Virus record (IMG/VR): IMGVR_UViG_3300014204_000112
Coordinates: 96,001 to 160,000 of that record
Source: a virus
Taxonomy: Duplodnaviria > Caudoviricetes
Direction: 5' to 3' (one strand)
Length of the DNA stretch: 64,000 nt
The position numbers and the translations under genes were made by a program. The notes beneath the pieces were generated by a model that saw nothing but the letters and a program-made list of their open reading frames with translations, did no database searches and had not been told where the DNA came from. Positions 1 to 64,000 of the stretch are shown here, piece after piece; positions within the stretch are counted from its first letter, which is position 1, and every line of letters begins with the position of its first letter.

Positions 1-1079
1 TTGAGGAATACTCGATAGATTTCCTTGAAGTTCGGGTTCGATTCGATTATTTGAGTCACTCTTGCATCGTTCACCAATCCGAAATTAACGTTGAAGTCAT
101 CTCGTTGTAGGAATTCAGGTATTTGAATGTCAAGGTCACGATACTTTTCTCCGAACTCCTTTATGAATTCTAAGTAAATGTGATTGACCAAGGAAATGTA
201 CTTTTCTTCGTATGTTTCTCCTGCGACCTTGATTCCTCTAAGTTCGCTGAGCGAGTACTGTTCAATGAAGTTCATTAGGTCGATCACGATGATCCAGATG
301 TAGTCATCGCTTTTCTTTTGGTTCTTGTCGCTGGCCCTTGCCTTAGCGTTAGCTTGAAAAGCTGGGTCGACCAGTTTCGCTAGGAATACTGGATCCTCAG
401 TTTTCTTACCTTCCTCGTAGAACCTGAAAACGATTCCCTCAATGTCCTTGTCCAAAGAATCACGAAGGAATGTTGCTTCCATTTTCGGATTAAGGACTGA
501 CATGATGTACTTCGTGAACGAAACTGTCTTGAACTTTTCGACAAGTTCGTCGAATGGAGTGTAAACGAATTCCTGAATTTTCTTCTTCTGTTCGTCCGTA
601 AGTTTTCCCTGGAAAATGATTGGCGGTCTTTCGATTCCCAATAGGTCAGCCCATTTGTTCAATTCGTCCCTGCTCTGAACTGTTTCGGAAATATTTCCTC
701 CAGCGTTCAAAATGTGGATGTAACTTAGAATGAGCTTGTTCTTTGGTAACCTATCGTACGCTATCACCTGAGCTTTCTTGTCAGCAAAGTACTCCATCCC
801 GAACATGTACTGAACTGGAATCTTTTCGATAGTTTCCGGCGAGAGACTTTCGAAGTACTGAACTGCCGGTTCGAAATAACGACTTAGAACTCTATCGATG
901 TACGAGAGCTCGCCGTTACGTTTGAAGTACTGGAATTTTGATGAGTTAGGATCAAGTTTCACGCCAAAGAAGGCTCCGTCCATCTTCTCATTAATGATGA
1001 CGGATTTATTAAGGAGATTCTCTATGAATGCCTTACCTTGCTTGTCTAAAACGTCCTTTAAGTGCGATAGTCCTGGCAT
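1..1079 (-). CDS. ATP-dependent RNA ligase-like nucleotidyltransferase (3' end runs off window)
   Basis: Not in ORF track. Manual translation MPGLSHLKDVLDKQGK...NEKMDGAFFG (KxDG motif I)...FGMEYF...DIEGIVFRF (motif IV)...FLAKLVD (motif V). Confidence 0.7.
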   Translation of the reverse strand, partial: MPGLSHLKDVLDKQGKAFIENLLNKSVIINEKMDGAFFGVKLDPNSSKFQYFKRNGELSYIDRVLSRYFEPAVQYFESLSPETIEKIPVQYMFGMEYFADKKAQVIAYDRLPKNKLILSYIHILNAGGNISETVQSRDELNKWADLLGIERPPIIFQGKLTDEQKKKIQEFVYTPFDELVEKFKTVSFTKYIMSVLNPKMEATFLRDSLDKDIEGIVFRFYEEGKKTEDPVFLAKLVDPAFQANAKARASDKNQKKSDDYIWIIVIDLMNFIEQYSLSELRGIKVAGETYEEKYISLVNHIYLEFIKEFGEKYRDLDIQIPEFLQRDDFNVNFGLVNDARVTQIIESNPNFKEIYRVFL

Positions 1080-1091
1080 AATCTTTATTTT

Positions 1092-1646
1092 TTAGTCTAA
1101 CGGACCGAATTTTCCGCTGCTCATTGCCTGGCCGAAATCACGTTTTCCATGAGAATCGAGGCTGATACTTATGTGAGTTATCTTTTCTCCAATCTCAGGA
1201 TTTGCTTCCAAGTACGAAATCAGTTCTTCAGGTTTGATGTCTTGCGATGTTGTGCTTCCACCCTCTGCTGCCAGGAGTTTTTCAATTTCGTTGTACCTTA
1301 ATTCTCGTCCACTTGCTTGCCAAATGTAGAAAGTCACTTCCTTCTGATTGCCTTCCTTGTAATAGCTCTTGTAGAATTCGTCTATCTTCAAGAGCTCGTC
1401 GGAAATCTGCTCGAACGCCTGTTCGGGTCCAACTTCCTTAATGATTCCTGGCCGATCGGAAATGATTGTTGCAACATGCGAAGCATGCCCGTGAATGTCC
1501 GCTGGATAGTGGATAGTTTGCAATTTTGGACAGAGACCGATGATAGTTTGCAAGTCTGCTAAAAACTCAGTTGCAGGTTTTCCCTTGAATGGGGTTTCTA
1601 TCGATTCGTTGATCTCGGAAAAGTTCTTTACGAATTTCTTAAGCAT
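1092..1646 (-). CDS. hypothetical protein
   Basis: 184 aa ORF; TAAATA motif upstream. Confidence 0.7.
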   Translation of the reverse strand: MLKKFVKNFSEINESIETPFKGKPATEFLADLQTIIGLCPKLQTIHYPADIHGHASHVATIISDRPGIIKEVGPEQAFEQISDELLKIDEFYKSYYKEGNQKEVTFYIWQASGRELRYNEIEKLLAAEGGSTTSQDIKPEELISYLEANPEIGEKITHISISLDSHGKRDFGQAMSSGKFGPLD

Positions 1647-1665
1647 TACCGTTTGACAATTTTTG

Positions 1666-2325
1666 TTATTTATTAGGCGGAATACCTAAAAGCCTATAAC
1701 ATTCGGCTGTGAATGCCACATCCGAGTCATCGTTGAATCTCTGTGTGGTCTCGTTAAAAGTGTTTGTGATGAAACTTAAGCTGTTGTTTCGATGCTGATT
1801 CGATAAGAATTCCACTCCGAAATCGAGAAAATGCCCGAGCTGATGGTACTCTTCTTCGGTTGAATGAGCTCCATCGAACATGTCCTTTCCGCGATTGTCG
1901 TTAGTTTGCCGATCTACCGCGATGACGATTGTCTTGCAATTCTGATAAAGTTCGGAACTGAGGAGCGCTCGGTACTCGTCTCTTGCGCGATTCGGAGTCA
2001 ATCGATTTCGCAATACTGCCCATGCATAAGCTGAGATGATTGCCCTGTCGAAGATCCAAGTATGTCCTTGGTACTGAGGGCGTAGGTTCATTTCCATGAT
2101 GGACATGATGTTTCCCAAGCTAAAATAATGTAGGGCCGGAGTTGCATCGAGATCTTGCAATCCCAACGTTTTTATGTGGTTTGCGAAATAGAACTTGTAG
2201 TACTCAACTCCGAAGAATACTGGATCCAACGGATACTGTTTCTGTTGTTCTTTTAACTTCGCTAGGAAGTTCTCGATGAGATAAGTTTTGCCACATGAGC
2301 GTGGACCTTCTACGAATAGTATCAT
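1666..2325 (-). CDS. P-loop nucleotide/polynucleotide kinase (dNMP-kinase-like)
   Basis: N-terminal EGPRSCGKT Walker A; IFDR motif. Confidence 0.7.
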   Translation of the reverse strand: MILFVEGPRSCGKTYLIENFLAKLKEQQKQYPLDPVFFGVEYYKFYFANHIKTLGLQDLDATPALHYFSLGNIMSIMEMNLRPQYQGHTWIFDRAIISAYAWAVLRNRLTPNRARDEYRALLSSELYQNCKTIVIAVDRQTNDNRGKDMFDGAHSTEEEYHQLGHFLDFGVEFLSNQHRNNSLSFITNTFNETTQRFNDDSDVAFTAECYRLLGIPPNK

Positions 2326-2858
2326 GTCAAACGAATTCTTTCTGGTTTTCCGAGGTGCCGTATGATTTCGATTGCGGGCAGTGGCAGCTCGAAGATCTTT
2401 GTCTTGTCCACGAAAAATATTGTAACTTGCAATTTTGAACCGCTAAGGACCGTAGCGTACTTTGTTAGTTCGGATATTGAGTCCTCGTAAATGGTAACGC
2501 TTTCGATGGTAGGGTTTTCGGAAAGGATTTGCTTCAGAACGTCCGCTTTATCTCCGTCCCTTTCGCAGAAGAACACTTCCGTGAAGTTGCAACCCTGTTC
2601 GGAAAGCAATCGTAATACTTGTTCCTTGTTCACCAATTTTCGGTGAGTGATCAAGTAATTCGGATTTCCGTTCAATCTGGTCTTTTCGACAACGTTCTCG
2701 ATTGCCGGAATGTGAAAGTCCGGAGATAATGACCTTTCCGAATCGTACCACTCGTACATGGTCTTGCCTTTCGGCTCTAACGAGGCGAAGTTCTGAGTTC
2801 TGAACATCGTGTCGTCAAAATCGAATATGTTAATGTGTTTTGGGTTGTTCATCTTCAA
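2322..2858 (-). CDS. HAD phosphatase, Swiss-Army-Knife RNA-repair-like
   Basis: IFDFDDTMF motif I, LITHR motif II, IYEDS motif IV. Confidence 0.65.
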   Translation of the reverse strand: MKMNNPKHINIFDFDDTMFRTQNFASLEPKGKTMYEWYDSERSLSPDFHIPAIENVVEKTRLNGNPNYLITHRKLVNKEQVLRLLSEQGCNFTEVFFCERDGDKADVLKQILSENPTIESVTIYEDSISELTKYATVLSGSKLQVTIFFVDKTKIFELPLPAIEIIRHLGKPERIRLT

Positions 2859-3201
2859 GCAGATATGTTGTTTCTGGTGTTACTACTGTTATTCGTTCCT
2901 GAAATAGCTGAACTCTCAAAATTTCTCCGAGAGCTAAGGCCTTCTTTAGAATCTGCTCTTCTGTTCTTGGAAATCTCGAATAGTTAATATATCCAACAAT
3001 CACTCTAGGTTCCCAACCATTTATGTATCGAAATTCAGTTGGAGTGATTGACACGCAATCTCCTAGACCTCTATCGTCCAATGTATTGACGAACTTGTTG
3101 CAGATTTCTCGAACTTTCTCTATTGGGTGAATGTATTCACCGTATCCAGATCGAAGGCCGACCCAAATTTGAAGATTGAACGATTTCTCAGTTCTCATCA
3201 T
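2830..3201 (-). CDS. hypothetical protein
   Basis: 123 aa ORF overlapping the downstream gene. Confidence 0.65.
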   Translation of the reverse strand: MMRTEKSFNLQIWVGLRSGYGEYIHPIEKVREICNKFVNTLDDRGLGDCVSITPTEFRYINGWEPRVIVGYINYSRFPRTEEQILKKALALGEILRVQLFQERITVVTPETTYLLEDEQPKTH

Positions 3202-3263
3202 TATAGTTTACTTCTTCTACTGATAAATAACATAGTAGTTTAACAATATCACACAAATTTCGC

Positions 3264-3734
3264 ATGGACAGATCGCTAAGACGCTCACGAGAATACGATG
3301 GCAATAGGTATCACCTTATCAGGGACTGCGTTCAGCAGCAAAAGCCTTTCGCCATATACAATTTTACGTCAATGAAGCAGTACAACGAGTTCCTGAACGA
3401 TCTGGACACGTTCGAAAAGCTCAATTACGTGATCCAAACGATCACTTCGCTGTCCAAGATCGAACAGAGAATTCGAATGGTGTACCCAAGCATCTTCGTT
3501 ACTAACGAGGGAACCGCAGTATCGCTCGACGAGTTCAAGGAAATCATCAAAGGTTCGTTAGCTCACTACAATTTAGACTCGATTGTATGCCTGTACGACG
3601 GAGCAGTCTCAGTTTTCTATCGTAACGGTGACCACCACACCATCGGTAACACCATTTACGGAAGTAACCAGATCAACGAATTCCAAAGCGATTTTTATCA
3701 GATAGAAAGCATCTATTACACCTTCCTGACGTAA
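3264..3734 (+). CDS. hypothetical protein
   Basis: 156 aa ORF after GATAAATA motif. Confidence 0.7.
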   Translation: MDRSLRRSREYDGNRYHLIRDCVQQQKPFAIYNFTSMKQYNEFLNDLDTFEKLNYVIQTITSLSKIEQRIRMVYPSIFVTNEGTAVSLDEFKEIIKGSLAHYNLDSIVCLYDGAVSVFYRNGDHHTIGNTIYGSNQINEFQSDFYQIESIYYTFLT

Positions 3735-3766
3735 AACTTCCACTTAGTTTTAGGTAAAATACTAAG

Positions 3767-4207
3767 ATGGAAGAGGAAAAACCAAAAAGAACGTTAGCTG
3801 AGGTCTTTCGTGACAAGCGAGAGTCATTCTCAGGAGAAATACAGACTGGGATTAAGCTTTTGAGCAACATCAAGAACATTCCGGATGTCCAGGTCACATT
3901 TTTGAGCATGAGACAGCGGCTTCTTGAAGAAAATCACACCCTCTTGGAGCATTTCACTCAGTTGAAGAAGCGGTATCGTGAAAAGAAGGGAGAAGAGTGG
4001 GCTGACGCATCAAAAATCGGGCAAATTCGTTACCAGTCGACCGAAAAGGCGACAATTGTTGACGGAAAGACCGCAGAATTACGAGAAAGGCTAGAACAGT
4101 TAGAAAATCAGATAAAATTCTACTCGGAGTCCATCACGACGGTGGATTCGGTTCTCTGGGGCATAAAAGACCGTATTGCCGCACAGAAAATCCTCGACGG
4201 CAGTTAA
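3767..4207 (+). CDS. UvsY-like recombination mediator (putative)
   Basis: 146 aa helical protein directly upstream of UvsW; C-terminal WGIKDRI resembles the UvsY end. Confidence 0.5.
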   Translation: MEEEKPKRTLAEVFRDKRESFSGEIQTGIKLLSNIKNIPDVQVTFLSMRQRLLEENHTLLEHFTQLKKRYREKKGEEWADASKIGQIRYQSTEKATIVDGKTAELRERLEQLENQIKFYSESITTVDSVLWGIKDRIAAQKILDGS

Positions 4208-4222
4208 AATCATCGACTATGC

Positions 4223-5812
4223 TTGCTAATATTTGACGTAGCTGCGGACAAGCAGCACCTTCAGTTGGTACATCACGATACTCGTGGTGAATTAAAGGAT
4301 CTGCAGCTTTATTTCAAGAAAAGGCAACAGGGTTACTTCCACAACATACTTTACAAGCGTAAGTTATGGGACGGTTACGATAAGTTCATCGATGATCAAC
4401 ACCGAATAGGCATTGGGCTATGGAGAGAAGTCTATTACTTCGGCGAGAAGTACGATTACGAGGTAGAAATTCGTGGTCTCGATGGTCTTCTCAACTTAGA
4501 ATTCACCAAGGACAAATCCGATAAGTTCGCATCCGTCATGCTCGACGGAACCAACCCGCAAATAGAAGCTTACGATTACCAGCTAGAAGCGCTCCATCGT
4601 GGACTAAAGTACAAGTTCTGTGCTCAGGAATTGGCCACCTCAGCAGGTAAGACTCTCATCTTCTTCCTTTACCTTTCGTTCCTAAAGCGAAAAGGAATCA
4701 TATCGAAAGATAAGAAGGCAATCCTTATCGTTCCGAAAGTTTCGTTGGTGAATCAGACAGCTGATGCTTTCGAAACGGAATACCAAACAGGATTGGTCAA
4801 TTGGAATATTCATAGGATCGGAGGTAAGAACGAATTCTCGGAAAAGAAATTCGCCGAATGCGATTTGGTCATCACGACTTACCAGAGCGTAATCTTAGAC
4901 GACGGGACTCCACCGAAGAGAGGAAAGAAGAAAATAGAACGACGTACTAAGCCAGAGTTCTTCAAGAACTTCAGCGTAATTTGCATAGACGAAGCTCATA
5001 CTAGCCGAGGAGATTCGATTCGAAACATTCTTTTGGCCAGCACGAATGCTGAGTACAAGCTCGGACTTTCTGGAACCATTCAGATCGAAGAACAGTTCTC
5101 GGACTTCTTCAAGATTCAAGAATACCTTGGGCCTTTGAGCATGAAGGTTAGGGCAAAGTTCCTAATGGACAACGATTATTCTGCGGACGTTCATGTAAAG
5201 ATGCTGAAGCTGAAGTACCCAAAGGACGAAGTGTTCGTTCAGAAGTACGCCGAGTTGAAAGCAATGGAAGTCAGGCCTCCAGGAAAGGTGATGTACGATA
5301 TGGAAAAAGAATTCATTATCTCGTACGAGCCAAGAATCAATTTCATCGCTAAGATGTGTGAGACTTTACCAGGAAACAAGCTTGTCCTTTTCATCAATGT
5401 CAAGGACAAGTACGGCCAGAGAATTCAAGATAAAATTCGCGAGACCAACGAAAAAGTTTACTACATCGATGGTGGAGTGAACGATGACGATCGAAGGGAT
5501 TACCGGGAAATCCTAGAAGCCAATACTGGCATAGTGTTGGTTGCTTCGTTCGGAACCTTTTCCACAGGTATCAACTTGAAAAACGTCAACTACATCATAT
5601 TCGCAGAAAGTTACAAGTCAGAAATCACGGTTCGCCAATCGATCGGTAGGGGAATGCGTAAGCTAAAAGGAAAGTACAAGATCACTATTTTGGATCTGGT
5701 CGACGATCTCGACGGTTACATAGTCAAGCACGGAAAGATCCGGGAAAAGATCTACAAGGAACAGGAATTCACGACATCTAAGCACGAATACGACCTGACT
5801 CCATTCAGATAA
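4223..5812 (+). CDS. uvsW: UvsW-like SF2 DNA helicase
   Basis: ATSAGKT, IDEAH, GLSGT, FSTGINLKN, QSIGRGMR motifs. Confidence 0.9.
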   Translation: MLIFDVAADKQHLQLVHHDTRGELKDLQLYFKKRQQGYFHNILYKRKLWDGYDKFIDDQHRIGIGLWREVYYFGEKYDYEVEIRGLDGLLNLEFTKDKSDKFASVMLDGTNPQIEAYDYQLEALHRGLKYKFCAQELATSAGKTLIFFLYLSFLKRKGIISKDKKAILIVPKVSLVNQTADAFETEYQTGLVNWNIHRIGGKNEFSEKKFAECDLVITTYQSVILDDGTPPKRGKKKIERRTKPEFFKNFSVICIDEAHTSRGDSIRNILLASTNAEYKLGLSGTIQIEEQFSDFFKIQEYLGPLSMKVRAKFLMDNDYSADVHVKMLKLKYPKDEVFVQKYAELKAMEVRPPGKVMYDMEKEFIISYEPRINFIAKMCETLPGNKLVLFINVKDKYGQRIQDKIRETNEKVYYIDGGVNDDDRRDYREILEANTGIVLVASFGTFSTGINLKNVNYIIFAESYKSEITVRQSIGRGMRKLKGKYKITILDLVDDLDGYIVKHGKIREKIYKEQEFTTSKHEYDLTPFR

Positions 5813-5813
5813 G

Positions 5814-6194
5814 TTAGCCCTTATGCTTGCTTATTTCTATAGCCTGTAATTGTTTCATGGCTTTTTCCTTACTTAGGTGAGTGCCTAATACCTTTTTTCC
5901 GGACTTATCTAAAACGACCCACTTGTTACCGCGCTTACGAACCATTTCGTTCATAACGAAACTATCGAATGATTCGACTATTTGCTGAGCCGGAACCGAC
6001 TGAGTTTGCTGAATCGGTTGGTTAGCGACAGCTTGAACAGGAGGTTGAGTACGTTTCAAAAGATCTGAAACTTTCGTTCGTATCAGGTCGAGCTTTTGCA
6101 TTTCTTCCTGAGTGAAGGTCTTTTCATTGAGATCTTCTTCGATTAACGAAACGTATGCTAAGAACGAATCAAGTTGGGTGTTGTCCATTATCAA
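5814..6194 (-). CDS. hypothetical protein
   Basis: C-terminal KWVVLDKSGKKVLGTHLSKEKAMKQLQAIEISK module common in large phages. Confidence 0.65.
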   Translation of the reverse strand: MIMDNTQLDSFLAYVSLIEEDLNEKTFTQEEMQKLDLIRTKVSDLLKRTQPPVQAVANQPIQQTQSVPAQQIVESFDSFVMNEMVRKRGNKWVVLDKSGKKVLGTHLSKEKAMKQLQAIEISKHKG

Positions 6195-6790
6195 ATTGAT
6201 ATTTTTGATGCTATCACTATCCCTAGGATAAGTTTAGTGTAAATCAGTTGAAATTGATAGTAAGTTAAGATGATCTGGTACTCTTCTCTGTCTAGGCCGA
6301 CTAATCCCTTACCTAATGCTAGCTTTACCAGCTTGTTGATGACTTCGGTCAATTGAGCATGGCTTCTAACTAGGCCGCTTAGTATTTCACCAGACGTTGA
6401 ATAGCTTAGTCGAGTACGATTGTCCTGGATTTTGGAAGACCATTCTTCTGCGAAATTGACTCCATCCCTCTTCGTGAGAAGGTCCGTGGAATTGATCGCT
6501 TCGTCAATCACCTTAGTTGTATGATCGAGAGCCGTGATCTTTTCTGCTATCTCGTTAAGCCAGTTCAACTCCTGTTCGAATATCATGATGGTCATTGAAC
6601 TTTGGTCGGTCTCGTAAACGAACTTAAGTAATTTAGGATCAACTGTTTGAGTAGGATAAGGCGAATCATCAGCAGCCATTGGTTTGAACAGATCGCCTGC
6701 TTCAACTTGAAATTCATTGAACGGGAAGTTTTCAAGGAAGGGGTACTTTCTCTGCACTACGTACGCCTGTTTACTCACAGAAGTGATCAT
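6191..6790 (-). CDS. hypothetical protein
   Basis: 199 aa ORF after TAAATA motif. Confidence 0.7.
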   Translation of the reverse strand: MITSVSKQAYVVQRKYPFLENFPFNEFQVEAGDLFKPMAADDSPYPTQTVDPKLLKFVYETDQSSMTIMIFEQELNWLNEIAEKITALDHTTKVIDEAINSTDLLTKRDGVNFAEEWSSKIQDNRTRLSYSTSGEILSGLVRSHAQLTEVINKLVKLALGKGLVGLDREEYQIILTYYQFQLIYTKLILGIVIASKISI

Positions 6791-6861
6791 TTGGTCAGTC
6801 TTTTTTTCTTATTTATTTAGTACATTAAAACTTAAATTGGATTCACTTATACAATACCAGT

Positions 6862-8361
6862 ATGAATCAAACGTTAGAACAACAGATAAAGTCATTGGAT
6901 TTGAAGCAGAACGCTATCAAGATTCTCATCAACTCCTTCTACGGTGCGTTCGGCAACCGGTATTTTTACTTCCATAATAACGACATAGCTCAGTCAATCA
7001 CCTTACAGGGACAGGACCTCATCAAGTTCTCGATCAAGGCAATCAATCATTACTTCATGAACATGTGGCATGTCGATACCGAACTTCACGAAAAGCTCGG
7101 CATTCTCGGTCGTCCAATTTCCAAGATCGAAAAGGAAGCAGCAATCTACACGGACACTGACTCCGTTTACTCGTGCATCGAGTATGCAATCAATTCGATT
7201 CAAAACGACCTTCAATTAACTGACGAACAGGCTTTTCAGTTCTGTTTGGACATCAATGCTTACAGGCTCCACGGTTACTTTGAACGCTGTTTCGAAAAGT
7301 ACGCTCAGCACTTTAACACGAAGAATCGTCAGAATTTCGAGCTAGAAAACATATCTCGTGCAGGAATTTGGGTCGCAAAGAAAAAATACGTTCTCGAAGT
7401 TGTATCGAAAGGAACCAAGCTTCTTCCGAAACCGTACCTAATGATCAAGGGACTCGAAGCTGTTCAATCCTCATATCCTATTTGGGCACGTCAGAACTTG
7501 CAGAAAATTTACTGGATCCTTCTGGCAAAGGGATACGATCTCGATCTCGAAAGGGATCTCATTCCAGTAATGAAGGAAATGAAAGCCGAGATGGAGACAA
7601 TGCCCATCGATGAAATCGCTTTCAACTTCTCAGTTCGGGTTTACGAGGAACACCTACGAAGCTTACTACCATTGGTGATGGAAAAAGGAATGCCGATTTA
7701 TGGTCGTGCCTCTGCCTACCACAATCACGTAATACAGAAAACGAACAACCTGAAATATCCGTTCATTCGTAGCGGTTCCAAGATAAAGTTCTACTATGCA
7801 GCACATAATGAATACGATTTCGACGTGTTCGCATATGCACCTGGAGCCTTTCCTGAATTCGCAATGCCGATCGATCGTGAACACCAATTCTTCCGCCTAA
7901 TCGTGGAACCGATCAACAAATTGTTACTCGCAATAGGTTTCAGCGAACTTAGTTCGAAGCTTGCACGACACGTAGAAGTAATAAAATCAAGAAGCAGAAC
8001 TAAAGCTTTCACTGATGACGAGATCTATCCTCTGTACGTTGTGAACTCCGAAACTCTTGATTTCACGCCAATTCCCGAAAGCGTTCAGCATTTAGTTGGC
8101 CATCCGGAAATTGACATTCCGCCCGAGTTATTCCCTACCTTCATATCTTCGATTTCAATGTACGGTCTCTCGACCGTGATCGTTCCAAAACATGAACTTC
8201 AAAAGTACCGTGAACGTATCGCAAAGAAAAAAGGAATGACGATAACCGATCCATTCGAAATACCATACGAACTTTCTGGCATTATATCGACAAGATCGAA
8301 ACGAAAAACAAGAAACGCTCAAGCCGAGAATCGACTTCTGGACGAAACGAGGTCTGAGTGA
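6862..8361 (+). CDS. family B DNA polymerase, C-terminal subunit (split gp43B-like)
   Basis: KILINSFYGAFGN (motif B), ITLQGQ, YTDTDS (motif C), KKKY; no exonuclease domain or motif A. Confidence 0.85.
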   Translation: MNQTLEQQIKSLDLKQNAIKILINSFYGAFGNRYFYFHNNDIAQSITLQGQDLIKFSIKAINHYFMNMWHVDTELHEKLGILGRPISKIEKEAAIYTDTDSVYSCIEYAINSIQNDLQLTDEQAFQFCLDINAYRLHGYFERCFEKYAQHFNTKNRQNFELENISRAGIWVAKKKYVLEVVSKGTKLLPKPYLMIKGLEAVQSSYPIWARQNLQKIYWILLAKGYDLDLERDLIPVMKEMKAEMETMPIDEIAFNFSVRVYEEHLRSLLPLVMEKGMPIYGRASAYHNHVIQKTNNLKYPFIRSGSKIKFYYAAHNEYDFDVFAYAPGAFPEFAMPIDREHQFFRLIVEPINKLLLAIGFSELSSKLARHVEVIKSRSRTKAFTDDEIYPLYVVNSETLDFTPIPESVQHLVGHPEIDIPPELFPTFISSISMYGLSTVIVPKHELQKYRERIAKKKGMTITDPFEIPYELSGIISTRSKRKTRNAQAENRLLDETRSE

Positions 8362-8377
8362 ACAAGAAAACAATATT

Positions 8378-8653
8378 ATGAGTACTCAACATGAAATAGC
8401 CATCGATGTGATAAATGACCACATCTTTAGTAGTGAACCGTTTTCGTATGAGGAAGTTACAGAAGAGATAGTGGAAAAGGGCGGTATTCTCCGAGTTTCA
8501 ATTGGGGTTACAATTGGAATGTATTTGAAGAAATTAGTAATGCTGAAGGTCATTTCATTTGATCCCAATACTTCAACATTTAAAGCCACTAAACCTGAGC
8601 ATATTTTAGCTTGCAAAGGGCCAAGAACAAAGAAGCAAACACGGCGGGTATAA
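8378..8653 (+). CDS. hypothetical protein (AT-rich)
   Basis: 91 aa ORF. Confidence 0.5.
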   Translation: MSTQHEIAIDVINDHIFSSEPFSYEEVTEEIVEKGGILRVSIGVTIGMYLKKLVMLKVISFDPNTSTFKATKPEHILACKGPRTKKQTRRV

Positions 8654-8755
8654 CTACAAAAGCTGCGTACAACAGAGCCATGAAGATCTTGCAAAAGAAA
8701 CTGACCAATGCCGTACACTCAGGAAGAGATACAAGAACAGGTAGAATTGTAATAA

Positions 8756-9877
8756 ATGCAAAGAGAAGAAGTCGTACAGTTCATTAGGGTCGTTCTCGCC
8801 AAACGATTTCACGATAGTTTTGAGAAGCAGAAGATAGACGATTCTAACGATCGTAAATTGAACTTCGCTTGTCCTATCTGCGGCGACTCGCATAAAAAGG
8901 CTTCAAAGAAACGAGGAAATCTCTATTTCGATACGGAAGCTTACAAGTGCTTCAACAACGGGTGCATGGCATACATGTCTCTCGGAGAGTTCGTAGCAAA
9001 AATGAGTCGCGAACTCGGCATCATGCTTCCGAGCTTCGTTGCTGAGATCGATTACAAGCCCACAAAAATAAAGAGGACTGAAAATCCATTCCTTCGATTC
9101 ATGACATCCGACACCAGCGAATTCATCACCATTTCCGAAGTCATCAATCGTTTCAACTTAGTTCGTTTGGACCAGACAGAAGAGCATACGAATGCATTGT
9201 CCTACATCAAGGGCAGGAACCTTCACCTCATAGACGATTACGGGGACTTCTTGTACACTGACAATTCTGACAATAAGATACTTATCTTCAACTTCGACCG
9301 GCGATCTGGGAAGCTCCTGGGATTCTCAATGAGGAGCCTCGACCCTAAGGCTGAACGCAAGTACATTATCAAATCGTACACGGACCTGGCAAACATATTC
9401 CTTCAGCGAGAAATCGACAAGGATCTCGTCGACGATGCGAACTACTTGAACAATTACTTCAACATTCTCAATGTGGATTTCAGCAAGCCGATATGCTTGA
9501 CCGAAGGTCAGTTCGATTCGATGTTCGTACGCAATTGCATAGCGACTACTGGCGTAACTAAAGCCAGAAGCATACTTCCATCCTTGGGAGCAAAGGCCGG
9601 AATTCGAATCCTATTCGATAAGGATAGGGGCGGAAAGGACGAAATGATGAACTTGATAAAGCAAGGTTACTCCGTTCTGTTATGGAATAAGATACTATCC
9701 TACCTTAAGAAGGTGTGCCAGACTGATTCGGAACTCATCCAGATAACCGAGATTAAGGACATCAATGATCTTTTCAATTTCCTTAAGGCTAGAAAGGCCG
9801 ATTACTCTATCAAGGAATTCAACGATTGGCTAGAACATTACTTCAGCGACAGCGTGTTCGACATCGCGTACCTTTAA
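8756..9877 (+). CDS. DNA primase (T4 gp61-like)
   Basis: CPICGDS...KCFNNGC zinc finger; TEGQFDS and FDKD TOPRIM motifs; KDIND. Confidence 0.85.
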   Translation: MQREEVVQFIRVVLAKRFHDSFEKQKIDDSNDRKLNFACPICGDSHKKASKKRGNLYFDTEAYKCFNNGCMAYMSLGEFVAKMSRELGIMLPSFVAEIDYKPTKIKRTENPFLRFMTSDTSEFITISEVINRFNLVRLDQTEEHTNALSYIKGRNLHLIDDYGDFLYTDNSDNKILIFNFDRRSGKLLGFSMRSLDPKAERKYIIKSYTDLANIFLQREIDKDLVDDANYLNNYFNILNVDFSKPICLTEGQFDSMFVRNCIATTGVTKARSILPSLGAKAGIRILFDKDRGGKDEMMNLIKQGYSVLLWNKILSYLKKVCQTDSELIQITEIKDINDLFNFLKARKADYSIKEFNDWLEHYFSDSVFDIAYL

Positions 9878-9916
9878 TTCCAAAGGTGATCATATAAATA
9901 ATCAAAATGATCACCT

Positions 9917-10579
9917 TTGGAATTTATGGTAAAGCTAACAACGGACATAAGTAAGTCCATTATTTCTGAATACTCAGAAAATACTTCCATTACTTTACGA
10001 GAATTAAGTTCAAAATACGGAATTCATCATGTTACTATTTCCGCATTTTTGAAGAAAAATGGTATTGCCATTAGGCGAACTGGCGCTAGAATAGGCCATC
10101 CTGTAAAAGAATCAACACGTCAGCTTTTTTCTAAATTGCATGCTGGTAATACATATACAGTAGGTCGTAAACAAACAAATTCCACCAAATTAAAAATTAT
10201 TGCTACTATGTGGAAGGTCGATTACTCGGCTCTTTTACAGTATCCAAATGCAAATAAAGTTAAGTTGATAATTCAGTGGATGAATTCAAGTAGAAATATG
10301 CTAAATTTCGAAATTTCAACCAGACTCACTTTTTTAGATCACTTTTATAAGGATGAATCTTTTAATAGAATTTGGGATATTTGGATCAAAAACGGTAAAA
10401 AGCAAGAATACAAACCAAGTATAGATCATAAAATTCCATACACTCGAGGTGGAACATGTGATTTTGCAAATCTGCAAATAATTACCTGGTTTGAAAATAG
10501 AGCAAAAGGTAATATGACAGAGTCTGAATGGGAGATTTTTAAGAAGGTAAATAACCTAAAATGCGATCTTTTTATATGA
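9917..10579 (+). CDS. HNH homing endonuclease
   Basis: SIDHKIPYTRGG...NLQIITWFENRAK; AT-rich; own TATAAATA promoter in a hairpin loop. Confidence 0.8.
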   Translation: MEFMVKLTTDISKSIISEYSENTSITLRELSSKYGIHHVTISAFLKKNGIAIRRTGARIGHPVKESTRQLFSKLHAGNTYTVGRKQTNSTKLKIIATMWKVDYSALLQYPNANKVKLIIQWMNSSRNMLNFEISTRLTFLDHFYKDESFNRIWDIWIKNGKKQEYKPSIDHKIPYTRGGTCDFANLQIITWFENRAKGNMTESEWEIFKKVNNLKCDLFI

Positions 10580-11088
10580 AGACTCGAGAATCAAATGGAA
10601 TTAAAGACTTTCTAAAACCGAGAAATGGAGAAAAGCGGCCAAGACAAGGATATTTCAAACCAGTAAACACGGAAAAATACATGGGAGATATTTCTCGAAT
10701 TATTTTTAGAAGTTCATGGGAATTCAAGTTCTTGAAGTGGTGCGATCTCAACCCAACCATCCTACGATACTCTTCCGAACCAATCGGAATCATTTACTAC
10801 AATCCATTGGACAAACGACCCCATCGATATTACGTCGATTTTTTCGTTATCACCAAGGATCAGGATGGTGTTGAACAGAAGTGGCTTATCGAGGTGAAAC
10901 CGAACAAGTACATCGTTCCGCCAAAAGCCCCGGACAGAATGACCGACAAACAGACTGCGAATTACGTTTGGGCAGCAAAACAGTACATAATGAATCAGGC
11001 GAAATTCGAAGCTGCTAAAGCTTTCGCTGAGCAGAAGGGAGTTAAATTCGGGATCATTACTGAAAACTTTCTGTTCAAATCCATATAA
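10576..11088 (+). CDS. head completion nuclease (T4 gp4-like, TnsA fold)
   Basis: KYMGD..IIFRSSWE, YSSEP, YYVDF, IEVKP, NQAKFEAA. Confidence 0.85.
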   Translation: MKTRESNGIKDFLKPRNGEKRPRQGYFKPVNTEKYMGDISRIIFRSSWEFKFLKWCDLNPTILRYSSEPIGIIYYNPLDKRPHRYYVDFFVITKDQDGVEQKWLIEVKPNKYIVPPKAPDRMTDKQTANYVWAAKQYIMNQAKFEAAKAFAEQKGVKFGIITENFLFKSI

Positions 11089-11096
11089 AAGAAGTA

Positions 11097-11744
11097 ATGA
11101 AACTCAAAGTAATAAAGGACTTCATAGATCTCGACCAAATAGAACCATTTCCATACGAGGGGACCTCTTACTATTTCGATACGGAGAGAGTTCCGGTTAA
11201 TTTTGCCAGGTTACTCCCAGGGTATTTTTACACGTTCGTTTCGATTGCAAATGCAGTCGAGGATGAGCTGCTTAGTTTGGACGAATATCAAATTGGCCCA
11301 AAATCAAAGAAGCCGTATTTTGATCGTCGCCCAATATTTTTATCCCTTGGTCAGGAAGGGCCGATGGAAGTTGGGCTGAACGTTAAGTTGATGCCTTTCA
11401 AACTCAGAAGGTGGTTTCTTCAAAGGTACTTGAAGCACATCTATCCAACCATGGTAAAGCTAGTGGATGAATCTGGCGATTTAGCAACGCTGAATTCTCG
11501 CATTAGAATGCAAGAAACTGCATCTCTTTATGGGATCAACCGACAATTCGTTAGGGCCATATCCGAACAGACAGGCCTTAAATTAGAATTCCTGGTTGAT
11601 AAATATACAAGAGGTGAAATGGGGAATCCGTTAGCCCTAATCGATTGGGACCAAATTATTAAAATGGGTCGGTGCAATTACATTCACGACAAATCGATAC
11701 TGTCTAAGACCCCAATTTCGTACTTCTTGACAAAATTTACATGA
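11097..11744 (+). CDS. DNA end protector-like (T4 gp2-like)
   Basis: YFDRRP and GLNVKLMP resemble gp2 motifs; adjacent to gp4-like gene. Confidence 0.45.
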   Translation: MKLKVIKDFIDLDQIEPFPYEGTSYYFDTERVPVNFARLLPGYFYTFVSIANAVEDELLSLDEYQIGPKSKKPYFDRRPIFLSLGQEGPMEVGLNVKLMPFKLRRWFLQRYLKHIYPTMVKLVDESGDLATLNSRIRMQETASLYGINRQFVRAISEQTGLKLEFLVDKYTRGEMGNPLALIDWDQIIKMGRCNYIHDKSILSKTPISYFLTKFT

Positions 11745-11750
11745 TAATAC

Positions 11751-13445
11751 ATGGCAGGATTTTTAGAAGGTAACCCAATGAAATCTCTCAGGTCCAGATT
11801 AACGGAACTGAGCAGGTTCGGCCTTAAATACGACGACTTACTTATTAAGAACTCGCAGGCAATCGGTTTTATCGAAAGCCAATTGGGCGGTTCCGGCGGT
11901 GGTTTTGCTACCGACGATTTAATGAGGGCAACGGTCGCCCTAGCGGACACAACTTCCGCCTTGAAGACCAAAGCGATCGCATTCTTTCAAATGGACTACG
12001 TTTCCAAGCGTGAAAGATTGAGGGACATCGCATCCAGCGGAGAAATCGAATTCGTTCTTGAAACAATTACTGACGACGCTATCGTCTACGATCCTGACAA
12101 CCGTTTCTGTTATGCAAACGACCTCATCGGGGAAATGCAATACTTGGGAGACAACAAAAAGAATCGTCTCGAGTACCAGGAACGAATCGTCAATGCTTAC
12201 AATTCAGCTTTTTCCAAAATTTACAGTCGCTGGGGATTCGATCAGGGAATTTCAGCATGGCAGTATTTCTATCAGTGGCTGATTGAAGGACACCTAACAT
12301 TCGAAATCATTTACGACGATGTATTGAAGCCAACTGAAATCATTGGTTTCAAGGAACTTGACCCAGCCAGCCTCTATCCTGAATTGAAAAAGGATAATGA
12401 AGGCAAGATGGTCCTCATGTGGTCCCAGCGTGATCCTCTTACGAAGCAAATAAGAACATTAGCCGACTCACAGATCATTTACATATCGTACTCGAATCAC
12501 ATGAGGACGAAACGTGTAAGCTTTGTTGAACGTTTGGTGAGATCCTTCAACATGCTGAGGATCATTGAGCACTCGAAGGTCATTTGGCACACAATGCATG
12601 CTCCTATTCGTCTCGTTACTACTGTTCCTATTGGAACCAAGTCAATGCAGAAAGCTAAGGAGGACGTTCGTGAATTCACGAACACTCTGAAGGAAGATAT
12701 TTACTTCGATGGAGAATCTGGAGAACTGAAAGTTGATGGTAAGCCAAACATTCTGTTCTACAAGAACTATGTGGTTCCAGTAAACGATCAGCAACAGCAA
12801 GTAAAGATCGAATCTCTCGAATATGCAGGTCCAAATCTTTCAGGTTCGGAACTTCTCAAGTACTTCCATGAAAAACTGAAGATGGATTCGAAAATTCCTA
12901 ACTCCAGGTACACTGAGGGTGGCGGAACGTTCACTTTATCAACTGAAGGTATTTCCAGGGAAGAAATTCGTTACAACAAGTTCATTTTACGTTTGAGATC
13001 AGCTTACAAGGAACTTATCACCAAACCTCTGTACTTGCAGATGTGCATGGACGTCAAGGAACTTCGCAACGACCCAAAATTCAAGAACTCCATTGGCGTA
13101 ACTTGGTACGATGATAACGTATTCGAGGAAATCAAGAACCAGGATCTCTTGAACAAGAGAATCGCAGCAATCAATGCTCTGAAGGCAATCACGAACGACG
13201 AAAATCGTCCGTACTTCTCGTCAGACTTCCTCGTACGGGAATACTTGAAGTTAAGCGATCAGGTAATTCAGAAGAACGCAGACTACTTGGCAAAATCAAA
13301 GGGCAAAACATCGGAAGGTCAACCAGCTGAGGTTGAAGTTCCTGCTGGTGGTCCTCCTCCTGCAGCACCACCTCCTGCTGAAAATCCAGAAGAAGGTGGA
13401 GGTGAAACTAAGAGTGAAATGGGAACTCCTGAAGGAGGTCTATAA
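11751..13445 (+). CDS. portal protein (T4 gp20-like)
   Basis: 564 aa; WLIEGHL, ELDPASL, KIPNSR, ISREEIRYNKFILRLR, YDDNVFEEIK. Confidence 0.85.
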   Translation: MAGFLEGNPMKSLRSRLTELSRFGLKYDDLLIKNSQAIGFIESQLGGSGGGFATDDLMRATVALADTTSALKTKAIAFFQMDYVSKRERLRDIASSGEIEFVLETITDDAIVYDPDNRFCYANDLIGEMQYLGDNKKNRLEYQERIVNAYNSAFSKIYSRWGFDQGISAWQYFYQWLIEGHLTFEIIYDDVLKPTEIIGFKELDPASLYPELKKDNEGKMVLMWSQRDPLTKQIRTLADSQIIYISYSNHMRTKRVSFVERLVRSFNMLRIIEHSKVIWHTMHAPIRLVTTVPIGTKSMQKAKEDVREFTNTLKEDIYFDGESGELKVDGKPNILFYKNYVVPVNDQQQQVKIESLEYAGPNLSGSELLKYFHEKLKMDSKIPNSRYTEGGGTFTLSTEGISREEIRYNKFILRLRSAYKELITKPLYLQMCMDVKELRNDPKFKNSIGVTWYDDNVFEEIKNQDLLNKRIAAINALKAITNDENRPYFSSDFLVREYLKLSDQVIQKNADYLAKSKGKTSEGQPAEVEVPAGGPPPAAPPPAENPEEGGGETKSEMGTPEGGL

Positions 13446-13571
13446 TGGGAGCAAAGAAACAAGGCAAAAAAGGCAGGACGAGATATTCGTTCTGCCATTT
13501 TTATGAGTACTATCTTAATAAGTTGGGTAAATTCAAGCAGCCTAATCACGTGGTGAAGGCTGATCCGGATC

Positions 13572-13946
13572 TTAATCCTCGTATAGGGCTGCAAACGACC
13601 GTCGACCGTTGATGGAAATGTCCAATCCCAACCCTACCTTATACAAATCGGAAACATCGTCAAGATTGAAAGCAGTTGGAACTATTTCGAACTGTTTTGC
13701 GAGCATAACATAGTCCTGAATCTGTTCAGCGGCTTCCTTTTCCAATAAATTCAATGGGTATCCTTCGAATTCGAATAAGTATTTCGTAGCATCGAGGCCG
13801 AACGAAGGTTCTCCCAAAACTTCTCCTTTTTTCGTGAGGATAGTCATTCTAACTTGCGTGATCGTATTCTCGATGTCATTTCTTGACTCGAAAACTTCCG
13901 GTATGTAGTTCGGATCGTCCGTTGCTCTGAAATAAAAGTCAGTCAT
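13572..13946 (-). CDS. gp25-like baseplate wedge protein
   Basis: ILTKKGEVLGEPSFG...YLFE motif. Confidence 0.75.
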   Translation of the reverse strand: MTDFYFRATDDPNYIPEVFESRNDIENTITQVRMTILTKKGEVLGEPSFGLDATKYLFEFEGYPLNLLEKEAAEQIQDYVMLAKQFEIVPTAFNLDDVSDLYKVGLGLDISINGRRSFAALYED

Positions 13947-13947
13947 G

Positions 13948-14679
13948 TTAGAAGTGGACTAAGTAAAGCCAGTCTGGAGTATTTTCTCCCTTCATCATTT
14001 CAAGAACTGCCGCGAATTCAGCATCAGCTTTAGTAACGAAGGTATTGTAATTCGGTCTTATGCCGCCTGGCAGATTGTAATCGAAACTGGTAAGAAGTTC
14101 GCCAAGACGAGTCTTTGCTTTGGCCCTTACGTACCTCTGGAACATTTCGTCCTCATAAAGGTACTGCTCTTCGATCTTTTTTGCTACTTGCATTACCATT
14201 TTAGTTGGGGTTCTGCCAGTTATGGAAACGCATTTCGTATTCTTGTTGTAATCGAACGCTACTGTGTCGAGAATGAAGTTCTTGGTGATGTCAAGGAAGG
14301 AGAACAGAACTGTCCTGTACACCAGGGATTCGCCAATGAACGGCGTCAAGAAAACTTCGGATCCAATGAACTTGTTTTCTGCGAAATCACGGTCAATCGT
14401 TCCGAATATGGAATTTCCCTTAGGTTCCTTCACTTCGTGAACAAACTGAACGCAATCAGGCATCCTTATCGTCCTTGACTGTTTGAACCTATTGTTGGCG
14501 AGTAATTCGTTTGGAATCAAAAGGTATCGAGGCTCAACTGCATGCCTCCAGTTATCGTAGAAGTATCGTTCTGCGTTTATAATGACTCGCTCTATTTCCG
14601 CGTCCGGAATCGAATACGGGAGAGCCTTTGCCAACGTAAGTTCATTCTTGATGTCGATTAAGAGTTCGGCTCTTGTCAT
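13948..14679 (-). CDS. neck protein (gp13-like, putative)
   Basis: YVRAKAK..LG...LPGGI C-terminal signature. Confidence 0.55.
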   Translation of the reverse strand: MTRAELLIDIKNELTLAKALPYSIPDAEIERVIINAERYFYDNWRHAVEPRYLLIPNELLANNRFKQSRTIRMPDCVQFVHEVKEPKGNSIFGTIDRDFAENKFIGSEVFLTPFIGESLVYRTVLFSFLDITKNFILDTVAFDYNKNTKCVSITGRTPTKMVMQVAKKIEEQYLYEDEMFQRYVRAKAKTRLGELLTSFDYNLPGGIRPNYNTFVTKADAEFAAVLEMMKGENTPDWLYLVHF

Positions 14680-14695
14680 TATTCGTAGTTAATTT

Positions 14696-15160
14696 TTATG
14701 CTGTCGCTCCGGCCGGATTCATTGGTTGGCCTGCTGGATTTCCGCCTATTCCTGGAGAATTCTGTGCAGCTTGAGCTGCAGTAGGAGCGGCTGTGGTCGT
14801 TTGAGTTGTTGCTTTTGATTGCTCTGCTGCTAGCTGTTGTTCCAGCTGATTTTCTTGTAATTGCAGGTCACTATAAGCTTTCTGAGCTTGAGTCAGAGCT
14901 TCTAACGCTTGCTGAATCTTAGGTTTAAGCGCGTTCAATTGTGTCTGAATAGAATTTGCGTCCTCATTGATTGGATTATCGACTGTTGCAGAATAATCCG
15001 GAACATTTGTCGTAAGAGTAGTTAGATCAGCTTTCTTTACTTGATCAACGAACTTTTCTTTCTTCTGTGGATCGACGTTGTCCCCCTTCAATGCAGTCTT
15101 TGGATCCTGTAGGGTATCTGTTTTTGAAAACTGGTCGAAGTTCATTACTTTATCTGCCAT
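14696..15160 (-). CDS. hypothetical coiled-coil protein
   Basis: 154 aa; TAAATA upstream. Confidence 0.65.
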   Translation of the reverse strand: MADKVMNFDQFSKTDTLQDPKTALKGDNVDPQKKEKFVDQVKKADLTTLTTNVPDYSATVDNPINEDANSIQTQLNALKPKIQQALEALTQAQKAYSDLQLQENQLEQQLAAEQSKATTQTTTAAPTAAQAAQNSPGIGGNPAGQPMNPAGATA

Positions 15161-15178
15161 TTGGTTCGATACTTTTTG

Positions 15179-15928
15179 TTATTTATTAGACTCTCCTTGG
15201 AGGTACTCATTGAACGATTTGACATGTTTCTTTTTGGTCAGTTCGCCAGGGTTCCTTCTGAATTGAGTCACGTTGTTCGAAGGGTTAAGGTCCCATCTCG
15301 AATAAGGAGCCGAATTAGTCCATTGATTTGGGATTGCTCCGAGGTTGGTGCTGATTGGGGTCGGAGACACGTTAGGACCTGTGCTCTGATCGAAAGATGC
15401 AGCAGGCACCGAATACGTTCCGCTAGCTTCTTCCGAAACTATCTTCCACATTTTTTCTTTGTCCACCTGTCTCGGTAAACCAGCAAAGAATTTTTCCTTA
15501 TCCATGTTCTTAATAAATTTTCGCATGTCGGTACCAGACACACCCTCAGGTCTCTTCGTGGTAATACGGTTGATTTTGCCTATATTTCCAGCGAATCGTT
15601 CAACCGTGTCAAACCTATTCATATCCGAGTCTAATGAATAAATGTTCAGAACGCAGTCCTTAGCATCATCTTTCTTTCCAAGCAAGTCAATGAATCCGTA
15701 AGCCGTTTTTACTGGAGAACCCTTGGCCAAGTCGATCGATACTGACTTATCGTCTGAGAAGTACTCCTTCAACATCTGTACGGCCATAGCACCGGTCACT
15801 CCATCCATTTCTATTGGAGAAATGAACACGTGTGTTTCATCATTATGACCAGCTATCTTTTTGATGGCTTCATAATGACCTACATGAGGTGGCTTGAACT
15901 TTCCAGTGATGATTCCGACTTTCTTCAT
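15179..15928 (-). CDS. HIGH-family nucleotidyltransferase (cytidylyltransferase-like)
   Basis: GKFKPPHVGH and VSGTDMR motifs. Confidence 0.75.
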   Translation of the reverse strand: MKKVGIITGKFKPPHVGHYEAIKKIAGHNDETHVFISPIEMDGVTGAMAVQMLKEYFSDDKSVSIDLAKGSPVKTAYGFIDLLGKKDDAKDCVLNIYSLDSDMNRFDTVERFAGNIGKINRITTKRPEGVSGTDMRKFIKNMDKEKFFAGLPRQVDKEKMWKIVSEEASGTYSVPAASFDQSTGPNVSPTPISTNLGAIPNQWTNSAPYSRWDLNPSNNVTQFRRNPGELTKKKHVKSFNEYLQGESNK

Positions 15929-15934
15929 CGACGA

Positions 15935-16456
15935 TTAGACTTTTAAGTTCTGTGAAGCACGGATCAAGCACTCTGCCATGTAATGCGTGCATTCCTTCAG
16001 GAACGTTTCGTAGGTCTGATTAGGATCTTCCGACGTCTCGTAGAGGTGAGCTTCCTTGATGAGAATTTCGTTACAGATTTGCTTGATTGCATTCTTTGCA
16101 TTCTCGGATAAAGTGTCCGGGTGATCTGAACAACCTTCGCAAGGCTGAGTCATTTCTTCTGGTTCCTTAAGCATATCCTCTTCGTTCACTTCTTCAGTAT
16201 TATCCTCCTGCTCTTGATCTTCATCTTCTCTGATAGGAGTTTCAGCTACGTGCGATTGAAAGTCCTGAAAGCTTTCGAAAACTTTGTGCTTTTCGAGTTC
16301 AGTTGTCATTTCTTGTTCATTATTTTGATTTTCATCTGCTGAATCCTCACCAGAAATCCGTTCCTCTGTAAGAGTAGCATTGTCTTCATCCGTTATTTCA
16401 GGACCGAACTTCTTTAATACGAATTCAGGGAGTTTGAATTTTCCGAATTTCCCCAT
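15935..16456 (-). CDS. hypothetical acidic protein
   Basis: 173 aa; TAAATA upstream. Confidence 0.65.
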   Translation of the reverse strand: MGKFGKFKLPEFVLKKFGPEITDEDNATLTEERISGEDSADENQNNEQEMTTELEKHKVFESFQDFQSHVAETPIREDEDQEQEDNTEEVNEEDMLKEPEEMTQPCEGCSDHPDTLSENAKNAIKQICNEILIKEAHLYETSEDPNQTYETFLKECTHYMAECLIRASQNLKV

Positions 16457-16556
16457 ATACTTCAGCTATTTACGGTTATTTATCCGAAGAAATTACCTTC
16501 TTCCGGATAAAATCCGTATAGCCTCGGTCATGTTGGTTAGCGGGTTGTTATGTGGC

Positions 16557-16790
16557 ATTAAGGGAGCATCGGTAATTCTAACCAGTGGGTTACTTCCTCA
16601 ATATTTCTACCACTTTCAGTCAACCAAAAAAACTGACCTTTATCTCGGTAGTCTAAACCATCTTCTAAATCATTCATTTCACAAACGTGCCATCTTCGTA
16701 TATCATACATTCCTTTATCAATTCCACTTACAAGTACATATTTACCATATTCAGGTAAATCTCTATATGTTTCAATTTTTTTGGTGTCAT
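16557..16790 (-). pseudogene. DUF551-like small gene with two apparent 1-nt deletions, inside a gene cassette
   Basis: Fragments LPEYGKYVLVSG... and ...VTHWLELPMLP* lie in different frames, with breaks at A-runs. Confidence 0.5.
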
Positions 16791-16800
16791 AATAATTTTA

Positions 16801-16925
16801 GCCACATAACAACGTGTATAAAACGTTGCCTTTCGTGGTCTTTTTTTAGTTTATACTAAATTTATAATTTTGTTCATTCTATTAAGTTCTATGTTGGCAA
16901 CGTTTCATACACGCAGCCGTTATAC
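16801..16925 (+). repeat. attC-like integron cassette recombination site
   Basis: CACATAAC...CGTGTATAAAACGTTGCC / GGCAACGTTTCATACACG...GTTATAC imperfect inverted repeat. Confidence 0.6.
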
Positions 16926-17138
16926 AACATTTATAAAATCCTCTATCCTTTGATTAACCCTCTTTAACTTTGAGTGATTTTCATCATTGTGATAAATCAA
17001 TTTTTTTCTACAATATTTTTCGTAGTTGCGTCCTCGTTCAGAGTTCATCCATTTTTCTTTTTGTAATAATCGTTCTTCGAGAATTGATTTTATTTGTTTT
17101 AAATCACTCAAAGTCATCGTTTCAATGTTTAATTCCAT
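16920..17138 (-). CDS. hypothetical cassette-borne protein (MELNIETMTL...)
   Basis: AT-rich ORF bounded by complementary GTTATACAAC / GTTGTATAAC cores. Confidence 0.6.
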   Translation of the reverse strand: MELNIETMTLSDLKQIKSILEERLLQKEKWMNSERGRNYEKYCRKKLIYHNDENHSKLKRVNQRIEDFINVV

Positions 17139-17149
17139 ATAAATAAAAC

Positions 17150-17245
17150 GTTGTATAACAAGGCATATATGTAATACCCTATTAAGGTTTGTACTATATT
17201 TTAAAGTTTCTGCATCAGGTACTGTATATATACCGACCGTTATAA
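17150..17245 (+). repeat. attC-like integron cassette recombination site
   Basis: TGTATAAC...GGCATATATGTAATACC / GGTACTGTATATATACC...GTTATAA. Confidence 0.6.
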
Positions 17246-17268
17246 GCAAGGCGGGAAGTTTTTCATAT

Positions 17269-19245
17269 TTACTTTATTGATAGGCAGTCCTCTTTCGCCT
17301 TTTTCGTGATCACCAGGTGATCTCCTTCTTTGACCGTATTGTCTACATAGGCCTCGGCTATGAGGTCTTCCAGGTGTGACTGAATGACTCGTTGTAATGG
17401 TCGAGCTCCGAACTTTTCATCGAAACCCTTTTCGATAAGGAACTCTTTTGCTTTGTCCGTGATTTCGACGAAGTAACCGTTCTCTTCAACTCTTTCCTTC
17501 AGGCTTGCAAGTTCGATGTCAATGATCTTTCCGATGTCGTCTTTCGTGAGAGAGTTGAACGTGATGATGTCATCGATACGATTGATGAATTCTGGGGCGA
17601 ATTGCTTGCTTACTGCCTTTCTTAGAACTTCGTTTGCAAGTTGCTTTTGCCTTTCTACTTGGTCGGCAGTTGCGAAACCTATTCCAGTTCCAAAATCTTG
17701 CAAAGTTTTGATACCAACATTCGATGTCATAATGATCACTGTGTTCTTGAAGTCGACAGTTTTACCCAAACCGTCAGTCAAACGACCATCATCGAGAACT
17801 TGGAGTAGCATGTTGAATATGGATGGATCAGCTTTCTCAATTTCGTCGAGAAGGACCACTGAATATGGTTTGCGTCTTACTTTTTCGGTCAACTGGCCTC
17901 CGCTTTCGTATCCAACGTATCCCGGAGGAGCTCCAGTGATTCGACTGCCTGAGAATTTTTCGCTATATTCGGACATGTCAATGCGGATCAGAGCATCTTC
18001 TGAGTTGAATAGGAACTTTGCTAACTGTTTTGCTAGCTCGCTCTTACCTACACCGCTTGGTCCAATGAAAAGGAACGTACCGATGGGCTTTTTCTTTGAT
18101 TTTAAGCCTGCACGTGAACGTTTTATCGCTCTCGTTAGCTTATGGATGGCATCGTCCTGACCGACTATGAATTTTCTTAGGGATTCTTCCATTCCAGCCA
18201 ACTTTTGTATGTCAGTTCCAGTCATTTTGCTGACTGGGATGCCAGTAATGTTCGAAACTAGCTTAGCAATATCGTCTTCGTTCACTGCAAGGCGATTCGC
18301 TTTAAGAGTTTTTTCCCATTCTCTTTTTGCTTCCGCTATTTCTTCGGCAACCGCTAATGCTCTATCACGTAATTTCGCCGCAGCTTCATACTGCTGTGAA
18401 TTGACAGCATCGTTCTTTTGTTTGATGATTCCTGCTAGCTTTTCTTCGAGATTTTTGATGTTTGCGGGAACAACCACACCGCTTATGTGAACTGTCGCTC
18501 CAGCTTCGTCCATCAGGTCGATTGCTTTGTCCGGAAGCCACCGATCTTGAATGTATCGTTCACTGTACTTGACGCAAGCGTCCAATGCATCGACTGTGTA
18601 CCTCACGGAGTGATGGTCTTCGTACTTTTCTTTGATATTCTCGAGGATTTCTCGAGTTTCTTCCGATGTCGGAGGATTTATGATGATCTGTTGGAACCTA
18701 CGGCTTAAAGCGCCATCCTTTTCGATGGAATTACGAAATTCGTCGATAGTTGTAGCTCCAATGCACTGAATTTCACCACGAGCTAATGCAGGCTTGAGAA
18801 TATTGGCAGCATCGAGCGATCCGCTAGCTGCTCCGGCTCCAACTAGAGCATGAACTTCGTCAATGAACAGAATCATGTTCCTATTGTTCTGAACTTCCTG
18901 AATTATCTGTTCCATGCGCTGTTCGAACTCACCGCGATACTTAGTCCCGGCAACGAGGTTGGCAAGTTCGAGAGCAATGATTCTTTTTCCCAATAGAACC
19001 CTTGGACAGGTCCGGTTAGTGATCATTGCTGCTAAACCCTCCACTATCGCAGTCTTACCTACTCCAGGTTCGCCAATTAGTAATGGATTGTTCTTTTTGC
19101 GTCTCGAAAGTATCTGACTACACCTTTTTATCTCGGCAATTCGCCCAACAACTGGGTCAAGCTTACCGTCGAGTGCAAGTTGAGTCAAATCCTTACCAAA
19201 TGCGTCTACTAGTGGAGTTTTAGTATTTTGCGCTATCTTTACCAT
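17269..19245 (-). CDS. ClpC-like AAA+ chaperone lacking the N-terminal Clp repeat domain
   Basis: GEPGVGKT and GPSGVGKS Walker A; RRKKNNP; YEAAAKLRD UVR motif; FGARPL. Confidence 0.9.
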   Translation of the reverse strand: MVKIAQNTKTPLVDAFGKDLTQLALDGKLDPVVGRIAEIKRCSQILSRRKKNNPLLIGEPGVGKTAIVEGLAAMITNRTCPRVLLGKRIIALELANLVAGTKYRGEFEQRMEQIIQEVQNNRNMILFIDEVHALVGAGAASGSLDAANILKPALARGEIQCIGATTIDEFRNSIEKDGALSRRFQQIIINPPTSEETREILENIKEKYEDHHSVRYTVDALDACVKYSERYIQDRWLPDKAIDLMDEAGATVHISGVVVPANIKNLEEKLAGIIKQKNDAVNSQQYEAAAKLRDRALAVAEEIAEAKREWEKTLKANRLAVNEDDIAKLVSNITGIPVSKMTGTDIQKLAGMEESLRKFIVGQDDAIHKLTRAIKRSRAGLKSKKKPIGTFLFIGPSGVGKSELAKQLAKFLFNSEDALIRIDMSEYSEKFSGSRITGAPPGYVGYESGGQLTEKVRRKPYSVVLLDEIEKADPSIFNMLLQVLDDGRLTDGLGKTVDFKNTVIIMTSNVGIKTLQDFGTGIGFATADQVERQKQLANEVLRKAVSKQFAPEFINRIDDIITFNSLTKDDIGKIIDIELASLKERVEENGYFVEITDKAKEFLIEKGFDEKFGARPLQRVIQSHLEDLIAEAYVDNTVKEGDHLVITKKAKEDCLSIK

Positions 19246-19447
19246 TTATTTCCTTTTACAATTTTCGAAATGCCATCTGTACATGCCATTAGTTTTTCCA
19301 GAAACTCCGCAGTATGGGCAAGTTACCATCTATTCGTTGTCCTCTACGATACGGAGGTGAAGTAACTACAAGTTGAACAGATTTATCATCAATCTGTTTC
19401 ATCATTTCAATAGTATCTCCACAATATATTTTATTGATTTCTAACAT
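19246..19447 (-). pseudogene. deletion scar: N-terminus of an amino-DNA methyltransferase joined to a homing-endonuclease C-terminal zinc finger
   Basis: 19447-19289 [11 protein letters not shown]...VVTSPPY; 19329-19246 [21 protein letters not shown]. Confidence 0.65.
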
Positions 19448-19463
19448 TCTACTATTTTATCTC

Positions 19464-19763
19464 CTATTCTAACGTATATCTTATTTCTTTAGGAGCATTA
19501 ATAATCTTTATTGATTTTCTATCTACTCCCCTCATCAACTGTTCTGCCATATCTTCAATAAGAAGATTAATAAATAAATCATCAAAGTTAGGCATCATAT
19601 TATAAACTATATTATCACCTTCTTTTGTAACATATTTCCATCCTCCAAAATGATCATTATCCTTTATTAATATGATTTCCCCGTCAAATTTGACGATGAG
19701 ACCATGTTCTTCACCAACCATACTAAAATGGTCTTGGATGTATTTTTTTAATTCCCTTTTCAT
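19464..19763 (-). CDS. hypothetical protein (AT-rich)
   Basis: 99 aa ORF. Confidence 0.55.
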   Translation of the reverse strand: MKRELKKYIQDHFSMVGEEHGLIVKFDGEIILIKDNDHFGGWKYVTKEGDNIVYNMMPNFDDLFINLLIEDMAEQLMRGVDRKSIKIINAPKEIRYTLE

Positions 19764-19875
19764 TTTACAACTATATTTTTTATATTATCGTATTTCTTAT
19801 CAGCTATATTCCTATTCTTAAATCTTGGATCAAAAGTAACTTCTATTCCGTTATTAATTCACCAACTCTTCACGA

Positions 19876-20508
19876 CTAATCCCACCACCCTTTCAGACCG
19901 CTCCCGTCAAACCATTTATACCAAAGATTCTCAGCTTTTTTCTCTTCATCGGTCATATCTTTGATATACTCAGAATAATCATCGTAGTCTTGACCTTCGA
20001 GGATTCTGAACAGTTCTTTCCAAGTATCTTTTTCGATTTTACGAGATAATTCAAAAAGGGCCTTATTTTTGACTTTTTCTTCTTCAGTTTCATCGTCGAG
20101 AAGAGCTACCATTCCTTTTTCGTCTGGTTCTCCGAAATTCCAACGACTTACGAGCTCGTATCCCAACTCCTTTTCTGCAAGTTCAATAAAGTCATCCTCG
20201 ATGTGATGTTCGAGAATTTCGATTGCCCTATGCATTTTTTCAATCTTTTTGTTGCGAGATTCTTCGATTTCGTAACCGTAAAATTCCAAGTAGTTTGCAT
20301 TACGCTCCAGGTTTTTCTTGAGCATACGAAGTGCACCATTGCTGTCGAACTTGTAGTTATTCCAGAGTTCTTTCCTGAATTGCCAAACGTTAGTGCAGAA
20401 ACGCGGAATATCGTACCTGCACAGGTCGATAAGCTTCCAGTACCACCGATTGTGGATCCGGAGCTTCCTGAGGCTCTTTGTAAATGTGTCCGCAAATACG
20501 ATATTCAT
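19876..20508 (-). CDS. hypothetical protein
   Basis: 210 aa ending GWWD. Confidence 0.7.
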   Translation of the reverse strand: MNIVFADTFTKSLRKLRIHNRWYWKLIDLCRYDIPRFCTNVWQFRKELWNNYKFDSNGALRMLKKNLERNANYLEFYGYEIEESRNKKIEKMHRAIEILEHHIEDDFIELAEKELGYELVSRWNFGEPDEKGMVALLDDETEEEKVKNKALFELSRKIEKDTWKELFRILEGQDYDDYSEYIKDMTDEEKKAENLWYKWFDGSGLKGWWD

Positions 20509-20525
20509 GATTAGTCATCTTTTTA

Positions 20526-20975
20526 TTATTTACCTTCGGCATCGATGGCGTGCCGATCTTCGGCTATTCCACGTAAGAAGGCACGAATGTTCATCTTAGT
20601 TTCATGTTTCAATTTTCTTCTGAACCTATGTGCTTCTCTGTCAACTATTTCGTTCATCAGTGCATACGCTGCTTGATAGAACCATTGCGAATGAAAGCCT
20701 CTATGGTTGTCAACGTAAACCATGTAATCTTTCGAGTCGCTTTTGATCGTGATTATGAGGTCCTTTAGAACTATGAGCGTTTCATTGTCAACCCTGTCGT
20801 ACCGAATTGCTTCAGGATGCTTCTTAGCTTCGCCAACGACGAGATCAAAAATTTCTTTTTGCTCGAAATTCAAGGTTTTCATGGCGGATTTCTCCAACAT
20901 GTGTCTACGCTTGATACGTGTTTTAACGTTCATGCGTTTTACTTTGTATTGCAATTTTTTTAGCATTTTGTGCAT
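20526..20975 (-). CDS. hypothetical protein
   Basis: 149 aa; GGTATAAT -10 element upstream. Confidence 0.7.
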   Translation of the reverse strand: MHKMLKKLQYKVKRMNVKTRIKRRHMLEKSAMKTLNFEQKEIFDLVVGEAKKHPEAIRYDRVDNETLIVLKDLIITIKSDSKDYMVYVDNHRGFHSQWFYQAAYALMNEIVDREAHRFRRKLKHETKMNIRAFLRGIAEDRHAIDAEGK

Positions 20976-21004
20976 GATATTGCTTTGTACTATTATACCA
21001 AAAA

Positions 21005-21379
21005 TTACGCCTTATGGAAAAAATTGTGTAAATCATTTTCAGTAACAACAGTCTTCTTTGGCAGTTCGAATTCAACGAACGACTCTCTAACTCTCATGCT
21101 TTCAACGTGCTTCCATAAGCTCGGAATGTCATAGCAGATTGGATTTTTATCGATGTCCCATGCTTGAACTTCCTTTGAATCAGAATTTCTCTCGTAGAGA
21201 TACCAATCAATCCATTCGGCTGCGTCCCTGCCATAATATACATTGAACAGCAAGCTTACTGCTCCAACCCATCCGTCCTCGTAATGCATTAAATCAACAC
21301 CAAGTTCGGACAAATCAAAGCTCTTTTTGCTTTGCTTTTCTAGCGTAGTTATTAACAGTTCAAATACTTCAAGTTTCAT
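21005..21379 (-). CDS. hypothetical protein
   Basis: 124 aa; WIDWYLYE. Confidence 0.7.
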   Translation of the reverse strand: MKLEVFELLITTLEKQSKKSFDLSELGVDLMHYEDGWVGAVSLLFNVYYGRDAAEWIDWYLYERNSDSKEVQAWDIDKNPICYDIPSLWKHVESMRVRESFVEFELPKKTVVTENDLHNFFHKA

Positions 21380-21579
21380 CCTAATTCGATTTTAGGTGTA
21401 TTGTCTAATTTTTCAAGAAAGTCCTCAAGCCCAGTTTCGATTCCTGCAGCTATGAGAAGCTGTAAGTCAGCAGGTCCATTGATCTGCTTGTTTTGCTGAG
21501 CGATAGCTAATGCTTGGACTATGCTTCCGGCATATTCATTTGCTAATGCAGGTAAGTCAATGTTATCTGGTTTTTTCAT
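21376..21579 (-). CDS. hypothetical protein
   Basis: 67 aa, overlaps both neighbours. Confidence 0.55.
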   Translation of the reverse strand: MKKPDNIDLPALANEYAGSIVQALAIAQQNKQINGPADLQLLIAAGIETGLEDFLEKLDNTPKIELG

Positions 21580-22087
21580 TCAGTATGCCAATTATTTTAT
21601 CAACGTTATCGCGTAGTCGTTCGATCGTAGCCGACCAATCGCCTATCAGCCAAATGTGATTTTCCTTCGTGATGTAAGGGTATTCAGTTGTCATTTCTTC
21701 GAAATACGGACCGATGTTCATATCATCAATCGCTACCCATGTTTCAACTTCGTCAGCATGCTCTTCGAGCCAGTCCCTTATCTGGTAAGCTCTGTCGTAT
21801 GGCTGAGCTGAACTAAGTTTAGCTTTTCGCTCGTGAGTAGCTCCAATTATCACGTTAGGAATGTTGTAGAACTCGAAGAACAGTCCAAGTTCCTCAAGCG
21901 TGTAGTGCTTCTTCCAATCTGAACTGATGACTACCTTTGCATCCGTACGTTTGATTATTTCTGACAAAGCGTCACAATCTTCCTTTTCCCATGAGTAAGG
22001 GAGCTTGAGGTTCTCATTTATCCTAGGTCCTCTTTCCCAAAAGCCGTAAGCGAGTGGACCGTCTATGTCTACAAATATTACTTTCAT
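21563..22087 (-). CDS. HAD domain protein (Swiss-Army-Knife RNA repair type)
   Basis: FVDIDGPL, VISSDWK, WVAIDD. Confidence 0.75.
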   Translation of the reverse strand: MKVIFVDIDGPLAYGFWERGPRINENLKLPYSWEKEDCDALSEIIKRTDAKVVISSDWKKHYTLEELGLFFEFYNIPNVIIGATHERKAKLSSAQPYDRAYQIRDWLEEHADEVETWVAIDDMNIGPYFEEMTTEYPYITKENHIWLIGDWSATIERLRDNVDKIIGILNEKTR

Positions 22088-22299
22088 TAGTCTATCAGAT
22101 CATGTAATTTTATGACGAACATTGAATAGAGGTTTCTCCTGACCGTCTGCATGGTAGGGTGCTTCTCGCGAGTCAATTTCGCTAGGAACAATTCAGCAAG
22201 CTTGTCAGCGCCTACTAACTGTTGTGGATCATCGCATGTCATGATGACTTTCTTTACCCAACGGTATATGTCCTTGTTCGATTTACCTTTTGCTGCCAT
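22087..22299 (-). CDS. hypothetical protein
   Basis: 70 aa, tightly packed. Confidence 0.55.
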   Translation of the reverse strand: MAAKGKSNKDIYRWVKKVIMTCDDPQQLVGADKLAELFLAKLTREKHPTMQTVRRNLYSMFVIKLHDLID

Positions 22300-22300
22300 T

Positions 22301-22702
22301 TTACTTTACCTCAATGTTAGTTCGTCCATCATTCCAGTACTCGGGACCTCCGTAGTACACAAAAATTTCTTCACCGGCCTTTATGTCTCGATTAGCAAAG
22401 AACTTAAACGTTCGACGGATTTCATCAGAAACCCAATACGCTGAAGCATTGTTGCTATGATTGTACATTGACCCTGCACCCAATACGACAACCTGTTTTG
22501 TTTCAGGAGTCATTGGTCCGTTGGGATAGTTAAATCGATAGTCCTGTAAAAGTGGATTGCTTTCGAACGGTTTCAAGCACAAGTCCAGAAATGGGCATTC
22601 TTCTATCAATTCGCCTGCACTTATATCGTCTATTGCGAACACTCCGAACCTGTGAATTGGGCTTAAAGCTACCTTTATCTTTCGACTTACGAACAGTTCC
22701 AT
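22301..22702 (-). CDS. SET-domain methyltransferase
   Basis: SPIHRFGVFA, MYNHS, RDIKAGEEIFVYY. Confidence 0.85.
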   Translation of the reverse strand: MELFVSRKIKVALSPIHRFGVFAIDDISAGELIEECPFLDLCLKPFESNPLLQDYRFNYPNGPMTPETKQVVVLGAGSMYNHSNNASAYWVSDEIRRTFKFFANRDIKAGEEIFVYYGGPEYWNDGRTNIEVK

Positions 22703-22924
22703 TTAGCTGATGAACTCGATTATTTTTCGATCGAGATCTCCTGCTACTGTGTGAGCTCCGTACTTAGAACAGAAATGCGTGATCAGAGCTCCTCCGTTGA
22801 ATTCGAGATACTGAACGCTCGTCTGATCCTGGTACTCTTTCATCCATCGGTAAGCGTGCATTCGTATGCATTCCTCGTAAATCAGATCTTCAGTGTATAC
22901 TTTTGGTTCCGGTTTCATTGACAT
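22703..22924 (-). CDS. hypothetical protein
   Basis: 73 aa. Confidence 0.5.
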   Translation of the reverse strand: MSMKPEPKVYTEDLIYEECIRMHAYRWMKEYQDQTSVQYLEFNGGALITHFCSKYGAHTVAGDLDRKIIEFIS

Positions 22925-23300
22925 AAGCTAAATGTATTTTTCCTGAGTGATCGCATGGATCCTCTCCTTTTGTTCTGGAGTCAATATGTGACGGATGCCC
23001 CATAATGCAACGAGGTCCTTTGCGAGTTCCTCATCGTAATACGTGCTTCCTTTGTCTTCGTTGATAGTAATAAGGATTCCAGCTTCCTTCACAGTAGTAT
23101 GACTCATATCGATTTAAGAATTTTTTTCATATCGATATTATACTACTGAACTGGTTGTTTGGGTTTAGCTTTGACCTGTGATTTTTTAGGTCTCGGAGGT
23201 TTCTTTTTCGGGTTCTTACCGAATATGTACGGATCGCCCATCTGTGTGATTGCAGCTTGCTGCATGAATTGGGTGAAATTTTCGACGATCCGTCCCATTG

Positions 23301-23768
23301 TTATTTCAATTGTTGACCGAATACCATAGCTAAAATGATTCCGGCTAATGCAGTGAAGATGATCCAAAGGACTCTAGTCACCGTGGTTTTGAAGGAAAGG
23401 ATTTCCTTGTGCTCATCAAGCATTTTCTGGTATTCCTTTTCTTCAGCTTCTTTTTTTGTTTTGAAGGCTTGAAGATCGTGATGTTCAGTAATTAGTTTTT
23501 GAAAATCCTTTTCTTCCGCTTCTGATTTCTTTCTGAATTCGGTGTTCTTATTGACCCGGACAACGATTCCATCCTCAGGGTCAAGTAGCTGACGTTTTAT
23601 GGCACGCAGGTCCTCTTTCATGTCTTCCTGAGTCGAATCAATGTTGGTGATCTTTTCTTGGATCGCCTTCAATTCTCCATTTGGAAGCTGTTTCTTTATT
23701 ATTTCTAAAGCATCAAGGATCTCATTCATCAAGAGATTAACATCGCCATCGCTGCGAGAACCTGCCAT
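23301..23768 (-). CDS. coiled-coil protein with C-terminal transmembrane helix
   Basis: VLWIIFTALAGIILAMVF hydrophobic tail. Confidence 0.65.
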   Translation of the reverse strand: MAGSRSDGDVNLLMNEILDALEIIKKQLPNGELKAIQEKITNIDSTQEDMKEDLRAIKRQLLDPEDGIVVRVNKNTEFRKKSEAEEKDFQKLITEHHDLQAFKTKKEAEEKEYQKMLDEHKEILSFKTTVTRVLWIIFTALAGIILAMVFGQQLK

Positions 23769-23803
23769 TTTCTAACCGAATTTTTTAGTAAAAGTGAGTG
23801 TGC

Positions 23804-24088
23804 TTAGTCTACTGCTGGAGTTTCCTCAGGTTTCTCTCCATCTTCTGGTTCTGCTGGGGTTCCAGCGGCTGCATCAGTATCGTCGAGAACAGTAACGTCA
23901 TCTCCGCCTTCCGTTTCGGTAGCAGGCATTTCCATTTCTGGAGTTGCAGGTTCAGCTGGCATATCTCCACCAGGAGCGGCCATTCCGCCAGATTGAGCTG
24001 CGCAGAATTCTTCGAAATTTAAGATTTTGGTTGAACCTCCAAGATTAGCACCGTCCATGTTAGGTATGTTCATGTTATTGCTGTCCAT
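23804..24088 (-). CDS. hypothetical acidic low-complexity protein
   Basis: 94 aa; TAAATA upstream. Confidence 0.6.
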   Translation of the reverse strand: MDSNNMNIPNMDGANLGGSTKILNFEEFCAAQSGGMAAPGGDMPAEPATPEMEMPATETEGGDDVTVLDDTDAAAGTPAEPEDGEKPEETPAVD

Positions 24089-24161
24089 ATTCGTTAACGT
24101 AATTTGGAGTTATTTATCCTGAAGGAGTGGAACAATTTGAGCCTCGCTCTCCCAAATTGTA

Positions 24162-25085
24162 TTAGGCGGTCAATTTAGTCGAACAGATAGGGCAGGCTTT
24201 CCAGTGGCTTTTCACTTTAGCGCCGCAGTTCGGACATTTTCTACGAACCTCTCCGACCTCGATCGGTTTCGTACTTTCCGGAAGAATCCGGTAAGAATAA
24301 GTATTACAAGCCCACGAATTGAAAGATCCGTAAGTGTCGACCAATTGCTGGTCTGACTTACCTCCCTGTTCTATCCTGCCGGTCTCCAATGATGATTTTG
24401 AAAGTTTACTTCTGACTTTCGGTCCTCGTGGTGAGTCATCTGAAAAACTGTCGCAAAAGTTCAAAGAATCCTGGGAAACATTGTTGCTGCAAGATAAGCT
24501 AGCATTGTTCATGTAATTGCTTACATTCAGGTCGCCAGTCATGCTTGCATTGGCATTGTTTGTGGTGAAAGAGCTTCCTGAGCCAGACACTCCTCCTGTG
24601 TTCGTGGTACCGAAGAAATAGTCATTACGATACAGAGGTTGAGGTGGGCTGATTGTGATCGTTCTTGCTCCGTAAATCCACTGTGTCGTATGACAACCTG
24701 GGTAAACGACCTGTTCATCAAAGAATTCGATCTTCACGAGTCCATTCAGCTGGGCTGCTTCGACTGCTTCGACGGAATTTTCGATTTCGTAGGTGTTGAA
24801 TAGGAACTTGTGATCAACATCAAGAAACCTTTCGAGATATACTCTCTGTCCAGGATTCACGACGATTCCACCACTGGAGACGTTAACTCCATTGATCATG
24901 ATTTTTGCAAGAACTCTTGTTGTTTTGGGGTTCCACAATTCGATCTCGAACGTTGATCCGTTCTTGAGGTAAACATTTGAATCGTAGAGTCTGAGGCGAT
25001 TTCTGTTCACTGTAATGTGAGCAATTGGCCAATTATTGACATTGGAGCGACCCACGTTTAGGGTGCTCGATTGATTTTGGTACAT
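24162..25085 (-). CDS. hypothetical protein with C-terminal zinc ribbon
   Basis: YLERFLD..KFLF; CPNCG...CPICS. Confidence 0.75.
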   Translation of the reverse strand: MYQNQSSTLNVGRSNVNNWPIAHITVNRNRLRLYDSNVYLKNGSTFEIELWNPKTTRVLAKIMINGVNVSSGGIVVNPGQRVYLERFLDVDHKFLFNTYEIENSVEAVEAAQLNGLVKIEFFDEQVVYPGCHTTQWIYGARTITISPPQPLYRNDYFFGTTNTGGVSGSGSSFTTNNANASMTGDLNVSNYMNNASLSCSNNVSQDSLNFCDSFSDDSPRGPKVRSKLSKSSLETGRIEQGGKSDQQLVDTYGSFNSWACNTYSYRILPESTKPIEVGEVRRKCPNCGAKVKSHWKACPICSTKLTA

Positions 25086-25290
25086 AGCTTTGGTGCATTA
25101 TTTTTGCTCATCTCATTGTGACCGTAGTCGATCACTCGAGGGCCCGCAGGCTCGAGACGAACAGAAGAGCGAGGCTCTATGTTCCGATACTATTTATACC
25201 AATTCTTGAAATTTAGTTTTGAAAACTCCTCGTCCAATTTTCCAGTGGAATGACCTTGTCTCAAAAGCGTTGTCCAGTCACCTATACATG

Positions 25291-25521
25291 TCAATCTTGC
25301 TTACCGCTGATCTGGAGAACAGAGTCCATCGGTACTGACCTTCTAGCGAGGAGGTATTGTAAAGCTTTTCGTATCACGGCAGCAATGTATGAACGACCAT
25401 CGTACTTACACTGGTCCCACAACGAAAGATCGTCGTAAAAACAGAATGGGCCATTGATACCTCTCAGCATCTGGCTGAGCTCGTGGCGATCAGCCGGTTT
25501 GTGTCCTTTGAATACTACCAT
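25291..25521 (-). CDS. hypothetical protein
   Basis: 76 aa; 3' end may be disrupted. Confidence 0.35.
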   Translation of the reverse strand: MVVFKGHKPADRHELSQMLRGINGPFCFYDDLSLWDQCKYDGRSYIAAVIRKALQYLLARRSVPMDSVLQISGKQD

Positions 25522-25533
25522 GATGGTTTTTGT

Positions 25534-26010
25534 TTATACTGTACCACTTTTCAAAGTGCCCCGTACTTTCATGATCGCTTTTCCGAGTAAGTTAAGACCT
25601 GGCCATTTGCTTGGTTCCACTCTGATCGCATGATCTGCGTCCATGCCGATTCCCCAGATGCTGTCTACGGGACTCGCTTCTACTATGATTGATTCTCCAG
25701 TATCCATCAGAGCTTCCTTCAACTCGGGATTCTGGGTGAATTTTAGCATGTTACCTTCGTACACGATCCTTTCCTTGTTCTCATCCCATAATTGAGCATT
25801 GAACCCTTGAATTTCACGTCCCAGTTGTTTCTGAACTCGCGGATTGTTCGTTTGCATTATTCTAGCGGCAGTGTTCGGATCTCCCATTAGCATTGCTTTC
25901 TGGTACATCATGTACTGCTCAGCAGTGCAGAAAGTCTTTCCGTTTTCTGTGAATTCGCTCTTGTACCATTGCGAGAACGGACCGTTCCAAAAGAAGTGAT
26001 ATGTTGCCAT
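25534..26010 (-). CDS. NADAR (YbiA-like) family protein
   Basis: FSQWY, AEQYMMYQKA, KFTQN, EASPVDSIWGIG, GLNLLG. Confidence 0.9.
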   Translation of the reverse strand: MATYHFFWNGPFSQWYKSEFTENGKTFCTAEQYMMYQKAMLMGDPNTAARIMQTNNPRVQKQLGREIQGFNAQLWDENKERIVYEGNMLKFTQNPELKEALMDTGESIIVEASPVDSIWGIGMDADHAIRVEPSKWPGLNLLGKAIMKVRGTLKSGTV

Positions 26011-26011
26011 G

Positions 26012-26491
26012 TTAGGTGTGGTCTAGGTGAAATTTTACTGCATCGAGCATTGCGTCTAATGAATCGTGAACGTACTCGCCATTGTCCAACGATGTTTGTA
26101 TCTTAACGTCCATATTACGAGGATAATTTGGGTCAGTTCCAACGAATATCCTGCGTTCTGACCAAGTTTTTCTTTTTTCTCCAAGTCTACCCCATCTTCC
26201 ATATTCAAATAGAGTGATGGGATTAGTGGATCCTTCTGCGAACCAAAACATAATGATGCCAGCTAATGCAAGGTGATGATGCTCCCAAGTTATCTGTTCC
26301 ATCGTGAGTTTTGGCTCATTGATGTCGAAGTACGGTCTCCTTGGGCTCATGATGATAAGCTGTGGAACCTCTATCACCTTTTTTATTGCTATTGCTTGCC
26401 AATCCGGACAATTGCTTATCCCACCAGCAAGAAACAGAGTTCTTTTCGATCTGTCCTTTAAGTAATCCGGTGCTATGAGTATTTCTGCCAT
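26012..26491 (-). CDS. nucleoside 2-deoxyribosyltransferase-like protein
   Basis: FLAGGI..CPDWQ, SPRR, QITWE, PITLFEYG. Confidence 0.8.
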   Translation of the reverse strand: MAEILIAPDYLKDRSKRTLFLAGGISNCPDWQAIAIKKVIEVPQLIIMSPRRPYFDINEPKLTMEQITWEHHHLALAGIIMFWFAEGSTNPITLFEYGRWGRLGEKRKTWSERRIFVGTDPNYPRNMDVKIQTSLDNGEYVHDSLDAMLDAVKFHLDHT

Positions 26492-26492
26492 G

Positions 26493-26963
26493 TTAGTAGT
26501 ATGCGACTATATCCGTGGATCCAAAATGAACCCGAGCTTTTACGTTTATTTTTGCATCCTCTGGATGTGAATCCCAGTAATGATACGAGTACTCTCTGTT
26601 TTGATACTTGACGATTGCGTCTCTGCTATGTTCGCCAGTCTCGAAATTGGTCAAGTGAGCGAACACTCTTTCCATCAATGGCAACGCGAAACCTGGTTGA
26701 TCGTGTTGAGCAGCAATTCGTTCTTCACGCACAGCTTTTTCGTGGTCCAATAATTCTTTTAACGTTACTTCCGTTGTAGGAAGCCACTTGATCTCCGTTT
26801 TCTTTTCAATCGGAGCTAAAGCTTCGATTATTGCTTTTTTGCATTCGGGGCAGTACTCTTTATCCTGATATTCTTTCGGAATGCCTATTGCGTTATAACT
26901 GCCAGACCATTGGAACACGTACTGTGCTCCGCAATTTACACAATAATGAATTGCAATTCTCAT
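26493..26963 (-). CDS. hypothetical zinc-binding protein
   Basis: CVNC...CPEC. Confidence 0.65.
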   Translation of the reverse strand: MRIAIHYCVNCGAQYVFQWSGSYNAIGIPKEYQDKEYCPECKKAIIEALAPIEKKTEIKWLPTTEVTLKELLDHEKAVREERIAAQHDQPGFALPLMERVFAHLTNFETGEHSRDAIVKYQNREYSYHYWDSHPEDAKINVKARVHFGSTDIVAYY

Positions 26964-27007
26964 GCTTCACGTATTTTGAAGTTATTATACCAAAAGTGAG
27001 ATGAAAG

Positions 27008-27568
27008 TTAACGGATGTTCTCCATATCCTCGAACTTGGACAGAATGACATCGACATCGTCCTTCAATCCTGGAGAAACATCGACCATTTTGCTACCTAA
27101 ACTAACTGCACCGTGCCAAATGACGTCGAACTCTTTCGTTCGAGCTACACTAGGATCCTGTTTTTGAAGGTTGATGATGTCAACCAGTACAGTTTGTAAC
27201 AGCTCTTCAGCTGCACGCAAATTGATGGCTTTAGGATCTTCTTCCAAGAATCCGAGATATTCTGTCATCTTTTCTGCCATTTCTTGAAGTTCAGGATGGG
27301 CATCGACAGATGGAGTCGTGCTCTGCGGAGCGCTCGATTTCTTTAATGAGAATTTTGGAACCTTTACTATTACTCCTTCCGATCCGGTCAATTGAATTTT
27401 TGCGAAATCACCGTTAAGTTCTACGACTTGACCTTTTCCCCTGTAAGATTCAACGTAATCACCTTCTTCTATTTCTGGATTATCTGCGTTCTTTGCAAAT
27501 TCGGCTTCTGGATTTTCCATGAATTGATTTACGTCGAATTCTTCGAAAATCATCGTGTGTTTGCGCAT
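27008..27568 (-). CDS. hypothetical protein
   Basis: 186 aa; TATAAATA upstream. Confidence 0.7.
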   Translation of the reverse strand: MRKHTMIFEEFDVNQFMENPEAEFAKNADNPEIEEGDYVESYRGKGQVVELNGDFAKIQLTGSEGVIVKVPKFSLKKSSAPQSTTPSVDAHPELQEMAEKMTEYLGFLEEDPKAINLRAAEELLQTVLVDIINLQKQDPSVARTKEFDVIWHGAVSLGSKMVDVSPGLKDDVDVILSKFEDMENIR

Positions 27569-27586
27569 GATGATGGAGTATTTTGA

Positions 27587-27715
27587 TTATTTATACTCCA
27601 CCTTCACTCTGGACCTGAATTCTATTGGAAATTGATCTCCTGCTGCTTGGAATAGGTCGGCGAAGCATCCATCGACTAAATAAGTTACAGCCCAATCGTC
27701 CGGAGTCCTTACTGA
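27587..27715 (-). pseudogene. orphaned alternative C-terminus of the DinG-like helicase
   Basis: Translates SVRTPDDWAVTYLVDGCFADLF..., paralleling the helicase end SIRHKDDWAVTYLVDGCFSDLF. Confidence 0.8.
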
Positions 27716-27725
27716 CCACATAATC

Positions 27726-28493
27726 TCAATGTTCTAAATATTTCCAATTGCTAAATTTTGAACTTAATAATCTATATCTAATTGTCGTTACGGCTAACAT
27801 CAGTTGGTTAGAGGCATCGTGCAAACTTTCATAGATGATTTCGTCTATTTGAATTCTTTTTTTATTTGGTCCCGGCCGATTTTTGCTAGCTTTTCCAATA
27901 TTGCATTTATGTTCTTCAGTAAATGGTTTTTTAGACTTTCCCTTAAGCCTATCGGAAATTGTCTTCCTGCCAATTTCGCTCTTACTGTATTCTATCAGTT
28001 TTTTAGTAGCTATAGACCTACCGTTGCGTTCTTTTTCGGTATACCCATCAGTCTGCCATCTTTCACTTTTAGTTTTTGCTGCCTTTTTGCCACTTAGCAA
28101 TCTGCGTGATTTATCAATTCGAAAATTAATATCTCTCATGAGTTGACAAAATTCAGGTGATCGTTTTTTGCCAGTATTTGAGAGTTTTCGTTTTTCAATT
28201 ATTTGCATTCGATTTGGATGATTAGTTAATGTATCACCGCCTGTTCCACCACTTGCTATATTATAACCATTTACTTGAGAATTTAAGTTTTTAATCCAAA
28301 ATTTTTCTCTTTCACATAGGCTCTTTTTATTATTACATGTTTCTAAGACTTCCTTTTTAAAATTTTCCAATCCGTATTTTTTAATAGCTAATTTTATAAT
28401 CTTACCAGAACCGAAATAATTCGCTCTATCTTTTTCATCCTTACCTATGTAAAATTTTCCAGTTATTAAATTCGTAATTTTATAGATTTGCAT
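27726..28493 (-). CDS. GIY-YIG homing endonuclease with NUMOD repeats
   Basis: QIYKITNL...FYIG, YFGSG, GYNIASGG. Confidence 0.9.
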   Translation of the reverse strand: MQIYKITNLITGKFYIGKDEKDRANYFGSGKIIKLAIKKYGLENFKKEVLETCNNKKSLCEREKFWIKNLNSQVNGYNIASGGTGGDTLTNHPNRMQIIEKRKLSNTGKKRSPEFCQLMRDINFRIDKSRRLLSGKKAAKTKSERWQTDGYTEKERNGRSIATKKLIEYSKSEIGRKTISDRLKGKSKKPFTEEHKCNIGKASKNRPGPNKKRIQIDEIIYESLHDASNQLMLAVTTIRYRLLSSKFSNWKYLEH

Positions 28494-28531
28494 GTGAGTT
28501 TGTTTTTATTTATATAACTCACATAATGGTT

Positions 28532-30274
28532 TTACTTACGTACCATAGTTAATCTATTTTTAATTAAATCATCGTTGTGCAAGTCAGACTCACGAAATAA
28601 ATCCGAAAAGCAACCGTCGACCAAGTAAGTGACAGCCCAATCATCTTTATGTCTAATACTACGACCTAGTCCCTGCAGTACGGAAATTTGTGTCTTCCAG
28701 GTGTACCACTTTTGCGAGAACTTGAGCTTTGCAGCTACATACTTGTCACCGAGATGGGGGTACGGAACTTTCATGAACACCTGGAAGCGAGAAAGTTCGT
28801 CGATTAGGTTCAAACCTTCGAGCAAGGAAGGACCCATGAGGACCAGTCCCTGTTTCTTCTTCATTTTCTTCAGCATCGTGTCCTTCTCTTCCGATCCTTT
28901 GTACAGCAGGACCCTCTTGCTCACATTTTTGGGTAAAGCCTTCCACAATTTCTGGCCAAGCTCATAAGAACCAGTGTGAATTATTCCGGAATCCTCTGGG
29001 TGTGAGTTAAGTATGTTCACGAGGGTGTTTACTCCCCATTCGAAGTTATCCTCTAGGAATCTGGCAGACATTTTCTTGCCTGGATAGTAAATGATTGGCG
29101 AATTCTCCCAATTGAAATGAGAATCCATCTTGAAGTACTTAGCATTCTTTATTCCGTGATTGCGCATGAAGTCTGCTGGATTGCCCATCGTTGCAGTCAT
29201 TAACAACTTGAAACCGAATTGATTGAAGAAGTGTTTTCCCAAGAGGTAGTACTCATCGATGCAGTTAAAAACTATGCTCGTATCGTTCGGGTTTTTCACC
29301 ATCTTCTCGACTCCGACCTTGTCAATGATCTCGCAGTAATCTTCGAGCTTGCAGTGAACGTCCTTGCACCAGTCAGTGAGATTGAACACGACAAGCCAAT
29401 CCTTAGGCACGTCTCGTCCTTCGAATTCCCTTCCTGCTACTTCGCGAATGTCTGCGGTTGCTCCGACTACTCTCTCGTAAATCTTAGTGATTTCTTTCAG
29501 TTTTTCTAGCAGAACTCGGTTATCTTCTTCAGCGTACACATCATCGACTAAAGCTGTGAGCCTTTCGATGTCAATTCGTGGAAGTCTCAAGCCGATGTCG
29601 AACATGTCGCTTATCAGCTTCTCAACTTTCTTGTAGACTTCTCTTGAAACTATTGGGCTGAAATGACTTTGGGCGATGTCGAGTATCTTGTGAGCTTCAT
29701 CGCATACGACGAAGTCCCTCTTTGCAAATGGTGGCTGCTTGCCGTTCTCTACTTGTTTCTTGTCAACGTAATTCCTTTGAATGAGAGCGTACGGATAGGT
29801 CAGTAAAGCGAGAGGAGATCTGATTGCTTTTCTTCTTGCCATCAAGTAACCGCAGTGCTTGAAACAGGTCAAGGATTCGGCAGCATCGTAGGAAATTCCC
29901 TTGCTCTTGCAGTCTCCAACTGAGAACTTCTCGCCGTTGACCGCACAGTTGTAATTGTCAACGCCCTTTATGTTTCCCCAGTTCCATAACTGCATTTTCT
30001 TGAAGTCATTGACGTACTGCTGGTGGAGAACTAAATCTGACGCTAGAATGTAACCTCGTTTACTGTGATTTGTTAACACGCCTGCGACTATCATAGCGAT
30101 CCAACTTTTTCCACTCCCAGTAGGAGCATCCAATAAATAAATTCCATTTGGATTTTCAAAATAAGATTGAAGTATATCAATGATAATTTCCATTTGTTGT
30201 GGTCTAAATTTAAAATTAGAACCTAACTGCGTTTCTGTGAATTTCAATATTTCCTTTTCGAAATCAATTTCCAT
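28532..30274 (-). CDS. DinG/Rad3-like SF2 helicase
   Basis: APTGSGKS, four Cys of an Fe-S region, CDEAH, MTAT, KVPYP, QGLGRSIR. Confidence 0.85.
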   Translation of the reverse strand: MEIDFEKEILKFTETQLGSNFKFRPQQMEIIIDILQSYFENPNGIYLLDAPTGSGKSWIAMIVAGVLTNHSKRGYILASDLVLHQQYVNDFKKMQLWNWGNIKGVDNYNCAVNGEKFSVGDCKSKGISYDAAESLTCFKHCGYLMARRKAIRSPLALLTYPYALIQRNYVDKKQVENGKQPPFAKRDFVVCDEAHKILDIAQSHFSPIVSREVYKKVEKLISDMFDIGLRLPRIDIERLTALVDDVYAEEDNRVLLEKLKEITKIYERVVGATADIREVAGREFEGRDVPKDWLVVFNLTDWCKDVHCKLEDYCEIIDKVGVEKMVKNPNDTSIVFNCIDEYYLLGKHFFNQFGFKLLMTATMGNPADFMRNHGIKNAKYFKMDSHFNWENSPIIYYPGKKMSARFLEDNFEWGVNTLVNILNSHPEDSGIIHTGSYELGQKLWKALPKNVSKRVLLYKGSEEKDTMLKKMKKKQGLVLMGPSLLEGLNLIDELSRFQVFMKVPYPHLGDKYVAAKLKFSQKWYTWKTQISVLQGLGRSIRHKDDWAVTYLVDGCFSDLFRESDLHNDDLIKNRLTMVRK

Positions 30275-31202
30275 AGCTTAAAAACTTTAAACATTTTTCA
30301 ATACACATCGAAGGTTCTTTTAAATAATCGCTCTCCCAAATCGTTAATATCTTATACCCCAATCTATTAGCAACTCGACGCTTTATTATGTCTTTTTTCC
30401 AAAGATCATTAGCCGACAATCCATTACGAACTATCGTATTTTTTGAAAATTTCTTCGGATTGGCGTGCCAGTAATCTCCATTATACTCTATTATTTTTTT
30501 ATGTTCTATATCGCATAAATCAAAATAGTAATACTGTACGCCATCAAATATCTTCAATTGGTTTTTTCCGAACAACAGAGGCTTTCCTAGTTTTTCTTGT
30601 AAAGTTTCAGCCAATTGCAATTCTGAAGAAGACGTTACTTTCCAAACTTTTGTTTTTGGAGATTTAGAAAATTTTCCAGCACGGTACTGGGTTTCCATTT
30701 TTGTGCTCCAACTCGCATTAGTTTTCTCATATCGTTCCGTTCCAACTTTTTCCCCGTATTTTTCAATGTATTTTCGTTTAAGACGAGTACTTTGCCTTTC
30801 TTTTAAGGCTGAGATTGCATCTGTTTCAGAATATCCCTTGTCCAAGAAATACTGGATAGTTGTATTAGATTTGTGATTTTTTACTTTTTTCTCTTGTACT
30901 ACTTGAAATTCTCTAACCTTATTAATGGCTTCGATATTAGAATAACCTCTAGCTTTCCAAAATTCAACGGTCACTGGAAATTTTATTAGATTTCCACACA
31001 ATTTAGAGCACGTTTTATGAGGATACCCGAATCTAACGAATGGCGTTTCGTTTCCACACACAACGCATATTCCTTCGTTAGGAATTTTCAAATATTCATC
31101 GTAATACTCCTTAGTGGTTATTTTGTGTGTGTATTTAATGTGTTTTGATAAACCGTTGACGGTTGTAAAATTCCTATTGCATAATTTACATGAAGTTTCC
31201 AT
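30264..31202 (-). CDS. Vsr/DUF559-like putative homing endonuclease with zinc fingers
   Basis: C2H2 N-terminus; IIEYNGDYWHANP, GYKILTIWE. Confidence 0.8.
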   Translation of the reverse strand: METSCKLCNRNFTTVNGLSKHIKYTHKITTKEYYDEYLKIPNEGICVVCGNETPFVRFGYPHKTCSKLCGNLIKFPVTVEFWKARGYSNIEAINKVREFQVVQEKKVKNHKSNTTIQYFLDKGYSETDAISALKERQSTRLKRKYIEKYGEKVGTERYEKTNASWSTKMETQYRAGKFSKSPKTKVWKVTSSSELQLAETLQEKLGKPLLFGKNQLKIFDGVQYYYFDLCDIEHKKIIEYNGDYWHANPKKFSKNTIVRNGLSANDLWKKDIIKRRVANRLGYKILTIWESDYLKEPSMCIEKCLKFLSYGN

Positions 31203-31297
31203 GCTTCTTTATTTTTTATCTATACAACAGGTTAAGGAAAAAATTTCCACTTCCAGTAAATGCATTTAGAAATTTACACAAGTGATTCGAAGAAAGG

Positions 31298-31642
31298 TTA
31301 CAAGGGTCCCAATGAATTGGTGGGAAATTCGTAGCATGGAGTTTCTTTTTCCACCAACGTGCAGGCAGTTCCGGTAGGGCTTATGACGCCGTGGCAGTAA
31401 CCGTAGTACTCATAAACTATTTGACCTGCAAAGAAATCACGTGGAAGCCATGGACATTCTTCTTTGGTCACATCCCGAATAAGCAGGCGGGCGGATTCAA
31501 GGGTGGATGATGTATCTGATTCCTTGGATAGTTCCTTTATCTGGGCTGATAGTTCGTCAGACATATCGTGTGCCGGCGGGTTTCCATTTACTGATGGCCA
31601 AGGGTACGTAGGCTTCATCGTTGGGTTGTTTGGATCGTTCAT
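31298..31642 (-). CDS. hypothetical protein
   Basis: 114 aa; TAAATA upstream. Confidence 0.6.
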   Translation of the reverse strand: MNDPNNPTMKPTYPWPSVNGNPPAHDMSDELSAQIKELSKESDTSSTLESARLLIRDVTKEECPWLPRDFFAGQIVYEYYGYCHGVISPTGTACTLVEKETPCYEFPTNSLGPL

Positions 31643-31662
31643 GGTGTTATTTATTTGGGTTG

Positions 31663-31742
31663 TGCCCAGAACAGGAATCGAACCTGCACTCTTTCGAACT
31701 GGTTCCTAAAACCAGCGTGTCTACCAATTTCACCATCTGGGC
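31663..31742 (-). tRNA. tRNA-Leu(UAG)
   Basis: Cloverleaf; CTGGT-TTTAGGA-ACCAG. Confidence 0.85.
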
Positions 31743-31775
31743 AAAAAACAAGCGGAGATTGCTCTCCACTTGTCT
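31743..31775 (-). terminator. intrinsic terminator after VWA gene
   Basis: ACAAGTGGAG/CTCCGCTTGT hairpin plus U tract. Confidence 0.6.
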
Positions 31776-31792
31776 GTAGTTCCAGTTAAGGA

Positions 31793-33955
31793 TTAAACAA
31801 GTTCGGCTTTTTCGGTCATCTCGAACGTGAAGTCTAGAGGAGTACCGTCAAGCACCAGGCTGAGAGTGTTTTCGTCGAACGATTTGAATTCGGTGAACCA
31901 CTTTTTGGAAAGGATCAGCGAGAACTTGATCTTTGCGATTTCCTTCAGAACATTGCGGCGTGCTTTGTTCAAGTCGTCGGATTTCTTTGTGATGTAGTTC
32001 TGCAGAACCTTTGTCTGCTCTTCAGCCGGCAAGGTAGTGAAGATAGGAGACTGAAGCTGCTGGTTGTACTCGTCGATTGCTACGGCGAGAAGTTCTTCCG
32101 ACACTTTCAGCGGGGTACCTTTTGCAATCTTGGCGATGACATCCTCGACCTTCGGTAAGGAAGAGAGGCCTTTCACCTTGGTGAAGAGGTTGACCGACAT
32201 GTAGAAGTCAGTTGATTCATCAGCGGTGGTCTTCGGCGAGAAACCGTTGTAGTCAGTGATACCGTTTGCTTTCAGCCATTCAGCTGCTTCGGCACCGTAG
32301 GTTTCTGCATAGGATTTGCTTTCTTTCGGGAAGAGAGCTTTACGGTAGTAATCGTAAACTTTTTTCTTTCCCTGGAGTTTCAGAAGTTCCCATTCCTGAC
32401 GGGCCAGATCGTTTGCCGAGATGGCTTTGATCATTGACCGGTTGATGAGAGGCAGGCTGCCAAGGTCGAGGATGATGTAGTCTTCTTCGATTTCAGCTTT
32501 GATGCCTTTGCTCAGGAGCAGGTTGTACAAGTTCTCGGTGTAATTGACCGGGAGTTCGATGATGTTAAGGATACCGTCCTTGATGAGGGTGAATGCCCTG
32601 AATTTGAAGGAAGGAACCTCAGTGATGTTGTGCTCGTTGACAGGGAGTTCCACCTTACCGTAGATACGGCAAAGTACCGAAAGGTTTGCACGGTGTTCGT
32701 TCCATACGAGGCTGGTGAGAGAGTAACCACGGTTGGGGTCGGTGTCGATGAATTTTGCATCTATCTGTTCCGGTTCGCCGCTTTCGTTTACAGCGATTTC
32801 GCGCTTACGACCGATACGGTTGTAATTGAATCGATCGTGGCTAGGATAGAACTTGTTGTCCATCTCGCCGAGATCGTTGATGAGGTCCATGACGCAATAT
32901 GCATTGTCGTCGACTGGCTGGATTGGGGCAGTTCCCTCAGGGAAGCGCTTTGCAACGTTTGCAACGCATTCGTTCATTGCGGCTTTGAAGGCATTCAGCT
33001 TCTGCTTACCGAAAGCGTTTGCGAGCATGCGGTAGTGGTACGGGTCCTGCAGAACGTAGAACAGCTTTTCAGCGTCTTCGTTCATGAGTTTGTCCGAAAG
33101 GACGTAGACTGCTGCGTACATCGAAGCGATGTCGAATCCACCGGCATCCGTGCCGAGAGGTTTCGTTGAGAAGTAATAGATCGTGTCAACATCCTCGCTG
33201 ACCAGGATCTTTCCGTCCTCGATTGTGTAAAGGATTACACCTCCCATAGGGGTTACCGAGTAAGCGAAATCGTAGAGGTCATTGTGAACATCAACGGTAA
33301 TTTTCTTTCCTCCGAACTGGCCGGTGGAAATTTTCTTGTCGAACATCGGCTCGTAATCGTCGAAATTACTGCAGCTGATTTTTTCACCGCCGATAAGACC
33401 GGCCATTTCGGTGAGGCGTTTGGAGTCGGCATAGTAACCGTACTCAACAAAGGTTGTGGCAGCGAAATCGCTTTCCATTCCCTTGAGAGTCTTTACTACT
33501 TCCGGCCACGGACAGTCATTGTTGTAACCGTCGGTAAGGAAGATGAGCGAATTAACGCTGTTCGGCCTGTTTTTCTGGATGCGGCTGACTGCTTCTTTAG
33601 CCAACTGCAACGGTTTCAGGAACGCGGTAAGGCCTACCGGTTTCAACCACTGGTCAATAGCTTTGTGAAGGGCATCGAGAGTCTTGAGAGACTTTACTTC
33701 GACTTCCTCAACGAGGATACCGGCCTGGCTGCTTCCAGAGAACCAAATAATTGTAATCGTGTCTCCCGGGTTCATGATGTGGGAGAGCTTGTTCTTAAGC
33801 TGAGTACGAATGAACTGTAACTGGCTATACATTGAGCCGGAGACGTCAACGATCAATACGTGATTGGTCGGTTTGGTCACATTTACAGCAACTCGCCTGT
33901 CGCTAACTTGCTGAGAAATCAGGTGAAACCCCTGATCGATTTTTGTGTACTGCAT
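31793..33955 (-). CDS. VWA-domain protein
   Basis: DVSGSM MIDAS, IFLTDG. Confidence 0.85.
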   Translation of the reverse strand: MQYTKIDQGFHLISQQVSDRRVAVNVTKPTNHVLIVDVSGSMYSQLQFIRTQLKNKLSHIMNPGDTITIIWFSGSSQAGILVEEVEVKSLKTLDALHKAIDQWLKPVGLTAFLKPLQLAKEAVSRIQKNRPNSVNSLIFLTDGYNNDCPWPEVVKTLKGMESDFAATTFVEYGYYADSKRLTEMAGLIGGEKISCSNFDDYEPMFDKKISTGQFGGKKITVDVHNDLYDFAYSVTPMGGVILYTIEDGKILVSEDVDTIYYFSTKPLGTDAGGFDIASMYAAVYVLSDKLMNEDAEKLFYVLQDPYHYRMLANAFGKQKLNAFKAAMNECVANVAKRFPEGTAPIQPVDDNAYCVMDLINDLGEMDNKFYPSHDRFNYNRIGRKREIAVNESGEPEQIDAKFIDTDPNRGYSLTSLVWNEHRANLSVLCRIYGKVELPVNEHNITEVPSFKFRAFTLIKDGILNIIELPVNYTENLYNLLLSKGIKAEIEEDYIILDLGSLPLINRSMIKAISANDLARQEWELLKLQGKKKVYDYYRKALFPKESKSYAETYGAEAAEWLKANGITDYNGFSPKTTADESTDFYMSVNLFTKVKGLSSLPKVEDVIAKIAKGTPLKVSEELLAVAIDEYNQQLQSPIFTTLPAEEQTKVLQNYITKKSDDLNKARRNVLKEIAKIKFSLILSKKWFTEFKSFDENTLSLVLDGTPLDFTFEMTEKAELV

Positions 33956-33981
33956 AAGAATTAGATTTTTAGGTTATTATA

Positions 33982-34287
33982 CTACTTAGAATGATTAAGG
34001 TTCACGGAAGGTGAATATATGAGGTTAATAGTTTCCCCGGAAATGCGCACTTCCAGGACGCTCCCGTAACCATCGTCTGGCGGTGGTTGGCAGTCGTCCT
34101 GGAAGTGCTTGATTACTGGTCCATCGTCCTCGATCGAACTTAGTGGCGGAGGTATAAGAGGTTCGGTTCTTTCGAGGACCTTTATAATAGCATACCCTTC
34201 CATCAGTTGAATGATCGGTTCTTCGAACATTCCCATTACTGAACCTTCGGTCTTGGCATGCGTTTTGAAGTATGCTTTTGCGTTCAT
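33982..34287 (-). CDS. hypothetical protein
   Basis: 101 aa. Confidence 0.5.
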   Translation of the reverse strand: MNAKAYFKTHAKTEGSVMGMFEEPIIQLMEGYAIIKVLERTEPLIPPPLSSIEDDGPVIKHFQDDCQPPPDDGYGSVLEVRISGETINLIYSPSVNLNHSK

Positions 34288-34592
34288 CAGTCTGCTATCT
34301 GAAGTCCCTTGTAGTTAGTTTCCCACTCGGCATAAGGAATCCATTTTACCGGTCGTTGGATTTTCCTTTTCTTTTCGAGTCGATCTTTTTCTTCTTCCTC
34401 GTTCAGGACTCCAATGAGGATGTTTCCATTTTCGTCCTTAGCGATGGCTATCATTCCGCAGCCTTCACACAAAACTGCGGTGTAGTGTCCGGGTTCCATG
34501 TCATCGGCTATTTTTTGAATGTCAATGTCCGGCGGTAACTCAGTACCCCACATTTCAATTGCGCATTTTGTACAGAAATCTGCCATTTTCAT
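34287..34592 (-). CDS. hypothetical protein
   Basis: MADFCTKC...LCEGCG. Confidence 0.65.
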   Translation of the reverse strand: MKMADFCTKCAIEMWGTELPPDIDIQKIADDMEPGHYTAVLCEGCGMIAIAKDENGNILIGVLNEEEEKDRLEKKRKIQRPVKWIPYAEWETNYKGLQIAD

Positions 34593-34601
34593 AAAGTTAT
34601 T

Positions 34602-34850
34602 TTAGGGTCGGCCAATTGACCATTGTAATTTGTCTGGCCACTGCCAATCGAAGGCAGTCAATCGAGAAGGTTCATTGATACATATTTCGTAAGATAAAAC
34701 TCCGTCAGTTTGCATCACTTCGCATACGAAACGAACGTGTCCATGAATCCAGAAAATGTTTTTTACTGCGATTTTGACGTAAGTTCCCGGTCTTCGATCT
34801 TCTTGGAATGTTTTTTGGCATAGCACTGAATGTATCAGTAATCGTCGCAA
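34602..34850 (-). CDS. hypothetical protein
   Basis: 82 aa. Confidence 0.45.
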   Translation of the reverse strand: MRRLLIHSVLCQKTFQEDRRPGTYVKIAVKNIFWIHGHVRFVCEVMQTDGVLSYEICINEPSRLTAFDWQWPDKLQWSIGRP

Positions 34851-35148
34851 TGTGCATGTCCAGGTTTAGCTTTGGTTATGAAAATACAATCAACATATCG
34901 AACCACGTTGTATTTCTTTTTCGATTGCCATTATCGTATGGTGTCGCCGATACTATACTTACCCACCGAATCTATGAATTCGACCTGCATGCCATTGCTA
35001 CTGGAATACAAGTAGTCGATCATTCCTGGCTTGAATTTAATATCTTGGCGACGACCCTTAGAAATAATAATGTACGGTTTCTCCGGGTTCTTTTGCTGTA
35101 ATATTTCTGCGCAACTCGATAGAGCGACGATAAGTAATAAAAGGCTGG

Positions 35149-35658
35149 CTAATTTTTGTATTGTCTCATTATTTCTCTAGAATATCCGTTTATGACAGGT
35201 TTTCCGGTGTTATAGTACCCAAGAGCTACGTCCCAACGTCCGGATATTTTGTAAAGGTACTGCATTATCTTCATTGAGGTTTCCACGTTGAACTCCAGAT
35301 CGGTCAGGAGTTCCTTTGACGTGACTTTCCTTTTCCAGATGAATGTCGCAGTTGGCGCTTGTATCTGCATCGCTCCGTACGCTAAAGCGCTTGACGTGAG
35401 TTTCGGATCGTACGACCAGTGGAATGGACCACGGTACTCACTTTCGCTCTTCGCTATTCCGTATGCAATTTGAAATGGGACTCCGTATTTTTCTGAGTAC
35501 TTAATGAGATAATCGTATAGTCTGACGCACGGAGGTCCCTGTTCAACTTTGATTTCGGAATGGTCGATGAAATCTCCCTTATCCTTGAAGTGTTCGTAGG
35601 ACCAAACTGCTCCCAAAAACGCGACAAGGATGAGCAGTATTGTCATCCTTATCCGCAT
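35149..35658 (-). CDS. lytic transglycosylase (SLT) with N-terminal signal/anchor
   Basis: IAKSES catalytic Glu, AYGAMQI, ALGYYNTG. Confidence 0.85.
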   Translation of the reverse strand: MRIRMTILLILVAFLGAVWSYEHFKDKGDFIDHSEIKVEQGPPCVRLYDYLIKYSEKYGVPFQIAYGIAKSESEYRGPFHWSYDPKLTSSALAYGAMQIQAPTATFIWKRKVTSKELLTDLEFNVETSMKIMQYLYKISGRWDVALGYYNTGKPVINGYSREIMRQYKN

Positions 35659-35660
35659 GA

Positions 35661-36047
35661 TTACTTAACAACTTTGGTTATTATTGGTACAGGAGCAGGG
35701 TTAACTACTTGATTGTACTTGGTTTGGGCATACATGTTGAAGATTGCCAAGCCTACCGAATCCTGGTAAACTGTGTAGTCTCCGGTTGCCCGATTGAGGA
35801 GAAGGAGTTCATTCCTTTCGCTGATTGCGATAGAAGTGGTTTGGATCGTTCTGATCTCCTTCATTGGAGAACGATGAGCAGTTTTGTCGATGAAGACGAA
35901 GTAGTAATAGCCGATGAAAAAGCCGGCGACAAGGGCAACTGCAATGAGTAGAATGTTCCCGAGGTGTTTAAAAAAGGTAACGGTTTTTTTCCACCAATCC
36001 TTAACCACAACAACTTCGTGGTCGATCAATTCTTTAGCACTTTCCAT
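35661..36047 (-). CDS. membrane protein upstream of SLT
   Basis: Single transmembrane helix. Confidence 0.65.
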   Translation of the reverse strand: MESAKELIDHEVVVVKDWWKKTVTFFKHLGNILLIAVALVAGFFIGYYYFVFIDKTAHRSPMKEIRTIQTTSIAISERNELLLLNRATGDYTVYQDSVGLAIFNMYAQTKYNQVVNPAPVPIITKVVK

Positions 36048-36372
36048 TTCTAATCTTTTTAAGCGTTTCCTCTGGAAGCATTTGGATTGCGACTTCGACG
36101 ATTGTCCTGAAGTCTTCAGGTTTCAACACTAAGAGCTTGATTTCGAACTCAGTAGTGTTGAAATTCTGTCCAGGTTTCTTTGTCAAAGCAGACCGATTCT
36201 GGTTCAGGATCTGCGAAGACAATTCGCCCACCATGTGGCGAACTATTATGTTTTCGGTTACCTGCAGGTCATCATGTACTATCATCTTGCATTTGTGGAG
36301 TGATTGACCCAATTTGAATTGACGAAATAACGTCATCATTTCGCTAGCGTAAGAATCATGTTCAAAGTCCAT
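36034..36372 (-). CDS. hypothetical protein
   Basis: 112 aa. Confidence 0.6.
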   Translation of the reverse strand: MDFEHDSYASEMMTLFRQFKLGQSLHKCKMIVHDDLQVTENIIVRHMVGELSSQILNQNRSALTKKPGQNFNTTEFEIKLLVLKPEDFRTIVEVAIQMLPEETLKKIRNGKC

Positions 36373-36464
36373 TAGTTTCGTGGTTTAGAAGGATTATTAT
36401 ACTCAAAAAACGGCAAAACGGTCTAGCTAAGTACGACATGATAATTACTTTATGCTATTTATCG

Positions 36465-38333
36465 TTACTTTGCAAGGAACTCCTGCCTAAAGACCAATCG
36501 CTTGCTCGAACTCTCTTCAAGTTCTATCAAGTACCTGGTTCCCTTTGTTAATGTCGCGTCCCAGATGTAGAAAAATTGGGTGGTGAATATCTGCCAAGGA
36601 AATTCGAAAACTAAATTTCCATCCTGATCGAACATTTTCACGATGACAGTAGGATCGAATTTTTTATCTCGAATGAACGAATTCTTGGTGAGGATGACAT
36701 CCTTTCCGTCGTACTTCACCAATAGATCTTCCTGATCGAGAACGGTCTGAGAGTACAGCTTATCAATCTGTTGCCAATCGTGCGGAGTCTTGTAACCATG
36801 GAATATGTAAACGTCCCTGTCAGTTTTTGGAACTCTAGCTAGAATTGAAATATCTGTGTAATTGTAACTGTAGTTCGATATTCGGTTCAAATCTATCGTG
36901 GAACCTTCCTCTATGTCAACCACAGGAAGGGATTTTTCTAACTTGTACTTCGATAGGATGACGTTCAGCGTGTCCTCGTCGTGAAACTTGAATATGCATC
37001 GACGCTTTGAGTCCTTGTGCTGGTAATAAATGTCCATTTGCTCTTGAAAAAACCATGCTGATCTCGCATCGTACATCATTACATTGCACTTACGCCTTGG
37101 AAAGACAGTGATGTCAACACCGATCTCTTCTCCCAACGAATGCAGAGAACTGATGAGTTCGCCACCATCGTGCGCATAAATGACATCGTGAACGTGAGAA
37201 TTTACCAAAGGATAATGTTCCAGGTCCTTAAAGTACTTAGCTACTCCGTCGATGTTTGCAGTCGCGTAAATATCAGTATCGAGAAAGATGAATTTTTTGT
37301 CAGGGTATGCTTTTATGGAATCGAGATTTATTAGGCCCTTTGACGTTATCGTCATGAAGCTTCTCTTGCGTTCGTCCATCCAATCTCCTTCAGTTCCGAT
37401 GTCGATCCTACGAATTATGAACTGATCGGACAGAGTATGTTCGAACTTTGATGTGTAATTCACGGTGTAGAGCAAGCACTTACGCTTTGAAAATTTGGAA
37501 AGTGATTGAATGAAAGTCTTGACGATAGGTTCGTAAGATTCGGTGAAGTACGTGACCCATAAAAAGTCGTCTTCGTACTCGAATTTCCTGCTAGCAACTA
37601 TTGTGTTGCCTTTTCTCTCGAACTTGGTGAGATCCTTTCGATAGAAATGATGGAGCAATTTTTCCTTGCCTTCAATGTACAATTTTCCGCCTGACCAAGT
37701 TGCATCGAAAAGAATTTTCCAGCTTTCCGAATTCATATTTCCTGCTCCAAATATGATCTTGTACGATATTCCCAATTTTCGAAGGAGTTCTGTGAACTTG
37801 CGTTCGTCGTACTCGGCATACTCTTCCACTTTCATTGTCTCGTAAAACACAGGATCTTTGACGTAAGCTTGAGTCACCCTAGGAATGTTTCGTATGAAAG
37901 TCAATGGACCAGAAAGCCTATTGTAAATGTGTCCGTCCTCGCCAAAAGAAATAGCATCGAAATTATTGAAGTACGGAAGCACCCAGGAAATAACATCGCC
38001 CAATAGCGTATCGATGTCGTACCAACCTATGTACTCGTAACCGACCAGGTACTCAGAAAAAATGTCACCATACGCGGGCTTAACGTCACAGAACTTGTAA
38101 TTGTTCTTAATGACGAGTTCTTTGCCGGTCTTATCGAGCAATCTCTTTTGGATCGCTTCAACCGACATCGGTATGAACTTAACGTTTGGCGAATTGAATT
38201 TCGCGTCAACTTCTTGATCGGTGAATACGTAGAAATCTATGTTCTGGTTGACGCAGGTATCGTAATGATACTGAAAGTAATCTGGTAACTTTCCAAGCCA
38301 TACTTGGATGAGAGCTATCGGTTTTTTGACCAT
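36465..38333 (-). CDS. two-domain glycosyltransferase-like protein (DUF6625-like plus GT-A)
   Basis: WLGKLPDYF, YKFCDVKPAYG, YDID and second LDTD DxD motif, HDEDTLN. Confidence 0.7.
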   Translation of the reverse strand: MVKKPIALIQVWLGKLPDYFQYHYDTCVNQNIDFYVFTDQEVDAKFNSPNVKFIPMSVEAIQKRLLDKTGKELVIKNNYKFCDVKPAYGDIFSEYLVGYEYIGWYDIDTLLGDVISWVLPYFNNFDAISFGEDGHIYNRLSGPLTFIRNIPRVTQAYVKDPVFYETMKVEEYAEYDERKFTELLRKLGISYKIIFGAGNMNSESWKILFDATWSGGKLYIEGKEKLLHHFYRKDLTKFERKGNTIVASRKFEYEDDFLWVTYFTESYEPIVKTFIQSLSKFSKRKCLLYTVNYTSKFEHTLSDQFIIRRIDIGTEGDWMDERKRSFMTITSKGLINLDSIKAYPDKKFIFLDTDIYATANIDGVAKYFKDLEHYPLVNSHVHDVIYAHDGGELISSLHSLGEEIGVDITVFPRRKCNVMMYDARSAWFFQEQMDIYYQHKDSKRRCIFKFHDEDTLNVILSKYKLEKSLPVVDIEEGSTIDLNRISNYSYNYTDISILARVPKTDRDVYIFHGYKTPHDWQQIDKLYSQTVLDQEDLLVKYDGKDVILTKNSFIRDKKFDPTVIVKMFDQDGNLVFEFPWQIFTTQFFYIWDATLTKGTRYLIELEESSSKRLVFRQEFLAK

Positions 38334-38513
38334 CCGGCTAACTTTTTCTTCTTATACTATGGACAGAAACAAAAGTTAGTCGGCTGATCAAATTTACCGG
38401 ATGATTATGCAATGTTGGTTGCCGAAAGAGTTACTGCAACTGGAACAGCTGTGTAAGTAGGAGTGGTGAAAGTGTAAGGTCAGCCACCGAACCTGGGTGA
38501 TAAAAAAAATTTG

Positions 38514-38586
38514 AGAGTCCTGTGGGGCTCGAACCCACGACCACGGTTTTAGAGACCGCTGCTCTAACCACTAAAGCTAAGGACTC
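38514..38586 (-). tRNA. amber suppressor tRNA (anticodon CUA)
   Basis: GAGTCCT/AGGACTC acceptor; GCGGT-CTCTAAA-ACCGT; GTTCGAG T loop. Confidence 0.85.
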
Positions 38587-38593
38587 GTTAGCC

Positions 38594-38998
38594 TTATTTT
38601 ACTTCAACCTTCTTTAGAAAGGCCAAGCAGGTCCGATATGCGGATTCCAGTCCGGCCCTGTCGTCGAGAAGGATGCTGTAGAAAATCTTTGGACTTGAAG
38701 AATGAAAGAAATGTGGATTTTGATTGATCGCATTAAATGGGATCAGGTTCTCCCTGAGATAATCCTCAATGAAGCTATATCTTTCTTTAGCCGTTCCTGT
38801 CCAAACCACCAGGCTTATTCCTTTCACCTTCGAGAGACGCCGGATCAGATCAATCACTCGGTAATAAGTTTCTCCCTTTTTGTGATAGTCATAGACGGTA
38901 TTGTCGAAGTCAAAAGCTACGACCAAGCCACCATGTTCTTTGTATTCCCTGAGCAATCTCTCGAGAACTACTTCTTGGTGCAAATATGGATCTTTCAT
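38594..38998 (-). CDS. HAD-like hydrolase
   Basis: VAFDFDNTV, VWT, ILLDDRAGL; likely start MKDPY. Confidence 0.7.
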   Translation of the reverse strand: MKDPYLHQEVVLERLLREYKEHGGLVVAFDFDNTVYDYHKKGETYYRVIDLIRRLSKVKGISLVVWTGTAKERYSFIEDYLRENLIPFNAINQNPHFFHSSSPKIFYSILLDDRAGLESAYRTCLAFLKKVEVK

Positions 38999-39015
38999 TG
39001 TTCTGGTTTTTTTGA

Positions 39016-39056
39016 GAAAAAAAATGGTCTCCCGCTCACAGGAGCGGGAGACCATT
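39016..39056 (-). terminator. intrinsic terminator
   Basis: AATGGTCTCCCGCT/AGCGGGAGACCATT hairpin plus U tract. Confidence 0.7.
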
Positions 39057-39278
39057 GAAGAGTTTTTTATCAGTTAGGCAAGCGATGGAAGTTGTTTCAT
39101 CATTGAGATCCGGTTCTTTGAAAACCGTGTAGTCCAAGTCTTTGTAGTGAATTTTAGTCTTCCATTTGTGTAGTGCTTCCGCGTCTCCGATGTTTAAGTA
39201 GACTAATGTTTGATTCATCCAATCATTGTTCGGATGGTCAAGCATCCATTGAGCGACTGCGTGTCCGGTCTGTACGGC
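39036..39278 (-). pseudogene. peptidyl-tRNA hydrolase (PTH2-like), N-terminally truncated
   Basis: AVQTGHAVAQWML...FKEPDLNDETTSIA preceded by an in-frame TAA. Confidence 0.55.
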
Positions 39279-39350
39279 TTACGCAGCATAATAAAAGTAC
39301 CTCAGTCATTTGATAGTATTTATCTATGGCTAAGGTACATTTTATTCCAG

Positions 39351-39423
39351 TAGCGGGAGTGAGATTCGAACTCACGTCATCGGCTTATGAGACCGATCTG
39401 GAACCGCTCCAGTCCATCCCGCG
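39351..39423 (-). tRNA. tRNA-Met(CAU), initiator-like
   Basis: TCGGT-CTCATAA-GCCGA; 1:72 mismatch. Confidence 0.8.
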
Positions 39424-39459
39424 ATATGAATTATTTATACTGCGAATCATATAATAGTT

Positions 39460-39930
39460 TTATATGATACGCTTCTCTCTTTTGTAGCGGTCTTTTTGTT
39501 TTTTCGATAACTTTTCTTTAGTTTCGTTCGATAGTTTATGACCTTTAAGACTGTTAGATACTGATAATCGATGGGTGTCTGATAATTTTCTACCTCTCAT
39601 TGAGTTAGAAAACTTTTCTATAGTTTCTTTGGTATGAGTTTTTCCCTTAAAGTGAGGGCCTCCTTCTCCACCAATTCCCTTATTATACGAGTTTTTATCA
39701 GCAACCAATTCCTCAGTTATTAGTTCCCTTTCTTTTAAGTTCATTTCATGCTCATTATCAAAGACGAAAAGGACTTCCTTTGTAAAAGAAGCCCTTCCGT
39801 ATTTTTTAATGGCAGCCTTAATTGCTGATCCTGAGCCTAAATAATCGTCGTTTGGATTTTCAGTCTGATGTTTTCCTAAATAGTACTTACCGTTAACTAT
39901 ATTTAACGTGCGATAAATTGTATAAACCAT
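39460..39930 (-). CDS. GIY-YIG homing endonuclease (Seg-like, NUMOD3)
   Basis: TIYRTLN...YYLGKH, YLGSG, SYNKGIGGEGG. Confidence 0.85.
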   Translation of the reverse strand: MVYTIYRTLNIVNGKYYLGKHQTENPNDDYLGSGSAIKAAIKKYGRASFTKEVLFVFDNEHEMNLKERELITEELVADKNSYNKGIGGEGGPHFKGKTHTKETIEKFSNSMRGRKLSDTHRLSVSNSLKGHKLSNETKEKLSKKQKDRYKREKRII

Positions 39931-39947
39931 TATCTGTTTACTTTTAT

Positions 39948-40412
39948 TTATCTTTTGCTAATGAGTGACTTACTAGCTGCTACTTCGTGAGATGAAATTA
40001 TGCCTTTGAATGCATCATCCTCTTTTTTGATTGCGTCGAACGCGAAAATTTTATCTATATGCACCGTTCCGTCCTCGTTCGCCCTTCCTGATGCTCGTGG
40101 CCGGAAAACCACTTGATCAAGCATTTCCTGTAGAGAATCTCCAGCTTTCGTCTTCAGTAGAGTTACGTCTCCAAAAACTTTAGCATTTTCGATTCTTACG
40201 TTCTTTACTGAGTGAGAAGCTTTTGACAACGAGATATCAAAGTACTCTGGATAACCAATCTCTCCGAATCCAACGCCAGTTCTATTCACTTTTTCGTTGT
40301 ACTCATTGATCTTCTCTCTCAAGTTCTCATTGTTCAGGTAAGTTCGGTCGTTCAGATTTTTCTCACCCAAGTACATGAGGGTCTTCGTGATAGTCGGTAA
40401 TGTTTCGTCCAT
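39948..40412 (-). CDS. prohead protease (gp21)-like paralog
   Basis: NLNDRTY, GEIGYP, ASHSV, FRPRASG. Confidence 0.55.
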   Translation of the reverse strand: MDETLPTITKTLMYLGEKNLNDRTYLNNENLREKINEYNEKVNRTGVGFGEIGYPEYFDISLSKASHSVKNVRIENAKVFGDVTLLKTKAGDSLQEMLDQVVFRPRASGRANEDGTVHIDKIFAFDAIKKEDDAFKGIISSHEVAASKSLISKR

Positions 40413-40444
40413 GTTTAAATTATATTCATAGCACGAAAAAAGTT

Positions 40445-40741
40445 TTACGAGTATCGGATTGTATCAACGACTTCATGAATTTGAGAGATAGCGATAACGT
40501 TCTGTTTTTCCAATTCAACAATGATCTTTTCAAGAATTTCCCAAGTATCGTCAATGAAGATGAAAATGTCGTACGAATACTGTTTTTCAGTACCTGCGAA
40601 TATTATTGGAGTTCCTGATCGTGATCTGCGAAATTGGCAAAAAATCACTCTTGATTTCTTTCCTTTTTTGATAGCTGCTATCCTGCGCTTAAGTTCGACC
40701 GCTTTTTTGTGCTCGTCTTTGAAATAATCTTTCTCTTCCAT
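40445..40741 (-). CDS. hypothetical protein
   Basis: 98 aa. Confidence 0.55.
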   Translation of the reverse strand: MEEKDYFKDEHKKAVELKRRIAAIKKGKKSRVIFCQFRRSRSGTPIIFAGTEKQYSYDIFIFIDDTWEILEKIIVELEKQNVIAISQIHEVVDTIRYS

Positions 40742-40758
40742 TTTGATTTTTTTTAAGG

Positions 40759-41148
40759 TTAACTGTATCTTGTGCTAATTAAGTTCAGTTGCTTGTCCCT
40801 AGTCTCTACCTTCCTGTCCTTGTAGTACAGGATGATTAGCGGCTCGATTTTTTGGTTTTTATTCACTATTGTTTTTGCAATTATTGCTAGACCAACGATT
40901 CCTGTGTAGTAATTCGAAGTCAATAGGTCTAATTTCAAATTGCGAATTTCGACTCTATCGTTATCATACCACATTGCTATGGTTTCGTGTCCGCATACTG
41001 CATTGACCATTCCTGTAAAGTAATTGCTTGCAATCAAATCACCGTTATCGGCCCTTACTTCCAATTTCGCTGCGTCCAAGTACAGAACTTGTGAAATCGA
41101 TACGATTGATAAAAAGACGAATGCTAATGCTAACAGTACTCGTTTCAT
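40759..41148 (-). CDS. secreted protein with three internal repeats
   Basis: Signal peptide; repeated (K/R)xExR...L..S.Y. Confidence 0.6.
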   Translation of the reverse strand: MKRVLLALAFVFLSIVSISQVLYLDAAKLEVRADNGDLIASNYFTGMVNAVCGHETIAMWYDNDRVEIRNLKLDLLTSNYYTGIVGLAIIAKTIVNKNQKIEPLIILYYKDRKVETRDKQLNLISTRYS

Positions 41149-41178
41149 GATTCTTAAATTACGGTTAATGTACCAAAA

Positions 41179-42351
41179 TTAGAACACCAGGGACGTTCTG
41201 AAATTACGGTGAACTGCTTCGGAGTCGGAGATCATTATGATGATGTCCTGATTGACTACTACCGGATCTCTTTCCGACGCTTTTTCTTCGGACGCTTTGT
41301 TAGCGGCAGCCGAACCTCTAGGCCTGCGTATTCTTTTTTTCTTTGCAAGTTCGAGATCAACGCCAAGCAGTTGAGCCTGGTAATGATTGAGGCCTTCTGA
41401 ATCGATTTTCACCTTGATGATGCGGTCGCCGAGGATGTCAATGATCTCTCCGATGTACTCGCTGTTAATGTAGAAGCTGTAACCTTCTTCGAATTCACAG
41501 TGAGGGCGGACTTTCACTGCTGTGAATATCGGCATAGCGGAAGTTTGCACTCCAGTATTTTCGTCGATGAGGAAAATATCGAACTTTTCAGAGATCTTAC
41601 GAACGTTGAACACGTCAGCAAAAGAATCGGGCTTCTGATTGTGAACGTTCACTTCTTGGCAGATCGTTTTCACGATGTCAACAGTGATCATTTCTAGAAG
41701 CGATATGAAACGAATGATGTCGTCAGTGTACTCCTTGCGAACCAGGCAATCGTTCACGATTTCCATGATTGCAGTAGTGCTGAGATCCTTGAAGGTTTTC
41801 AAGTAACGAATACGACCTGGCCTCTGTATGAGGTTCTCGTTGATGTACAACGAGTTGGTGGTCAGTATGAAAACTCTCTTGTGTTCTGAGTTCATTGCCC
41901 CGTCCATGATGGAAAGCAGGGTGTGATTTTCCTCGAAGATCTTTTCGTACTCGTCGATGAAGATGGTGATGTCTTGCGGAATGCTGTTTAGATAGTCCGC
42001 TCCGCCCTCAATGTACTTGCCCACAATGATGACCGGCAGATTGAGCTCGTTGCACATTACTTTGGCCGTGACGGTCTTTCCGGTTCCACGAGTTCCATTC
42101 ATGAGGATGCCGAGGTTTCCTGGAACTTCTGCAAACGTTCGTTTCACTCGCTGGATGAGATTTTCCTCGAGATCGTAAACTTTGTAATCGAAGGCGAATG
42201 AATCTGCGACTCTTGAAAGGTACATGTTACCCAGAGGATCGACTTCAAGCGTGAATACTTCGTTCGGCAGAATCTTGTGACTTACTCCAAAACTTCTAAG
42301 CCAGAATGTCTGATCGTTCTGAGCCCAAATCTTTCTTGATCTTTCTTCCAT
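41179..42351 (-). CDS. AAA+ ATPase
   Basis: GTRGTGKT, IFIDEYEK, LTTN, RPGRIRY. Confidence 0.85.
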   Translation of the reverse strand: MEERSRKIWAQNDQTFWLRSFGVSHKILPNEVFTLEVDPLGNMYLSRVADSFAFDYKVYDLEENLIQRVKRTFAEVPGNLGILMNGTRGTGKTVTAKVMCNELNLPVIIVGKYIEGGADYLNSIPQDITIFIDEYEKIFEENHTLLSIMDGAMNSEHKRVFILTTNSLYINENLIQRPGRIRYLKTFKDLSTTAIMEIVNDCLVRKEYTDDIIRFISLLEMITVDIVKTICQEVNVHNQKPDSFADVFNVRKISEKFDIFLIDENTGVQTSAMPIFTAVKVRPHCEFEEGYSFYINSEYIGEIIDILGDRIIKVKIDSEGLNHYQAQLLGVDLELAKKKRIRRPRGSAAANKASEEKASERDPVVVNQDIIIMISDSEAVHRNFRTSLVF

Positions 42352-42368
42352 TACTGTGATTTTATAGA

Positions 42369-42806
42369 TTAACGATTTGTGTGACCTGGAATGAATACAC
42401 CTCTACCAAGGTCGATGAATTGCAAGGTCTTTCCTGCGAAGGCAAGACCACGTACTTCGTCCGTGAACGATCCAGCGTATTCCGTTGAATGCGTTTTTAT
42501 CCAGCGCTTGTTCATGTGTTCGGCTCGATTGATCTTGATGTCTGGTGTATGATCAAGAACCGTTTCGTAAACAGTGATTGGCGTTCCATTCACAGATACT
42601 GCTTCGCCGACGTATTTCAGGTCGTCAATGTCAATATCGATTCCGGTTTCTTCCATCGTCTCGCGAACGCATGCTGCCTTTTTTGAAGTGTCTTCGGCGT
42701 CCACCTTTCCTCCTGCCAAGCACCAACCGAACGGATTCTTCGCTCTTAGTAAGAAGAGAGTTTCGCCCTTTTCGTTGATGATCCTGTTTACTACTGCGGT
42801 TTTCAT
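42369..42806 (-). CDS. NUDIX hydrolase
   Basis: GGKVD...ACVRETMEETG Nudix box. Confidence 0.85.
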   Translation of the reverse strand: MKTAVVNRIINEKGETLFLLRAKNPFGWCLAGGKVDAEDTSKKAACVRETMEETGIDIDIDDLKYVGEAVSVNGTPITVYETVLDHTPDIKINRAEHMNKRWIKTHSTEYAGSFTDEVRGLAFAGKTLQFIDLGRGVFIPGHTNR

Positions 42807-43036
42807 TTTGGTTCGGTTATTTCAATTTTGTAATCTACTTGAGTAGAAAAGTGTAAAATGGTTTTTTCGATTATTCGCTGACAGATAATAGCATCATTGA
42901 CTGCTGAATCTTCTAAGCCAAGCATCAAAATGATGCTATTATCCATCAGCGAATAGTTTCTAACGTCCTTGTACGAATCGCAAAGGTAATACTCGCCACT
43001 ACTGGTGGACTGTCGTTTGTATATTTTGACTGTCAT
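42803..43036 (-). CDS. hypothetical protein
   Basis: 77 aa. Confidence 0.5.
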   Translation of the reverse strand: MTVKIYKRQSTSSGEYYLCDSYKDVRNYSLMDNSIILMLGLEDSAVNDAIICQRIIEKTILHFSTQVDYKIEITEPK

Positions 43037-43057
43037 GATTGTTAGATTATGTGATTA

Positions 43058-43399
43058 CTATACCACAAACGGTTGGTAATCGGTTTCCGTAACTCCACGA
43101 AGTTCTGCCAACATGTTCTGAGCTCCATTGTAGTTCCATGAGTGAATGATTACGATAGGCGGAGGGTTCTTCATTTTAGCAATGTGCTGAGCTACTTCGT
43201 AACCCGTGTTCTCACCGCTCTGTTGGTAAACCTTTCCTCCGAGATCATGGTCCAAGCTGGCCAAGTCGAACTTGATCTTTTTTAAGAGATCGATAGCTTC
43301 CTTGGCAGTTTCAGCTATGTGCAAGTCATGATTTGTTGCCCATCGTTTCTTTATAGCTTCGATGCGATTGTGATCATCGTCCAGGAAAAGTATTTTCAT
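43058..43399 (-). CDS. cyclic-phosphate-processing receiver domain protein
   Basis: ILFLDDD..R, SLDHDLG, TGYEV, IHSWN. Confidence 0.75.
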   Translation of the reverse strand: MKILFLDDDHNRIEAIKKRWATNHDLHIAETAKEAIDLLKKIKFDLASLDHDLGGKVYQQSGENTGYEVAQHIAKMKNPPPIVIIHSWNYNGAQNMLAELRGVTETDYQPFVV

Positions 43400-43413
43400 T
43401 GCTTCTTCTTATT

Positions 43414-44093
43414 TTATTGTAACAGGTCTATCTTACCCTTTTGTACGTCCTTCCATCTGCACTGCTTGTTGGTAGAGTGATCCACCACCATTCCATCGAC
43501 TATTCTGTACGTCCTCTTCCTCAATCCCCTACCACTATCTCCGATCTGATCGTTACGGTGATTTCTAATTCTTTCGTCGTGCTTGCTAGTTGCAATCGAC
43601 TTCAGTTTCTCCTCTAACAATTTGTAAGCGAGTTCCTCGTTCTTATTTTGATCTCGAGTTTTTTCGCACCTTATTTGAATGTCAGTTGGAATGTGAGTTA
43701 GTCGAACGCAGCTAGAAACTTTATTGACATTCTGGCCACCCTTCCGCGACTGCGTGTGTATTGCTTATTGATACTATTCATGTCAAGTTTGAATGAAACC
43801 TGGTCATCGGGATTCATTATAGCAACCGTTACGAAACTTGTCTGTATTCTTCCGTTCTTCTCGGTTGGTGGGACTCGTATGAAGCACTGGGAACCGCTTT
43901 CGTTTGAGAAGAACTTGCCTGCGTCATAGCCTTGTATTCATATCGACATGAACCCATCCCTGAGTTCAGTTACTCTTCAATTGTAAGCTTGGTTCTTGCA
44001 CGCTCTGACGTAAATGTTAGTCAGGTCTTCCACTAAAAGTTTTGAGTCATTGCCTCCCTCTGAAGCTCTGATCTCGAGTTTAATCTGTTTCAT
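43414..44093 (-). CDS. prfA: class I peptide chain release factor, RF1-type; two in-frame UGA and one -1 frame break
   Basis: LEIRASEGG, RVPPTEKNGRIQTS (PxT), GGQNVNKVSSCVRLTHIPT, RDQNKN, KRTY; TGA at 43977-79 and 43938-40; frame break near 43741. Confidence 0.85.
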
Positions 44094-44123
44094 TTGTTTG
44101 GCTTTTTTTAATCGCATAAAAAA

Positions 44124-44251
44124 CCGGAGAACATTGGAAAGAGTTGTTTTTGTTGCAAAAAGCGGATTCAAACCGCTGACATATTGTCCCCAAAACAATT
44201 GCCCTATCAGCTGGGCGATTTTCGCGAAGTAACTCTTGACCTTGCTACCGG
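44124..44251 (-). ncRNA. Y-RNA-like #1: conserved helix extending the acceptor stem of a tRNA(UGG)-like body
   Basis: UAGCAA..AGAGUUACUUCG / AACUCU..UUCU; D, anticodon and T arms in normal order. Confidence 0.7.
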
Positions 44252-44268
44252 ATTTCTTAAATTCAATT

Positions 44269-44469
44269 TCAAACCATGAGTTTGAAAATTCGCAGGTGAT
44301 TCAACAACTGCTCGTTACCCATCCATTCTGCATACCCATCAGCTTTTTGATAAGCTTCGTGAATGTTCAGGGCTTTCACGTAAAAGTGTAGAACTTCACC
44401 GCTCGTAAGGGTGATGTCTACCAGCCAATACTTGAGAGGCTGTTTCGGTTTTTCAGTTTGTGTTTTCAT
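44269..44469 (-). CDS. hypothetical protein
   Basis: 66 aa between two Y-like RNAs. Confidence 0.55.
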   Translation of the reverse strand: MKTQTEKPKQPLKYWLVDITLTSGEVLHFYVKALNIHEAYQKADGYAEWMGNEQLLNHLRIFKLMV

Positions 44470-44529
44470 ATTGTCAGAACGATCTGACTCTACGAACTGT
44501 TGATTCTCTTCATGGTTTTTAATAAGTTT

Positions 44530-44657
44530 TTGGGAGAATGGGACAAGGGCTTTACGCCTCTCGGCGTTCGGCCGGACTTGAACCGGCGATCCATTGTGTT
44601 GCGAACAATTGCTTAAACCAACTAAGCTACGAAGTATCCCTACGCGTTGCTACCCAA
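44530..44657 (-). ncRNA. Y-RNA-like #2: helix on the acceptor side of a tRNA-like body
   Basis: UAGCAA..AGGGAUACUUCG / CCCU..AUUCUC (covarying); GGUUCAAGUCC T arm. Confidence 0.7.
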
Positions 44658-44812
44658 ATATTTTTAATGTCTTCAAAGAACAAAGAAACCGTCGACTACT
44701 TTTCGAGGGAGGTACTTCATCTAATTTCCCTGTGTCCCCCTAGTATAAACCTCCGATTGATTCGGTAACGCATTTCTGCGCCTACGCATAGCGACGACCC
44801 GTTAGGGTGCAT

Positions 44813-45085
44813 TTAAGACACCTCGATTTCAGCCAGCCATTTTTTAGCCCAACCTTTAACCTTCTGAATGTCGCTATACGTTTGCATGTCAACCAATTTC
44901 AAGTACCTCATAGCGTTGCACCTAAAATGATTATCATTATCAAGCCAAATATTTATAGCTCCATTGTCTCCAGCAGCGGTTACCGCTAATTCGGTTGTAA
45001 TTTTTTTTACTTGAAAAGCCTTATTAATAAAAATGGCTTTAGTCTCTTTTCTGTTTGTCCCTTCTAAATTATTAAGTGTTACCAT
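44813..45085 (-). CDS. hypothetical cassette-like protein
   Basis: AT-rich; bounded by GTTAGGGTGCA / TGCACCTAA and ~40-nt imperfect direct repeats. Confidence 0.6.
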   Translation of the reverse strand: MVTLNNLEGTNRKETKAIFINKAFQVKKITTELAVTAAGDNGAINIWLDNDNHFRCNAMRYLKLVDMQTYSDIQKVKGWAKKWLAEIEVS

Positions 45086-45224
45086 AATTATGAACCTCCA
45101 ATTGATTCAGTAATGCATTATTGCACCTAAGCTACTTACCGTCTCACCTTTTCGGTTCAACAGCAATCCCGTTGTTTATCTTACTCCCACCTCGTCAGCG
45201 GTTTCAAAGAATTATTTATTTTTG

Positions 45225-45332
45225 AGGAGTGGCCAGAATTGAACTAGCAATCCGATTCAGCTTTTCCGAAGCCTTACTAACTTACCTAGGCTTTTAGCAG
45301 GTCCTTCGGGACTGTTTCGGCCCTTTTACTCC
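45225..45332 (-). ncRNA. atypical tRNA-like RNA
   Basis: GGAGT/ACTCC closing stem; GCTAG-TTCAATT-CTGGC T arm; non-tRNA interior. Confidence 0.4.
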
Positions 45333-45337
45333 ATGCG

Positions 45338-45370
45338 AAAAAAACGAGGCCGGCCTGGAACCGGCCTCGG
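45338..45370 (-). terminator. intrinsic terminator after TROVE gene
   Basis: CGAGGCCGG/CCGGCCTCG hairpin plus U7. Confidence 0.75.
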
Positions 45371-45380
45371 TTAGTGAGTG

Positions 45381-47009
45381 TTAGATTACGATCTTACGTA
45401 CCTTGTCCAGGTGGTATGTAGGATTGAATTCGACGTTGGCGATGTCGTCGAACATCGAGAAGCCGTAACCGTAGTAGAAACGGACCTTGTCACCGATCAG
45501 CTGAGTTGTGCCGTAGGATGCCAAGTCTACAGAGTAGACGTATGGGTTTCCGACGTTCCTCAGGTAGTTCGTGTACGAAGAGTACGTGTTTCCACGGTTG
45601 CATTCGTTGTCAGAGAGGATGAACACCCTGTCGTACGCCTTTCCGGAACGTGCTGCCAGATCCCAAGCGGTGCTTAGGTTGGTTCCACCAAGGTTAGCAT
45701 TGAACGACCTTGCGATCGAGAATACGTCCTGGTTTGCGTTCCATGGGGTGAAGTGAGCGCTCGATCCGAACTGAATAACGTCAGCATTGGTTGCCTTCGC
45801 GATTGTTGCTCCGATCAAGGATGCCTTGTCAGCACATGACGTTGAGTACTGAGTCTTCCTGTTAGGGTCGACCATCTTCGTGGTCATGGATCCGGACCTG
45901 TCGATGATAACGAGGTTCCTTCCTGGCAATGCTTCCGCAAGGTTTGGAACGGATGCTTCGTAACCGATCAACAGTGCCTGTGCGATCTTCCTTCCGTCCA
46001 TCTTCGAGCCGAATTCTGCGAGCAGAATTTCGCCGGCCATGTCGATCTGGTAAGGCATGATCTTTGCCTGCCTGATAAGGTTTGGGTCCGACAGAACTGC
46101 GCACAGCTTGTCAATCGTTGCACGATCGGAGACCGTGTTCAGAATGCTCCTGATGTTACGCAGAGCTGCAAGAGTACCGAGCTTACCTTCGGTCAACAGA
46201 GCTCCCCAGTTTTCAGCCTTAGCTTCCTTGAGGATTTCTGCACCTTCAGCCTTGGTGATCTTACCTGCCTTTACGGCCTTTGCAACTTCCTGACCTGCGT
46301 CAGAGTTAGCAACTTCCCAGGTGTCGGCGGATACAGCCAAGCCCTTGATAACGGCATCGATTGCAGATACCCTTTCGCCCTTGAATTCAACGAATGCCCT
46401 CGACTGCTTTGGGTCAGGGTGAACGAGGTTGATAACGTCGATCAATGCTGACTTGTACTTCAGGATCGAGTATGCGTCGAGCCTTTCGATTGCATCAGCA
46501 AAACCCTTCTTCATAGAGTTGGTTGCCTTCGTCTTGTTCATAACCGAGAAACAGGCGATGATTTCGGCCATGTCGTCCGGACGGAAAATGGTTCCACCAG
46601 ACTGGTTCTTCTTGTTCCACAGTGAGTAGAACCTCTTCGCCCATTCGAGACCAGCGCAGTAAGGAGCGAGGTAGCTTGCTGCGAGGTGGTTGATCGACCT
46701 CATACCTTCACCAACGCAACGTGAGTACACGATGCACTGTGCGGTTAGGTAAGGATCTTCCTTTGCACAGGCAGTAACGATTCCCTTGAGTTCCCTCATG
46801 GTTTCATTTTCTGACCTGTAGAACTGGTTTTCCAGCTTCAAGGTGTTGAGCATTGTGATCAGTCTCAACCACTTGTCGATCGCATAAGCCGCGTGGCCCG
46901 AACGATTGACAGTGTTAGGCGTAGGAACTGCGTTAGCAGCTACTAACTTCGCCTTAGGTGCCGTCTTGGCAAGCTTAGTACGAAGATTTGCGTTTCTGAA
47001 CTTTGTCAT
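45381..47009 (-). CDS. Ro60/Rsr-like TROVE-domain RNA-binding protein with C-terminal vWA domain
   Basis: TVNRSGHAAY, FYRSE, GMRS, RPDD, LVHP, AALRNIR, IDRSGSM, GGT, ILSDNE, VDLASYG. Confidence 0.85.
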   Translation of the reverse strand: MTKFRNANLRTKLAKTAPKAKLVAANAVPTPNTVNRSGHAAYAIDKWLRLITMLNTLKLENQFYRSENETMRELKGIVTACAKEDPYLTAQCIVYSRCVGEGMRSINHLAASYLAPYCAGLEWAKRFYSLWNKKNQSGGTIFRPDDMAEIIACFSVMNKTKATNSMKKGFADAIERLDAYSILKYKSALIDVINLVHPDPKQSRAFVEFKGERVSAIDAVIKGLAVSADTWEVANSDAGQEVAKAVKAGKITKAEGAEILKEAKAENWGALLTEGKLGTLAALRNIRSILNTVSDRATIDKLCAVLSDPNLIRQAKIMPYQIDMAGEILLAEFGSKMDGRKIAQALLIGYEASVPNLAEALPGRNLVIIDRSGSMTTKMVDPNRKTQYSTSCADKASLIGATIAKATNADVIQFGSSAHFTPWNANQDVFSIARSFNANLGGTNLSTAWDLAARSGKAYDRVFILSDNECNRGNTYSSYTNYLRNVGNPYVYSVDLASYGTTQLIGDKVRFYYGYGFSMFDDIANVEFNPTYHLDKVRKIVI

Positions 47010-47051
47010 TTCAGTATCGGTTTTTTTAGTTGTTTTACTTTACTCTTTTTA

Positions 47052-47612
47052 CTACTCATTGGTCTCTTCGCGCGAAAATATTCCAATATCTTTTTTCCTA
47101 CGGTGCTTTGCACTTTCGGACATTTTTGCTTTAGTTTCAGGCGAATGGGTTCTTCCTGTCCAATCGCACGGTTTTATTTTTCCTTCTTTATGCAAGCGTT
47201 TGAAAATATCGGAATTTCTGTCTTTTACTTCTTTTCTAAATTCCGGATCTTCTTTTAATTTTTTTGATCTAGCAAATCCGCCTGCTACTGCTCCTTTTTT
47301 ACAACCTTTCGGCGAAATAAATCCGCCGCCGCCGCCATTAACCAAATTCATACATAATCGGTCAGTTAGAAGCTCTTCATTTACCAATTGGTGTTCTCTG
47401 TCTTTCAGTTGTTCCAAATTGGGTAAAAATTCTAAGATTTCCTTAGTATGATTTTCCAATCCGTACTTATTGATAGAGTACTTTAGTTTTCTACCGCTTC
47501 CCATGTAACCATCATGTATATTTGAGGTTGCATGCATTCCTATGTAATACTTTTCAGTTACTTTACAAGTAATTTTGTAAATGTAAAAGATTGAATTAGG
47601 TTTTCTTGGCAT
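47052..47612 (-). CDS. GIY-YIG homing endonuclease
   Basis: YIYKITC...YYIGMH, YMGSG; paralog of 54664 and 55779. Confidence 0.9.
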   Translation of the reverse strand: MPRKPNSIFYIYKITCKVTEKYYIGMHATSNIHDGYMGSGRKLKYSINKYGLENHTKEILEFLPNLEQLKDREHQLVNEELLTDRLCMNLVNGGGGGFISPKGCKKGAVAGGFARSKKLKEDPEFRKEVKDRNSDIFKRLHKEGKIKPCDWTGRTHSPETKAKMSESAKHRRKKDIGIFSREETNE

Positions 47613-47667
47613 TTGTGTTCCATATTTTGGATTATTTATCCATCATTAGGTACACAAAATACCAGTG

Positions 47668-47742
47668 AGGCAAGGATGGGATTCGAACCCATGACTTTAC
47701 TGTTTTGCAGACAGTCCCCTTTGACCACTCGAGCACCTTGCC
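47668..47742 (-). tRNA. tRNA-Cys(GCA)
   Basis: ACTGT-CTGCAAA-ACAGT. Confidence 0.85.
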
Positions 47743-47755
47743 GTGCTTTACTCAG

Positions 47756-47829
47756 TATCCGCGGAGGGACTCGAACCCCCAACCCTTTGATCCGTAGTCA
47801 AAAGCTCTATCCAATTGAGCTACGCGGAC
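47756..47829 (-). tRNA. tRNA-Arg(ACG)
   Basis: TTTGA-CTACGGA-TCAAA. Confidence 0.85.
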
Positions 47830-47845
47830 ATGTATTCTTTATTAG

Positions 47846-47917
47846 TAGCCAGCAAGCGAATCGAACGCTTATCTCAAGTTCCGGAAACTTGCGTTCTATC
47901 CGTTGAACTAGTCGGCC
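47846..47917 (-). tRNA. tRNA-Arg(CCG)
   Basis: CAAGT-TTCCGGA-ACTTG. Confidence 0.8.
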
Positions 47918-47935
47918 ATATCATCTTGGGAAATG

Positions 47936-48011
47936 TGGTGGGATCGGAGGGAATCGAACCCTCAACCCCCTGATTAAGAGTCAGGTGCTCTGCCTGTTAA
48001 GCTACGAACCC
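47936..48011 (-). tRNA. tRNA-Lys(CUU)
   Basis: CCTGA-CTCTTAA-TCAGG; CCA encoded. Confidence 0.85.
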
Positions 48012-48019
48012 ATATTTAT

Positions 48020-48095
48020 TGGTGACCCAGGAAGGACTCGAACCTTCGACCCACAGCTTAGAAGGCTGTTGCTCTATCCACTGAGCTACAAGGCC
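48020..48095 (-). tRNA. tRNA-Arg(UCU)
   Basis: ACAGC-CTTCTAA-GCTGT; CCA encoded. Confidence 0.85.
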
Positions 48096-48106
48096 GGATT
48101 TTTTCG

Positions 48107-48181
48107 TGGTAGCCCAACCGAGAATCGAACTCGGATCTAAAGTTTAGGAAACTTCTATTCTATCCGTTGAACTATCAGGCC
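48107..48181 (-). tRNA. tRNA-Arg(CCU)
   Basis: GAAGT-TTCCTAA-ACTTT; CCA encoded. Confidence 0.85.
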
Positions 48182-48241
48182 ATATTTCTCGTTTACCTGG
48201 ATGATCCAGGCGGGATTATCTTGTGATAGTCACTGTAACTA

Positions 48242-48538
48242 TCATTCGATTACCTTCTGCCATTTGGCTAACTTCGTTTCGATCATTGATTTTATCTGAT
48301 CTTTCGACATTCCGATTCGAGTCATGAATGCAAGTATTACCAGTAGGACGTCGACTGCTTCTTCTCCAACATCTTCGATGCTCTTGTTCTTGTACTCGCA
48401 ACCGCATGCTTTTTCGTACGATAGAAGAGCTTCGGCAACTTCGCCGGATTCTTCCATCAGCTTCAGAAGCAACTGCGATGCAGTCTTGCCCTCTTTGGTT
48501 CTTGACACTTCCATTATTTTGTCGATCAATTCTTCCAT
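48242..48538 (-). CDS. MazG-like nucleotide pyrophosphohydrolase
   Basis: KLMEESGEVAEA, EEAVDV, KLAKW. Confidence 0.8.
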   Translation of the reverse strand: MEELIDKIMEVSRTKEGKTASQLLLKLMEESGEVAEALLSYEKACGCEYKNKSIEDVGEEAVDVLLVILAFMTRIGMSKDQIKSMIETKLAKWQKVIE

Positions 48539-48567
48539 GTTAACGATTTTTGATCTATTATACTGAG

Positions 48568-48606
48568 CGGAGGATGAGAGGCTCGAACTCTCGCGGCTTT
48601 TACACC
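48568..48606 (-). pseudogene. 3' half remnant of a Ser-type tRNA
   Basis: Variable arm, T arm and acceptor 3' strand only. Confidence 0.5.
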
Positions 48607-48618
48607 ATTTACTTTTTG

Positions 48619-48707
48619 CGGCAGAGAGAGGATTCGAACCTCCGGGCCAGTTTTCACCGACCGACAGTTTAGCAAACTGCTACCTTAAACCTCTCGGTCA
48701 CTCTACC
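48619..48707 (-). tRNA. tRNA-Ser(GCU)
   Basis: GCAGT-TTGCTAA-ACTGT; long variable arm. Confidence 0.85.
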
Positions 48708-49356
48708 GTATAATATGTTTATCGATTAAAACTAGTTTATCCCATATTTCTAAATTACCAGTAAATTGACTCCATTTACTGCGGTCAAGTTCTGTAATAT
48801 ATCCTTTAACCTCAATAAACGTATTTGTCTCTAACAAATAAAAATCTGGGCAATATGTTCTGTTTTTACCAGTTGAATCTGTATAATCAAATCGTTTTTT
48901 ATTTCGTATCCATTTAACATTATGACTATCCAAAAATTTGGCAACCGCTAATTCCCATGAACCATCTAACTTAACAACTCCAGCAATAGGACTAACGTAA
49001 TCAATTTTAACTGTTCTGCCGGCTTTTGATTCCCAACCATTTGCATATCGTCGTTTCATTTCTTCACTGCGTTGTTCGCAGAAAATAGACGACATTTGTC
49101 GACCTGCTATTTTGCTAGATAATAATTTTTTAGTTTCAGGCTTATGGTGTCTACCTTTCCAAGTAGATCCATCATTTAATTTTTTAAAATGACTTGTTCG
49201 TATCCCACTATCATATTGTTCTTTGAGTTTAATTGTTATTTTTTCTCCAATTTTAGACTTAACGTCAGAACACAACTGATAATTTGGCATGCAGCAAACC
49301 TTTCCATTTTTCAATGTAAATTTTGCTTCTTCTTTTTGACAATACGAACACAGCAT
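48703..49356 (-). CDS. PD-(D/E)xK putative homing endonuclease
   Basis: GSWEL, YCPDFYL, FIEVKGY. Confidence 0.8.
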   Translation of the reverse strand: MLCSYCQKEEAKFTLKNGKVCCMPNYQLCSDVKSKIGEKITIKLKEQYDSGIRTSHFKKLNDGSTWKGRHHKPETKKLLSSKIAGRQMSSIFCEQRSEEMKRRYANGWESKAGRTVKIDYVSPIAGVVKLDGSWELAVAKFLDSHNVKWIRNKKRFDYTDSTGKNRTYCPDFYLLETNTFIEVKGYITELDRSKWSQFTGNLEIWDKLVLIDKHIIR

Positions 49357-49392
49357 ACGTTTTTATTTATTTATACTGGCCCCATAAGTAAA

Positions 49393-49550
49393 AAAGCAAA
49401 GAATGTTTCAAACAGCGTTTTTCTAATAGCGCTCTAGCCGTTGAGCTATCTGGGCATGGTCTTAAAAATTAGAGCCCAGAGCCGGATTCGAACCGACAAC
49501 CTCTCTCTTGGAATGAGAATCGAAGTAACTGTTCAGATTACTATTGCTTT
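49393..49550 (-). ncRNA. Y-RNA-like #3: YrlA topology (T arm, loop-closed acceptor stem, D arm; helix at anticodon position)
   Basis: UAGUAA..ACAGUUACUUCG; GGUUCGAAUCC precedes UCUGGGC/GCCCAGA and UAGCUCAACGGCUAGAGC. Confidence 0.8.
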
Positions 49551-50229
49551 ATTTTTTAATTTCGTATTGTTTTAATTCCGCTTCTCTCCAGATTTCCAAC
49601 TCATTATTTTTCAATACCTCAGTCCATTTGAGAAGATCAGTATCTTTTACATATCCTTTAGTTTCAACATAATAGAAGGATCCGTCATTTCTAAAAACCT
49701 TAAAATCCAAAAGATAGCTGTGAGATTTCCCATCCAAGCCAATATATTGAATTCGATCGTTAGTGTATTCCCAATCAAATATTGTTTTCTGTTCTTTCCA
49801 TCTGTCTAAGATTTTACATGCTCGCAATTCGTATGTACCTTGAATTTTGATGTCCTTGTAAACAAACCATTTTGTTTTTCCACCATATACCATTTTTCCA
49901 GAAGAGTACAGAGATTTTATCGCTTTGGACAAATTTAGTTTACGTTCGTCGCTAAATGAACAATGTGTATTTGTATAGATTTGTTGACAAGTTCGCGAAC
50001 AAAATTGAGATTGCCGTTTGGTCCACGGTCTAGAAAATTCATTTTTGCAATTTTTACAAATGATAATCAAGGATGGATGACCAGATCCCTTTAATTTGGT
50101 TGAAACTTTTTTGTTTATTAATTCTCTTTTTTCTTTTGAACTAAATCCACGTGAGCATTTTATTGAACAAAAACGACCACTTCCAAATGAACCATTGTGC
50201 TCTGTGCCACAATATTCGCAAGATTTCAT
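49549..50229 (-). CDS. PD-(D/E)xK putative homing endonuclease with zinc fingers
   Basis: GSGRFCS, QGTYEL, YLLDF, YVETKGY. Confidence 0.8.
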   Translation of the reverse strand: MKSCEYCGTEHNGSFGSGRFCSIKCSRGFSSKEKRELINKKVSTKLKGSGHPSLIIICKNCKNEFSRPWTKRQSQFCSRTCQQIYTNTHCSFSDERKLNLSKAIKSLYSSGKMVYGGKTKWFVYKDIKIQGTYELRACKILDRWKEQKTIFDWEYTNDRIQYIGLDGKSHSYLLDFKVFRNDGSFYYVETKGYVKDTDLLKWTEVLKNNELEIWREAELKQYEIKK

Positions 50230-50293
50230 AAGATTTTATTTTTTTTTCTTATTTATCTTCGAACCTTCGACTTTTTGAGCCATCTAAAATGTG

Positions 50294-50367
50294 GGTGTCT
50301 AACCAGATTCGAACTGGTACTAAAAGTGCCACAAACTTTCGTGCTAACCATTAACACTATAAACACC
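50294..50367 (-). tRNA. tRNA-His(GUG)
   Basis: AAAGT-TTGTGGC-ACTTT. Confidence 0.85.
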
Positions 50368-50438
50368 ATGTAAAAAAATGCTTCTCGGATTACCTTACGG
50401 CATGTGTCCCGATAGTTCTGTATGCACGAAGCATTGTG

Positions 50439-50520
50439 TACCCAATGAGGGACTCGAACCCTCACGCCTTTCGACACTGGTTCCTAAAACCAGCGCGTCT
50501 ACCAGTTCCGCCAAATGGGC
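50439..50520 (-). tRNA. tRNA-Leu(UAG)
   Basis: CTGGT-TTTAGGA-ACCAG. Confidence 0.85.
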
Positions 50521-50525
50521 ATGTG

Positions 50526-50609
50526 TACTCATAGTCGGACTCGAACCGACACGTCCATACGAACACTGCGCCCTGAACGCAGCGCGTCTACCAGTTCCGC
50601 CATACGAGC
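50526..50609 (-). tRNA. tRNA-Leu(CAG)
   Basis: CTGCG-TTCAGGG-CGCAG. Confidence 0.85.
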
Positions 50610-50614
50610 ATTTG

Positions 50615-50697
50615 TACCCGAGAGGGGACTTGAACCACTACGTCAAATTGACACATGGCCCTCAACCATGCGCGTCTACCAGTTCCGCCACCCGGGC
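50615..50697 (-). tRNA. tRNA-Leu(GAG)
   Basis: CATGG-TTGAGGG-CCATG. Confidence 0.85.
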
Positions 50698-50980
50698 AGG
50701 TGATTCGGTTTCGAGGAGAGCCTCCTACTCTCTTCCATCACCGTTATTACGAACGGTTAAAATGTCTCGAAGAGCTTTTCACATGCGCACCGTACTTCCA
50801 CTTTTTACATTTCCATACTTGTTATGCTACAGCTCCATTGAACATTAAAGGATAGCGTCCCATGCAACTCGAAACCCCCATCGTAGGTTTTTACTCTAAA
50901 GCTCGCAGAAGCTAGAGAGCCGTTAATTACTTTGGGATTTTGTTTGGATCTGCGGTCCAAACAACTTTACTTTTATCGTG

Positions 50981-51065
50981 CGGAAAATGAAGGATTCGAA
51001 CCTCCGGACCCTTGCGGATCAACTGTTTTCGAGGCAGCCCCGATCGACCACTCCGGCAATTTTCC
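50981..51065 (-). tRNA. tRNA-Ser(CGA)
   Basis: GCTGC-CTCGAAA-ACAGT. Confidence 0.8.
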
Positions 51066-51072
51066 ATGTACT

Positions 51073-51160
51073 TGGCGGAAGAGGAGGGATTCGAACCCCC
51101 GGACCCTTTCAGATCTCCAGTTTTCAAGGCTGGCGCAATCGACCGCTCTACCACTCTTCC
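51073..51160 (-). tRNA. tRNA-Ser(UGA)
   Basis: CCAGC-CTTGAAA-ACTGG; CCA encoded. Confidence 0.85.
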
Positions 51161-51176
51161 GAATTTTTTGTTTTGG

Positions 51177-51250
51177 TGGCAGTCCCGCCAGGATTCGAAC
51201 CTAGACCAAGAGAACCAAAATCTCTTGTACTGCCGTTACACTACGAGACC
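51177..51250 (-). tRNA. tRNA-Gln(UUG)
   Basis: AGAGA-TTTTGGT-TCTCT. Confidence 0.85.
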
Positions 51251-51274
51251 GTGTAACTTACTGTTGCTTTCTTT

Positions 51275-51724
51275 TCATGACTTCTTTCTTTTTGTATTTT
51301 TACCTGAAAAATTTGAAGTTTGGCTATGACAATTTGGGCATAGCAATTGTAAATTTTTTAATCGATGATTTTTAGAATTTCCATCTTTGTGATGTAGTTG
51401 GAGGTTAATTTCTCTGCCATTCCAGTTTGTTAGACCACATTCTTCGCATTCATCTTTTTTTATTTCTTCTTCTATTAACCTACGTTTTAGGTTTTTAGTT
51501 TGATAAGATGAATGTAGTCCATCTAAAATTTCAGAAATCGGTATTTTACCTATACCATCGATTTTTGGTTTTTTAGTGCCCTTTCCTCCTTGATTCTTTT
51601 TTAGAGGTACTGCAAAATCATTAGAGAGTTTCCATAATTGGTATCTATTGATCTTTAATAATTTAGCAGCTTCTGTTGAAGTTGGGGTTTGATGAATTGC
51701 GGCGATAAATTCAGATCTTTCCAT
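51275..51724 (-). CDS. HNH homing endonuclease
   Basis: CEECG, LQLHHKDG, NLQLLCPNCHSQT. Confidence 0.9.
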   Translation of the reverse strand: MERSEFIAAIHQTPTSTEAAKLLKINRYQLWKLSNDFAVPLKKNQGGKGTKKPKIDGIGKIPISEILDGLHSSYQTKNLKRRLIEEEIKKDECEECGLTNWNGREINLQLHHKDGNSKNHRLKNLQLLCPNCHSQTSNFSGKNTKRKKS

Positions 51725-51784
51725 TGCAAGAGTTTGTTTTTATTTATTTGCAACACTCTCACATTTTCAACACATGTTGATTAG

Positions 51785-51855
51785 TTGTTCCGGAAGGAGT
51801 CGAACCTTCGTCTAATGATCCAGAGTCATTGATGTTACCATTGCACCACGGAACA
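51785..51855 (-). tRNA. tRNA-Gln(CUG)
   Basis: AATGA-CTCTGGA-TCATT. Confidence 0.85.
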
Positions 51856-51957
51856 GTGTATTGGAGCAGATTGCGAGGTCGTTAGCCACGCTCCCTCGGC
51901 TTGGTGCCGCTATGCCACACGGTTGATCAGTTTCCGTATACACCCTTTCTGCATGTG

Positions 51958-52028
51958 AGCGGATGACCAGAATTGAACTGGCGTCCGAAGCTTGGCAAGC
52001 TCCTACATTACCACTATGCTACACCCGC
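51958..52028 (-). tRNA. tRNA-Gly(GCC)
   Basis: GGAGC-TTGCCAA-GCTTC. Confidence 0.85.
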
Positions 52029-52645
52029 GATTTGATAAATTTTGTTAGAACGTCATCAAACTCTTTGCCGTCTGACCATGGTATTCTAATTACTGTAATT
52101 CCAATGGATTTTAGATAAGCGTCTCTATTTTTATCTTTCTCTTGTATTTTAGAAAATCGATGCGTTCCACCGTCTATTTCCAAATCGATTTTATCTTTTT
52201 CGAAATAAAAATCAAGAAAATACATTGTCTTTTTGCCGGTAACAGTAATTGGATATTCTTTAACAAAGTCTATGCAATTAGCGTCTTTCAATTTTCTTTC
52301 AGTATATTCTTCTGGATAACTTTGAAGATTTTTTCGAGTTTTCCAAGTTGCGTGAATTCCGTTATCAAACGCTTTTTTTGCAGATTCGCTCATTTTTAAT
52401 TTAGCTTCTTCTGTGTGAGTTTTACCTTTCATCCATGGAGAACGGCCGCTCATTAACTTTGAGGAACGCTGTAAGCTATCGTTAGTGTCCTTTGATAAAC
52501 CTTTATTCCATACAACTCTTCCATTTTTGTAACCTCGGTTTGGATCATGCGATTTACCATCTCCGTGATTTTTCCAAATATGCGTTCCTAACCCGTATCT
52601 AGAATAAGCTTTACCACAATATGGACAATTTTCGGTTTTAAGCAT
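52019..52645 (-). CDS. DUF559/Vsr-like putative homing endonuclease (NUMOD3)
   Basis: SYPE, YFLDF, LEIDGGTH, RDAYL. Confidence 0.8.
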   Translation of the reverse strand: MLKTENCPYCGKAYSRYGLGTHIWKNHGDGKSHDPNRGYKNGRVVWNKGLSKDTNDSLQRSSKLMSGRSPWMKGKTHTEEAKLKMSESAKKAFDNGIHATWKTRKNLQSYPEEYTERKLKDANCIDFVKEYPITVTGKKTMYFLDFYFEKDKIDLEIDGGTHRFSKIQEKDKNRDAYLKSIGITVIRIPWSDGKEFDDVLTKFIKSRV

Positions 52646-52689
52646 GGCGTTTTATTTTATTTATACAACGCCATGCTCTACCAGTTTAG

Positions 52690-52882
52690 TTAATCGTTTC
52701 GTAATTGGACTTCTGTTTCTCATCTAACATTTATCTTAGCCTCAACCCGACTATCATTGAATTGCTGACCTTCTAAGTCTGTTTGAGTTGCACCAATGTC
52801 GTATAACGTCTTTCGACTTCAACAACCAGCAAAGGTGGCACCAATTTCCTCAGTTTCCCGCGTTAGATACTTTCGCCTAATG
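52690..52882 (-). ncRNA. rnpB: minimal RNase P RNA (catalytic domain only)
   Basis: GAGGAAAUUGG and ACAGAAGUCCAAUUAC form a covaried P4; P2 AUCUAAC/GUUAGAU; AGAUAAAU J18/2; P6 GCUG/CAGC. Confidence 0.7.
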
Positions 52883-52885
52883 TTC

Positions 52886-52961
52886 TGGAGCTAAAGTCGA
52901 GATTCGAACTCGAGACCTTCTCAATACCAATGAGATGCTCTACCTACTGAGCTACTTCAGC
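52886..52961 (-). tRNA. tRNA-Thr(GGU)
   Basis: TCTCA-TTGGTAT-TGAGA; CCA encoded. Confidence 0.85.
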
Positions 52962-52967
52962 GTTGTG

Positions 52968-53049
52968 TACCCATAGTCGGAATCGAACCGACACTCCTTT
53001 CGAAACTGCGTTTTAAGTGCAGCGCGTCTACCTGTTCCGCCATCGGGGC
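52968..53049 (-). tRNA. tRNA-Leu(UAA)
   Basis: CTGCA-CTTAAAA-CGCAG. Confidence 0.85.
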
Positions 53050-53056
53050 ATTTGCG

Positions 53057-53143
53057 CGGAGAGAACAGGGCTCGAACCTGCACCGCGACGATGTCGCGGA
53101 ACGGCTTTCCAAGCCGCTGCAGTACCATTATGCTTACCTCTCC
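53057..53143 (-). tRNA. tRNA-Ser(GGA)
   Basis: GCGGC-TTGGAAA-GCCGT. Confidence 0.85.
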
Positions 53144-53149
53144 GAATTT

Positions 53150-53235
53150 TCCGGCTGCATTGCCTGCTATGCTACCTCCACTGATCATTTAAGCTAGCTA
53201 CATGGTACATGGACTTGAACCATGCTACACCGGCT
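53150..53235 (-). ncRNA. circularly permuted tRNA-like RNA
   Basis: T arm CATGG-TTCAAGT-CCATG precedes D arm TAGCATAGCAGGCAATGC; ends pair as CCGG/CCGG. Confidence 0.5.
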
Positions 53236-53238
53236 TCG

Positions 53239-53313
53239 TAGCGATGATCGGAATTGAACCGATGACCTTTGGGTTATGAAACCAACGCTCTTGACCGACT
53301 GAGCTACATCGCC
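53239..53313 (-). tRNA. tRNA-Met/Ile2(CAU)
   Basis: TTGGT-TTCATAA-CCCAA. Confidence 0.8.
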
Positions 53314-53963
53314 ATTAAATCAATTACCGTAAACTCATCATTTGAAATTCTTTTAATTTCTGAGTATTTAAGAATTTTCAAATTTTTAACAGCTTTCCAT
53401 TTTGCTAAATCTCTATCCGATTCTCTTGAATATCCTTTTATCTCAATGTATACATCGTATTCTGGTAAGTAAAAATCCGGAAAATACGTTCTATTTCCAT
53501 TCCACTCATACGAAAAACCAGTTACATTATTTGTCCATTTGATAGATACTAAATCTAACCATTTGGCAAAGAGTAGTTCCCAAGATCCTTTAAATTTAGT
53601 TCCGTTATAGTCGTAAATCTTACATCTACCTGAAACACTAGATGCTGAATATCTTTCAGGATGTCTTAATATTGCAGCCTTTATTTTATTGGACTGCTCT
53701 TTACGAGCATCGGGATTTTTCCATTTAATTAGATTTCGTTCTCGAGTTTTATTTCCTATTCGTTTTCTTCCTTCTAATTCTTTAGCGGATGGAACGTATT
53801 CAATATTTAATTTTTTAGCTTTTGTGTATTGATTATTGCGACCAATTTTACCAAATGATGGATGATCTTCTTTTTTCTTATTTGGATTTTTGATACATAA
53901 TCTTTCGTGCGAAAACCATCCCAATTGTTTGCATAATTTTCCGCAATACTGGCATTCATGCAT
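53304..53963 (-). CDS. PD-(D/E)xK putative homing endonuclease
   Basis: KGSWEL, YFPDFYL, YIEIKGY. Confidence 0.8.
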   Translation of the reverse strand: MHECQYCGKLCKQLGWFSHERLCIKNPNKKKEDHPSFGKIGRNNQYTKAKKLNIEYVPSAKELEGRKRIGNKTRERNLIKWKNPDARKEQSNKIKAAILRHPERYSASSVSGRCKIYDYNGTKFKGSWELLFAKWLDLVSIKWTNNVTGFSYEWNGNRTYFPDFYLPEYDVYIEIKGYSRESDRDLAKWKAVKNLKILKYSEIKRISNDEFTVIDLMAM

Positions 53964-54035
53964 AATAAGTAGGTTTTATTTTATTTATATGTGCATGAAT
54001 TCAAGCGCTATGCCAAGATAATAAATTGTTAATAG

Positions 54036-54121
54036 TAGCGGGAGTGGGACTTGAACCCACGTTCTCTTTCGAGTTAGGGCTTATGAGACCCCGCTGGTGG
54101 CCACCTCCAGTCGACCCCGCA
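54036..54121 (-). tRNA. tRNA-Met(CAU) with long variable arm
   Basis: GGGGT-CTCATAA-GCCCT followed by a CTC-GAAA-GAG arm. Confidence 0.7.
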
Positions 54122-54280
54122 ATGTTCCTTGAATAACTTTGGTCAACCACTCGCTACCCACCATTTTGTTAAAGTACGCATTGGTTATACCGCCCTGTTC
54201 AGATTTTACTGCATGAGGACTCCCAAGTTCACGTACTATTAACTCCGTGCCAAAGCCTTGTCCGTTGTAAGTCATTCGTG

Positions 54281-54353
54281 TGGAGAAAGACGGATTCGAA
54301 CCGCCGACGCAAAGATCTTCAGTCTTTCGCTCTACCATCTGAGCTATATCTCC
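54281..54353 (-). tRNA. tRNA-Phe(GAA)
   Basis: AAAGA-CTGAAGA-TCTTT. Confidence 0.85.
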
Positions 54354-54504
54354 AGGTTATTAGGAAGCGACCTCGATTTTCTCGATTCGACTCGAGCTGA
54401 TGCATTGCTTGACCACAGCTCCGCACATTCACGGTCAAATGAATGCGGCTTATAGGTCCGAGGCGTAAGCGCCAACTACCTTCTACCGACTTCCTAATTT
54501 CGTT

Positions 54505-54582
54505 TGGTGCTCCCTACAGGATTCGAACCTATGACATCTTGCTTGTAAGGCAAGCGCTCTGAACCGACTGAGCTAAGAGAGC
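54505..54582 (-). tRNA. tRNA-Val(UAC)
   Basis: CTTGC-CTTACAA-GCAAG; CCA encoded. Confidence 0.85.
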
Positions 54583-54591
54583 AAGTTAGTG

Positions 54592-54665
54592 TGATCGTAG
54601 CGGGAGTTGAACCTGCGACCTTTACCATGTCAAGGTAACACTCTAACCAACTGAGCTATACGATC
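54592..54665 (-). tRNA. tRNA-Val(GAC)
   Basis: TTACC-TTGACAT-GGTAA. Confidence 0.85.
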
Positions 54666-55293
54666 ATTTTCGACCAGCGTGCCAACCGTTTTGCAAGTAT
54701 TGTTCTAGCTGATCACTTTTTATTTTTTTAGTACTACAATCGTTAGATACCCATACTGTTCCAAATTGAGAATTGTTTGAACCTTTCTGTTTAATAGAAT
54801 TCATTGATCCGATTTTATCTTTAGTTTCAGCAGTATGATTTTTTCCTACAAAAGTATCGTACTTAATTTTTCCTTTAGTGTGAGACTTTTGCAATCTAAC
54901 TGAACTTCGTTTGCTTTGGTCTTCTCTGTATTCTGGATCTTTCCACTTTTTCAACAACCAATCAGTTGCTCCTTTGTGCAATTTTATTTCATGATCAGAA
55001 TTACATAATCCTCCACCTCCACCTGGTTGTAAATTCATGCACATCTTGTCATTCAGGAGATCTTCGTTTATTAGTTGATATTCTCTATTCTTTAATGCTT
55101 CTCTGTTCTCCAGGAACTCCAGAATCTCTTTGGTGTGATTTTGTTTGCCGTATTTATGAATAGAATACCTCAATCTTCTACCGCTTCCCATATACCCATC
55201 ATTTAAGTTCGAAGTCGAATGCATTCCGATGTAGTATCTACCGGTTACATTACATGTGATCTTGTAAATGTAGTGAATTTGTTTTTTTGGCAT
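54664..55293 (-). CDS. GIY-YIG homing endonuclease
   Basis: YIYKITC...YYIGMH, YMGSG. Confidence 0.9.
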   Translation of the reverse strand: MPKKQIHYIYKITCNVTGRYYIGMHSTSNLNDGYMGSGRRLRYSIHKYGKQNHTKEILEFLENREALKNREYQLINEDLLNDKMCMNLQPGGGGGLCNSDHEIKLHKGATDWLLKKWKDPEYREDQSKRSSVRLQKSHTKGKIKYDTFVGKNHTAETKDKIGSMNSIKQKGSNNSQFGTVWVSNDCSTKKIKSDQLEQYLQNGWHAGRK

Positions 55294-55349
55294 TTTTGTA
55301 CTGAGCTTTTTGTTATTTATATGAGCTCAAGTACAAAAATGACCAGAGG

Positions 55350-55424
55350 TACCGCATAGGGGATTCGAACCCCTGAATCTCCAGGATGAAAACCTGACGT
55401 CCTAACCAGCTAGACGAATGCGGC
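55350..55424 (-). tRNA. tRNA-Glu(UUC)
   Basis: TCAGG-TTTTCAT-CCTGG. Confidence 0.85.
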
Positions 55425-55429
55425 ATGTT

Positions 55430-55543
55430 TGGAGGTAAGCGCTAGATTCGAACTAGCCACACAGCAGATTGCTCTGCCTCATTATCCGAAGGACTTCGAC
55501 CCTATGCATCAAATCGAAGCTCTTAATTCTGTGATAGCTTACC
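55430..55543 (-). ncRNA. atypical tRNA-like RNA with CCA end
   Basis: GGTAAGC/GCTTACC-TCCA acceptor; GCTAG-TTCGAAT-CTAGC T arm; non-canonical interior. Confidence 0.55.
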
Positions 55544-55556
55544 GTGTGTCTTCCAG

Positions 55557-55630
55557 TACTCCGGGGTGGGATTGAACCACCGACCTTGATCTTATAAGAA
55601 TCCTGCTACTAACCGCTGAGCTACCGGAGC
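55557..55630 (-). tRNA. tRNA-Ile(UAU)
   Basis: GGATT-CTTATAA-GATCA. Confidence 0.8.
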
Positions 55631-55639
55631 AAATAAGTT

Positions 55640-55710
55640 GGAGAGAAAATCGGTAGAGTTGTTTGTTGTAAAACCAAAATTTACGAAGTAACTCTTTCCT
55701 TTACTACTCC
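55640..55710 (-). ncRNA. Y-RNA-like #4: helix only, no tRNA domain
   Basis: GGAGUAGUAA..AGAGUUACUUCG / AACUCUACCGAUUUUCUCUCC. Confidence 0.7.
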
Positions 55711-55713
55711 TAG

Positions 55714-55788
55714 TGGATACATGTGGGCTTCGAACCCACGACCTCCTGATTGCAAAACAGGCGCTCTTGCCATCTGAGCTAATGACCC
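55714..55788 (-). tRNA. tRNA-Ala(UGC)
   Basis: CCTGT-TTTGCAA-TCAGG. Confidence 0.8.
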
Positions 55789-56417
55789 AAATTTCTACCT
55801 TTTATCCAACCAGTTGGAATCAGTTCGTTTTTTTGTATTTTCTTATTTACTGTTCCATTAGTAATCCACTGAGTTCCGTATTGCGAATTATTAGAACCCA
55901 GTTGACTGGTTGAATTCTTTAATCCTATTACTTTTTTTGTTTTATCAGTATGCTGCTTTCCTAAAAAATTATCAGTTTTTATTTTACCAGTTTCCCATGC
56001 ATGCTTCATATTTGCACTAGAAATATTATGATACTTTTTTCTAAAGGATTCATCGATTTGCATACGATTCGAAAAAGCAGTATTTCCAGCAGTCCCACAT
56101 TTTTTCATGTGATTAACATTACAAAATCCGCCGCTTCCGCCAGGTTTCAAATTCATACACAGTGGATCATCTAGTAACTCAATATTTACGAGTTGAGTTT
56201 CTCTATTGATCAAAGATTCTTTAGTCTCTAGGAACTCCAGAATCTCCTTAGTGTGATTCTCTCTGCCATGCTTAAGAACTGAATATCTTAATTGTTTGCC
56301 GCTTCCGAAATATCCATCTTCTAAATTTGAAGCTGAATGCATTCCGATGTAATATCTACCAGTTACATTGCATGTGATCTTGTAAATGTAAAAGATTGAT
56401 TTAGGTTTTCTTGGCAT
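55779..56417 (-). CDS. GIY-YIG homing endonuclease
   Basis: YIYKITC...YYIGMH, YFGSG. Confidence 0.9.
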   Translation of the reverse strand: MPRKPKSIFYIYKITCNVTGRYYIGMHSASNLEDGYFGSGKQLRYSVLKHGRENHTKEILEFLETKESLINRETQLVNIELLDDPLCMNLKPGGSGGFCNVNHMKKCGTAGNTAFSNRMQIDESFRKKYHNISSANMKHAWETGKIKTDNFLGKQHTDKTKKVIGLKNSTSQLGSNNSQYGTQWITNGTVNKKIQKNELIPTGWIKGRNLGH

Positions 56418-56473
56418 CTGCCGTACATTATTTTAGATTATTTATCTAAGACAAGGTACAAAAAATGCCGGGG

Positions 56474-56547
56474 TGGAGATTACGAGATTCGAACTCGTGA
56501 CATCCTGCTTGCAGGGCAGGCGCTCTGGCCATCTGAGCTAAATCCCC
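56474..56547 (-). tRNA. tRNA-Ala(UGC)
   Basis: CCTGC-CCTGCAA-GCAGG; G3:U70. Confidence 0.85.
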
Positions 56548-56549
56548 AT

Positions 56550-56659
56550 AAGTAGAGAAAGTCGGAAGAGATAACAGGCGGTTTCGACACCGCGACTTTT
56601 GTTTAAGAGACAAATACTGGACTCCCAGCTCGAAGTAACTCTTTCCATTACTACTACTT
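56550..56659 (-). ncRNA. Y-RNA-like #5: helix in place of the acceptor stem, Lys(CUU)-like anticodon arm
   Basis: UAGUAA..AGAGUUACUUCG / CUCUUCCGACUUUCUC; UUUGU-CUCUUAA-ACAAA. Confidence 0.7.
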
Positions 56660-56661
56660 TG

Positions 56662-56738
56662 TAGGGTAGGTGGGCTATGACCCCACGTGCTCTTAATCCC
56701 AAATCAAGCGAGATAAACCAGACTCCTCTACTACCCTG
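56662..56738 (-). tRNA. tRNA-Pro(UGG)
   Basis: CTTGA-TTTGGGA-TTAAG. Confidence 0.8.
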
Positions 56739-57381
56739 TGATGTTATTTTTTAAGAATGTTTTTATTTGAGATTCCATAAGTTTGAAATTTCGGTGTTTC
56801 CATTGTATTCTTACAATTTTCCAACCTTCCTTTTTTATTATGTTATCTCGATTTACATCATATTCTTTTCTTTCCTCATGTTGTTTTCCATCTATTTCTA
56901 AAATTACTTTTTTATCAATGAATGCAAAATCAGCAAAAAATCTATTTACTTTATGATCTCTTATGTATTTTATTTGTTCTTTATTAAGAAGATCTATTGT
57001 AAATTGTTCAGCCCAAGACGGTTTCTTATTTAATCGTGAAGGATAACCATTATGTCTACCTTCTTTTGCTAATTGTTTTTGTGTATATGAAGAAGAACAA
57101 TTCCGCGAACAGAATTTATTAGTATTTGTTATTAACACTTCTTTTTCTTTTCCGCATACTAAACACGACATTATTTTTCTATCAATTAAATGAAGACCTT
57201 TTCTATTAGTTGACGTTCCTTTCAAAAATGATGGTTTTCCTAATAACGATTTACTAACCTTTTCGTTAATTTCTTTCCGTTTTTCTTTTGTACTAAATCC
57301 TCTAGAACATTTAGAAGAACAAAATCTGCCACTTCCATATTGACCATCATGTGGATTACCACAATTTTCGCAAAGTTTCAT
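56731..57381 (-). CDS. DUF559/Vsr-like putative homing endonuclease with zinc fingers
   Basis: GSGRFCS, SWAE, FADF, LEIDGKQH. Confidence 0.8.
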   Translation of the reverse strand: MKLCENCGNPHDGQYGSGRFCSSKCSRGFSTKEKRKEINEKVSKSLLGKPSFLKGTSTNRKGLHLIDRKIMSCLVCGKEKEVLITNTNKFCSRNCSSSYTQKQLAKEGRHNGYPSRLNKKPSWAEQFTIDLLNKEQIKYIRDHKVNRFFADFAFIDKKVILEIDGKQHEERKEYDVNRDNIIKKEGWKIVRIQWKHRNFKLMESQIKTFLKNNITG

Positions 57382-57433
57382 AAGTTCGTTTATTGTTATT
57401 TATATTCGAACCTATCCACTTTTTTGATCCCGG

Positions 57434-57507
57434 TAGGCAGGGGTGGACTTGAACCACCGGCCTCTTCCTTATCAGAGAAGCGCTCTAACCAACTGAGCTA
57501 CATGCCC
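57434..57507 (-). tRNA. tRNA-Ile(GAU)
   Basis: CTTCT-CTGATAA-GGAAG. Confidence 0.85.
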
Positions 57508-57848
57508 GTATATGAAGCAACGATTTTCCATGTCAGTAGGACGTTGCCAACCTATCCAGCTTACGATCTGGCTCGCCGTTTGACCTTGCGGTCAGGGAAA
57601 GCGAGGAACTACGACCCGGTGGCCTGCCGGTACATCGAGCCTTTAGACGGATTCGAACCGCCGACTCCTCAACTACACCGTATGGTCTTGATTCGTGTAC
57701 ACTCCTCTTGATTTTCAGGTTCGTCTACCTCGAATCTCCTGGTTATCCATTCAAGTTGTCTTACGTACGACGCATTGAACCTTTCGCCAAAATTTCCAAG
57801 GTCCGGTCCTAATCCGGACGCTCTAAGCCGCTGAGCTAAGGGGATATT

Positions 57849-58442
57849 TTATTTGTTAAAATTTATTTCGATGAATCTTTTTGTTTGAGTATTAGAAATG
57901 TTCCAACTTTTTGATAATTTCGTAATCCAACCGAATTTCTTTTCTATTGAATCATACTCATTTTTTCTTCTATTAAATTCGTCAGTTTTCATTTTTCCAG
58001 CTTCGCTTATCAATCTTTTAGATTCAGAAGTATGTCGTTTTCCTTTGAACGATGCAGCACCCAATCTTTTTCTTTTTGATAATGGAATTGGCCAACCCTT
58101 GTGTTTTCCTTCAATAACGTTTTTCTTTATTGATTCTCTTCTCTCTGGTCTGCTCCAAGCGTATTCCCAACCACCTTCTCCTCCAAGCTTGAGATTGTAA
58201 GTATCTTCTCTGTTAATAAAGAATTCATTTACTAGTTCTTTTTCTTTTTCTAGAGCTTCATTTTTCGTTGGAAAAACGTAAAGAATTTCTTTTCTGAAAT
58301 TTTGAATCCCATATTTTTTAATTGCCGCTTTTAACAATTTTCCAGAACCAAAATACTCGTCATTCAAATTTTTAGTTGAATGATAACCGATGTAAATTTT
58401 AGAATTTAAGCAATTTGTTATTTTGTAAATAGCGTAATACAT
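57849..58442 (-). CDS. GIY-YIG homing endonuclease (Seg-like)
   Basis: AIYKITN...IYIGYH, YFGSG, TYNLKLGGEGG. Confidence 0.9.
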   Translation of the reverse strand: MYYAIYKITNCLNSKIYIGYHSTKNLNDEYFGSGKLLKAAIKKYGIQNFRKEILYVFPTKNEALEKEKELVNEFFINREDTYNLKLGGEGGWEYAWSRPERRESIKKNVIEGKHKGWPIPLSKRKRLGAASFKGKRHTSESKRLISEAGKMKTDEFNRRKNEYDSIEKKFGWITKLSKSWNISNTQTKRFIEINFNK

Positions 58443-58487
58443 TAACCGTAGTTTTGATTTTATTTATATGAATCTGCGGTTAATTTG

Positions 58488-58560
58488 AGCTTCCTGTAGG
58501 CTACGACCCCACGACCCTCTGAGTACAAATCAGATGCTCTACCAACTGAGCTAAGGAAGC
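58488..58560 (-). tRNA. tRNA-Thr(UGU)
   Basis: TCTGA-TTTGTAC-TCAGA. Confidence 0.85.
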
Positions 58561-58570
58561 ATTTTTTGAG

Positions 58571-58643
58571 AGCCTCATACCCGATTCAAACGGGTGACCT
58601 ACTGAGTACGAATCAGTTGCTCTATCTGCTGAGCTAAAGAGGC
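58571..58643 (-). tRNA. tRNA-Thr(CGU)
   Basis: ACTGA-TTCGTAC-TCAGT. Confidence 0.85.
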
Positions 58644-58644
58644 A

Positions 58645-59079
58645 TTATAAATCTTTGGCTGTTACGAATTCCTGTGAACTGATTCGGTTAGGACCTCCAT
58701 CGACGAAGTACGTAAGATTATTTCCAGTTCGTATTGCCCATAGTATCAACCAATTAAGAACAGCTGAATCCATTTTAGAAACTGCTTCTATAGCTTGATA
58801 ATGTTCAATCTTGCCAGTTTTCTTCGTCACTAGAACGTTGGACAAGCTCGGTTTCATCCACATTGGAAAGTCATCATTCGTTAACCATTCGCACTTGTAA
58901 GTTATGCAAGGATCGATCGGTCTATTCTCGTAAATCGTGCAACCTTTTCCGATTTCTACAAAGTGACAAGGTTTTCCTCGATAGAATCTTTCTCCATGAG
59001 CTACTCCGTGTAACCAACCTTCACAACATTTCGTGCAATCTCCACAAGTTCTTTTTGGAACATTAACAGTTTTTTCCAT
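58645..59079 (-). CDS. Cys-cluster protein (YkgJ-like)
   Basis: RTCGDCTKCC, GCTIYENRP..C..YKCEWL; likely start MEKTV. Confidence 0.7.
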   Translation of the reverse strand: MEKTVNVPKRTCGDCTKCCEGWLHGVAHGERFYRGKPCHFVEIGKGCTIYENRPIDPCITYKCEWLTNDDFPMWMKPSLSNVLVTKKTGKIEHYQAIEAVSKMDSAVLNWLILWAIRTGNNLTYFVDGGPNRISSQEFVTAKDL

Positions 59080-59126
59080 TCTAGTAGTTTTACTTATTAT
59101 ACAGAAGGACCGTAACAAGTTTTATT

Positions 59127-59202
59127 TGGCACCCGCGGAAGGACTTGAACCCTCAACCCTCGGTTTTGGAGACCGGTACTCTACCAATTGAGCTACACGG
59201 AT
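59127..59202 (-). tRNA. tRNA-Trp(CCA)
   Basis: CCGGT-CTCCAAA-ACCGA; CCA end encoded. Confidence 0.85.
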
Positions 59203-59207
59203 AAGTT

Positions 59208-59316
59208 TGATTTGAGAATGGTAAAAAGAGTTTTTTACTAAGCAAGGTTTGGTGCTTGGTGTTGGATTCGAACCAACGATAACCATCGATGTATCTCTTT
59301 TTTTTGCTACAAATCA
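59208..59316 (-). ncRNA. Y-RNA-like #6: helix plus T arm and loop-closed acceptor only
   Basis: UAGCAA..AGAGAUACAUCG / ACUCUUUUUACCAUUCUC; GUUGG-UUCGAAU-CCAAC. Confidence 0.65.
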
Positions 59317-59317
59317 G

Positions 59318-59394
59318 CGGGCCCAAACGGATTCGAACCGTCCTGAATCTTCTGAGTGACAGTCAGACAGCCACACCTAGCAGCCCCTGAGCCC
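59318..59394 (-). tRNA. tRNA-Asp(GUC)
   Basis: TCTGA-CTGTCAC-TCAGA. Confidence 0.85.
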
Positions 59395-59922
59395 ATGTTC
59401 TTTTTCTTCAATATTCTGTAGTTTCCAAACTTCAAACTGAATATTTTGTTCAGATAATGCTTTCCATTTACACTTATCGATTTCAGTTTCAAATCCTTTA
59501 ACTTCAATGTAATAGGTAGATCCATTAATATTGATGACTTTGAAATCCAATAGATAATTATGAACTTCGTTATCTGGACCTATGTATTGTATTCGGTCAT
59601 TTGTGTATTCCCAATCTCTTATTAAGTAGTTGGCCTTCCAATTATCAAGAATTTTACAAACTCGTAATTCAAAGGATCCCTGTACCTTGATTGATTTATA
59701 TTGATACCATTTAGAAGTTCCACCAGCTACATAATTATGACCTAACCTATAAGCTTGTTTATGAACTTCTGACCAATTTACTTTATTATGGTTTGACCAA
59801 CTTCCTCGTAATTTACTAGAACAGCTAACTGAGCAACATTTTTGATTTCTTTTATTCCAGTGAACTGAGAATTTAGTCAAACAATATTTACAAATTAACT
59901 GCACATCTTCGTGTTTTGTCAT
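59377..59922 (-). CDS. PD-(D/E)xK putative homing endonuclease
   Basis: QGSFEL, DWEYTNDRIQY, YLLDF, YIEVKGF; paralog of 49549. Confidence 0.8.
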   Translation of the reverse strand: MTKHEDVQLICKYCLTKFSVHWNKRNQKCCSVSCSSKLRGSWSNHNKVNWSEVHKQAYRLGHNYVAGGTSKWYQYKSIKVQGSFELRVCKILDNWKANYLIRDWEYTNDRIQYIGPDNEVHNYLLDFKVININGSTYYIEVKGFETEIDKCKWKALSEQNIQFEVWKLQNIEEKEHGLRGC

Positions 59923-59968
59923 GGCACTTTATTTATACGCGCCTCGTCTTTCGCCGTGAAGTTAAATG

Positions 59969-60044
59969 TGGTAGGCTCGAAGGGACTTGAACCCTTGACT
60001 CCCGCCTTAAAAGGGCGGTACTCTACCAACTGAGTTACGAACCC
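59969..60044 (-). tRNA. tRNA-Lys(UUU)
   Basis: CCGCC-CTTTTAA-GGCGG; CCA encoded. Confidence 0.85.
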
Positions 60045-60460
60045 GTAATCGCTTCTCGAATCTTTTGTTTATGTTCATCCGATTTAGCTTTACCCCTATT
60101 TCCTTTACCACCGTTTGACGAACGTTTTCTCAAAAGTTCTTTAGCTTTAACTTTGCCATGTTTATCAATCATTCGTTGATAGATTGATGGCGCTCCATTT
60201 TCGTATTCGTCAATTTTATTATCTGACTTAGTCCCCCAATACATGTGATTAGGATTACTACATTTTGGATTGTTACAGCCGTGGCAAACAACGATGCTAT
60301 TTCCATTGACTGGCATTGTCGTATCGTAGTGGTATGCAACCAGAGCAACTAACTGAGTAGAGTATTTCAATCCACGTTCGTGGCAAGGTTCCTCTAACTT
60401 TAGCATTTGTTTTCTTTGTGCTCTAGTGTTTTCGATTACAAAATTTTCAACTGATTTCAT
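60035..60460 (-). CDS. HNH endonuclease (NUMOD3 tail)
   Basis: VCHGCNNPKCSNPNHMYWGTKSDN. Confidence 0.8.
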   Translation of the reverse strand: MKSVENFVIENTRAQRKQMLKLEEPCHERGLKYSTQLVALVAYHYDTTMPVNGNSIVVCHGCNNPKCSNPNHMYWGTKSDNKIDEYENGAPSIYQRMIDKHGKVKAKELLRKRSSNGGKGNRGKAKSDEHKQKIREAITGS

Positions 60461-60541
60461 GTTTTAGTTTATATATCTAGAGCAATCTCTTAAAAGTACA
60501 GCACTCTAGCGATAATTGGTCTTTGTTCAATAAATAACGGC

Positions 60542-60739
60542 ATGGTTAATGAACGTTATTTTATGTGCTCCAAGTGCGGAACAGTCGTCGACTCGTTCGG
60601 CAAAGCAGTGGATGCAAAGAAACTAGAAATAGACATAAAATCTTTAAGAAGTACCACTTGTAAGATTTGTCTTGACTATCAAATCTGGGAAAACAATACT
60701 TACTTTTCGAGGACTGATCGGGACTCGAACCCGAGATAA
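60542..60739 (+). CDS. small zinc-ribbon protein, antisense to the array
   Basis: CSKC...CKIC; TAAATA upstream on + strand. Confidence 0.45.
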   Translation: MVNERYFMCSKCGTVVDSFGKAVDAKKLEIDIKSLRSTTCKICLDYQIWENNTYFSRTDRDSNPR

Positions 60740-60779
60740 CCAACTGGATGGGGCGCGCACCAACCACCACGTTCAGCCC
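60710..60779 (-). ncRNA. tRNA-like RNA lacking a canonical anticodon arm
   Basis: GGGCTGA/TCAGTCC acceptor; TCGGG-TTCGAGT-CCCGA T arm. Confidence 0.45.
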
Positions 60780-60790
60780 ATAAATACAAA

Positions 60791-60925
60791 CAAGAACACT
60801 GGATAGAGGAATTTGATTGATGTCAATTTTACAGATTGATGACTTAGACCGCTCGTCCAACGACCCGAAAGCCGTACGGGATTCGAACCCGTGATCGAAG
60901 TAACTCTATGACCTTACTATGCTTG
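60791..60925 (-). ncRNA. Y-RNA-like #7: permuted tRNA-Tyr(GUA)-like body opened at the variable arm
   Basis: AGAGUUACUUCG, T arm, acceptor closed by a UUCG-containing loop, D arm, UCAAU-CUGUAAA-AUUGA, then CUCUAUCCAGUGUUCU. Confidence 0.75.
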
Positions 60926-61409
60926 ATTTCTTATTTACAATGTTTTTTGCTCCGAACGTATGTGTTTGTGAATGACAGTTTGGACACAAAATTCTCAGAT
61001 TTTGAAGTCTGTGATTTCGGTTATTTCCGTCAATATGATCGACTTGTAATGATAAAGGTAGACCGTTCCATTCTGCTGGAGTTCCGCATTCTTCACATCG
61101 ATCCTCTTTATAACCTTCCAGTATCAATCGTCTTTTTAATTTCGATGTCGGATATTCTGGGTGTTTTCCTTCAAGAATGTCTAGCAATTTGAATGCTACT
61201 CCTCCGGTTCTTTTCATTTTTCGTAACTTGACTTCAATTTGTATTCCTAACAAATTGCAATATTTGGTTAGGGTTACTCTACTGATTCCAGTTACTTCTG
61301 AAAGTTCCAAAACAGAGCTAACGTTCTTGGCATTTTCATTGATTTTGTCTACGATTTCTTGGTTTAGCCGCATTGCTTTATTTTTATTTATATGCGGTCT
61401 GTTTACCAA
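60906..61409 (-). CDS. HNH homing endonuclease
   Basis: CEECG, LQVDHIDG, NLRILCPNCHSQT. Confidence 0.9.
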   Translation of the reverse strand: MVNRPHINKNKAMRLNQEIVDKINENAKNVSSVLELSEVTGISRVTLTKYCNLLGIQIEVKLRKMKRTGGVAFKLLDILEGKHPEYPTSKLKRRLILEGYKEDRCEECGTPAEWNGLPLSLQVDHIDGNNRNHRLQNLRILCPNCHSQTHTFGAKNIVNKKSSIVRS

Positions 61410-61426
61410 AACCTCTGTAAACTACG

Positions 61427-61508
61427 TGGGATGTGATGGAGTCGAACCACCCGAGCTTTCACAACAGATTTACAGTCTGCCCCGCTACCATCTACGGAAT
61501 AACATCCC
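61427..61508 (-). tRNA. tRNA-Tyr(GUA)
   Basis: GCAGA-CTGTAAA-TCTGT. Confidence 0.85.
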
Positions 61509-61549
61509 ATTGTCCCTCTATTTTTGATTTCCTGGAGGGTGCGGAAGGT

Positions 61550-61670
61550 GCGGGAAGGTGAGATTCGAACTCACGAGATCAAATTGACAGTTTGATTGTT
61601 TCCGATGCAACTCTTATCATTGCTATCCTTTCAGAAGAAATTCGACAGAGCGTTTTGAATTTCTTCCCCG
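61550..61670 (-). ncRNA. Y-RNA-like #8: tRNA(GUC)-like with helix replacing the D arm
   Basis: CUCUGUCGAAUUUCUUC-loop-GAUAGCAAUGAUAAGAGUUGCAUCG; AUCAAA-CUGUCAA-UUUGAU; T arm. Confidence 0.75.
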
Positions 61671-61706
61671 AGTGTACCTGTTTTTACTGTACAGGAGAAC
61701 AGTGTA

Positions 61707-61826
61707 GGAGGGGGAAGTTGGATTTGAACCAACGATCAAATTTTCAAGGTTTGATTGTGCCGATGAAACTCTTATCATTGCTATCATCGCTGAAGAAAGT
61801 CGACAGAGTCGTTTTTACTTTCCCCC
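61707..61826 (-). ncRNA. Y-RNA-like #9: tRNA(UGA)-like with helix replacing the D arm
   Basis: Same architecture as #8; anticodon loop CUUGAAA. Confidence 0.75.
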
Positions 61827-61842
61827 ATGTTTTATTAAGTAT

Positions 61843-61967
61843 TGGCGAGGGAGGCTGGATTTGAACCAACATAATCAAGTTTTCAATTTGACTGTTACCG
61901 ATGCAACTCTATTCATTGCTATCATTGCTGAAGAAAGTCGGATAGAGCATTGTGTATATGCTCCCTC
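61843..61967 (-). ncRNA. Y-RNA-like #10: tRNA(GAA)-like with helix replacing the D arm and CCA end
   Basis: GAGGGAG/CUCCCUC-GCCA acceptor; anticodon loop UUGAAAA. Confidence 0.75.
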
Positions 61968-61975
61968 ATGTATTT

Positions 61976-62764
61976 TTATAGGTTCCAAGATTTTCCTTTG
62001 TACTCCCGATTCACTCTTCGGTATGAAGAGATGATCCCTTGTGAATGAAGATCGTAACCGTTGAGTATTCTTATATTCATTGGAAATTGGTCCCATTTTG
62101 CGAAATCTTTATCTGTAGGATATCCTTTAATTTCGATGTAAACATTATCCTCTAAAAGATAAAAATCTGGCGTGTAATACCTTTTTTTTCCATCAAAGAA
62201 GTATTCGAATTTTTCAGTAGGTCTTCGCCACTTGATCGAATTTGCATCCAACCATTTAGCATATTCAACTTCCCATATTCCTTGAAATTTTTTTCCAGCA
62301 TATTCATGAGTTCTAGACTTAGAAAAGGATAAATGCCAATTATCATTTTTAACGTTTTCTTTTATTGTATTAGCAATAGTATTTCGATGATCTATTGATA
62401 AATGTTTTCCTTTAAAAAAAGGTATGAATGCACCGGATTTAAGGTTAGTATTAAAAGTATCTGACCCTTTTTTAACTCTAGCATCGGTTTCTTTGGTTAA
62501 TCCGTGATTCCATGAAGGTTTACCACCAAGATTATTATTTTTCCAATTAATTCCATCTTCATGATTTCTCCAAATGTGAGAAATGATTCCTAATTTAGAA
62601 TAAACTTTACCACAGTATGGGCATTTATAAGTTCCATCATTTTGTAAATAATTAATGCTCTTTAATCTAATTTTCTTAGTTCCACAAGATTTTTCATGTT
62701 TAGATATATTACTTAAACTTATCTTAATGCCGCATTTTTTACAGTTAGTAGTGTGTCGGTTCAT
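61976..62764 (-). CDS. PD-(D/E)xK putative homing endonuclease with zinc fingers
   Basis: CPYCGK, QGIWEV, YTPDFYL, YIEIKGY. Confidence 0.8.
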   Translation of the reverse strand: MNRHTTNCKKCGIKISLSNISKHEKSCGTKKIRLKSINYLQNDGTYKCPYCGKVYSKLGIISHIWRNHEDGINWKNNNLGGKPSWNHGLTKETDARVKKGSDTFNTNLKSGAFIPFFKGKHLSIDHRNTIANTIKENVKNDNWHLSFSKSRTHEYAGKKFQGIWEVEYAKWLDANSIKWRRPTEKFEYFFDGKKRYYTPDFYLLEDNVYIEIKGYPTDKDFAKWDQFPMNIRILNGYDLHSQGIISSYRRVNREYKGKSWNL

Positions 62765-62815
62765 TGCATTTGACCTTTATTTCTATTTATAATAGTCATA
62801 TGCAATTATTGTTAG

Positions 62816-62886
62816 CGGGTCCTCCTGGGCTCGAACCAGGGATCGAAAATTAACAGTTTCCCGTGATACCTCTTCACCAAAGACCC
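62816..62886 (-). tRNA. tRNA-Asn(GUU)
   Basis: GGAAA-CTGTTAA-TTTTC. Confidence 0.8.
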
Positions 62887-63062
62887 AATGTATTGAACGT
62901 GTCGACCACCCAACAAGGCCGATGTTATGGTGCAATTTGAAGCGCCGCACCTGGATTAGGGATTTCAGAGGTTGTTACTTGTGCTCAGCCTACGGGCCAC
63001 TCACTTTCTTTATGCATGTCTTGCATCGATTTCGCAACTTGAACCATCGTTCAATTTTTTAT

Positions 63063-63138
63063 TGGAGCGAGAGACGGGGATCGAACCCGCTGCATCCAGC
63101 TTGGAAGGCTGGCACTCAACCAAATGAGCTTCTCTCGC
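63063..63138 (-). tRNA. tRNA-Gly(UCC)
   Basis: CCAGC-CTTCCAA-GCTGG; CCA encoded. Confidence 0.85.
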
Positions 63139-63341
63139 AATTATGGTAAGGGGATTCTCACGAAGGCCCTTACCTTGTCCGGAGGATGGTCGCCTCCAGA
63201 CGTTATGCCAATATTTCCCAAGATGTCAAAGAACATCGTAACTGTAGCGATGTCCTGCTACTCTGTTACTGTGTGAATGAAGTTGGACTCGACCAACGTG
63301 TATTCTCTAATTCACTCGTATTTCAAAAGAACTGATGCCGT

Positions 63342-63379
63342 AAAACGAAAAAACCCGGACTTTTTGAAGGTCCGGGTTT
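63342..63379 (-). terminator. attenuator terminator at the head of the tRNA array
   Basis: AAACCCGGAC/GTCCGGGTTT 10-bp stem followed by TTTCGTTTT. Confidence 0.8.
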
Positions 63380-63410
63380 TCCCTAGATTTCGTGATATGT
63401 TATTTCACCT

Positions 63411-63536
63411 TCACTCTAACCTATGTAAACCCAGACCCATTCTTTCGTCGCATGACGGATTCCATGTGCCAATAAATCCCACGAGGGCTATTGGTTGGGA
63501 ACTACGATACGACTTATGTAAGTTCTGGTTTTTCAT
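63411..63536 (-). CDS. 41-aa leader peptide MKNQNLHKSYRSSQPIALVGFIGTWNPSCDERMGLGLHRLE
   Basis: Below the ORF-track cutoff; GATAAATA motif and A-rich spacer upstream; contains antiterminator strand 63427-63438. Confidence 0.75.
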   Translation of the reverse strand: MKNQNLHKSYRSSQPIALVGFIGTWNPSCDERMGLGLHRLE

Positions 63537-63557
63537 TGGTTTTTGTGTTTGTTCAGG

Positions 63558-63568
63558 TTTATTTATCA
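63558..63568 (-). promoter_or_regulatory. TAAATA (T4 late-like) promoter motif, one of more than 20 copies in the window
   Basis: (T/G)ATAAATA typically 10-40 nt upstream of starts, e.g. near 3222, 9893, 16476, 24110, 27587, 47632, 55313. Confidence 0.6.
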
Positions 63569-63722
63569 CGATACTTCAAAAAGTTTTCGCTTTAGTTTTG
63601 ATATTTTACCACTTTTTTTCTGGGTTGGTCGATTTTTTTTCTTGGGCCACCAAATTTATTTAAGTCGTATGGCGGTAAGTAATCGTCTCCCGTTGGAGTG
63701 GATGTTGTGTTGTACTCTTCAT

Positions 63723-63977
63723 TTACTTTTCGGTTTTCACCGGAATTAAACTCTCTTGCAACTTTACCAAATTGGCATAGAACATTGGCCTGTTGAAAAT
63801 AAAAAGAGCCGTTTCGTATGCCGTGTGCATGGCCAGGTAAGCGTAATGAATGATGATCAAAATCAGAGCTACTATTGCTCCTGCGATCTTTGCGGCTCCC
63901 TTGAACTCCTTCATCATATTCTTCATTCTCTTCCAGTGGATGCCTTCTTTCTTGTAAACTACACCTAAGTAAGTCAT
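63723..63977 (-). CDS. hypothetical membrane protein
   Basis: IAGAIVALILIII hydrophobic segment. Confidence 0.55.
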   Translation of the reverse strand: MTYLGVVYKKEGIHWKRMKNMMKEFKGAAKIAGAIVALILIIIHYAYLAMHTAYETALFIFNRPMFYANLVKLQESLIPVKTEK

Positions 63978-64000
63978 GTTATTTTGATTTGATATTGCAA

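What the first reader, a model, noticed from the sequence alone, without database searches (positions are those of the whole stretch)
43058..63536. A 20-kb co-oriented translation-rescue island
Seen: leader/attenuator, about 38 tRNAs for all 20 amino acids, RNase P RNA, Ro60 with Y-like RNAs, MazG, recoded RF1 and a cyclic-phosphate receiver protein all lie on one strand, with a PTH remnant and suppressor tRNA further downstream. Inference: an inducible module that senses, replaces, decoys and repairs host tRNA and termination functions.
Basis: inference. Interest (0 to 1): 0.7.

Follow-up and report, generated by a model that had tools for sequence, protein, structure and literature searches.

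The report
Phage tRNA array with translation accessories
This stretch of a large uncultured phage really holds a complete tRNA gene set with its own miniature RNase P RNA, a Ro60 protein with partner RNAs and a stop-codon-gated release-factor gene, but it is a patchwork riddled with selfish endonuclease genes and cut by a terminator, not one proven inducible rescue module.

Summary
Most listed components are real. There are 39 tRNA genes covering all 20 amino acids, all on the minus strand. A ~195-nt RNase P RNA lacks the specificity domain and has strong covariation support. A TROVE/Ro60 gene is accompanied by a 23-nt RNA motif repeated 9 times, found only in this region of the genome. MazG-like and cREC genes are present. 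A domain-1-less RF1-type gene carries in-frame TGAs, and an amber-suppressor tRNA lies downstream. No PTH remnant was found.

Synteny is conserved only for tRNA array + Ro60 + motif RNAs, in 28 related loci. RF1, cREC and MazG are variable. A strong terminator directly after Ro60 separates the RF1/cREC end. Co-orientation is not special, because about 50 kb run on this strand.

The RF1-type gene belongs to a widespread phage family gated by a read-through stop or a prfB-like +1 frameshift. The window copy also has a 1-nt deletion before GGQ and is probably decaying.

A conserved 41-codon ORF plus terminator precedes the array, but a conserved promoter-like box follows that terminator.

This scan has already noted the mini RNase P RNA and the gated RF on other phage DNA. 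Verdict: real and interesting parts; the unified inducible "rescue island" is only partly supported.

The parts
63603..63632 (-). Promoter-like site upstream of the small ORF (TCGACC-18-TAAAAT, TG-extended)
   Evidence: Consensus scan. The block is alignable in L112 and L113. Function not shown.
63411..63536 (-). Conserved 41-codon ORF whose first 31 residues contain all 20 amino acids
   Evidence: The frame is kept in two relatives by a 3-nt indel. Substitutions fall 5/3/12 by codon position. P(all 20 in 31 aa) is about 2e-4. However, 6 of 654 small ORFs in the genome hold all 20 amino acids.
63350..63380 (-). Intrinsic terminator: 11-bp stem, 9-nt loop, T-rich tail
   Evidence: Own scan, fold, conserved in L112 and L113.
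63202..63229 (-). Conserved TTGACA-N16-CATAAC promoter-like box, about 65 nt upstream of the first tRNA
   Evidence: Single match in the window, 0.03 expected. It is 94% identical in relatives while its flanks diverge.
47667..63138 (-). Main tRNA array: 38 tRNA genes, 36 distinct anticodons across the region, all 20 amino acids
   Evidence: ARAGORN and Rfam. The same gene order occurs in L002-L005.
47052..62764 (-). 14 homing-endonuclease-like ORFs interleaved with the tRNAs. Starts: 47052, 48703, 49549, 51275, 52019, 53304, 54664, 55779, 56731, 57849, 59377, 60035, 60906, 61976
   Evidence: Pfam GIY-YIG, HNH, DUF559 and endonuclease I, plus PHROG endonuclease families. They total 8,412 nt, 41% of the region. 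Eight overlap the 5' end of the next tRNA by 2-18 nt. Their number varies between relatives.
52686..52882 (-). Miniature RNase P RNA (catalytic domain only) between tRNA-Thr(GGU) and an endonuclease gene
   Evidence: Rfam RNaseP_arch scores 26-29 bits, below the gathering score. GAGGAAA, AGAUAAAUG and AACAGAA are kept. Helices P1, P2, P3 and P4 are supported by covariation. Homologs L093 and L110 sit in or beside tRNA arrays.
49402..49526 (-). YrlA-like RNA with T arm, acceptor-like hairpin and D arm in the permuted YrlA order
   Evidence: Rfam RF02553, 31.9 bits against a gathering score of 69, E 1.6e-5 in a local search. It lies 2.4 kb from Ro60 on the same strand and carries the 23-nt motif.
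48242..48538 (-). MazG-like pyrophosphatase, 98 aa
   Evidence: Pfam MazG scores 22.7 bits against a cut-off of 22. phrog_1247 gives E 6e-12. No homolog in any related locus.
45381..47009 (-). Ro60-like TROVE + vWA protein, 542 aa
   Evidence: Pfam VWA_2, TROVE and vWA_Ro60. PDB TROVE proteins match at E 8e-9 over residues 38-520. phrog_850 gives E 4e-30. 28 homologous loci at 37-99% identity, nearly all beside tRNA arrays.
45345..45369 (-). Strong intrinsic terminator directly after Ro60: 11-bp stem, 8 G-C pairs, T7 tail
   Evidence: It is the only canonical terminator on this strand between 63350 and 39796.
45221..45334 (-). Conserved ~110-nt structured RNA with a closing stem and a T-arm-like hairpin
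   Evidence: RNAalifold on 5 sequences: 10 of 33 pairs show compensatory changes. No Rfam match.
44567..44652 (-). tRNA-like element with a weak acceptor stem, preceded by the 23-nt motif
   Evidence: Rfam tRNA scores 45.8 bits on model positions 4-67 only, and ARAGORN does not call it. Equivalent partial tRNA-like hits follow Ro60 in L007, L012 and L015.
44152..44247 (-). tRNA-Pro(UGG)-like gene enclosed by the motif stem (AAGAGUU...AACUCUU)
   Evidence: Conserved in L003.
43414..44093 (-). RF1-type release-factor gene lacking domain 1. It has in-frame TGAs at codons 39 and 52 and a 1-nt deletion before GGQ, so it is probably a decaying copy
   Evidence: Pfam RF-1 E 2e-22, frames, alignment with L006 and L003, family survey, prfA scoring above prfB in NCBIfam.
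43058..43399 (-). cREC (cyclic-phosphate processing receiver) domain protein, starting 14 nt after the RF stop
   Evidence: Pfam PF20274 E 2e-18, above the cut-off. Present in L003, and near the RF gene in L067.
42369..42806 (-). NUDIX hydrolase just outside the stated region. It continues the same gene string: cREC, orf77, NUDIX, AAA ATPase
   Evidence: Pfam NUDIX E 6e-11. Conserved in L002 and L003. A cRec-Nudix link was proposed in PMC7824862.
38513..38586 (-). Amber-suppressor tRNA (anticodon CUA)
   Evidence: ARAGORN and Rfam, 58.8 bits.

Best explanation
The region is the tRNA-array neighbourhood of a large phage (record of at least 214 kb). It is a mosaic, not a single evolved module.

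Core unit. The conserved core probably runs as one long transcription unit. It starts at the conserved TTGACA-N16-CATAAC box at 63229-63202 and ends at the strong terminator at 45369-45345. This unit encodes four things:
- a complete decoding set of tRNAs;
- a catalytic-domain-only RNase P RNA, which most likely trims the 5' leaders of the polycistronic pre-tRNA, presumably with the host RnpA protein;
- a Ro60 ring protein;
- several RNAs carrying one shared 23-nt stem motif fused to tRNA-like bodies. These are the likely Ro60 partners and would act in quality control or turnover of misfolded or damaged tRNA-like RNA.

Invasion by selfish genes. Fourteen homing-endonuclease genes have inserted next to tRNA 5' ends. 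They doubled the length of the array.

Separate downstream string. Beyond the terminator lies a variable gene string: motif RNAs, orf66, the RF1-type gene, cREC, NUDIX and an AAA ATPase. Its RF1-type gene belongs to a phage family whose expression is gated by an internal stop codon. In this clade the gene is being lost.

What is shown and what is inferred. Shown: the sequence features, their conservation, the covariation and the synteny pattern. Inferred: the transcription unit, ribozyme activity, Ro60 binding of the motif RNAs, and the benefit (tRNA supply independent of the host, for example against tRNA-cleaving defences).
For: - tRNA set and order are conserved.
- Endonuclease content and its variability.
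- RNase P RNA: the universal blocks are kept. 94.6% of cells are paired, against 28-40% in slid controls. 36 of 53 pairs are compensatory. P4 was not in the search model and still covaries. Homologs lie inside other phage tRNA arrays.
- Ro60 lies beside tRNA arrays in 28 loci.
- The motif has 9 copies, all on the coding strand and only in this region of the genome. It has 38 copies, always on the Ro60 strand, in 19 of 28 Ro60 loci. It has 0 copies in 726 kb of other phage loci, many of them holding tRNA arrays.
- Only two canonical terminators flank the array.
- RF family survey and decay in this clade.
- Literature: the E. coli C-domain alone cleaves pre-tRNA (PMC5839562, abstract). Ro60 with a tRNA-like partner occurs in some jumbo phages (PMC7824862). 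YrlA-like RNAs were reported in 22 phages (PMC4201824).
Against: - There are no expression data. Sigma-70-like sites are not enriched (50 found, 43.5 expected), and the promoter box rests on conservation only.
- The RNase P RNA and the YrlA-like RNA both score below their Rfam gathering thresholds.
- The RNase P RNA was not found in the records of ten more distant Ro60 relatives, so it is not an obligatory part of the core.
- No RnpA gene is in the record.
- All Ro60 loci come from related phages, so the motif could be lineage-specific and not Ro60-specific. It could also be a processing stem, such as an RNase III site.
- The record is only about 83% complete.
Confidence: 0.6

Rival explanations
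1. First reader's model. The whole 20 kb is one inducible translation-rescue module. A pan-amino-acid leader peptide senses tRNA depletion and opens the terminator. The array then replaces host tRNAs, Y-like RNAs act as decoys for tRNA-targeting nucleases, cREC and Ro60 repair damage, and the gated RF1 restores termination.
For: - A promoter-like site, a conserved 41-codon ORF with all 20 amino acids in its first 31 residues (P about 2e-4) and a strong terminator sit directly upstream of the array. All are conserved in relatives.
- The leader region is unusually structured, z = -4.3.
- All components concern tRNA or translation.
- About half of 56 RF loci hold tRNAs nearby, and cREC recurs near the RF gene in L067.
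Against: - RF1, cREC and MazG are not syntenic with the array.
- The RF copy is frameshifted here, deleted in L003 and absent in L002.
- A strong terminator separates Ro60 from the RF/cREC end.
- A conserved promoter-like box lies downstream of the leader terminator.
- No antiterminator appears in the fold.
- The peptide sequence itself is under purifying selection, which fits a small protein.
- 6 of 654 small ORFs in the genome also hold all 20 residues.
- The record has no RtcB, PTH or CCA-adding enzyme.
Confidence: 0.1
2. Plain tRNA supply plus hitch-hikers. The array only serves codon-usage or tRNA-supply needs. Ro60, the odd RNAs, MazG, RF1 and cREC are unrelated cargo that accumulates here because homing endonucleases make the array a recombination hot spot.
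For: - Endonuclease genes make up 41% of the region, with variable insertions between relatives.
- MazG is unique to this genome.
- RF and cREC are patchy.
- Several tRNA-like remnants with broken acceptor stems are present.
Against: - The Ro60-array association persists from 99% down to 37% protein identity.
- The motif RNAs co-occur with Ro60 and are absent from other arrays.
- The RNase P RNA shows strong purifying and compensatory evolution, and lies in arrays in unrelated phages.
- Both patterns argue for function tied to the tRNAs.
Confidence: 0.2
3. The RF1-type gene in the window is still functional. Its two UGAs are read through, and the -1 shift before GGQ is either programmed or an assembly error.
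For: - Both TGAs are shared with L006 despite about 30% nucleotide divergence.
- The codon-52 stop is kept in at least 10 further loci while the flanking Ile codons vary.
- The reading frames on either side of the shift are otherwise intact, and the gene ends 14 nt before cREC.
Against: - No other family member needs a shift at that site.
- No slippery heptamer is at the site.
- Close relatives show independent loss.
Confidence: 0.25

Closest known systems
Large-phage tRNA arrays with translation genes (T4/T5-type clusters; huge phages, PMC7162821; jumbo phages, PMC7824862)
   Same: One-strand tRNA clusters with interspersed homing endonucleases. Neighbouring translation or RNA-repair genes. 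Release factors, Ro/TROVE and cRec have been reported in some large phages.
   Different: This array is a full 20-amino-acid decoding set. It sits together with its own RNase P RNA, nine motif-bearing tRNA-like RNAs and a gated RF1-type gene. I found no paper describing that combination.
Bacterial and archaeal RNase P RNA (Rfam clan CL00002; type A M1 RNA; Thermoproteaceae type T minimal form, PMC3579882)
   Same: GAGGAAA (CR-I), AGAUAAAUG (CR-IV-like) and AACAGAA (CR-V) are present. P1, P2, P3 and the long-range P4 helix are present.
   Different: It is only about 195 nt. The specificity domain is reduced to one hairpin. In the window clade P4 is AAUUGG/CCAAUU with no bulged U, unlike L093, L101 and L110. 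It scores below every Rfam gathering threshold, it is phage-encoded, and no RnpA is in the record.
Rsr(Ro60)-YrlA/YrlB-RtcBA RNA repair operon of Salmonella and other bacteria; YrlA in mycobacteriophages (PMC4201824, PMC7790460)
   Same: A TROVE+vWA protein with same-strand tRNA-like RNAs within 4 kb. One RNA has the permuted T-arm/acceptor/D-arm order of YrlA.
   Different: No RtcB, RtcA or RtcR. The gene is embedded in a tRNA array. The shared motif TAGYAA-N5-ASRGWUNCWUCG is not the published GNCGAA motif. The motif is attached to tRNA bodies in several arrangements.
prfB (RF2) autoregulatory +1 frameshift, SD-N3-CUU UGA C (PMC12421855)
   Same: An internal stop codon gates synthesis of a class-I release factor. 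About 26 family members carry GGAGG-N3-CTT-TGA/TAG-C.
   Different: The protein is RF1-type (PPT motif; prfA scores above prfB) and lacks domain 1. The site is in domain 2. TAG occurs in the motif, which was never seen in 8,164 prfB genes. The window subgroup uses in-frame read-through and not a shift.
Code-change module of TGA-recoded Jade phages: suppressor tRNA + TrpRS + RF1 (bioRxiv 10.1101/2021.08.26.457843)
   Same: A phage-encoded RF1 and a suppressor tRNA lie in the same genome region.
   Different: There is no genome-wide recoding here. The suppressor reads UAG, not UGA. No UCA-anticodon tRNA exists in the record. The RF gene itself carries the stops.
Leader-peptide transcription attenuators (trp, his, thr operons)
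   Same: Promoter-like site, short ORF, then an intrinsic terminator before the downstream genes.
   Different: No run of regulatory codons. No antiterminator alternative was found. The peptide sequence is conserved. A conserved promoter-like box follows the terminator.

Membership tests
RNase P RNA | Conserved blocks CR-I (GAGGAAA...), CR-IV and CR-V (ACAGAA) | tested here: met
   Present and invariant in all 7 aligned sequences.
RNase P RNA | Long-range P4 helix between CR-I and CR-V, supported by covariation | tested here: met
   Helix 4: 97.6% of cells paired, and 3 of 6 pairs show compensatory change. P4 was not part of the search model.
RNase P RNA | Score at or above the Rfam gathering threshold | tested here: not met
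   26-29 bits against 84 for RF00373. No other clan model scored better.
RNase P RNA | Specificity domain (P7-P12) that reads the tRNA T-loop | tested here: not met
   Replaced by one hairpin. Type T archaeal RNAs also lack this domain.
RNase P RNA | Cleaves pre-tRNA 5' leaders | not testable with these tools
   Needs an in vitro assay.
Class-I release factor RF1 (prfA) | PxT codon-recognition tripeptide and GGQ catalytic motif | tested here: met
   PPT and GGQ are present. In the window GGQ lies in another frame.
Class-I release factor RF1 (prfA) | Full four-domain protein reaching the NCBIfam equivalog cut-off | tested here: not met
   Only model positions about 105-340 are covered. Scores of 138-290 bits fall below the cut-offs of 400-423. 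prfA outscores prfB in all 10 members scanned.
Class-I release factor RF1 (prfA) | Uninterrupted reading frame | tested here: not met
   Two in-frame TGAs plus a -1 shift.
Ro60 / TROVE | TROVE HEAT-repeat ring followed by a vWA domain | tested here: met
   Weak Pfam TROVE, vWA_Ro60 and VWA_2 hits. PDB TROVE proteins match at E 8e-9 over residues 38-520. phrog_850 gives E 4e-30.
YrlA (Y RNA-like, RF02553) | Rfam gathering score | tested here: not met
   31.9 bits against 69.
YrlA (Y RNA-like, RF02553) | tRNA-like T and D arms in permuted order, same strand, within 4 kb of Ro60 (criteria of PMC4201824) | tested here: met
   Alignment. Distance 2.4 kb, minus strand.
YrlA (Y RNA-like, RF02553) | Binds Ro60 | not testable with these tools
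   Only co-occurrence of the motif with Ro60 loci is shown.
cREC (PF20274) | Pfam gathering score | tested here: met
   67.2 bits against 27.
MazG (PF03819) | Pfam gathering score | tested here: met
   22.7 bits against 22, which is borderline. phrog_1247 gives E 6e-12.
Peptidyl-tRNA hydrolase (PTH1 / PTH2) | Any six-frame match to PF01195 or PF01981 | tested here: not met
   No match at E up to 1 (PF01195) or up to 0.1 (PF01981) in the whole record.
Leader-peptide attenuator | Short ORF followed by an intrinsic terminator | tested here: met
Leader-peptide attenuator | Mutually exclusive antiterminator structure coupled to ribosome position | tested here: inconclusive
   None appears in the minimum-free-energy or centroid fold. 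Alternative folds were not enumerated.

The most novel reading that the evidence does not exclude
The conserved core (promoter box to Ro60 terminator) is a self-contained tRNA factory. A phage ribozyme, the mini RNase P RNA, matures the phage's own polycistronic pre-tRNAs. Ro60 is loaded through a shared 23-nt stem grafted onto tRNA-like bodies and polices or shields these RNAs. The upstream 41-codon ORF samples all 20 amino acids and tunes read-through into the array according to the charged-tRNA supply. In related phages that keep it intact, a stop-gated mini-RF1 adds termination capacity only when host termination at UGA falters.
Probability: 0.12. Interest if true: 0.85.

Novelty: new variant of a known kind. 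Interest (0 to 1): 0.6.

Why it matters
Phage tRNA arrays are usually read as codon-usage aids or as spares against tRNA-cutting defences. Here the array carries its own processing ribozyme and a Ro60 ribonucleoprotein system, so a virus may bring not only tRNAs but also part of the machinery that matures and checks them.

Two parts appear absent from the papers I could search. One is a half-sized RNase P RNA in phages. The other is an RF1-type factor gated by internal stop codons, although programmed recoding is described only for RF2 (PMC12421855). Both are directly testable in vitro.

The negative result matters equally. The parts do not form one conserved, co-regulated island, so they should be studied as separate modules.

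Tried and rejected
- Genome-wide TGA or TAG recoding: rejected. Long ORFs are intact under code 11, and TGA-joined ORF pairs are not enriched.
- A UGA-suppressor tRNA: none among the 42 tRNAs. The Rfam-only tRNA-like at 44567-44633 has a GCA-type loop and a 4-bp acceptor stem.
- PTH remnant: not found.
- RtcB, CCA-adding enzyme and RnpA: absent from the record.
- Close cultured relatives: megablast against GenBank phages matched single tRNAs only. tblastn places the nearest RF homologs in the 595-735-kb uncultured phages and the nearest Ro60 homolog in a 635-kb one.
Degenerate DNA patterns worked instead.
- RNase P RNA in more distant Ro60 relatives: no convincing match in ten whole records or by Rfam in L007, L012 and L015.
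- The sigma-70 consensus scan of the array was uninformative: 50 sites against 43.5 expected.
- Literature searches for phage RNase P RNA and for recoding in phage or RF1 genes found no description.

Full report
Setting. The window is bases 96001-160000 of a 213,922-bp IMG/VR virus record. The record is linear and CheckV estimates it as 83% complete. GC content is about 41%. Minus-strand ORFs run almost without interruption from about 13.5 kb to the end of the window. Co-orientation of the 20 kb is therefore not a special property of the region.

Checking the parts. ARAGORN finds 42 tRNA genes, all on the minus strand, and these are all the tRNAs of the record. Thirty-nine lie in 43058-63536. 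They cover all 20 amino acids with 36 different anticodons, enough with wobble for a full decoding set. Rfam confirms them and adds one partial tRNA-like hit at 44567-44633. Pfam, PHROGs and PDB sequence searches give the following:
- cREC at 43058-43399, E 2e-18;
- a TROVE+vWA Ro60-like protein at 45381-47009 (PDB TROVE proteins E 8e-9, phrog_850 E 4e-30);
- a borderline MazG-like ORF at 48242-48538.

They occupy 8,412 of 20,479 bases, and the tRNAs occupy 3,037. Eight of these ORFs end 2-18 nt inside the next tRNA gene. No PTH1 or PTH2 signal exists in any frame of the record. The ORF next to the amber-suppressor tRNA (38513-38586) matches a phosphoheptose-isomerase PHROG.

RNase P RNA. A sub-threshold Rfam hit (RNaseP_arch, 26-29 bits, gathering score 84) at 52710-52867 keeps GAGGAAA, AGAUAAAUG and AACAGAA. 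The element spans 52686-52882 and lies between tRNA-Thr(GGU) and an endonuclease gene.
- It is about 94% identical in L002, L004 and L005, although their Ro60 proteins are as low as 78% identical. In L003 it is interrupted by an insertion.
- A covariance model built from four sequences, together with one pattern scan of IMG/VR, recovered three diverged full-length homologs: L093, L101 and L110, at 61-65 bits.
- On the seven-sequence alignment, 94.6% of cells pair, against 28-40% when partners are slid. 36 of 53 pairs show compensatory change. This alignment was fitted to the model, which favours the modelled helices.
- P4 was not in the model and still covaries: AAUUGG/CCAAUU in the window clade, AAGUCGGGA/UCCCGCUU in L093, AAGUCCCGA/UCGGGCUU in L110 and AACUCCCGA/UCGGGGUU in L101.
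- L093 sits inside a 26-tRNA array and L110 follows a tRNA-Leu cluster.
- The specificity domain is reduced to one hairpin. No RnpA gene is in the record.
- Ten more distant Ro60-bearing records gave no convincing match.

I conclude that this is a genuine catalytic-domain-only RNase P RNA homolog. Activity is inferred. The E. coli C-domain alone is reported to cleave pre-tRNA (PMC5839562, abstract).

Ro60 and its RNAs. Ro60 homologs at 37-99% identity were found in 28 viral loci, nearly all flanked by tRNA arrays on the same strand.
- The Rfam YrlA model gives one sub-threshold hit at 49402-49526 (31.9 bits against 69) with the permuted T-arm, acceptor hairpin and D-arm order.
- A 23-nt motif, TAGYAA-N5-ASRGWTNCWTCG, occurs nine times in the window, with 0.03 expected. 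All copies are on the minus strand between 44.2 and 61.9 kb, and none lies elsewhere in the 214-kb record. The pattern was derived from these copies, so the exact count is partly circular.
- A looser form of the motif occurs 38 times in 19 of the 28 Ro60 loci, always on the Ro60 strand. It occurs zero times in 726 kb of other phage loci, many of which hold tRNA arrays.
- The motif forms the 5' half of a stem (AAGAGUU...AACUCUU) that encloses or abuts tRNA-like bodies in several arrangements.
- Directly after the Ro60 terminator lies a further conserved ~110-nt structured RNA, with 10 of 33 pairs compensatory.
- In relatives the DNA after Ro60 carries T-arm-like motifs spaced about 115-130 nt apart, and partial tRNA-like hits.

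These data fit Ro60-associated Y-like RNAs, as known from bacteria and 22 phages (PMC4201824; PMC7824862). Binding is not shown. A lineage-specific processing stem, such as an RNase III site, remains possible.

The RF1-type gene. Pfam RF-1 matches 43477-43749. The gene starts at 44093 with MKQIKLEIRASEGG, so it lacks domain 1. It carries PPT (the PxT type) and GGQ. It has in-frame TGAs at codons 39 and 52 and needs a -1 shift just before GGQ.
- The L006 homolog is about 70% identical in DNA. It has the same two TGAs but not the shift, so the window lacks one base. L003 has a large internal deletion, and L002 lacks both the RF gene and cREC.
- Two degenerate pattern scans found about 55 further loci, many on contigs of 100-500 kb.
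- Some members keep an in-frame stop 23 codons before PPTEK. It is TGA in at least 10 loci and TAG in L036, while the neighbouring Ile codons vary. Some have a second stop.
- About 26 members carry a prfB-like cassette, GGAGG-N3-CTT-TGA-C. Six of these have TAG, and most sites lie 36-37 codons before PPTEK. These require a +1 shift.
- About seven members are uninterrupted.
- All ten members scanned score higher on prfA than on prfB, over model positions about 105-340 only.
- The genome is not recoded and has no UCA-anticodon tRNA.
- Prince et al. (PMC12421855) report programmed frameshifting for prfB only, none for prfA, and never TAG in the motif.
- Phage RF1 and RF2 genes are known (PMC7162821; Borges et al. 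preprint), but I found no description of this gating.

"Recoded RF1" is therefore a correct observation about the family. The window copy is most likely a recently inactivated member; I put this at about 0.7.

Leader and transcription layout. Upstream of the first tRNA the minus strand carries, in order:
- a promoter-like site at 63632-63603;
- a 41-codon ORF at 63536-63411;
- a strong terminator at 63380-63350;
- a TTGACA-N16-CATAAC box at 63229-63202;
- tRNA-Gly at 63138.

All of these are conserved in two relatives. The ORF keeps its frame through a 3-nt indel, and substitutions fall 5/3/12 by codon position, so the peptide is under selection. Its first 31 residues hold all 20 amino acids (P about 2e-4). 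However, 6 of 654 small ORFs in the genome also hold all 20. No antiterminator appears in the predicted fold.

Between 63350 and 39796 the only canonical terminator on this strand is the 11-bp, 8-GC hairpin with a T7 tail at 45369-45345, immediately after Ro60. This layout suggests one long unit from the array to Ro60, and a separate downstream string of motif RNAs, orf66, the RF gene, cREC, orf77, NUDIX and an AAA ATPase. That division is inferred from sequence only.

Synteny test.
- tRNA array + Ro60 + motif RNAs are syntenic across the family.
- Among the Ro60 loci, the RNase P RNA is confined to the closest clade, L002-L005.
- The RF gene follows Ro60 in 2 of 21 loci with enough downstream flank. 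cREC does so in 1, and MazG in none.
- About half of the 56 RF loci hold tRNAs within a few kb, and 14 hold 11 or more. There is thus a loose tendency for translation genes to sit near arrays, but no fixed module.

Repair genes are sparse. RtcB, PTH and a CCA-adding enzyme are absent, and one RNA-ligase domain lies at window 375-1004.

Verdict. The best reading is a conserved tRNA-supply and maturation core (tRNAs, mini RNase P RNA, Ro60 with motif RNAs). That core has been inflated by homing endonucleases and sits next to variable accessory genes, including a decaying member of an interesting stop-gated RF1-type family. Earlier notes of this scan describe the same mini RNase P RNA and gated RF family on other phage DNA. 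I reached these results from this window's own data. The earlier notes are not independent evidence.

Noticed in passing
window 45221-45334 (-): A conserved ~110-nt structured RNA lies immediately after the Ro60 terminator. It has a 6-bp closing stem, one long arm and a T-arm-like hairpin (GYNAG-UUCAAUU-CUNRC). 10 of 33 pairs are compensatory in 5 sequences, and there is no Rfam match.
   Followed up: partly
window 61540-61975 (-): Three tandem ~140-160-nt units. Each carries the 23-nt motif in the middle of a tRNA-like body with a T arm (repeat families D17 and D19).
   Followed up: partly
window 48703-60460 (-): Eight endonuclease ORFs end 2-18 nt inside the 5' end of the following tRNA gene. 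This suggests that homing sites or insertion points lie at tRNA 5' ends.
   Followed up: no
window 52645-52690 (-): A hairpin (GCAUGGCGUU...AACGCCAUGC) lies between the RNase P RNA and the DUF559-type endonuclease gene. Its 3' arm covers that gene's ATG, so it may act as a translational clamp on the endonuclease.
   Followed up: no
L003:1921-2262: In this close relative the RNase P RNA is interrupted by an insertion of about 140 nt between the P15-like helix and the AGAUAAAUG block.
   Followed up: no
L007, L009, L013, L014, L016, L025 (next to Ro60, mostly just downstream): ARAGORN-76-nt tRNAs with UCA or UUA anticodons (opal or ochre suppressor-like) next to Ro60 in several relatives. They may be real suppressors or Y-RNA tRNA-like modules.
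   Followed up: no
L058 / L085 and L078: These RF family members have atypical recoding sites. L058 and L085 have CTT-TAG-C only 21 codons before PPTEK. L078 has an AAC-TGA-A frame change with no CTT.
   Followed up: no
window 57508-57848 (-): A 341-nt non-coding gap holds a D-arm-like start, a T-arm-like hairpin and a very stable fold (-102 kcal/mol). It may be a split or intron-bearing tRNA-like RNA.
   Followed up: no
window 375-1004 (-): An RNA_ligase (PF09414) domain lies in a 759-aa open frame that runs off the window start. It is the only RNA-ligase-type match found in the record.
   Followed up: no
window 31793-33955 (-): A 720-aa vWA-domain protein lies in a locally GC-rich stretch (0.49 against about 0.41).
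   Followed up: no

Follow-up and report, generated by a model that had tools for sequence, protein, structure and literature searches.

The reading that we moderately favour is that a family of short phage release factors is gated by leaky stop codons early in the reading frame, and that the copy described here inherited two such gates and was then inactivated. The window analysed is a stretch of 64,000 nucleotides, bases 96001–160000 of a 213,922-bp IMG/VR record that is estimated to be 83% complete and represents a jumbo phage. A first-pass annotation of this stretch had described a release-factor frame with two in-frame TGA codons followed by a PxT motif, and we located this frame on the minus strand, starting from the ATG at 44093. 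Its features are as follows.

43414–44093, minus strand: RF1-like class-I release factor gene without domain 1 (Pfam PCRF and RF-1; NCBIfam prfA scores above those of prfB and prfH).
44091–44093, minus strand: ATG start behind an A-rich leader with no Shine-Dalgarno (SD) sequence, by sequence inspection.
43977–43979, minus strand: in-frame TGA at codon 39, context AAT TGA AGA; same codon in L209 and LR756501.
43938–43940, minus strand: in-frame TGA at codon 52, context ATA TGA ATA; stop in the same column in 22 of 24 in-frame relatives.
43887–43889, minus strand: codon 69, CAG (Gln); aligned with the His of G-x-H-R in 46 of 48 relatives.
43863–43871, minus strand: PPT tripeptide, a codon-recognition motif of the PxT type, from the sequence.
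43739–43745, minus strand: frame break, GGAAGGG compared with GGGAAGGG in L209, from comparison with relatives.
43732–43740, minus strand: GGQ catalytic motif (GGT GGC CAG), out of frame with the start.
43681–43683, minus strand: codon 138, GAC (Asp); aligned with the Gly of P-T-G-I in 46 of 48 relatives.
43414–43416, minus strand: TAA terminal stop.

With both TGAs, which lie 13 codons apart, read as sense and one base restored at the break, the gene comprises 226 codons. The two halves of the gene match Pfam PCRF (E 1e-16, profile positions 100–194 of 194) and RF-1 (E 9e-22), and the frame thus reflects real homology and not chance. No other gene with an RF-1 domain was found in the 214-kb record. 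Because a tRNA-Pro gene ends 58 nt upstream of the release-factor gene, there is no domain-1 exon at this locus.

Both in-frame stops were conserved in two intact relatives. The gene from the 735-kb phage LR756501 (70% nucleotide identity over the gene) runs in one frame without a break and has TGA at codons 39 and 52, and the local contexts, AAT TGA AGA GTA and ATA TGA ATA, are the same as in the window. The syntenic metagenome contig L209 (79% nucleotide identity), the one useful close relative recovered by a metagenome scan, also carries both TGAs and has its GGQ region in one frame. When the N-terminal half was used as a query against viral contigs, no match was found. An HMM was built from five intact relatives and used to score three-frame translations of 79 IMG/VR loci, with duplicates removed. 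This left 24 genes of the in-frame type, and 22 of them have a stop in column 52 (TGA in 20 and TAG in two). Additional gates were present among these 24 genes at column 44 (TGA, five genes), column 39 (TGA, two genes) and column 38 (TAG, one gene), and only one of the 24 is without any gate. The first-pass annotation had linked the TGAs to regulation by recoding, a view that sense codons at these positions in relatives would have contradicted; such codons were sought, and stops were found instead in L209, in LR756501 and in the 22 genes just described.

Purifying selection downstream of the TGAs, which it had named as a check, was likewise seen. For the window copy compared with L209, dN/dS was 0.08 overall, with values of 0.045 for codons 1–38, 0.27 for codons 40–51 and 0.155 for codons 53–116, and dS was near 1. 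The parts before, between and after the TGAs are all kept as coding sequence, with purifying selection in every segment. The same TGA codons in relatives whose synonymous sites are saturated, together with this selection, show that the TGAs do not result from decay; on such comparative evidence they are ancestral, conserved recoding sites and not random damage. The residues found where these columns carry sense codons differ in type, being aromatic or hydrophobic at column 39 (Y and F, with W in Escherichia coli RF1) and K, R or Q at column 52, so that the alignment points to no single residue as the one inserted at UGA.

The class of the factor was assigned from NCBIfam models. The intact relatives scored 161–185 bits on the two prfA models, 90–128 bits on prfB and 53–81 bits on prfH; the family is thus best on RF1 models, yet under both the prfA equivalog cut-offs (400 and 423) and the PrfH cut-off (TIGR03072, 166.65). 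Matches start only at about profile position 100–113, and those of intact relatives to the prfA models at about position 105, beyond the N-terminal domain 1. By these profile matches, the family is one of RF1-like class-I release factors from which domain 1 is absent. Across 48 relatives, the three positions of the tripeptide are occupied by P in 44, P in 46 and T in 45, and GGQ is present in all 48; in four relatives (L053, L054, L075 and L080), SPT replaces PPT. We also compared the residues that form the decoding pocket of Thermus thermophilus RF1 (Q181, I192, H193 and T194). The position of Q181 is occupied by I in the window copy and by V, I or Q in relatives, and the position of H193, an otherwise universal residue, is occupied by Q in this clade and mostly by Q across the family. 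The first-pass annotation had taken PxT as the mark of RF1, the factor for UAA and UAG. The RF1-like character is supported by the NCBIfam scores, but the rule itself is weaker here, given the departures in the pocket (Q181 to I/V and H193 to Q). If the factor is of the RF1 type, as PPT suggests, it would read UAA and UAG and not UGA; the pocket residues indicate that the stop-codon specificity of the family may be altered or broadened.

The window copy carries, in addition to the gates, a break in its frame. We confirmed the earlier observation that GGQ can be reached only via a −1 change, and placed this change within GGAAGGG (43745–43739). It corresponds to the loss of one nucleotide in a run of three identical bases just before GGQ, and it is unique to the window copy among 49 distinct family members, the others reading SRG-K-GGQ in one frame. 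The unshifted frame past the break ends 14 codons later, without GGQ. A programmed −1 frameshift at 43745–43739 was rejected: there is no slippery heptamer at this site, the break is absent from all relatives and these read through the region in one frame. Two near-invariant residues, each conserved in 46 of 48 relatives, are also changed in the window copy (H69Q and G138D). With LR756501 as the outgroup, non-synonymous and synonymous changes number 19 and 19 on the branch leading to the window copy and 11 and 33 on that leading to L209 (p 0.023). Mosaic ancestry confounds this test, since identity to relatives is about 90% before the middle of the gene and about 77% after it. The replacements specific to the window copy are mostly conservative, so that any relaxation of selection would be recent.

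Parts of the gene have been lost in the nearest relatives. In the syntenic relative L003, a clean deletion has removed 334 nt from within the gene (window 44039–43706; L003:2996–3000), whereas in L006 and L007 only the last 68 codons are left, next to a contig end. From these losses, the release-factor gene is evidently dispensable in this lineage. As a separate observation, the identity of L003 to the window falls from ~90% to ~77% past the middle of the gene, a pattern suggestive of a recombination breakpoint within it.

An alternative reading, which we regard as unlikely although it is the strongest of the rivals, holds that the gates are real and that the window copy is intact and functional, with the missing base an assembly or sequencing error and with H69Q and G138D tolerated. 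The position of the missing base in a three-base homopolymer run makes an assembly error possible, the corrected frame is open for all 226 codons, and both the conservative nature of the replacements and the dN/dS relative to L209 fit a working gene. The record nevertheless gives no sign of frequent indels, open reading frames under table 11 covering 0.9–1.0 of most of its length. In addition, the break is accompanied by two replacements of near-invariant residues, and the gene losses in the nearest relatives point to a gene that can be dispensed with in this lineage. The window copy was most likely inactivated recently, an assembly error being the less probable of the two accounts, and this phage probably produces none of the factor.

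The gates themselves share a distinctive local context. Over the 49 distinct genes, the gate codons are TGA (49) and TAG (seven), and TAA does not occur among them, whereas the terminal stops of the same genes are TAA in 42, TGA in five and TAG in two. The base following the in-frame gates is A (18) or C (14) in 32 out of 32 instances, never T or G; the genuine TGA stops of the phage genome, in comparison, are followed by T in 10 of 20 instances (Fisher p 1e-5). Where the codon after the gate encodes leucine, it is CTA or CTG in 13 out of 13 cases, whereas TTA and TTG make up 57% of the leucine codons in the same loci. A U at the +4 position is a strong-termination context in bacteria (PMC5289835). 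The gates therefore lie in a weak termination context, with TGA or TAG but never TAA and never T at +4. Their ranking, with TGA ahead of TAG and TAA absent, follows the order of leakiness and not the presumed specificity of the factor, which argues for leaky stops read by ordinary tRNAs. No conserved RNA structure was found by RNAalifold at the codon-52 gate in a consensus over 23 sequences.

A sister clade achieves the interruption by different means. In this group of 24 distinct GC-richer genes, which read M-x-x-E-I-R-A-A-E-G-G, the frame is closed by a stop at column 38 (CTT TGA in 20 and CTT TAG in four) and continues in the +1 frame. Most of these genes carry GGAGG ahead of the CTT-TGA/TAG site, separated from it by a 3-nt spacer. 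The site falls within one codon of the codon-39 TGA, and the prfB-type cassette of this clade is placed in domain 2 of an RF1-like protein. In the window, neither context (AAT TGA AGA or ATA TGA ATA) is that of a prfB-type +1 shift, and homology continues in frame after both stops. The frameshift genes have SD sequences before their starts, whereas the in-frame genes have A-rich leaders and no SD, which suggests a link between the type of gate and SD usage. In Bacteroidota, prfB frameshifting is put at ~7% and occurs without SD pairing (PMC10798248). The AT-rich locus L056 (1501–2176) changes to the +1 frame at CTT TAG C in column 52, without SD, where its relatives have an in-frame TGA; column 52 is thus one position with two kinds of gate.

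We also considered bypass by other routes, either a +6 hop at codon 52, in which peptidyl-tRNA-Ile would leave AUA, skip the UGA and land on the following AUA, or termination followed by re-initiation to give two polypeptides that assemble. The flanks of codon 52 are identical or synonymous Ile codons here (ATA TGA ATA) and in several relatives, and the gate is in every case followed by an ATN or CTR codon, a set that includes near-cognate starts. Most relatives, however, have mismatched flanks (ATT TGA CTG and ATC TGA CTA), and codon 39 lies in AAT TGA AGA; hopping is thus not general. In the sister clade, frameshifting joins the two corresponding parts, which argues for a single polypeptide, and the gates fall at three columns (39, 44 and 52), inside a conserved region that aligns with RF1 domain 2. 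These routes are accordingly improbable by comparison with read-through.

The genetic code of the phage bears on how the gates could be passed. Among the 153 non-overlapping long ORFs of the whole record, 114 end in TAA, 20 in TGA and 19 in TAG, in agreement with the earlier statement that other genes here use TGA as a normal stop. ORF cover under table 11, counted from stop-to-stop ORFs of at least 120 codons, is 0.9–1.0 in most 10-kb bins of the record, and in the loci of relatives the neighbours of the release-factor gene end in TGA, often as tight ATGA overlaps. The phage genome is on the standard code, and genome-wide reassignment of TGA or TAG was ruled out by ORF cover and stop usage. 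A search for same-frame ORF pairs split by TGA elsewhere gave a few weak candidates without a pattern. ARAGORN identified 42 tRNA genes in the record, all of them within the window; none has a UCA anticodon, as the first-pass annotation had also reported, and the additional tRNA-like element recognised by Rfam has a GCA loop. The tRNA arrays of four relatives (66, 47, 27 and 6 tRNAs) likewise yielded no tRNA(UCA), so that none was found among about 190 phage tRNAs from five genomes. With the standard code and no suppressor tRNA, the in-frame gates would be passable only by near-cognate read-through. At the 11:24 position, examined for a Hirsh-type feature, the phage tRNA-Trp has a C-G pair.

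It is very improbable, in our estimation, that TGA is read as sense in the cell concerned, through a host with code 4 or 25 or a suppressor tRNA that was missed, and that the gene is an ordinary open frame. In the alignment, position 39 faces aromatic residues (Y and F, and W in E. coli RF1), as would fit TGA read as Trp, and unusual phage tRNAs can escape tRNA finders. TGA nevertheless ends 20 of the 153 long ORFs and many tightly packed neighbours in the relatives, coding density under table 11 is high throughout the genome, and none of the roughly 190 phage tRNAs is a tRNA(UCA). Moreover, TAG stands at the same gate in some relatives, and SD-less genomes of 100–735 kb would be a poor fit to the known TGA-recoded hosts. 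Least credible is a plain pseudogene with the TGAs as inactivating nonsense mutations: three disruptions within 680 bases and the deletions in relatives might suggest it, but the same codons are TGA in diverged relatives with saturated synonymous sites, a stop at codon 52, with the remainder of the frame open, is shared by 22 of 24 relatives and all segments are under purifying selection, which refutes it for both TGAs.

Taken with the read-through reading that we prefer for the in-frame genes, these results suggest the following mechanism. Only those ribosomes that evade termination at the gate, or at both gates, would complete the full-length factor. In the AT-rich, SD-less lineage, the gates would be the in-frame UGAs at codons 39 and 52, passed by near-cognate read-through, and the reading tRNA would be tRNA-Trp by analogy with E. 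coli and phage Q-beta. The yield would increase when UGA termination by host RF2 is slow, with RF2 scarce or busy. In GC-richer relatives, a prfB-type +1 frameshift at nearly the same codon would have the same outcome. An RF1-type factor would then relieve a shortage of termination capacity, in a phage genome where 75% of long ORFs end in TAA. In the window copy, both gates would have been inherited, after which one base was lost before GGQ and two near-invariant residues were changed.

The first-pass annotation had held that the factor is made only when host UGA termination is weak. For the family, gating by weak UGA termination remains the best reading of the sequences, but in this phage the product is probably not made. 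The gate is somewhat more likely to be a sensor of termination capacity than a plain damper of expression. Against gating, ribosomes would have to pass two UGAs in succession, and very little product would be expected unless RF2 is limiting; against self-sensing, an RF1-type factor would sense host RF2 and not its own level, unlike prfB, and the benefit to the phage is a matter of inference. More tentatively, we propose as a plausible extension that bypass is near-obligatory in the family, by read-through with SD-less (Bacteroidota-like) hosts and by a prfB-like +1 shift with SD-using hosts, that it constitutes an independently evolved sensor of termination capacity and that the specificity of the factor may be non-canonical (Q181 to I/V, H193 to Q and, in some members, SPT). 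The phage itself has an SD-like 4-mer before only 5 of 167 genes and leaders that are 47% A; this near-absence of SD combined with A-rich leaders is the pattern of Bacteroidota and their phages and suggests such a host.

The closest parallel is bacterial prfB, which encodes RF2 and contains an SD-like element, a 3-nt spacer and CUU UGA C. In both systems a full-length product needs bypass of an early in-frame UGA, with a yield that is set by the speed of stop recognition, and the sister clade uses the identical cassette GGAGG-N3-CTT-TGA. The window gene differs in that the downstream part lies in the same frame and would be reached by read-through, not by a frameshift, with neither CUU nor SD, and in that it has two gates in series, sited in domain 2 and not in domain 1. 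It is also phage-encoded and RF1-like with PxT, and is probably blind to the gating UGA, which would make the arrangement one of cross-sensing and not of autoregulation. Phage genes of this kind are not mentioned in surveys of prfB frameshifting and release-factor evolution (PMC12421855, PMC10798248, PMC6514570), and our search of the literature on phage release factors with recoding returned no description of stop-gated short phage release factors.

In phage Q-beta, programmed UGA read-through extends the coat protein to A1, with Trp inserted by tRNA-Trp. As in the case proposed here, a leaky UGA in a phage gene is read at low frequency by a normal tRNA in a standard-code host to give a longer product. 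The short and long products of Q-beta are both functional, whereas the 38- or 51-residue products of the window gene would probably be useless, and the gate here sits in the gene of a translation factor. Recoded phages (Lak, Agate and Jade) encode RF1 and RF2, tied to genome-wide recoding of TAG or TGA; the code-change genes of Jade are said to be in standard code, and no in-frame stop is reported for the factors of these phages (10.1101/2021.08.26.457843). They resemble the present case in having class-I release factors in large, tRNA-rich phages, some with suppressor tRNAs, but the phage of the window is not recoded and its factor is without domain 1.

PrfH (RF-H), which is paired with RtcB2, likewise has no N-terminal domain 1 and comprises about 200–230 residues, and the window gene, like PrfH, lies in a neighbourhood with an RNA-repair flavour (cREC_REC, Nudix and Ro60/TROVE). 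The window family, however, reaches only 53–81 bits against the cut-off of 166.65, scores better on RF1 and retains PxT. Identity with PrfH was rejected on the TIGR03072 cut-off and on the absence of RtcB from the 214-kb record, and no conserved gene neighbourhood of the PrfH-RtcB kind was present in distant relatives.

RF2, autoregulated by the prfB frameshift, is the classic example of a translation factor whose activity is sensed by the factor itself through recoding. The present data would add a second, RF1-like viral release-factor family that arose independently, with a read-through gate in one clade and a frameshift at almost the same codon in the other. If this is true, stop-codon gating is a recurrent solution for dosing termination factors, the in-frame gates are natural bacterial read-through cassettes and the role of a domain-1-less factor in infection by tRNA-rich jumbo phages deserves attention. 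Gene callers split or discard such genes, so that phage translation repertoires are under-counted. The window copy also documents the loss of the gene within one lineage.

The immediate neighbours of the release-factor gene were assigned by domain matches.

43058–43399, 42369–42806, 41179–42351 and 45381–47009, minus strand: neighbours of the release-factor gene, by domain matches.

One flank carries genes for a cREC_REC protein (cyclic-phosphate processing receiver), a Nudix hydrolase and an AAA ATPase, and the opposite flank a gene for a Ro60/TROVE-vWA protein, which gives the neighbourhood an RNA-damage-response flavour. The tRNA-like element at 44567–44633 (minus strand) scored 45.8 bits with the Rfam tRNA model, matching model positions 4–67 only, without a full acceptor stem; the element with the GCA anticodon loop, it was not called by ARAGORN and is probably one of the Y-RNA-like elements of the first-pass annotation.

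The window also contains an intact tRNA with a CUA (amber suppressor) anticodon at 38513–38586 (minus strand). The genome that carries it closes 19 of its 153 long ORFs with TAG, and the anticodon arm of this tRNA is similar to that of the phage tRNA-Trp. Among relatives, a tRNA with this anticodon is present in G004, which has a UGA-gated factor, and absent in G005 (IMGVR_UViG_3300037087_000760, loci L194–L199), a 211-kb relative classed as a provirus. The latter has at least 66 tRNA genes, including one with an 8-nt anticodon loop (gcca in ARAGORN) and one reported with a two-base anticodon. The first-pass annotation had cited 1-nt A deletions at 16.6–16.8 kb as a sign of assembly errors. 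In L210 (G006), the only close relative that extends over this region, window 16540–17259 is replaced by an ORF of about 245 codons that is unrelated and whose predicted product begins with a hydrophobic stretch resembling a signal peptide; on this comparison, the segment is a variable slot and not a homologous gene with frameshifts.

Follow-up and report, generated by a model that had tools for sequence, protein, structure and literature searches.

Inside its own array of 42 tRNA genes, a large uncultured T4-like phage carries what is almost certainly a genuine, selectively maintained copy of RNase P RNA, the tRNA-trimming ribozyme, as judged from homology and from signs of selection in the sequence. 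The gene lies on the minus strand at 52688-52882 of the window, by which we mean the whole 64,000-nt stretch that was analysed (bases 96001-160000 of a 213,922-bp IMG/VR virus record with a CheckV completeness of 83%). At 195 nt, the RNA is about half the size of the usual RNase P RNA. Its architecture, as read from the sequence, is that of bacterial type A, cut down to the catalytic domain and a specificity-domain (S-domain) stub of ~39 nt.

Identification and parts of the RNA

The initial annotation of this DNA had proposed that the phage encodes a ~190-nt RNase P RNA whose specificity domain is severely cut and which lacks P18. A local-mode search with Rfam covariance models, set beforehand as the test of this proposal, gave a significant match: in a permissive scan (441 nt), the best match within the clan was to RNaseP_arch (RF00373), at 29.3 bits and E 9.3e-7. 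This local alignment (52710-52867) covers P2, P3, GAGGAAA, P5, P15, AGAUAAAUG and ACAGAA but passes over the specificity domain (~117 model positions). Together with relatives that score on RNaseP_bact_a (RF00010), the match bears out the proposal, and the E-values exclude a chance resemblance. The motifs that had been named (GAGGAAA, AAUUGG/CCAAUU, P2, P3, P5, P6, P15, AGAUAAAUG, ACAGAA and GUC-GAAA-GAC) are all present on the minus strand, where they had been placed. The Rfam gathering scores are 84 bits for RNaseP_arch and 100 bits for RNaseP_bact_a; at gathering thresholds tRNAs alone were reported, and the 195-nt RNA fell below every cut-off. Across the 213,922-bp record, RF00010 gave no match at E ≤0.001 and the type T model (RF02357) none at E up to 10. 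The record holds one copy of the mini RNase P RNA. The single-sequence minimum free energy fold, which was no better than shuffles (z = +1.33), was discarded as evidence; it is uninformative because P4 and P6 are pseudoknots.

The RNA keeps the catalytic half of RNase P, namely P1-P6, P15-P17, the GGU of L15, GAGGAAA, AGAUAAAUG and ACAGAA. Its extent, from the 5' end to the 3' end of P1, is given by full-length matches to two models of the family (R1 and R2, below) and by the local RNaseP_arch match, and was checked in the sequence. Conserved regions I (GAGGAAA, 52845-52851, spanning J3/4 and the start of P4), IV (AGAUAAAUG, 52728-52736, which is AGAUGAAUG-like) and V (ACAGAA, 52711-52716) follow one another in the right order and are invariant in alignment A1; all three are also placed by the Rfam alignment. 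The Rfam alignment likewise places P2, in which UAUCUAAC (52862-52869) pairs with GUUAGAUG (52721-52728), and, together with covariation, the P3 hairpin CGG-GAAA-CUG (52851-52860). In P5, CACC (52834-52837) pairs with GGUG (52791-52794), with 100% of cells paired. The P15-P16-P17 arm (52741-52787), whose helices covary and whose P15 is formed by CUCA/UGAG, carries GGGU in L15 (52745-52748). The GGU motif of L15, which is invariant here, binds the 3' CCA of tRNA. The P6 pseudoknot is formed by UUGCUG (52827-52832) and CAGCAA (52762-52767) in the P17 loop; arm, pseudoknot and L15 GGU are thus all present, as in bacterial type A. The GCAA of J5/15 (52788-52791) is near-invariant, and across alignments A1 and A6 it belongs with L15 GGU and conserved regions I, IV and V to the elements that change little or not at all. 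By position, the second A of GCAA corresponds to E. coli A248, described as stacking on the +1/+72 pair of tRNA (PMC11143913).

P1 had been taken to be not obvious. It is present, however, as CAUUAGGCG (52874-52882) opposite CGAUUAACU (52688-52696), with 6 of 9 pairs formed here and 9 of 9 in the three close relatives L019, L026 and L048 (for example AGUUAAUCG/CGAUUAACU); in the window's copy, P1 is eroded. All four unpaired cells in the alignment of this four-sequence clade sit in the window's copy, three in P1 and one in P17. P18 is absent from the 195-nt RNA; deleting P18 from the E. coli RNA is described as lowering the cleavage rate more than 3000-fold (PMC11143913).

Relatives in other phages and covariation of the fold

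Relatives were first sought in viral contigs, in two scans, with a pattern on the three conserved blocks at short spacing. Of the 64 loci that the first of these scans returned, ~50 lacked pairing in P4 or P2 and were rejected as chance matches; once filtered for pairing in both helices, the pattern scans left some two dozen real relatives. To these, a pattern specific to the clade and a scan of metagenomes added L227 and L244 together with a sister group (L235, L238, L249, L252). The four closest sequences served to build model R1, and fourteen, the window's RNA included, to build model R2. R2 matches 29 loci at E ≤7e-9, 15 of them outside its seed (L022, L037, L063, L158, L190, L195, L197, L199, L204, L208, L223, L224, L225, L227 and L234, at 44.6-120 bits), and 27 of the 29 come from phage records or viral contigs. 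The window's RNA matches R2 over its full length (P1-P7, P15-P17 and the stub) at 183.3 bits and E 2.8e-43, a score that follows by construction because this RNA sits in the R2 seed. On RF00010, with its cut-off of 100 bits, one relative of 207 nt (L037) reaches 118.5 bits, while the RNA of Microbacterium phage A3Wally (72 bits) and that of L001 (12077-12270, minus strand; 61 bits) stay below; the Rfam cut-offs are all missed by 20 of the 21 family members scanned.

Copies in named phage genomes have gone without annotation. Among published genomes of huge phages, R1 finds the RNA in three, LR756501 (735 kb), LR756502 and LR756500, whose records carry no annotation; the paper describing these genomes does not mention RNase P. 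In the cultured phage A3Wally, the space between tRNA-Pro genes 162 and 163 is taken up exactly by a mini RNase P RNA that has no annotation (L234:1313-1533, MZ150783.1:93852-94072; R2 74.6 bits). An R2 search of five cultured tRNA-rich phages (XacN1, Atu_ph07, phiCbK, S-CRM01 and KVP40) found no copy. When the window's RNA, L001, L024 and L199 were used as blastn ('distant') queries against 50,697 phage records, only flanking tRNA was returned; blastn is too insensitive for this family. A scan of genome contigs gave, among the matches listed, one convincing hit, a 187-nt RNA without the P16/P17 arm in a metagenome-assembled genome of an uncultured archaeon (L158:496-682, CAZJHM010000011.1), which scores 111.3 bits on RNaseP_arch against a cut-off of 84. 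We rejected it as a member of the phage type: it is the archaeal genome's own, unusually short cellular P RNA.

Two further observations concern other RNAs in phage records. The locus L001, which has a mini RNase P RNA and 26 tRNA genes, also encodes a phage tmRNA (L001:6-363, minus strand; 100.8 bits), with the nearest of these genes ~7 kb off. Microcystis phage MaAM05, a cultured 274-kb cyanophage record, contains a bacterial class A RNase P RNA of full length (400 nt; L233:1462-1861, MW495066.1:115284-115683; 251.8 bits against 100), unannotated and lying between hypothetical genes. Thus, some phage records carry a full-sized RNase P RNA too.

The fold of the mini RNA is conserved in pairing while its sequence changes. 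Among the four sequences of the close clade (95% identity), 98.2% of cells are paired and six pairs have changed on both sides, including U-A to C-G and C-G to U-A changes in P2; none of 500 shuffles scored as high, and slid controls gave 20-41%. Family-wide (28 distinct sequences), 93.1% of cells are paired, compared with 61.8% in shuffles and 33-40% in slid controls, and 52 of the 58 pairs show compensatory change. The family alignment was fitted to the nested helices and therefore favours them; P4 and P6 lie outside the model, and although they do, 7 of 8 P4 pairs and all 6 P6 pairs covary family-wide.

The P4 uridine and the specificity-domain stub

P4 forms in the 195-nt RNA, though without the bulged U after the third base pair that is a hallmark of RNase P. 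Its 5' strand AAUUGG-U-GC (52838-52846) pairs with GU-CCAAUU (52703-52710) as six base pairs, the bulged U and two base pairs, a non-canonical register compared with the usual three pairs, U and five pairs. This arrangement is that of the clade of the window's RNA, L019, L026, L048, L244 and LR756500/L227. Outside it, 23 of the 29 relatives have the canonical form, AAS-U-NNNNN / NNNNN-SUU, with 7 or 8 of 8 pairs. The helix had been described as a covaried AAUUGG/CCAAUU pairing; the pairing itself holds, but covariation appears only across the wider family, P4 being invariant inside the clade, and the register had not been recognized as non-canonical.

In ViennaRNA, six pairs with the bulged U and two further pairs come to -5.9 kcal/mol, the six pairs alone to -5.4 and the canonical register to +1.2. 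The inner G.U pair of P4 is replaced by A-U in LR756500, which lends weak support to the last two pairs. A reading in which the P4 bulge is simply lost was dropped, since both the energy comparison and this replacement favour a bulge moved by 3 bp. In our model, then, the bulged uridine of the clade is shifted by three base pairs, not deleted. In E. coli, the P4 bulge U69 is described as binding a catalytic metal ion and contacting the acceptor stem (PMC11143913; PMC13254310 for U52); because of the altered register, the clade would have this metal-binding uridine displaced. The clade keeps every other helix with compensatory changes, and its RNA is therefore under selection. Blocks that are otherwise universal also vary in places: in the LR756500 relative (L225, LR756500.1:81673-81898) GAGGAAA becomes GAGAAAA and ACAGAA becomes GCAGAA, and in L235 and L238 of the sister clade ACAGAA becomes ACAAAA.

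The second unusual region lies between the strands of P5, where a full specificity domain would comprise P7-P14 and conserved regions II and III. Here the insert is ~39 nt (52795-52833), including the 5' strand of P6. The initial annotation had reduced this domain to one GUC-GAAA-GAC hairpin; the reduction and the hairpin are both confirmed, but the hairpin is not bare, since a P7-like stem and an internal loop accompany it. The core of the stub (52798-52823, minus strand), which is supported by covariation and by motif conservation in A6, lies between the strands of the P7-like stem and contains GUUG/CGAC, AAG, the hairpin (52808-52817) and, at 52801-52808, CGUUAUAC with its T-loop-like UNNNA. 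Across the family, the P6 5' strand and the P7-like stem of the stub are accompanied by a 5' side rich in purines (AAG or GAG), a hairpin whose length varies, and a 3' strand. The 3' strand follows the pattern C-G-N-U-N-N-N-A-C, with U and A almost invariant in A6; in sequence it is T-loop-like, with U as the first and A as the fifth base. For archaeal type T RNase P, models stack the single T-loop of a one-stem S-domain on the tRNA elbow (PMC13462272), and we infer by analogy that the motif in the phage stub may parallel it.

It is possible, and we suggest it tentatively, that in infected cells the RNA of the window's clade has full RNase P ribozyme activity, despite the shifted P4 bulge and with elbow recognition left to a single T-loop-like stub. 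If so, two features held to be universal or essential in RNase P RNA would be rearrangeable in nature, and the clade would have the smallest natural bacterial-type RNase P. The moved uridine also offers a natural variant for testing the role of that metal site.

Among known RNase P RNAs, bacterial type A (E. coli M1 RNA/rnpB and T. maritima; RF00010) shares with the phage RNA P1-P5, P15-P17, the P6 pseudoknot, L15 GGU, the A-rich J5/15 strand and conserved regions I, IV and V. The phage RNA differs in being about half the size (195 nt compared with a 367-position Rfam model), in lacking P8-P14, conserved region II and P18, in the 3-bp displacement of the P4 bulge in the clade and in being a phage gene that lies within a tRNA array; the window's copy, moreover, gives no RF00010 match. 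In architecture, the closest analogue appears to be archaeal type T, which likewise has ~200 nt and a type A-like catalytic domain; its S-domain of one stem with a single T-loop may have a counterpart in the reduced phage stub and its T-loop-like motif. Type T is cellular, however, and works with Pop5, Rpp30, Rpp29 and L7Ae, whereas the phage RNA gives no RF02357 match; the missing match and the different setting make the phage S-domain reduction look independent of type T. Reduced mitochondrial P RNAs have also lost S-domain helices and escaped standard covariance models. The same is described for the P12-less P RNAs of some CPR bacteria and Mycoplasma fermentans, where far less has been lost (PMC8172020). 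All of these reduced RNAs are the sole RNase P RNA of their cell or organelle, whereas the phage RNA is an extra viral copy. Engineered bacterial RNAs consisting of the C-domain only are reported to cleave pre-tRNA without an S-domain, with or without protein (refs 80-84 of PMC11143913). These are laboratory truncations with weaker substrate binding, whereas the phage RNA is natural, under selection and keeps a conserved stub.

Phage setting and proposed function

The window contains genes for a T4-type portal, a UvsW-like helicase, a family B DNA polymerase fragment and a ClpB-like ATPase, and these genes, with the IMG/VR virus record itself, support the phage origin that had been assumed. 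The closest portal in the phage collection is that of LR756500.1, an uncultured 462-kb phage (40.5% identity), followed by those of other huge phages and Lak phages. ARAGORN places all 42 tRNA genes on the minus strand, and Rfam confirms 40 of them. Immediately before the RNA, 3 nt upstream of P1, lies a tRNA-Thr(ggt) gene with an encoded CCA (52886-52961, minus strand), the same neighbour as in close relatives. On the other side, a homing-endonuclease-like ORF of 208 aa (52019-52645, minus strand), with NUMOD3 and DUF559 domains, is inserted between the RNA and tRNA-Gly(gcc) (51957-52028). L026 and L048 have no insert at this point, and the order tRNA-Thr(ggt), RNA, tRNA-Gly(gcc) recurs in L019, L026, L048 and L244. 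Spacers in the close clade measure 1-3 nt before the RNA and, in L026 and L048, 5 nt after it. As the RNA abuts tRNA genes at 1-5 nt, enzymes that cut tRNA ends could release it. More widely, 11 of 12 relatives checked have tRNA genes on the RNA's strand in the fetched locus, within ~100 nt of the RNA in 9 of these 11. The flanks of the RNA contain no sigma-70-like promoter and no intrinsic terminator. A search of the 214-kb record (83% complete) found neither RnpA (PF00825) nor a CCA-adding enzyme (PF01743); the absence of rnpA fits dependence on host RnpA.

Several other features of the array deserve mention. An 11-bp hairpin, AGCAUGGCGUU ... AACGCCAUGCU, lies at 52640-52680 (minus strand); its 3' arm holds the ATG of the 208-aa ORF, and it may restrict how far this ORF is translated from transcripts of the array. 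Another endonuclease ORF, of the HNH type, is located at 51275-51724. At the low-coordinate edge of the array, a 542-aa ORF (45381-47009, minus strand) combines TROVE and Ro60-type vWA domains. A tRNA with anticodon CUA (38513-38586, minus strand; also L024:3246-3318), called tRNA-Pyl by ARAGORN, looks like an amber suppressor; TAG may thus be a sense codon in some of the phage's genes.

What might such an RNA do? Its most likely function, which we favour with moderate confidence from sequence and context, would be the 5' processing of phage pre-tRNAs with host RnpA. The RNA is probably co-transcribed with the 42-gene array and would be freed from the transcript by tRNA-cutting enzymes, its 5' end lying 3 nt after tRNA-Thr and its 3' end, in two relatives, 5 nt before tRNA-Gly. 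It would then assemble, most likely with the host RnpA protein, into a holoenzyme that would cleave the 5' leaders of the densely packed phage pre-tRNAs, and the gain would be added tRNA-processing capacity during infection. Catalytic domains without an S-domain are described as staying active with and without protein, with weaker substrate binding (PMC11143913), and archaeal type T RNase P as working with an S-domain of one stem and a single T-loop (PMC13462272). Several sequence features nevertheless speak against pre-tRNA processing: the failure at all Rfam gathering scores, the displaced bulged U, the block changes in LR756500, the four unpaired cells in the window's copy and the lack of P18. 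So does the encoded tRNA end: all 38 tRNA genes examined (31663-63138, minus strand) encode C74, the C after the discriminator, but the full CCA that GGU would bind is encoded by 10 only.

The RNA might instead be catalytically active but cut mainly RNAs other than ordinary tRNAs, such as putative tRNA-like or Y-RNA-like elements of the array, homing-endonuclease mRNAs or host RNAs. Most of the S-domain that reads the tRNA elbow is gone, with a stub left, and a Ro60/TROVE gene stands at the edge of the array. RNase P is also described as cutting 4.5S RNA and phage C4 RNA, and the E. coli enzyme as needing no intact S-domain for pre-4.5S RNA (PMC11143913). We nevertheless consider this unlikely, as the stub keeps a T-loop-like UNNNA like that of type T, which has been modelled against the tRNA elbow (PMC13462272), the tRNA-end-binding GGU and J5/15 are conserved, and the RNA sits among canonical tRNA genes.

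Less probable again is a non-catalytic mimic, folded like the catalytic domain, that titrates host RnpA or pre-tRNAs and so redirects or damps host tRNA processing. The clade's 3-bp displacement of the P4 bulge and the changes in universal blocks (GAGAAAA and GCAGAA in LR756500, ACAAAA in L235 and L238) could be read in this way. In bacterial RNase P, moreover, as reported for the T. maritima structure, the protein-binding regions all lie within the catalytic domain, the part that the phage RNA has kept. However, the elements for docking and chemistry (L15 GGU, J5/15 GCAA, P6 and the T-loop-like stub) are invariant, the 23 relatives outside the clade keep the canonical bulged-U P4, and a phage with 42 tRNA genes gains nothing obvious from blocking tRNA maturation.

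We strongly disfavour the idea that the RNA is a decaying, functionless relic of an RNase P RNA gene captured in the tRNA array. The three mismatches in P1 and one in P17 of the window's copy, and the homing-endonuclease gene inserted just downstream, would suit such decay, but helix substitutions are compensatory even at 95% identity (six pairs), the fold is kept across 29 divergent relatives, and position and synteny are conserved. A cellular gene misjoined to a phage contig, or a chance resemblance, is the most remote of these alternatives, having in its favour nothing beyond the metagenomic origin of the assembly, whereas the same RNA, with the same tRNA genes around it, recurs in assemblies made independently from different samples (L019, L026, L048, L244), the RNA also occurs in the cultured phage genome A3Wally, the T4-type portal and other phage genes lie in the window, and the E-values exclude chance.

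In the full-text literature searched, outside subscription journals, we found no description of a virus-encoded RNase P RNA, and the reviews consulted describe RNase P RNA from cells and organelles only, with no virus-encoded copy (PMC11143913, PMC8172020, PMC13462272, PMC7162821). Standard annotation misses the gene, and both published huge-phage genomes and a cultured phage carry it without annotation. That cultured carrier, A3Wally, which grows on M. foliorum, makes bench tests practical. The phage family would be a natural experiment on how little specificity domain suffices in a bacterial setting, independent of archaeal type T, and half-sized RNase P RNAs in large phages would extend by a ribozyme the translation toolkit that phages are known to carry (tRNAs, tmRNA and synthetases).
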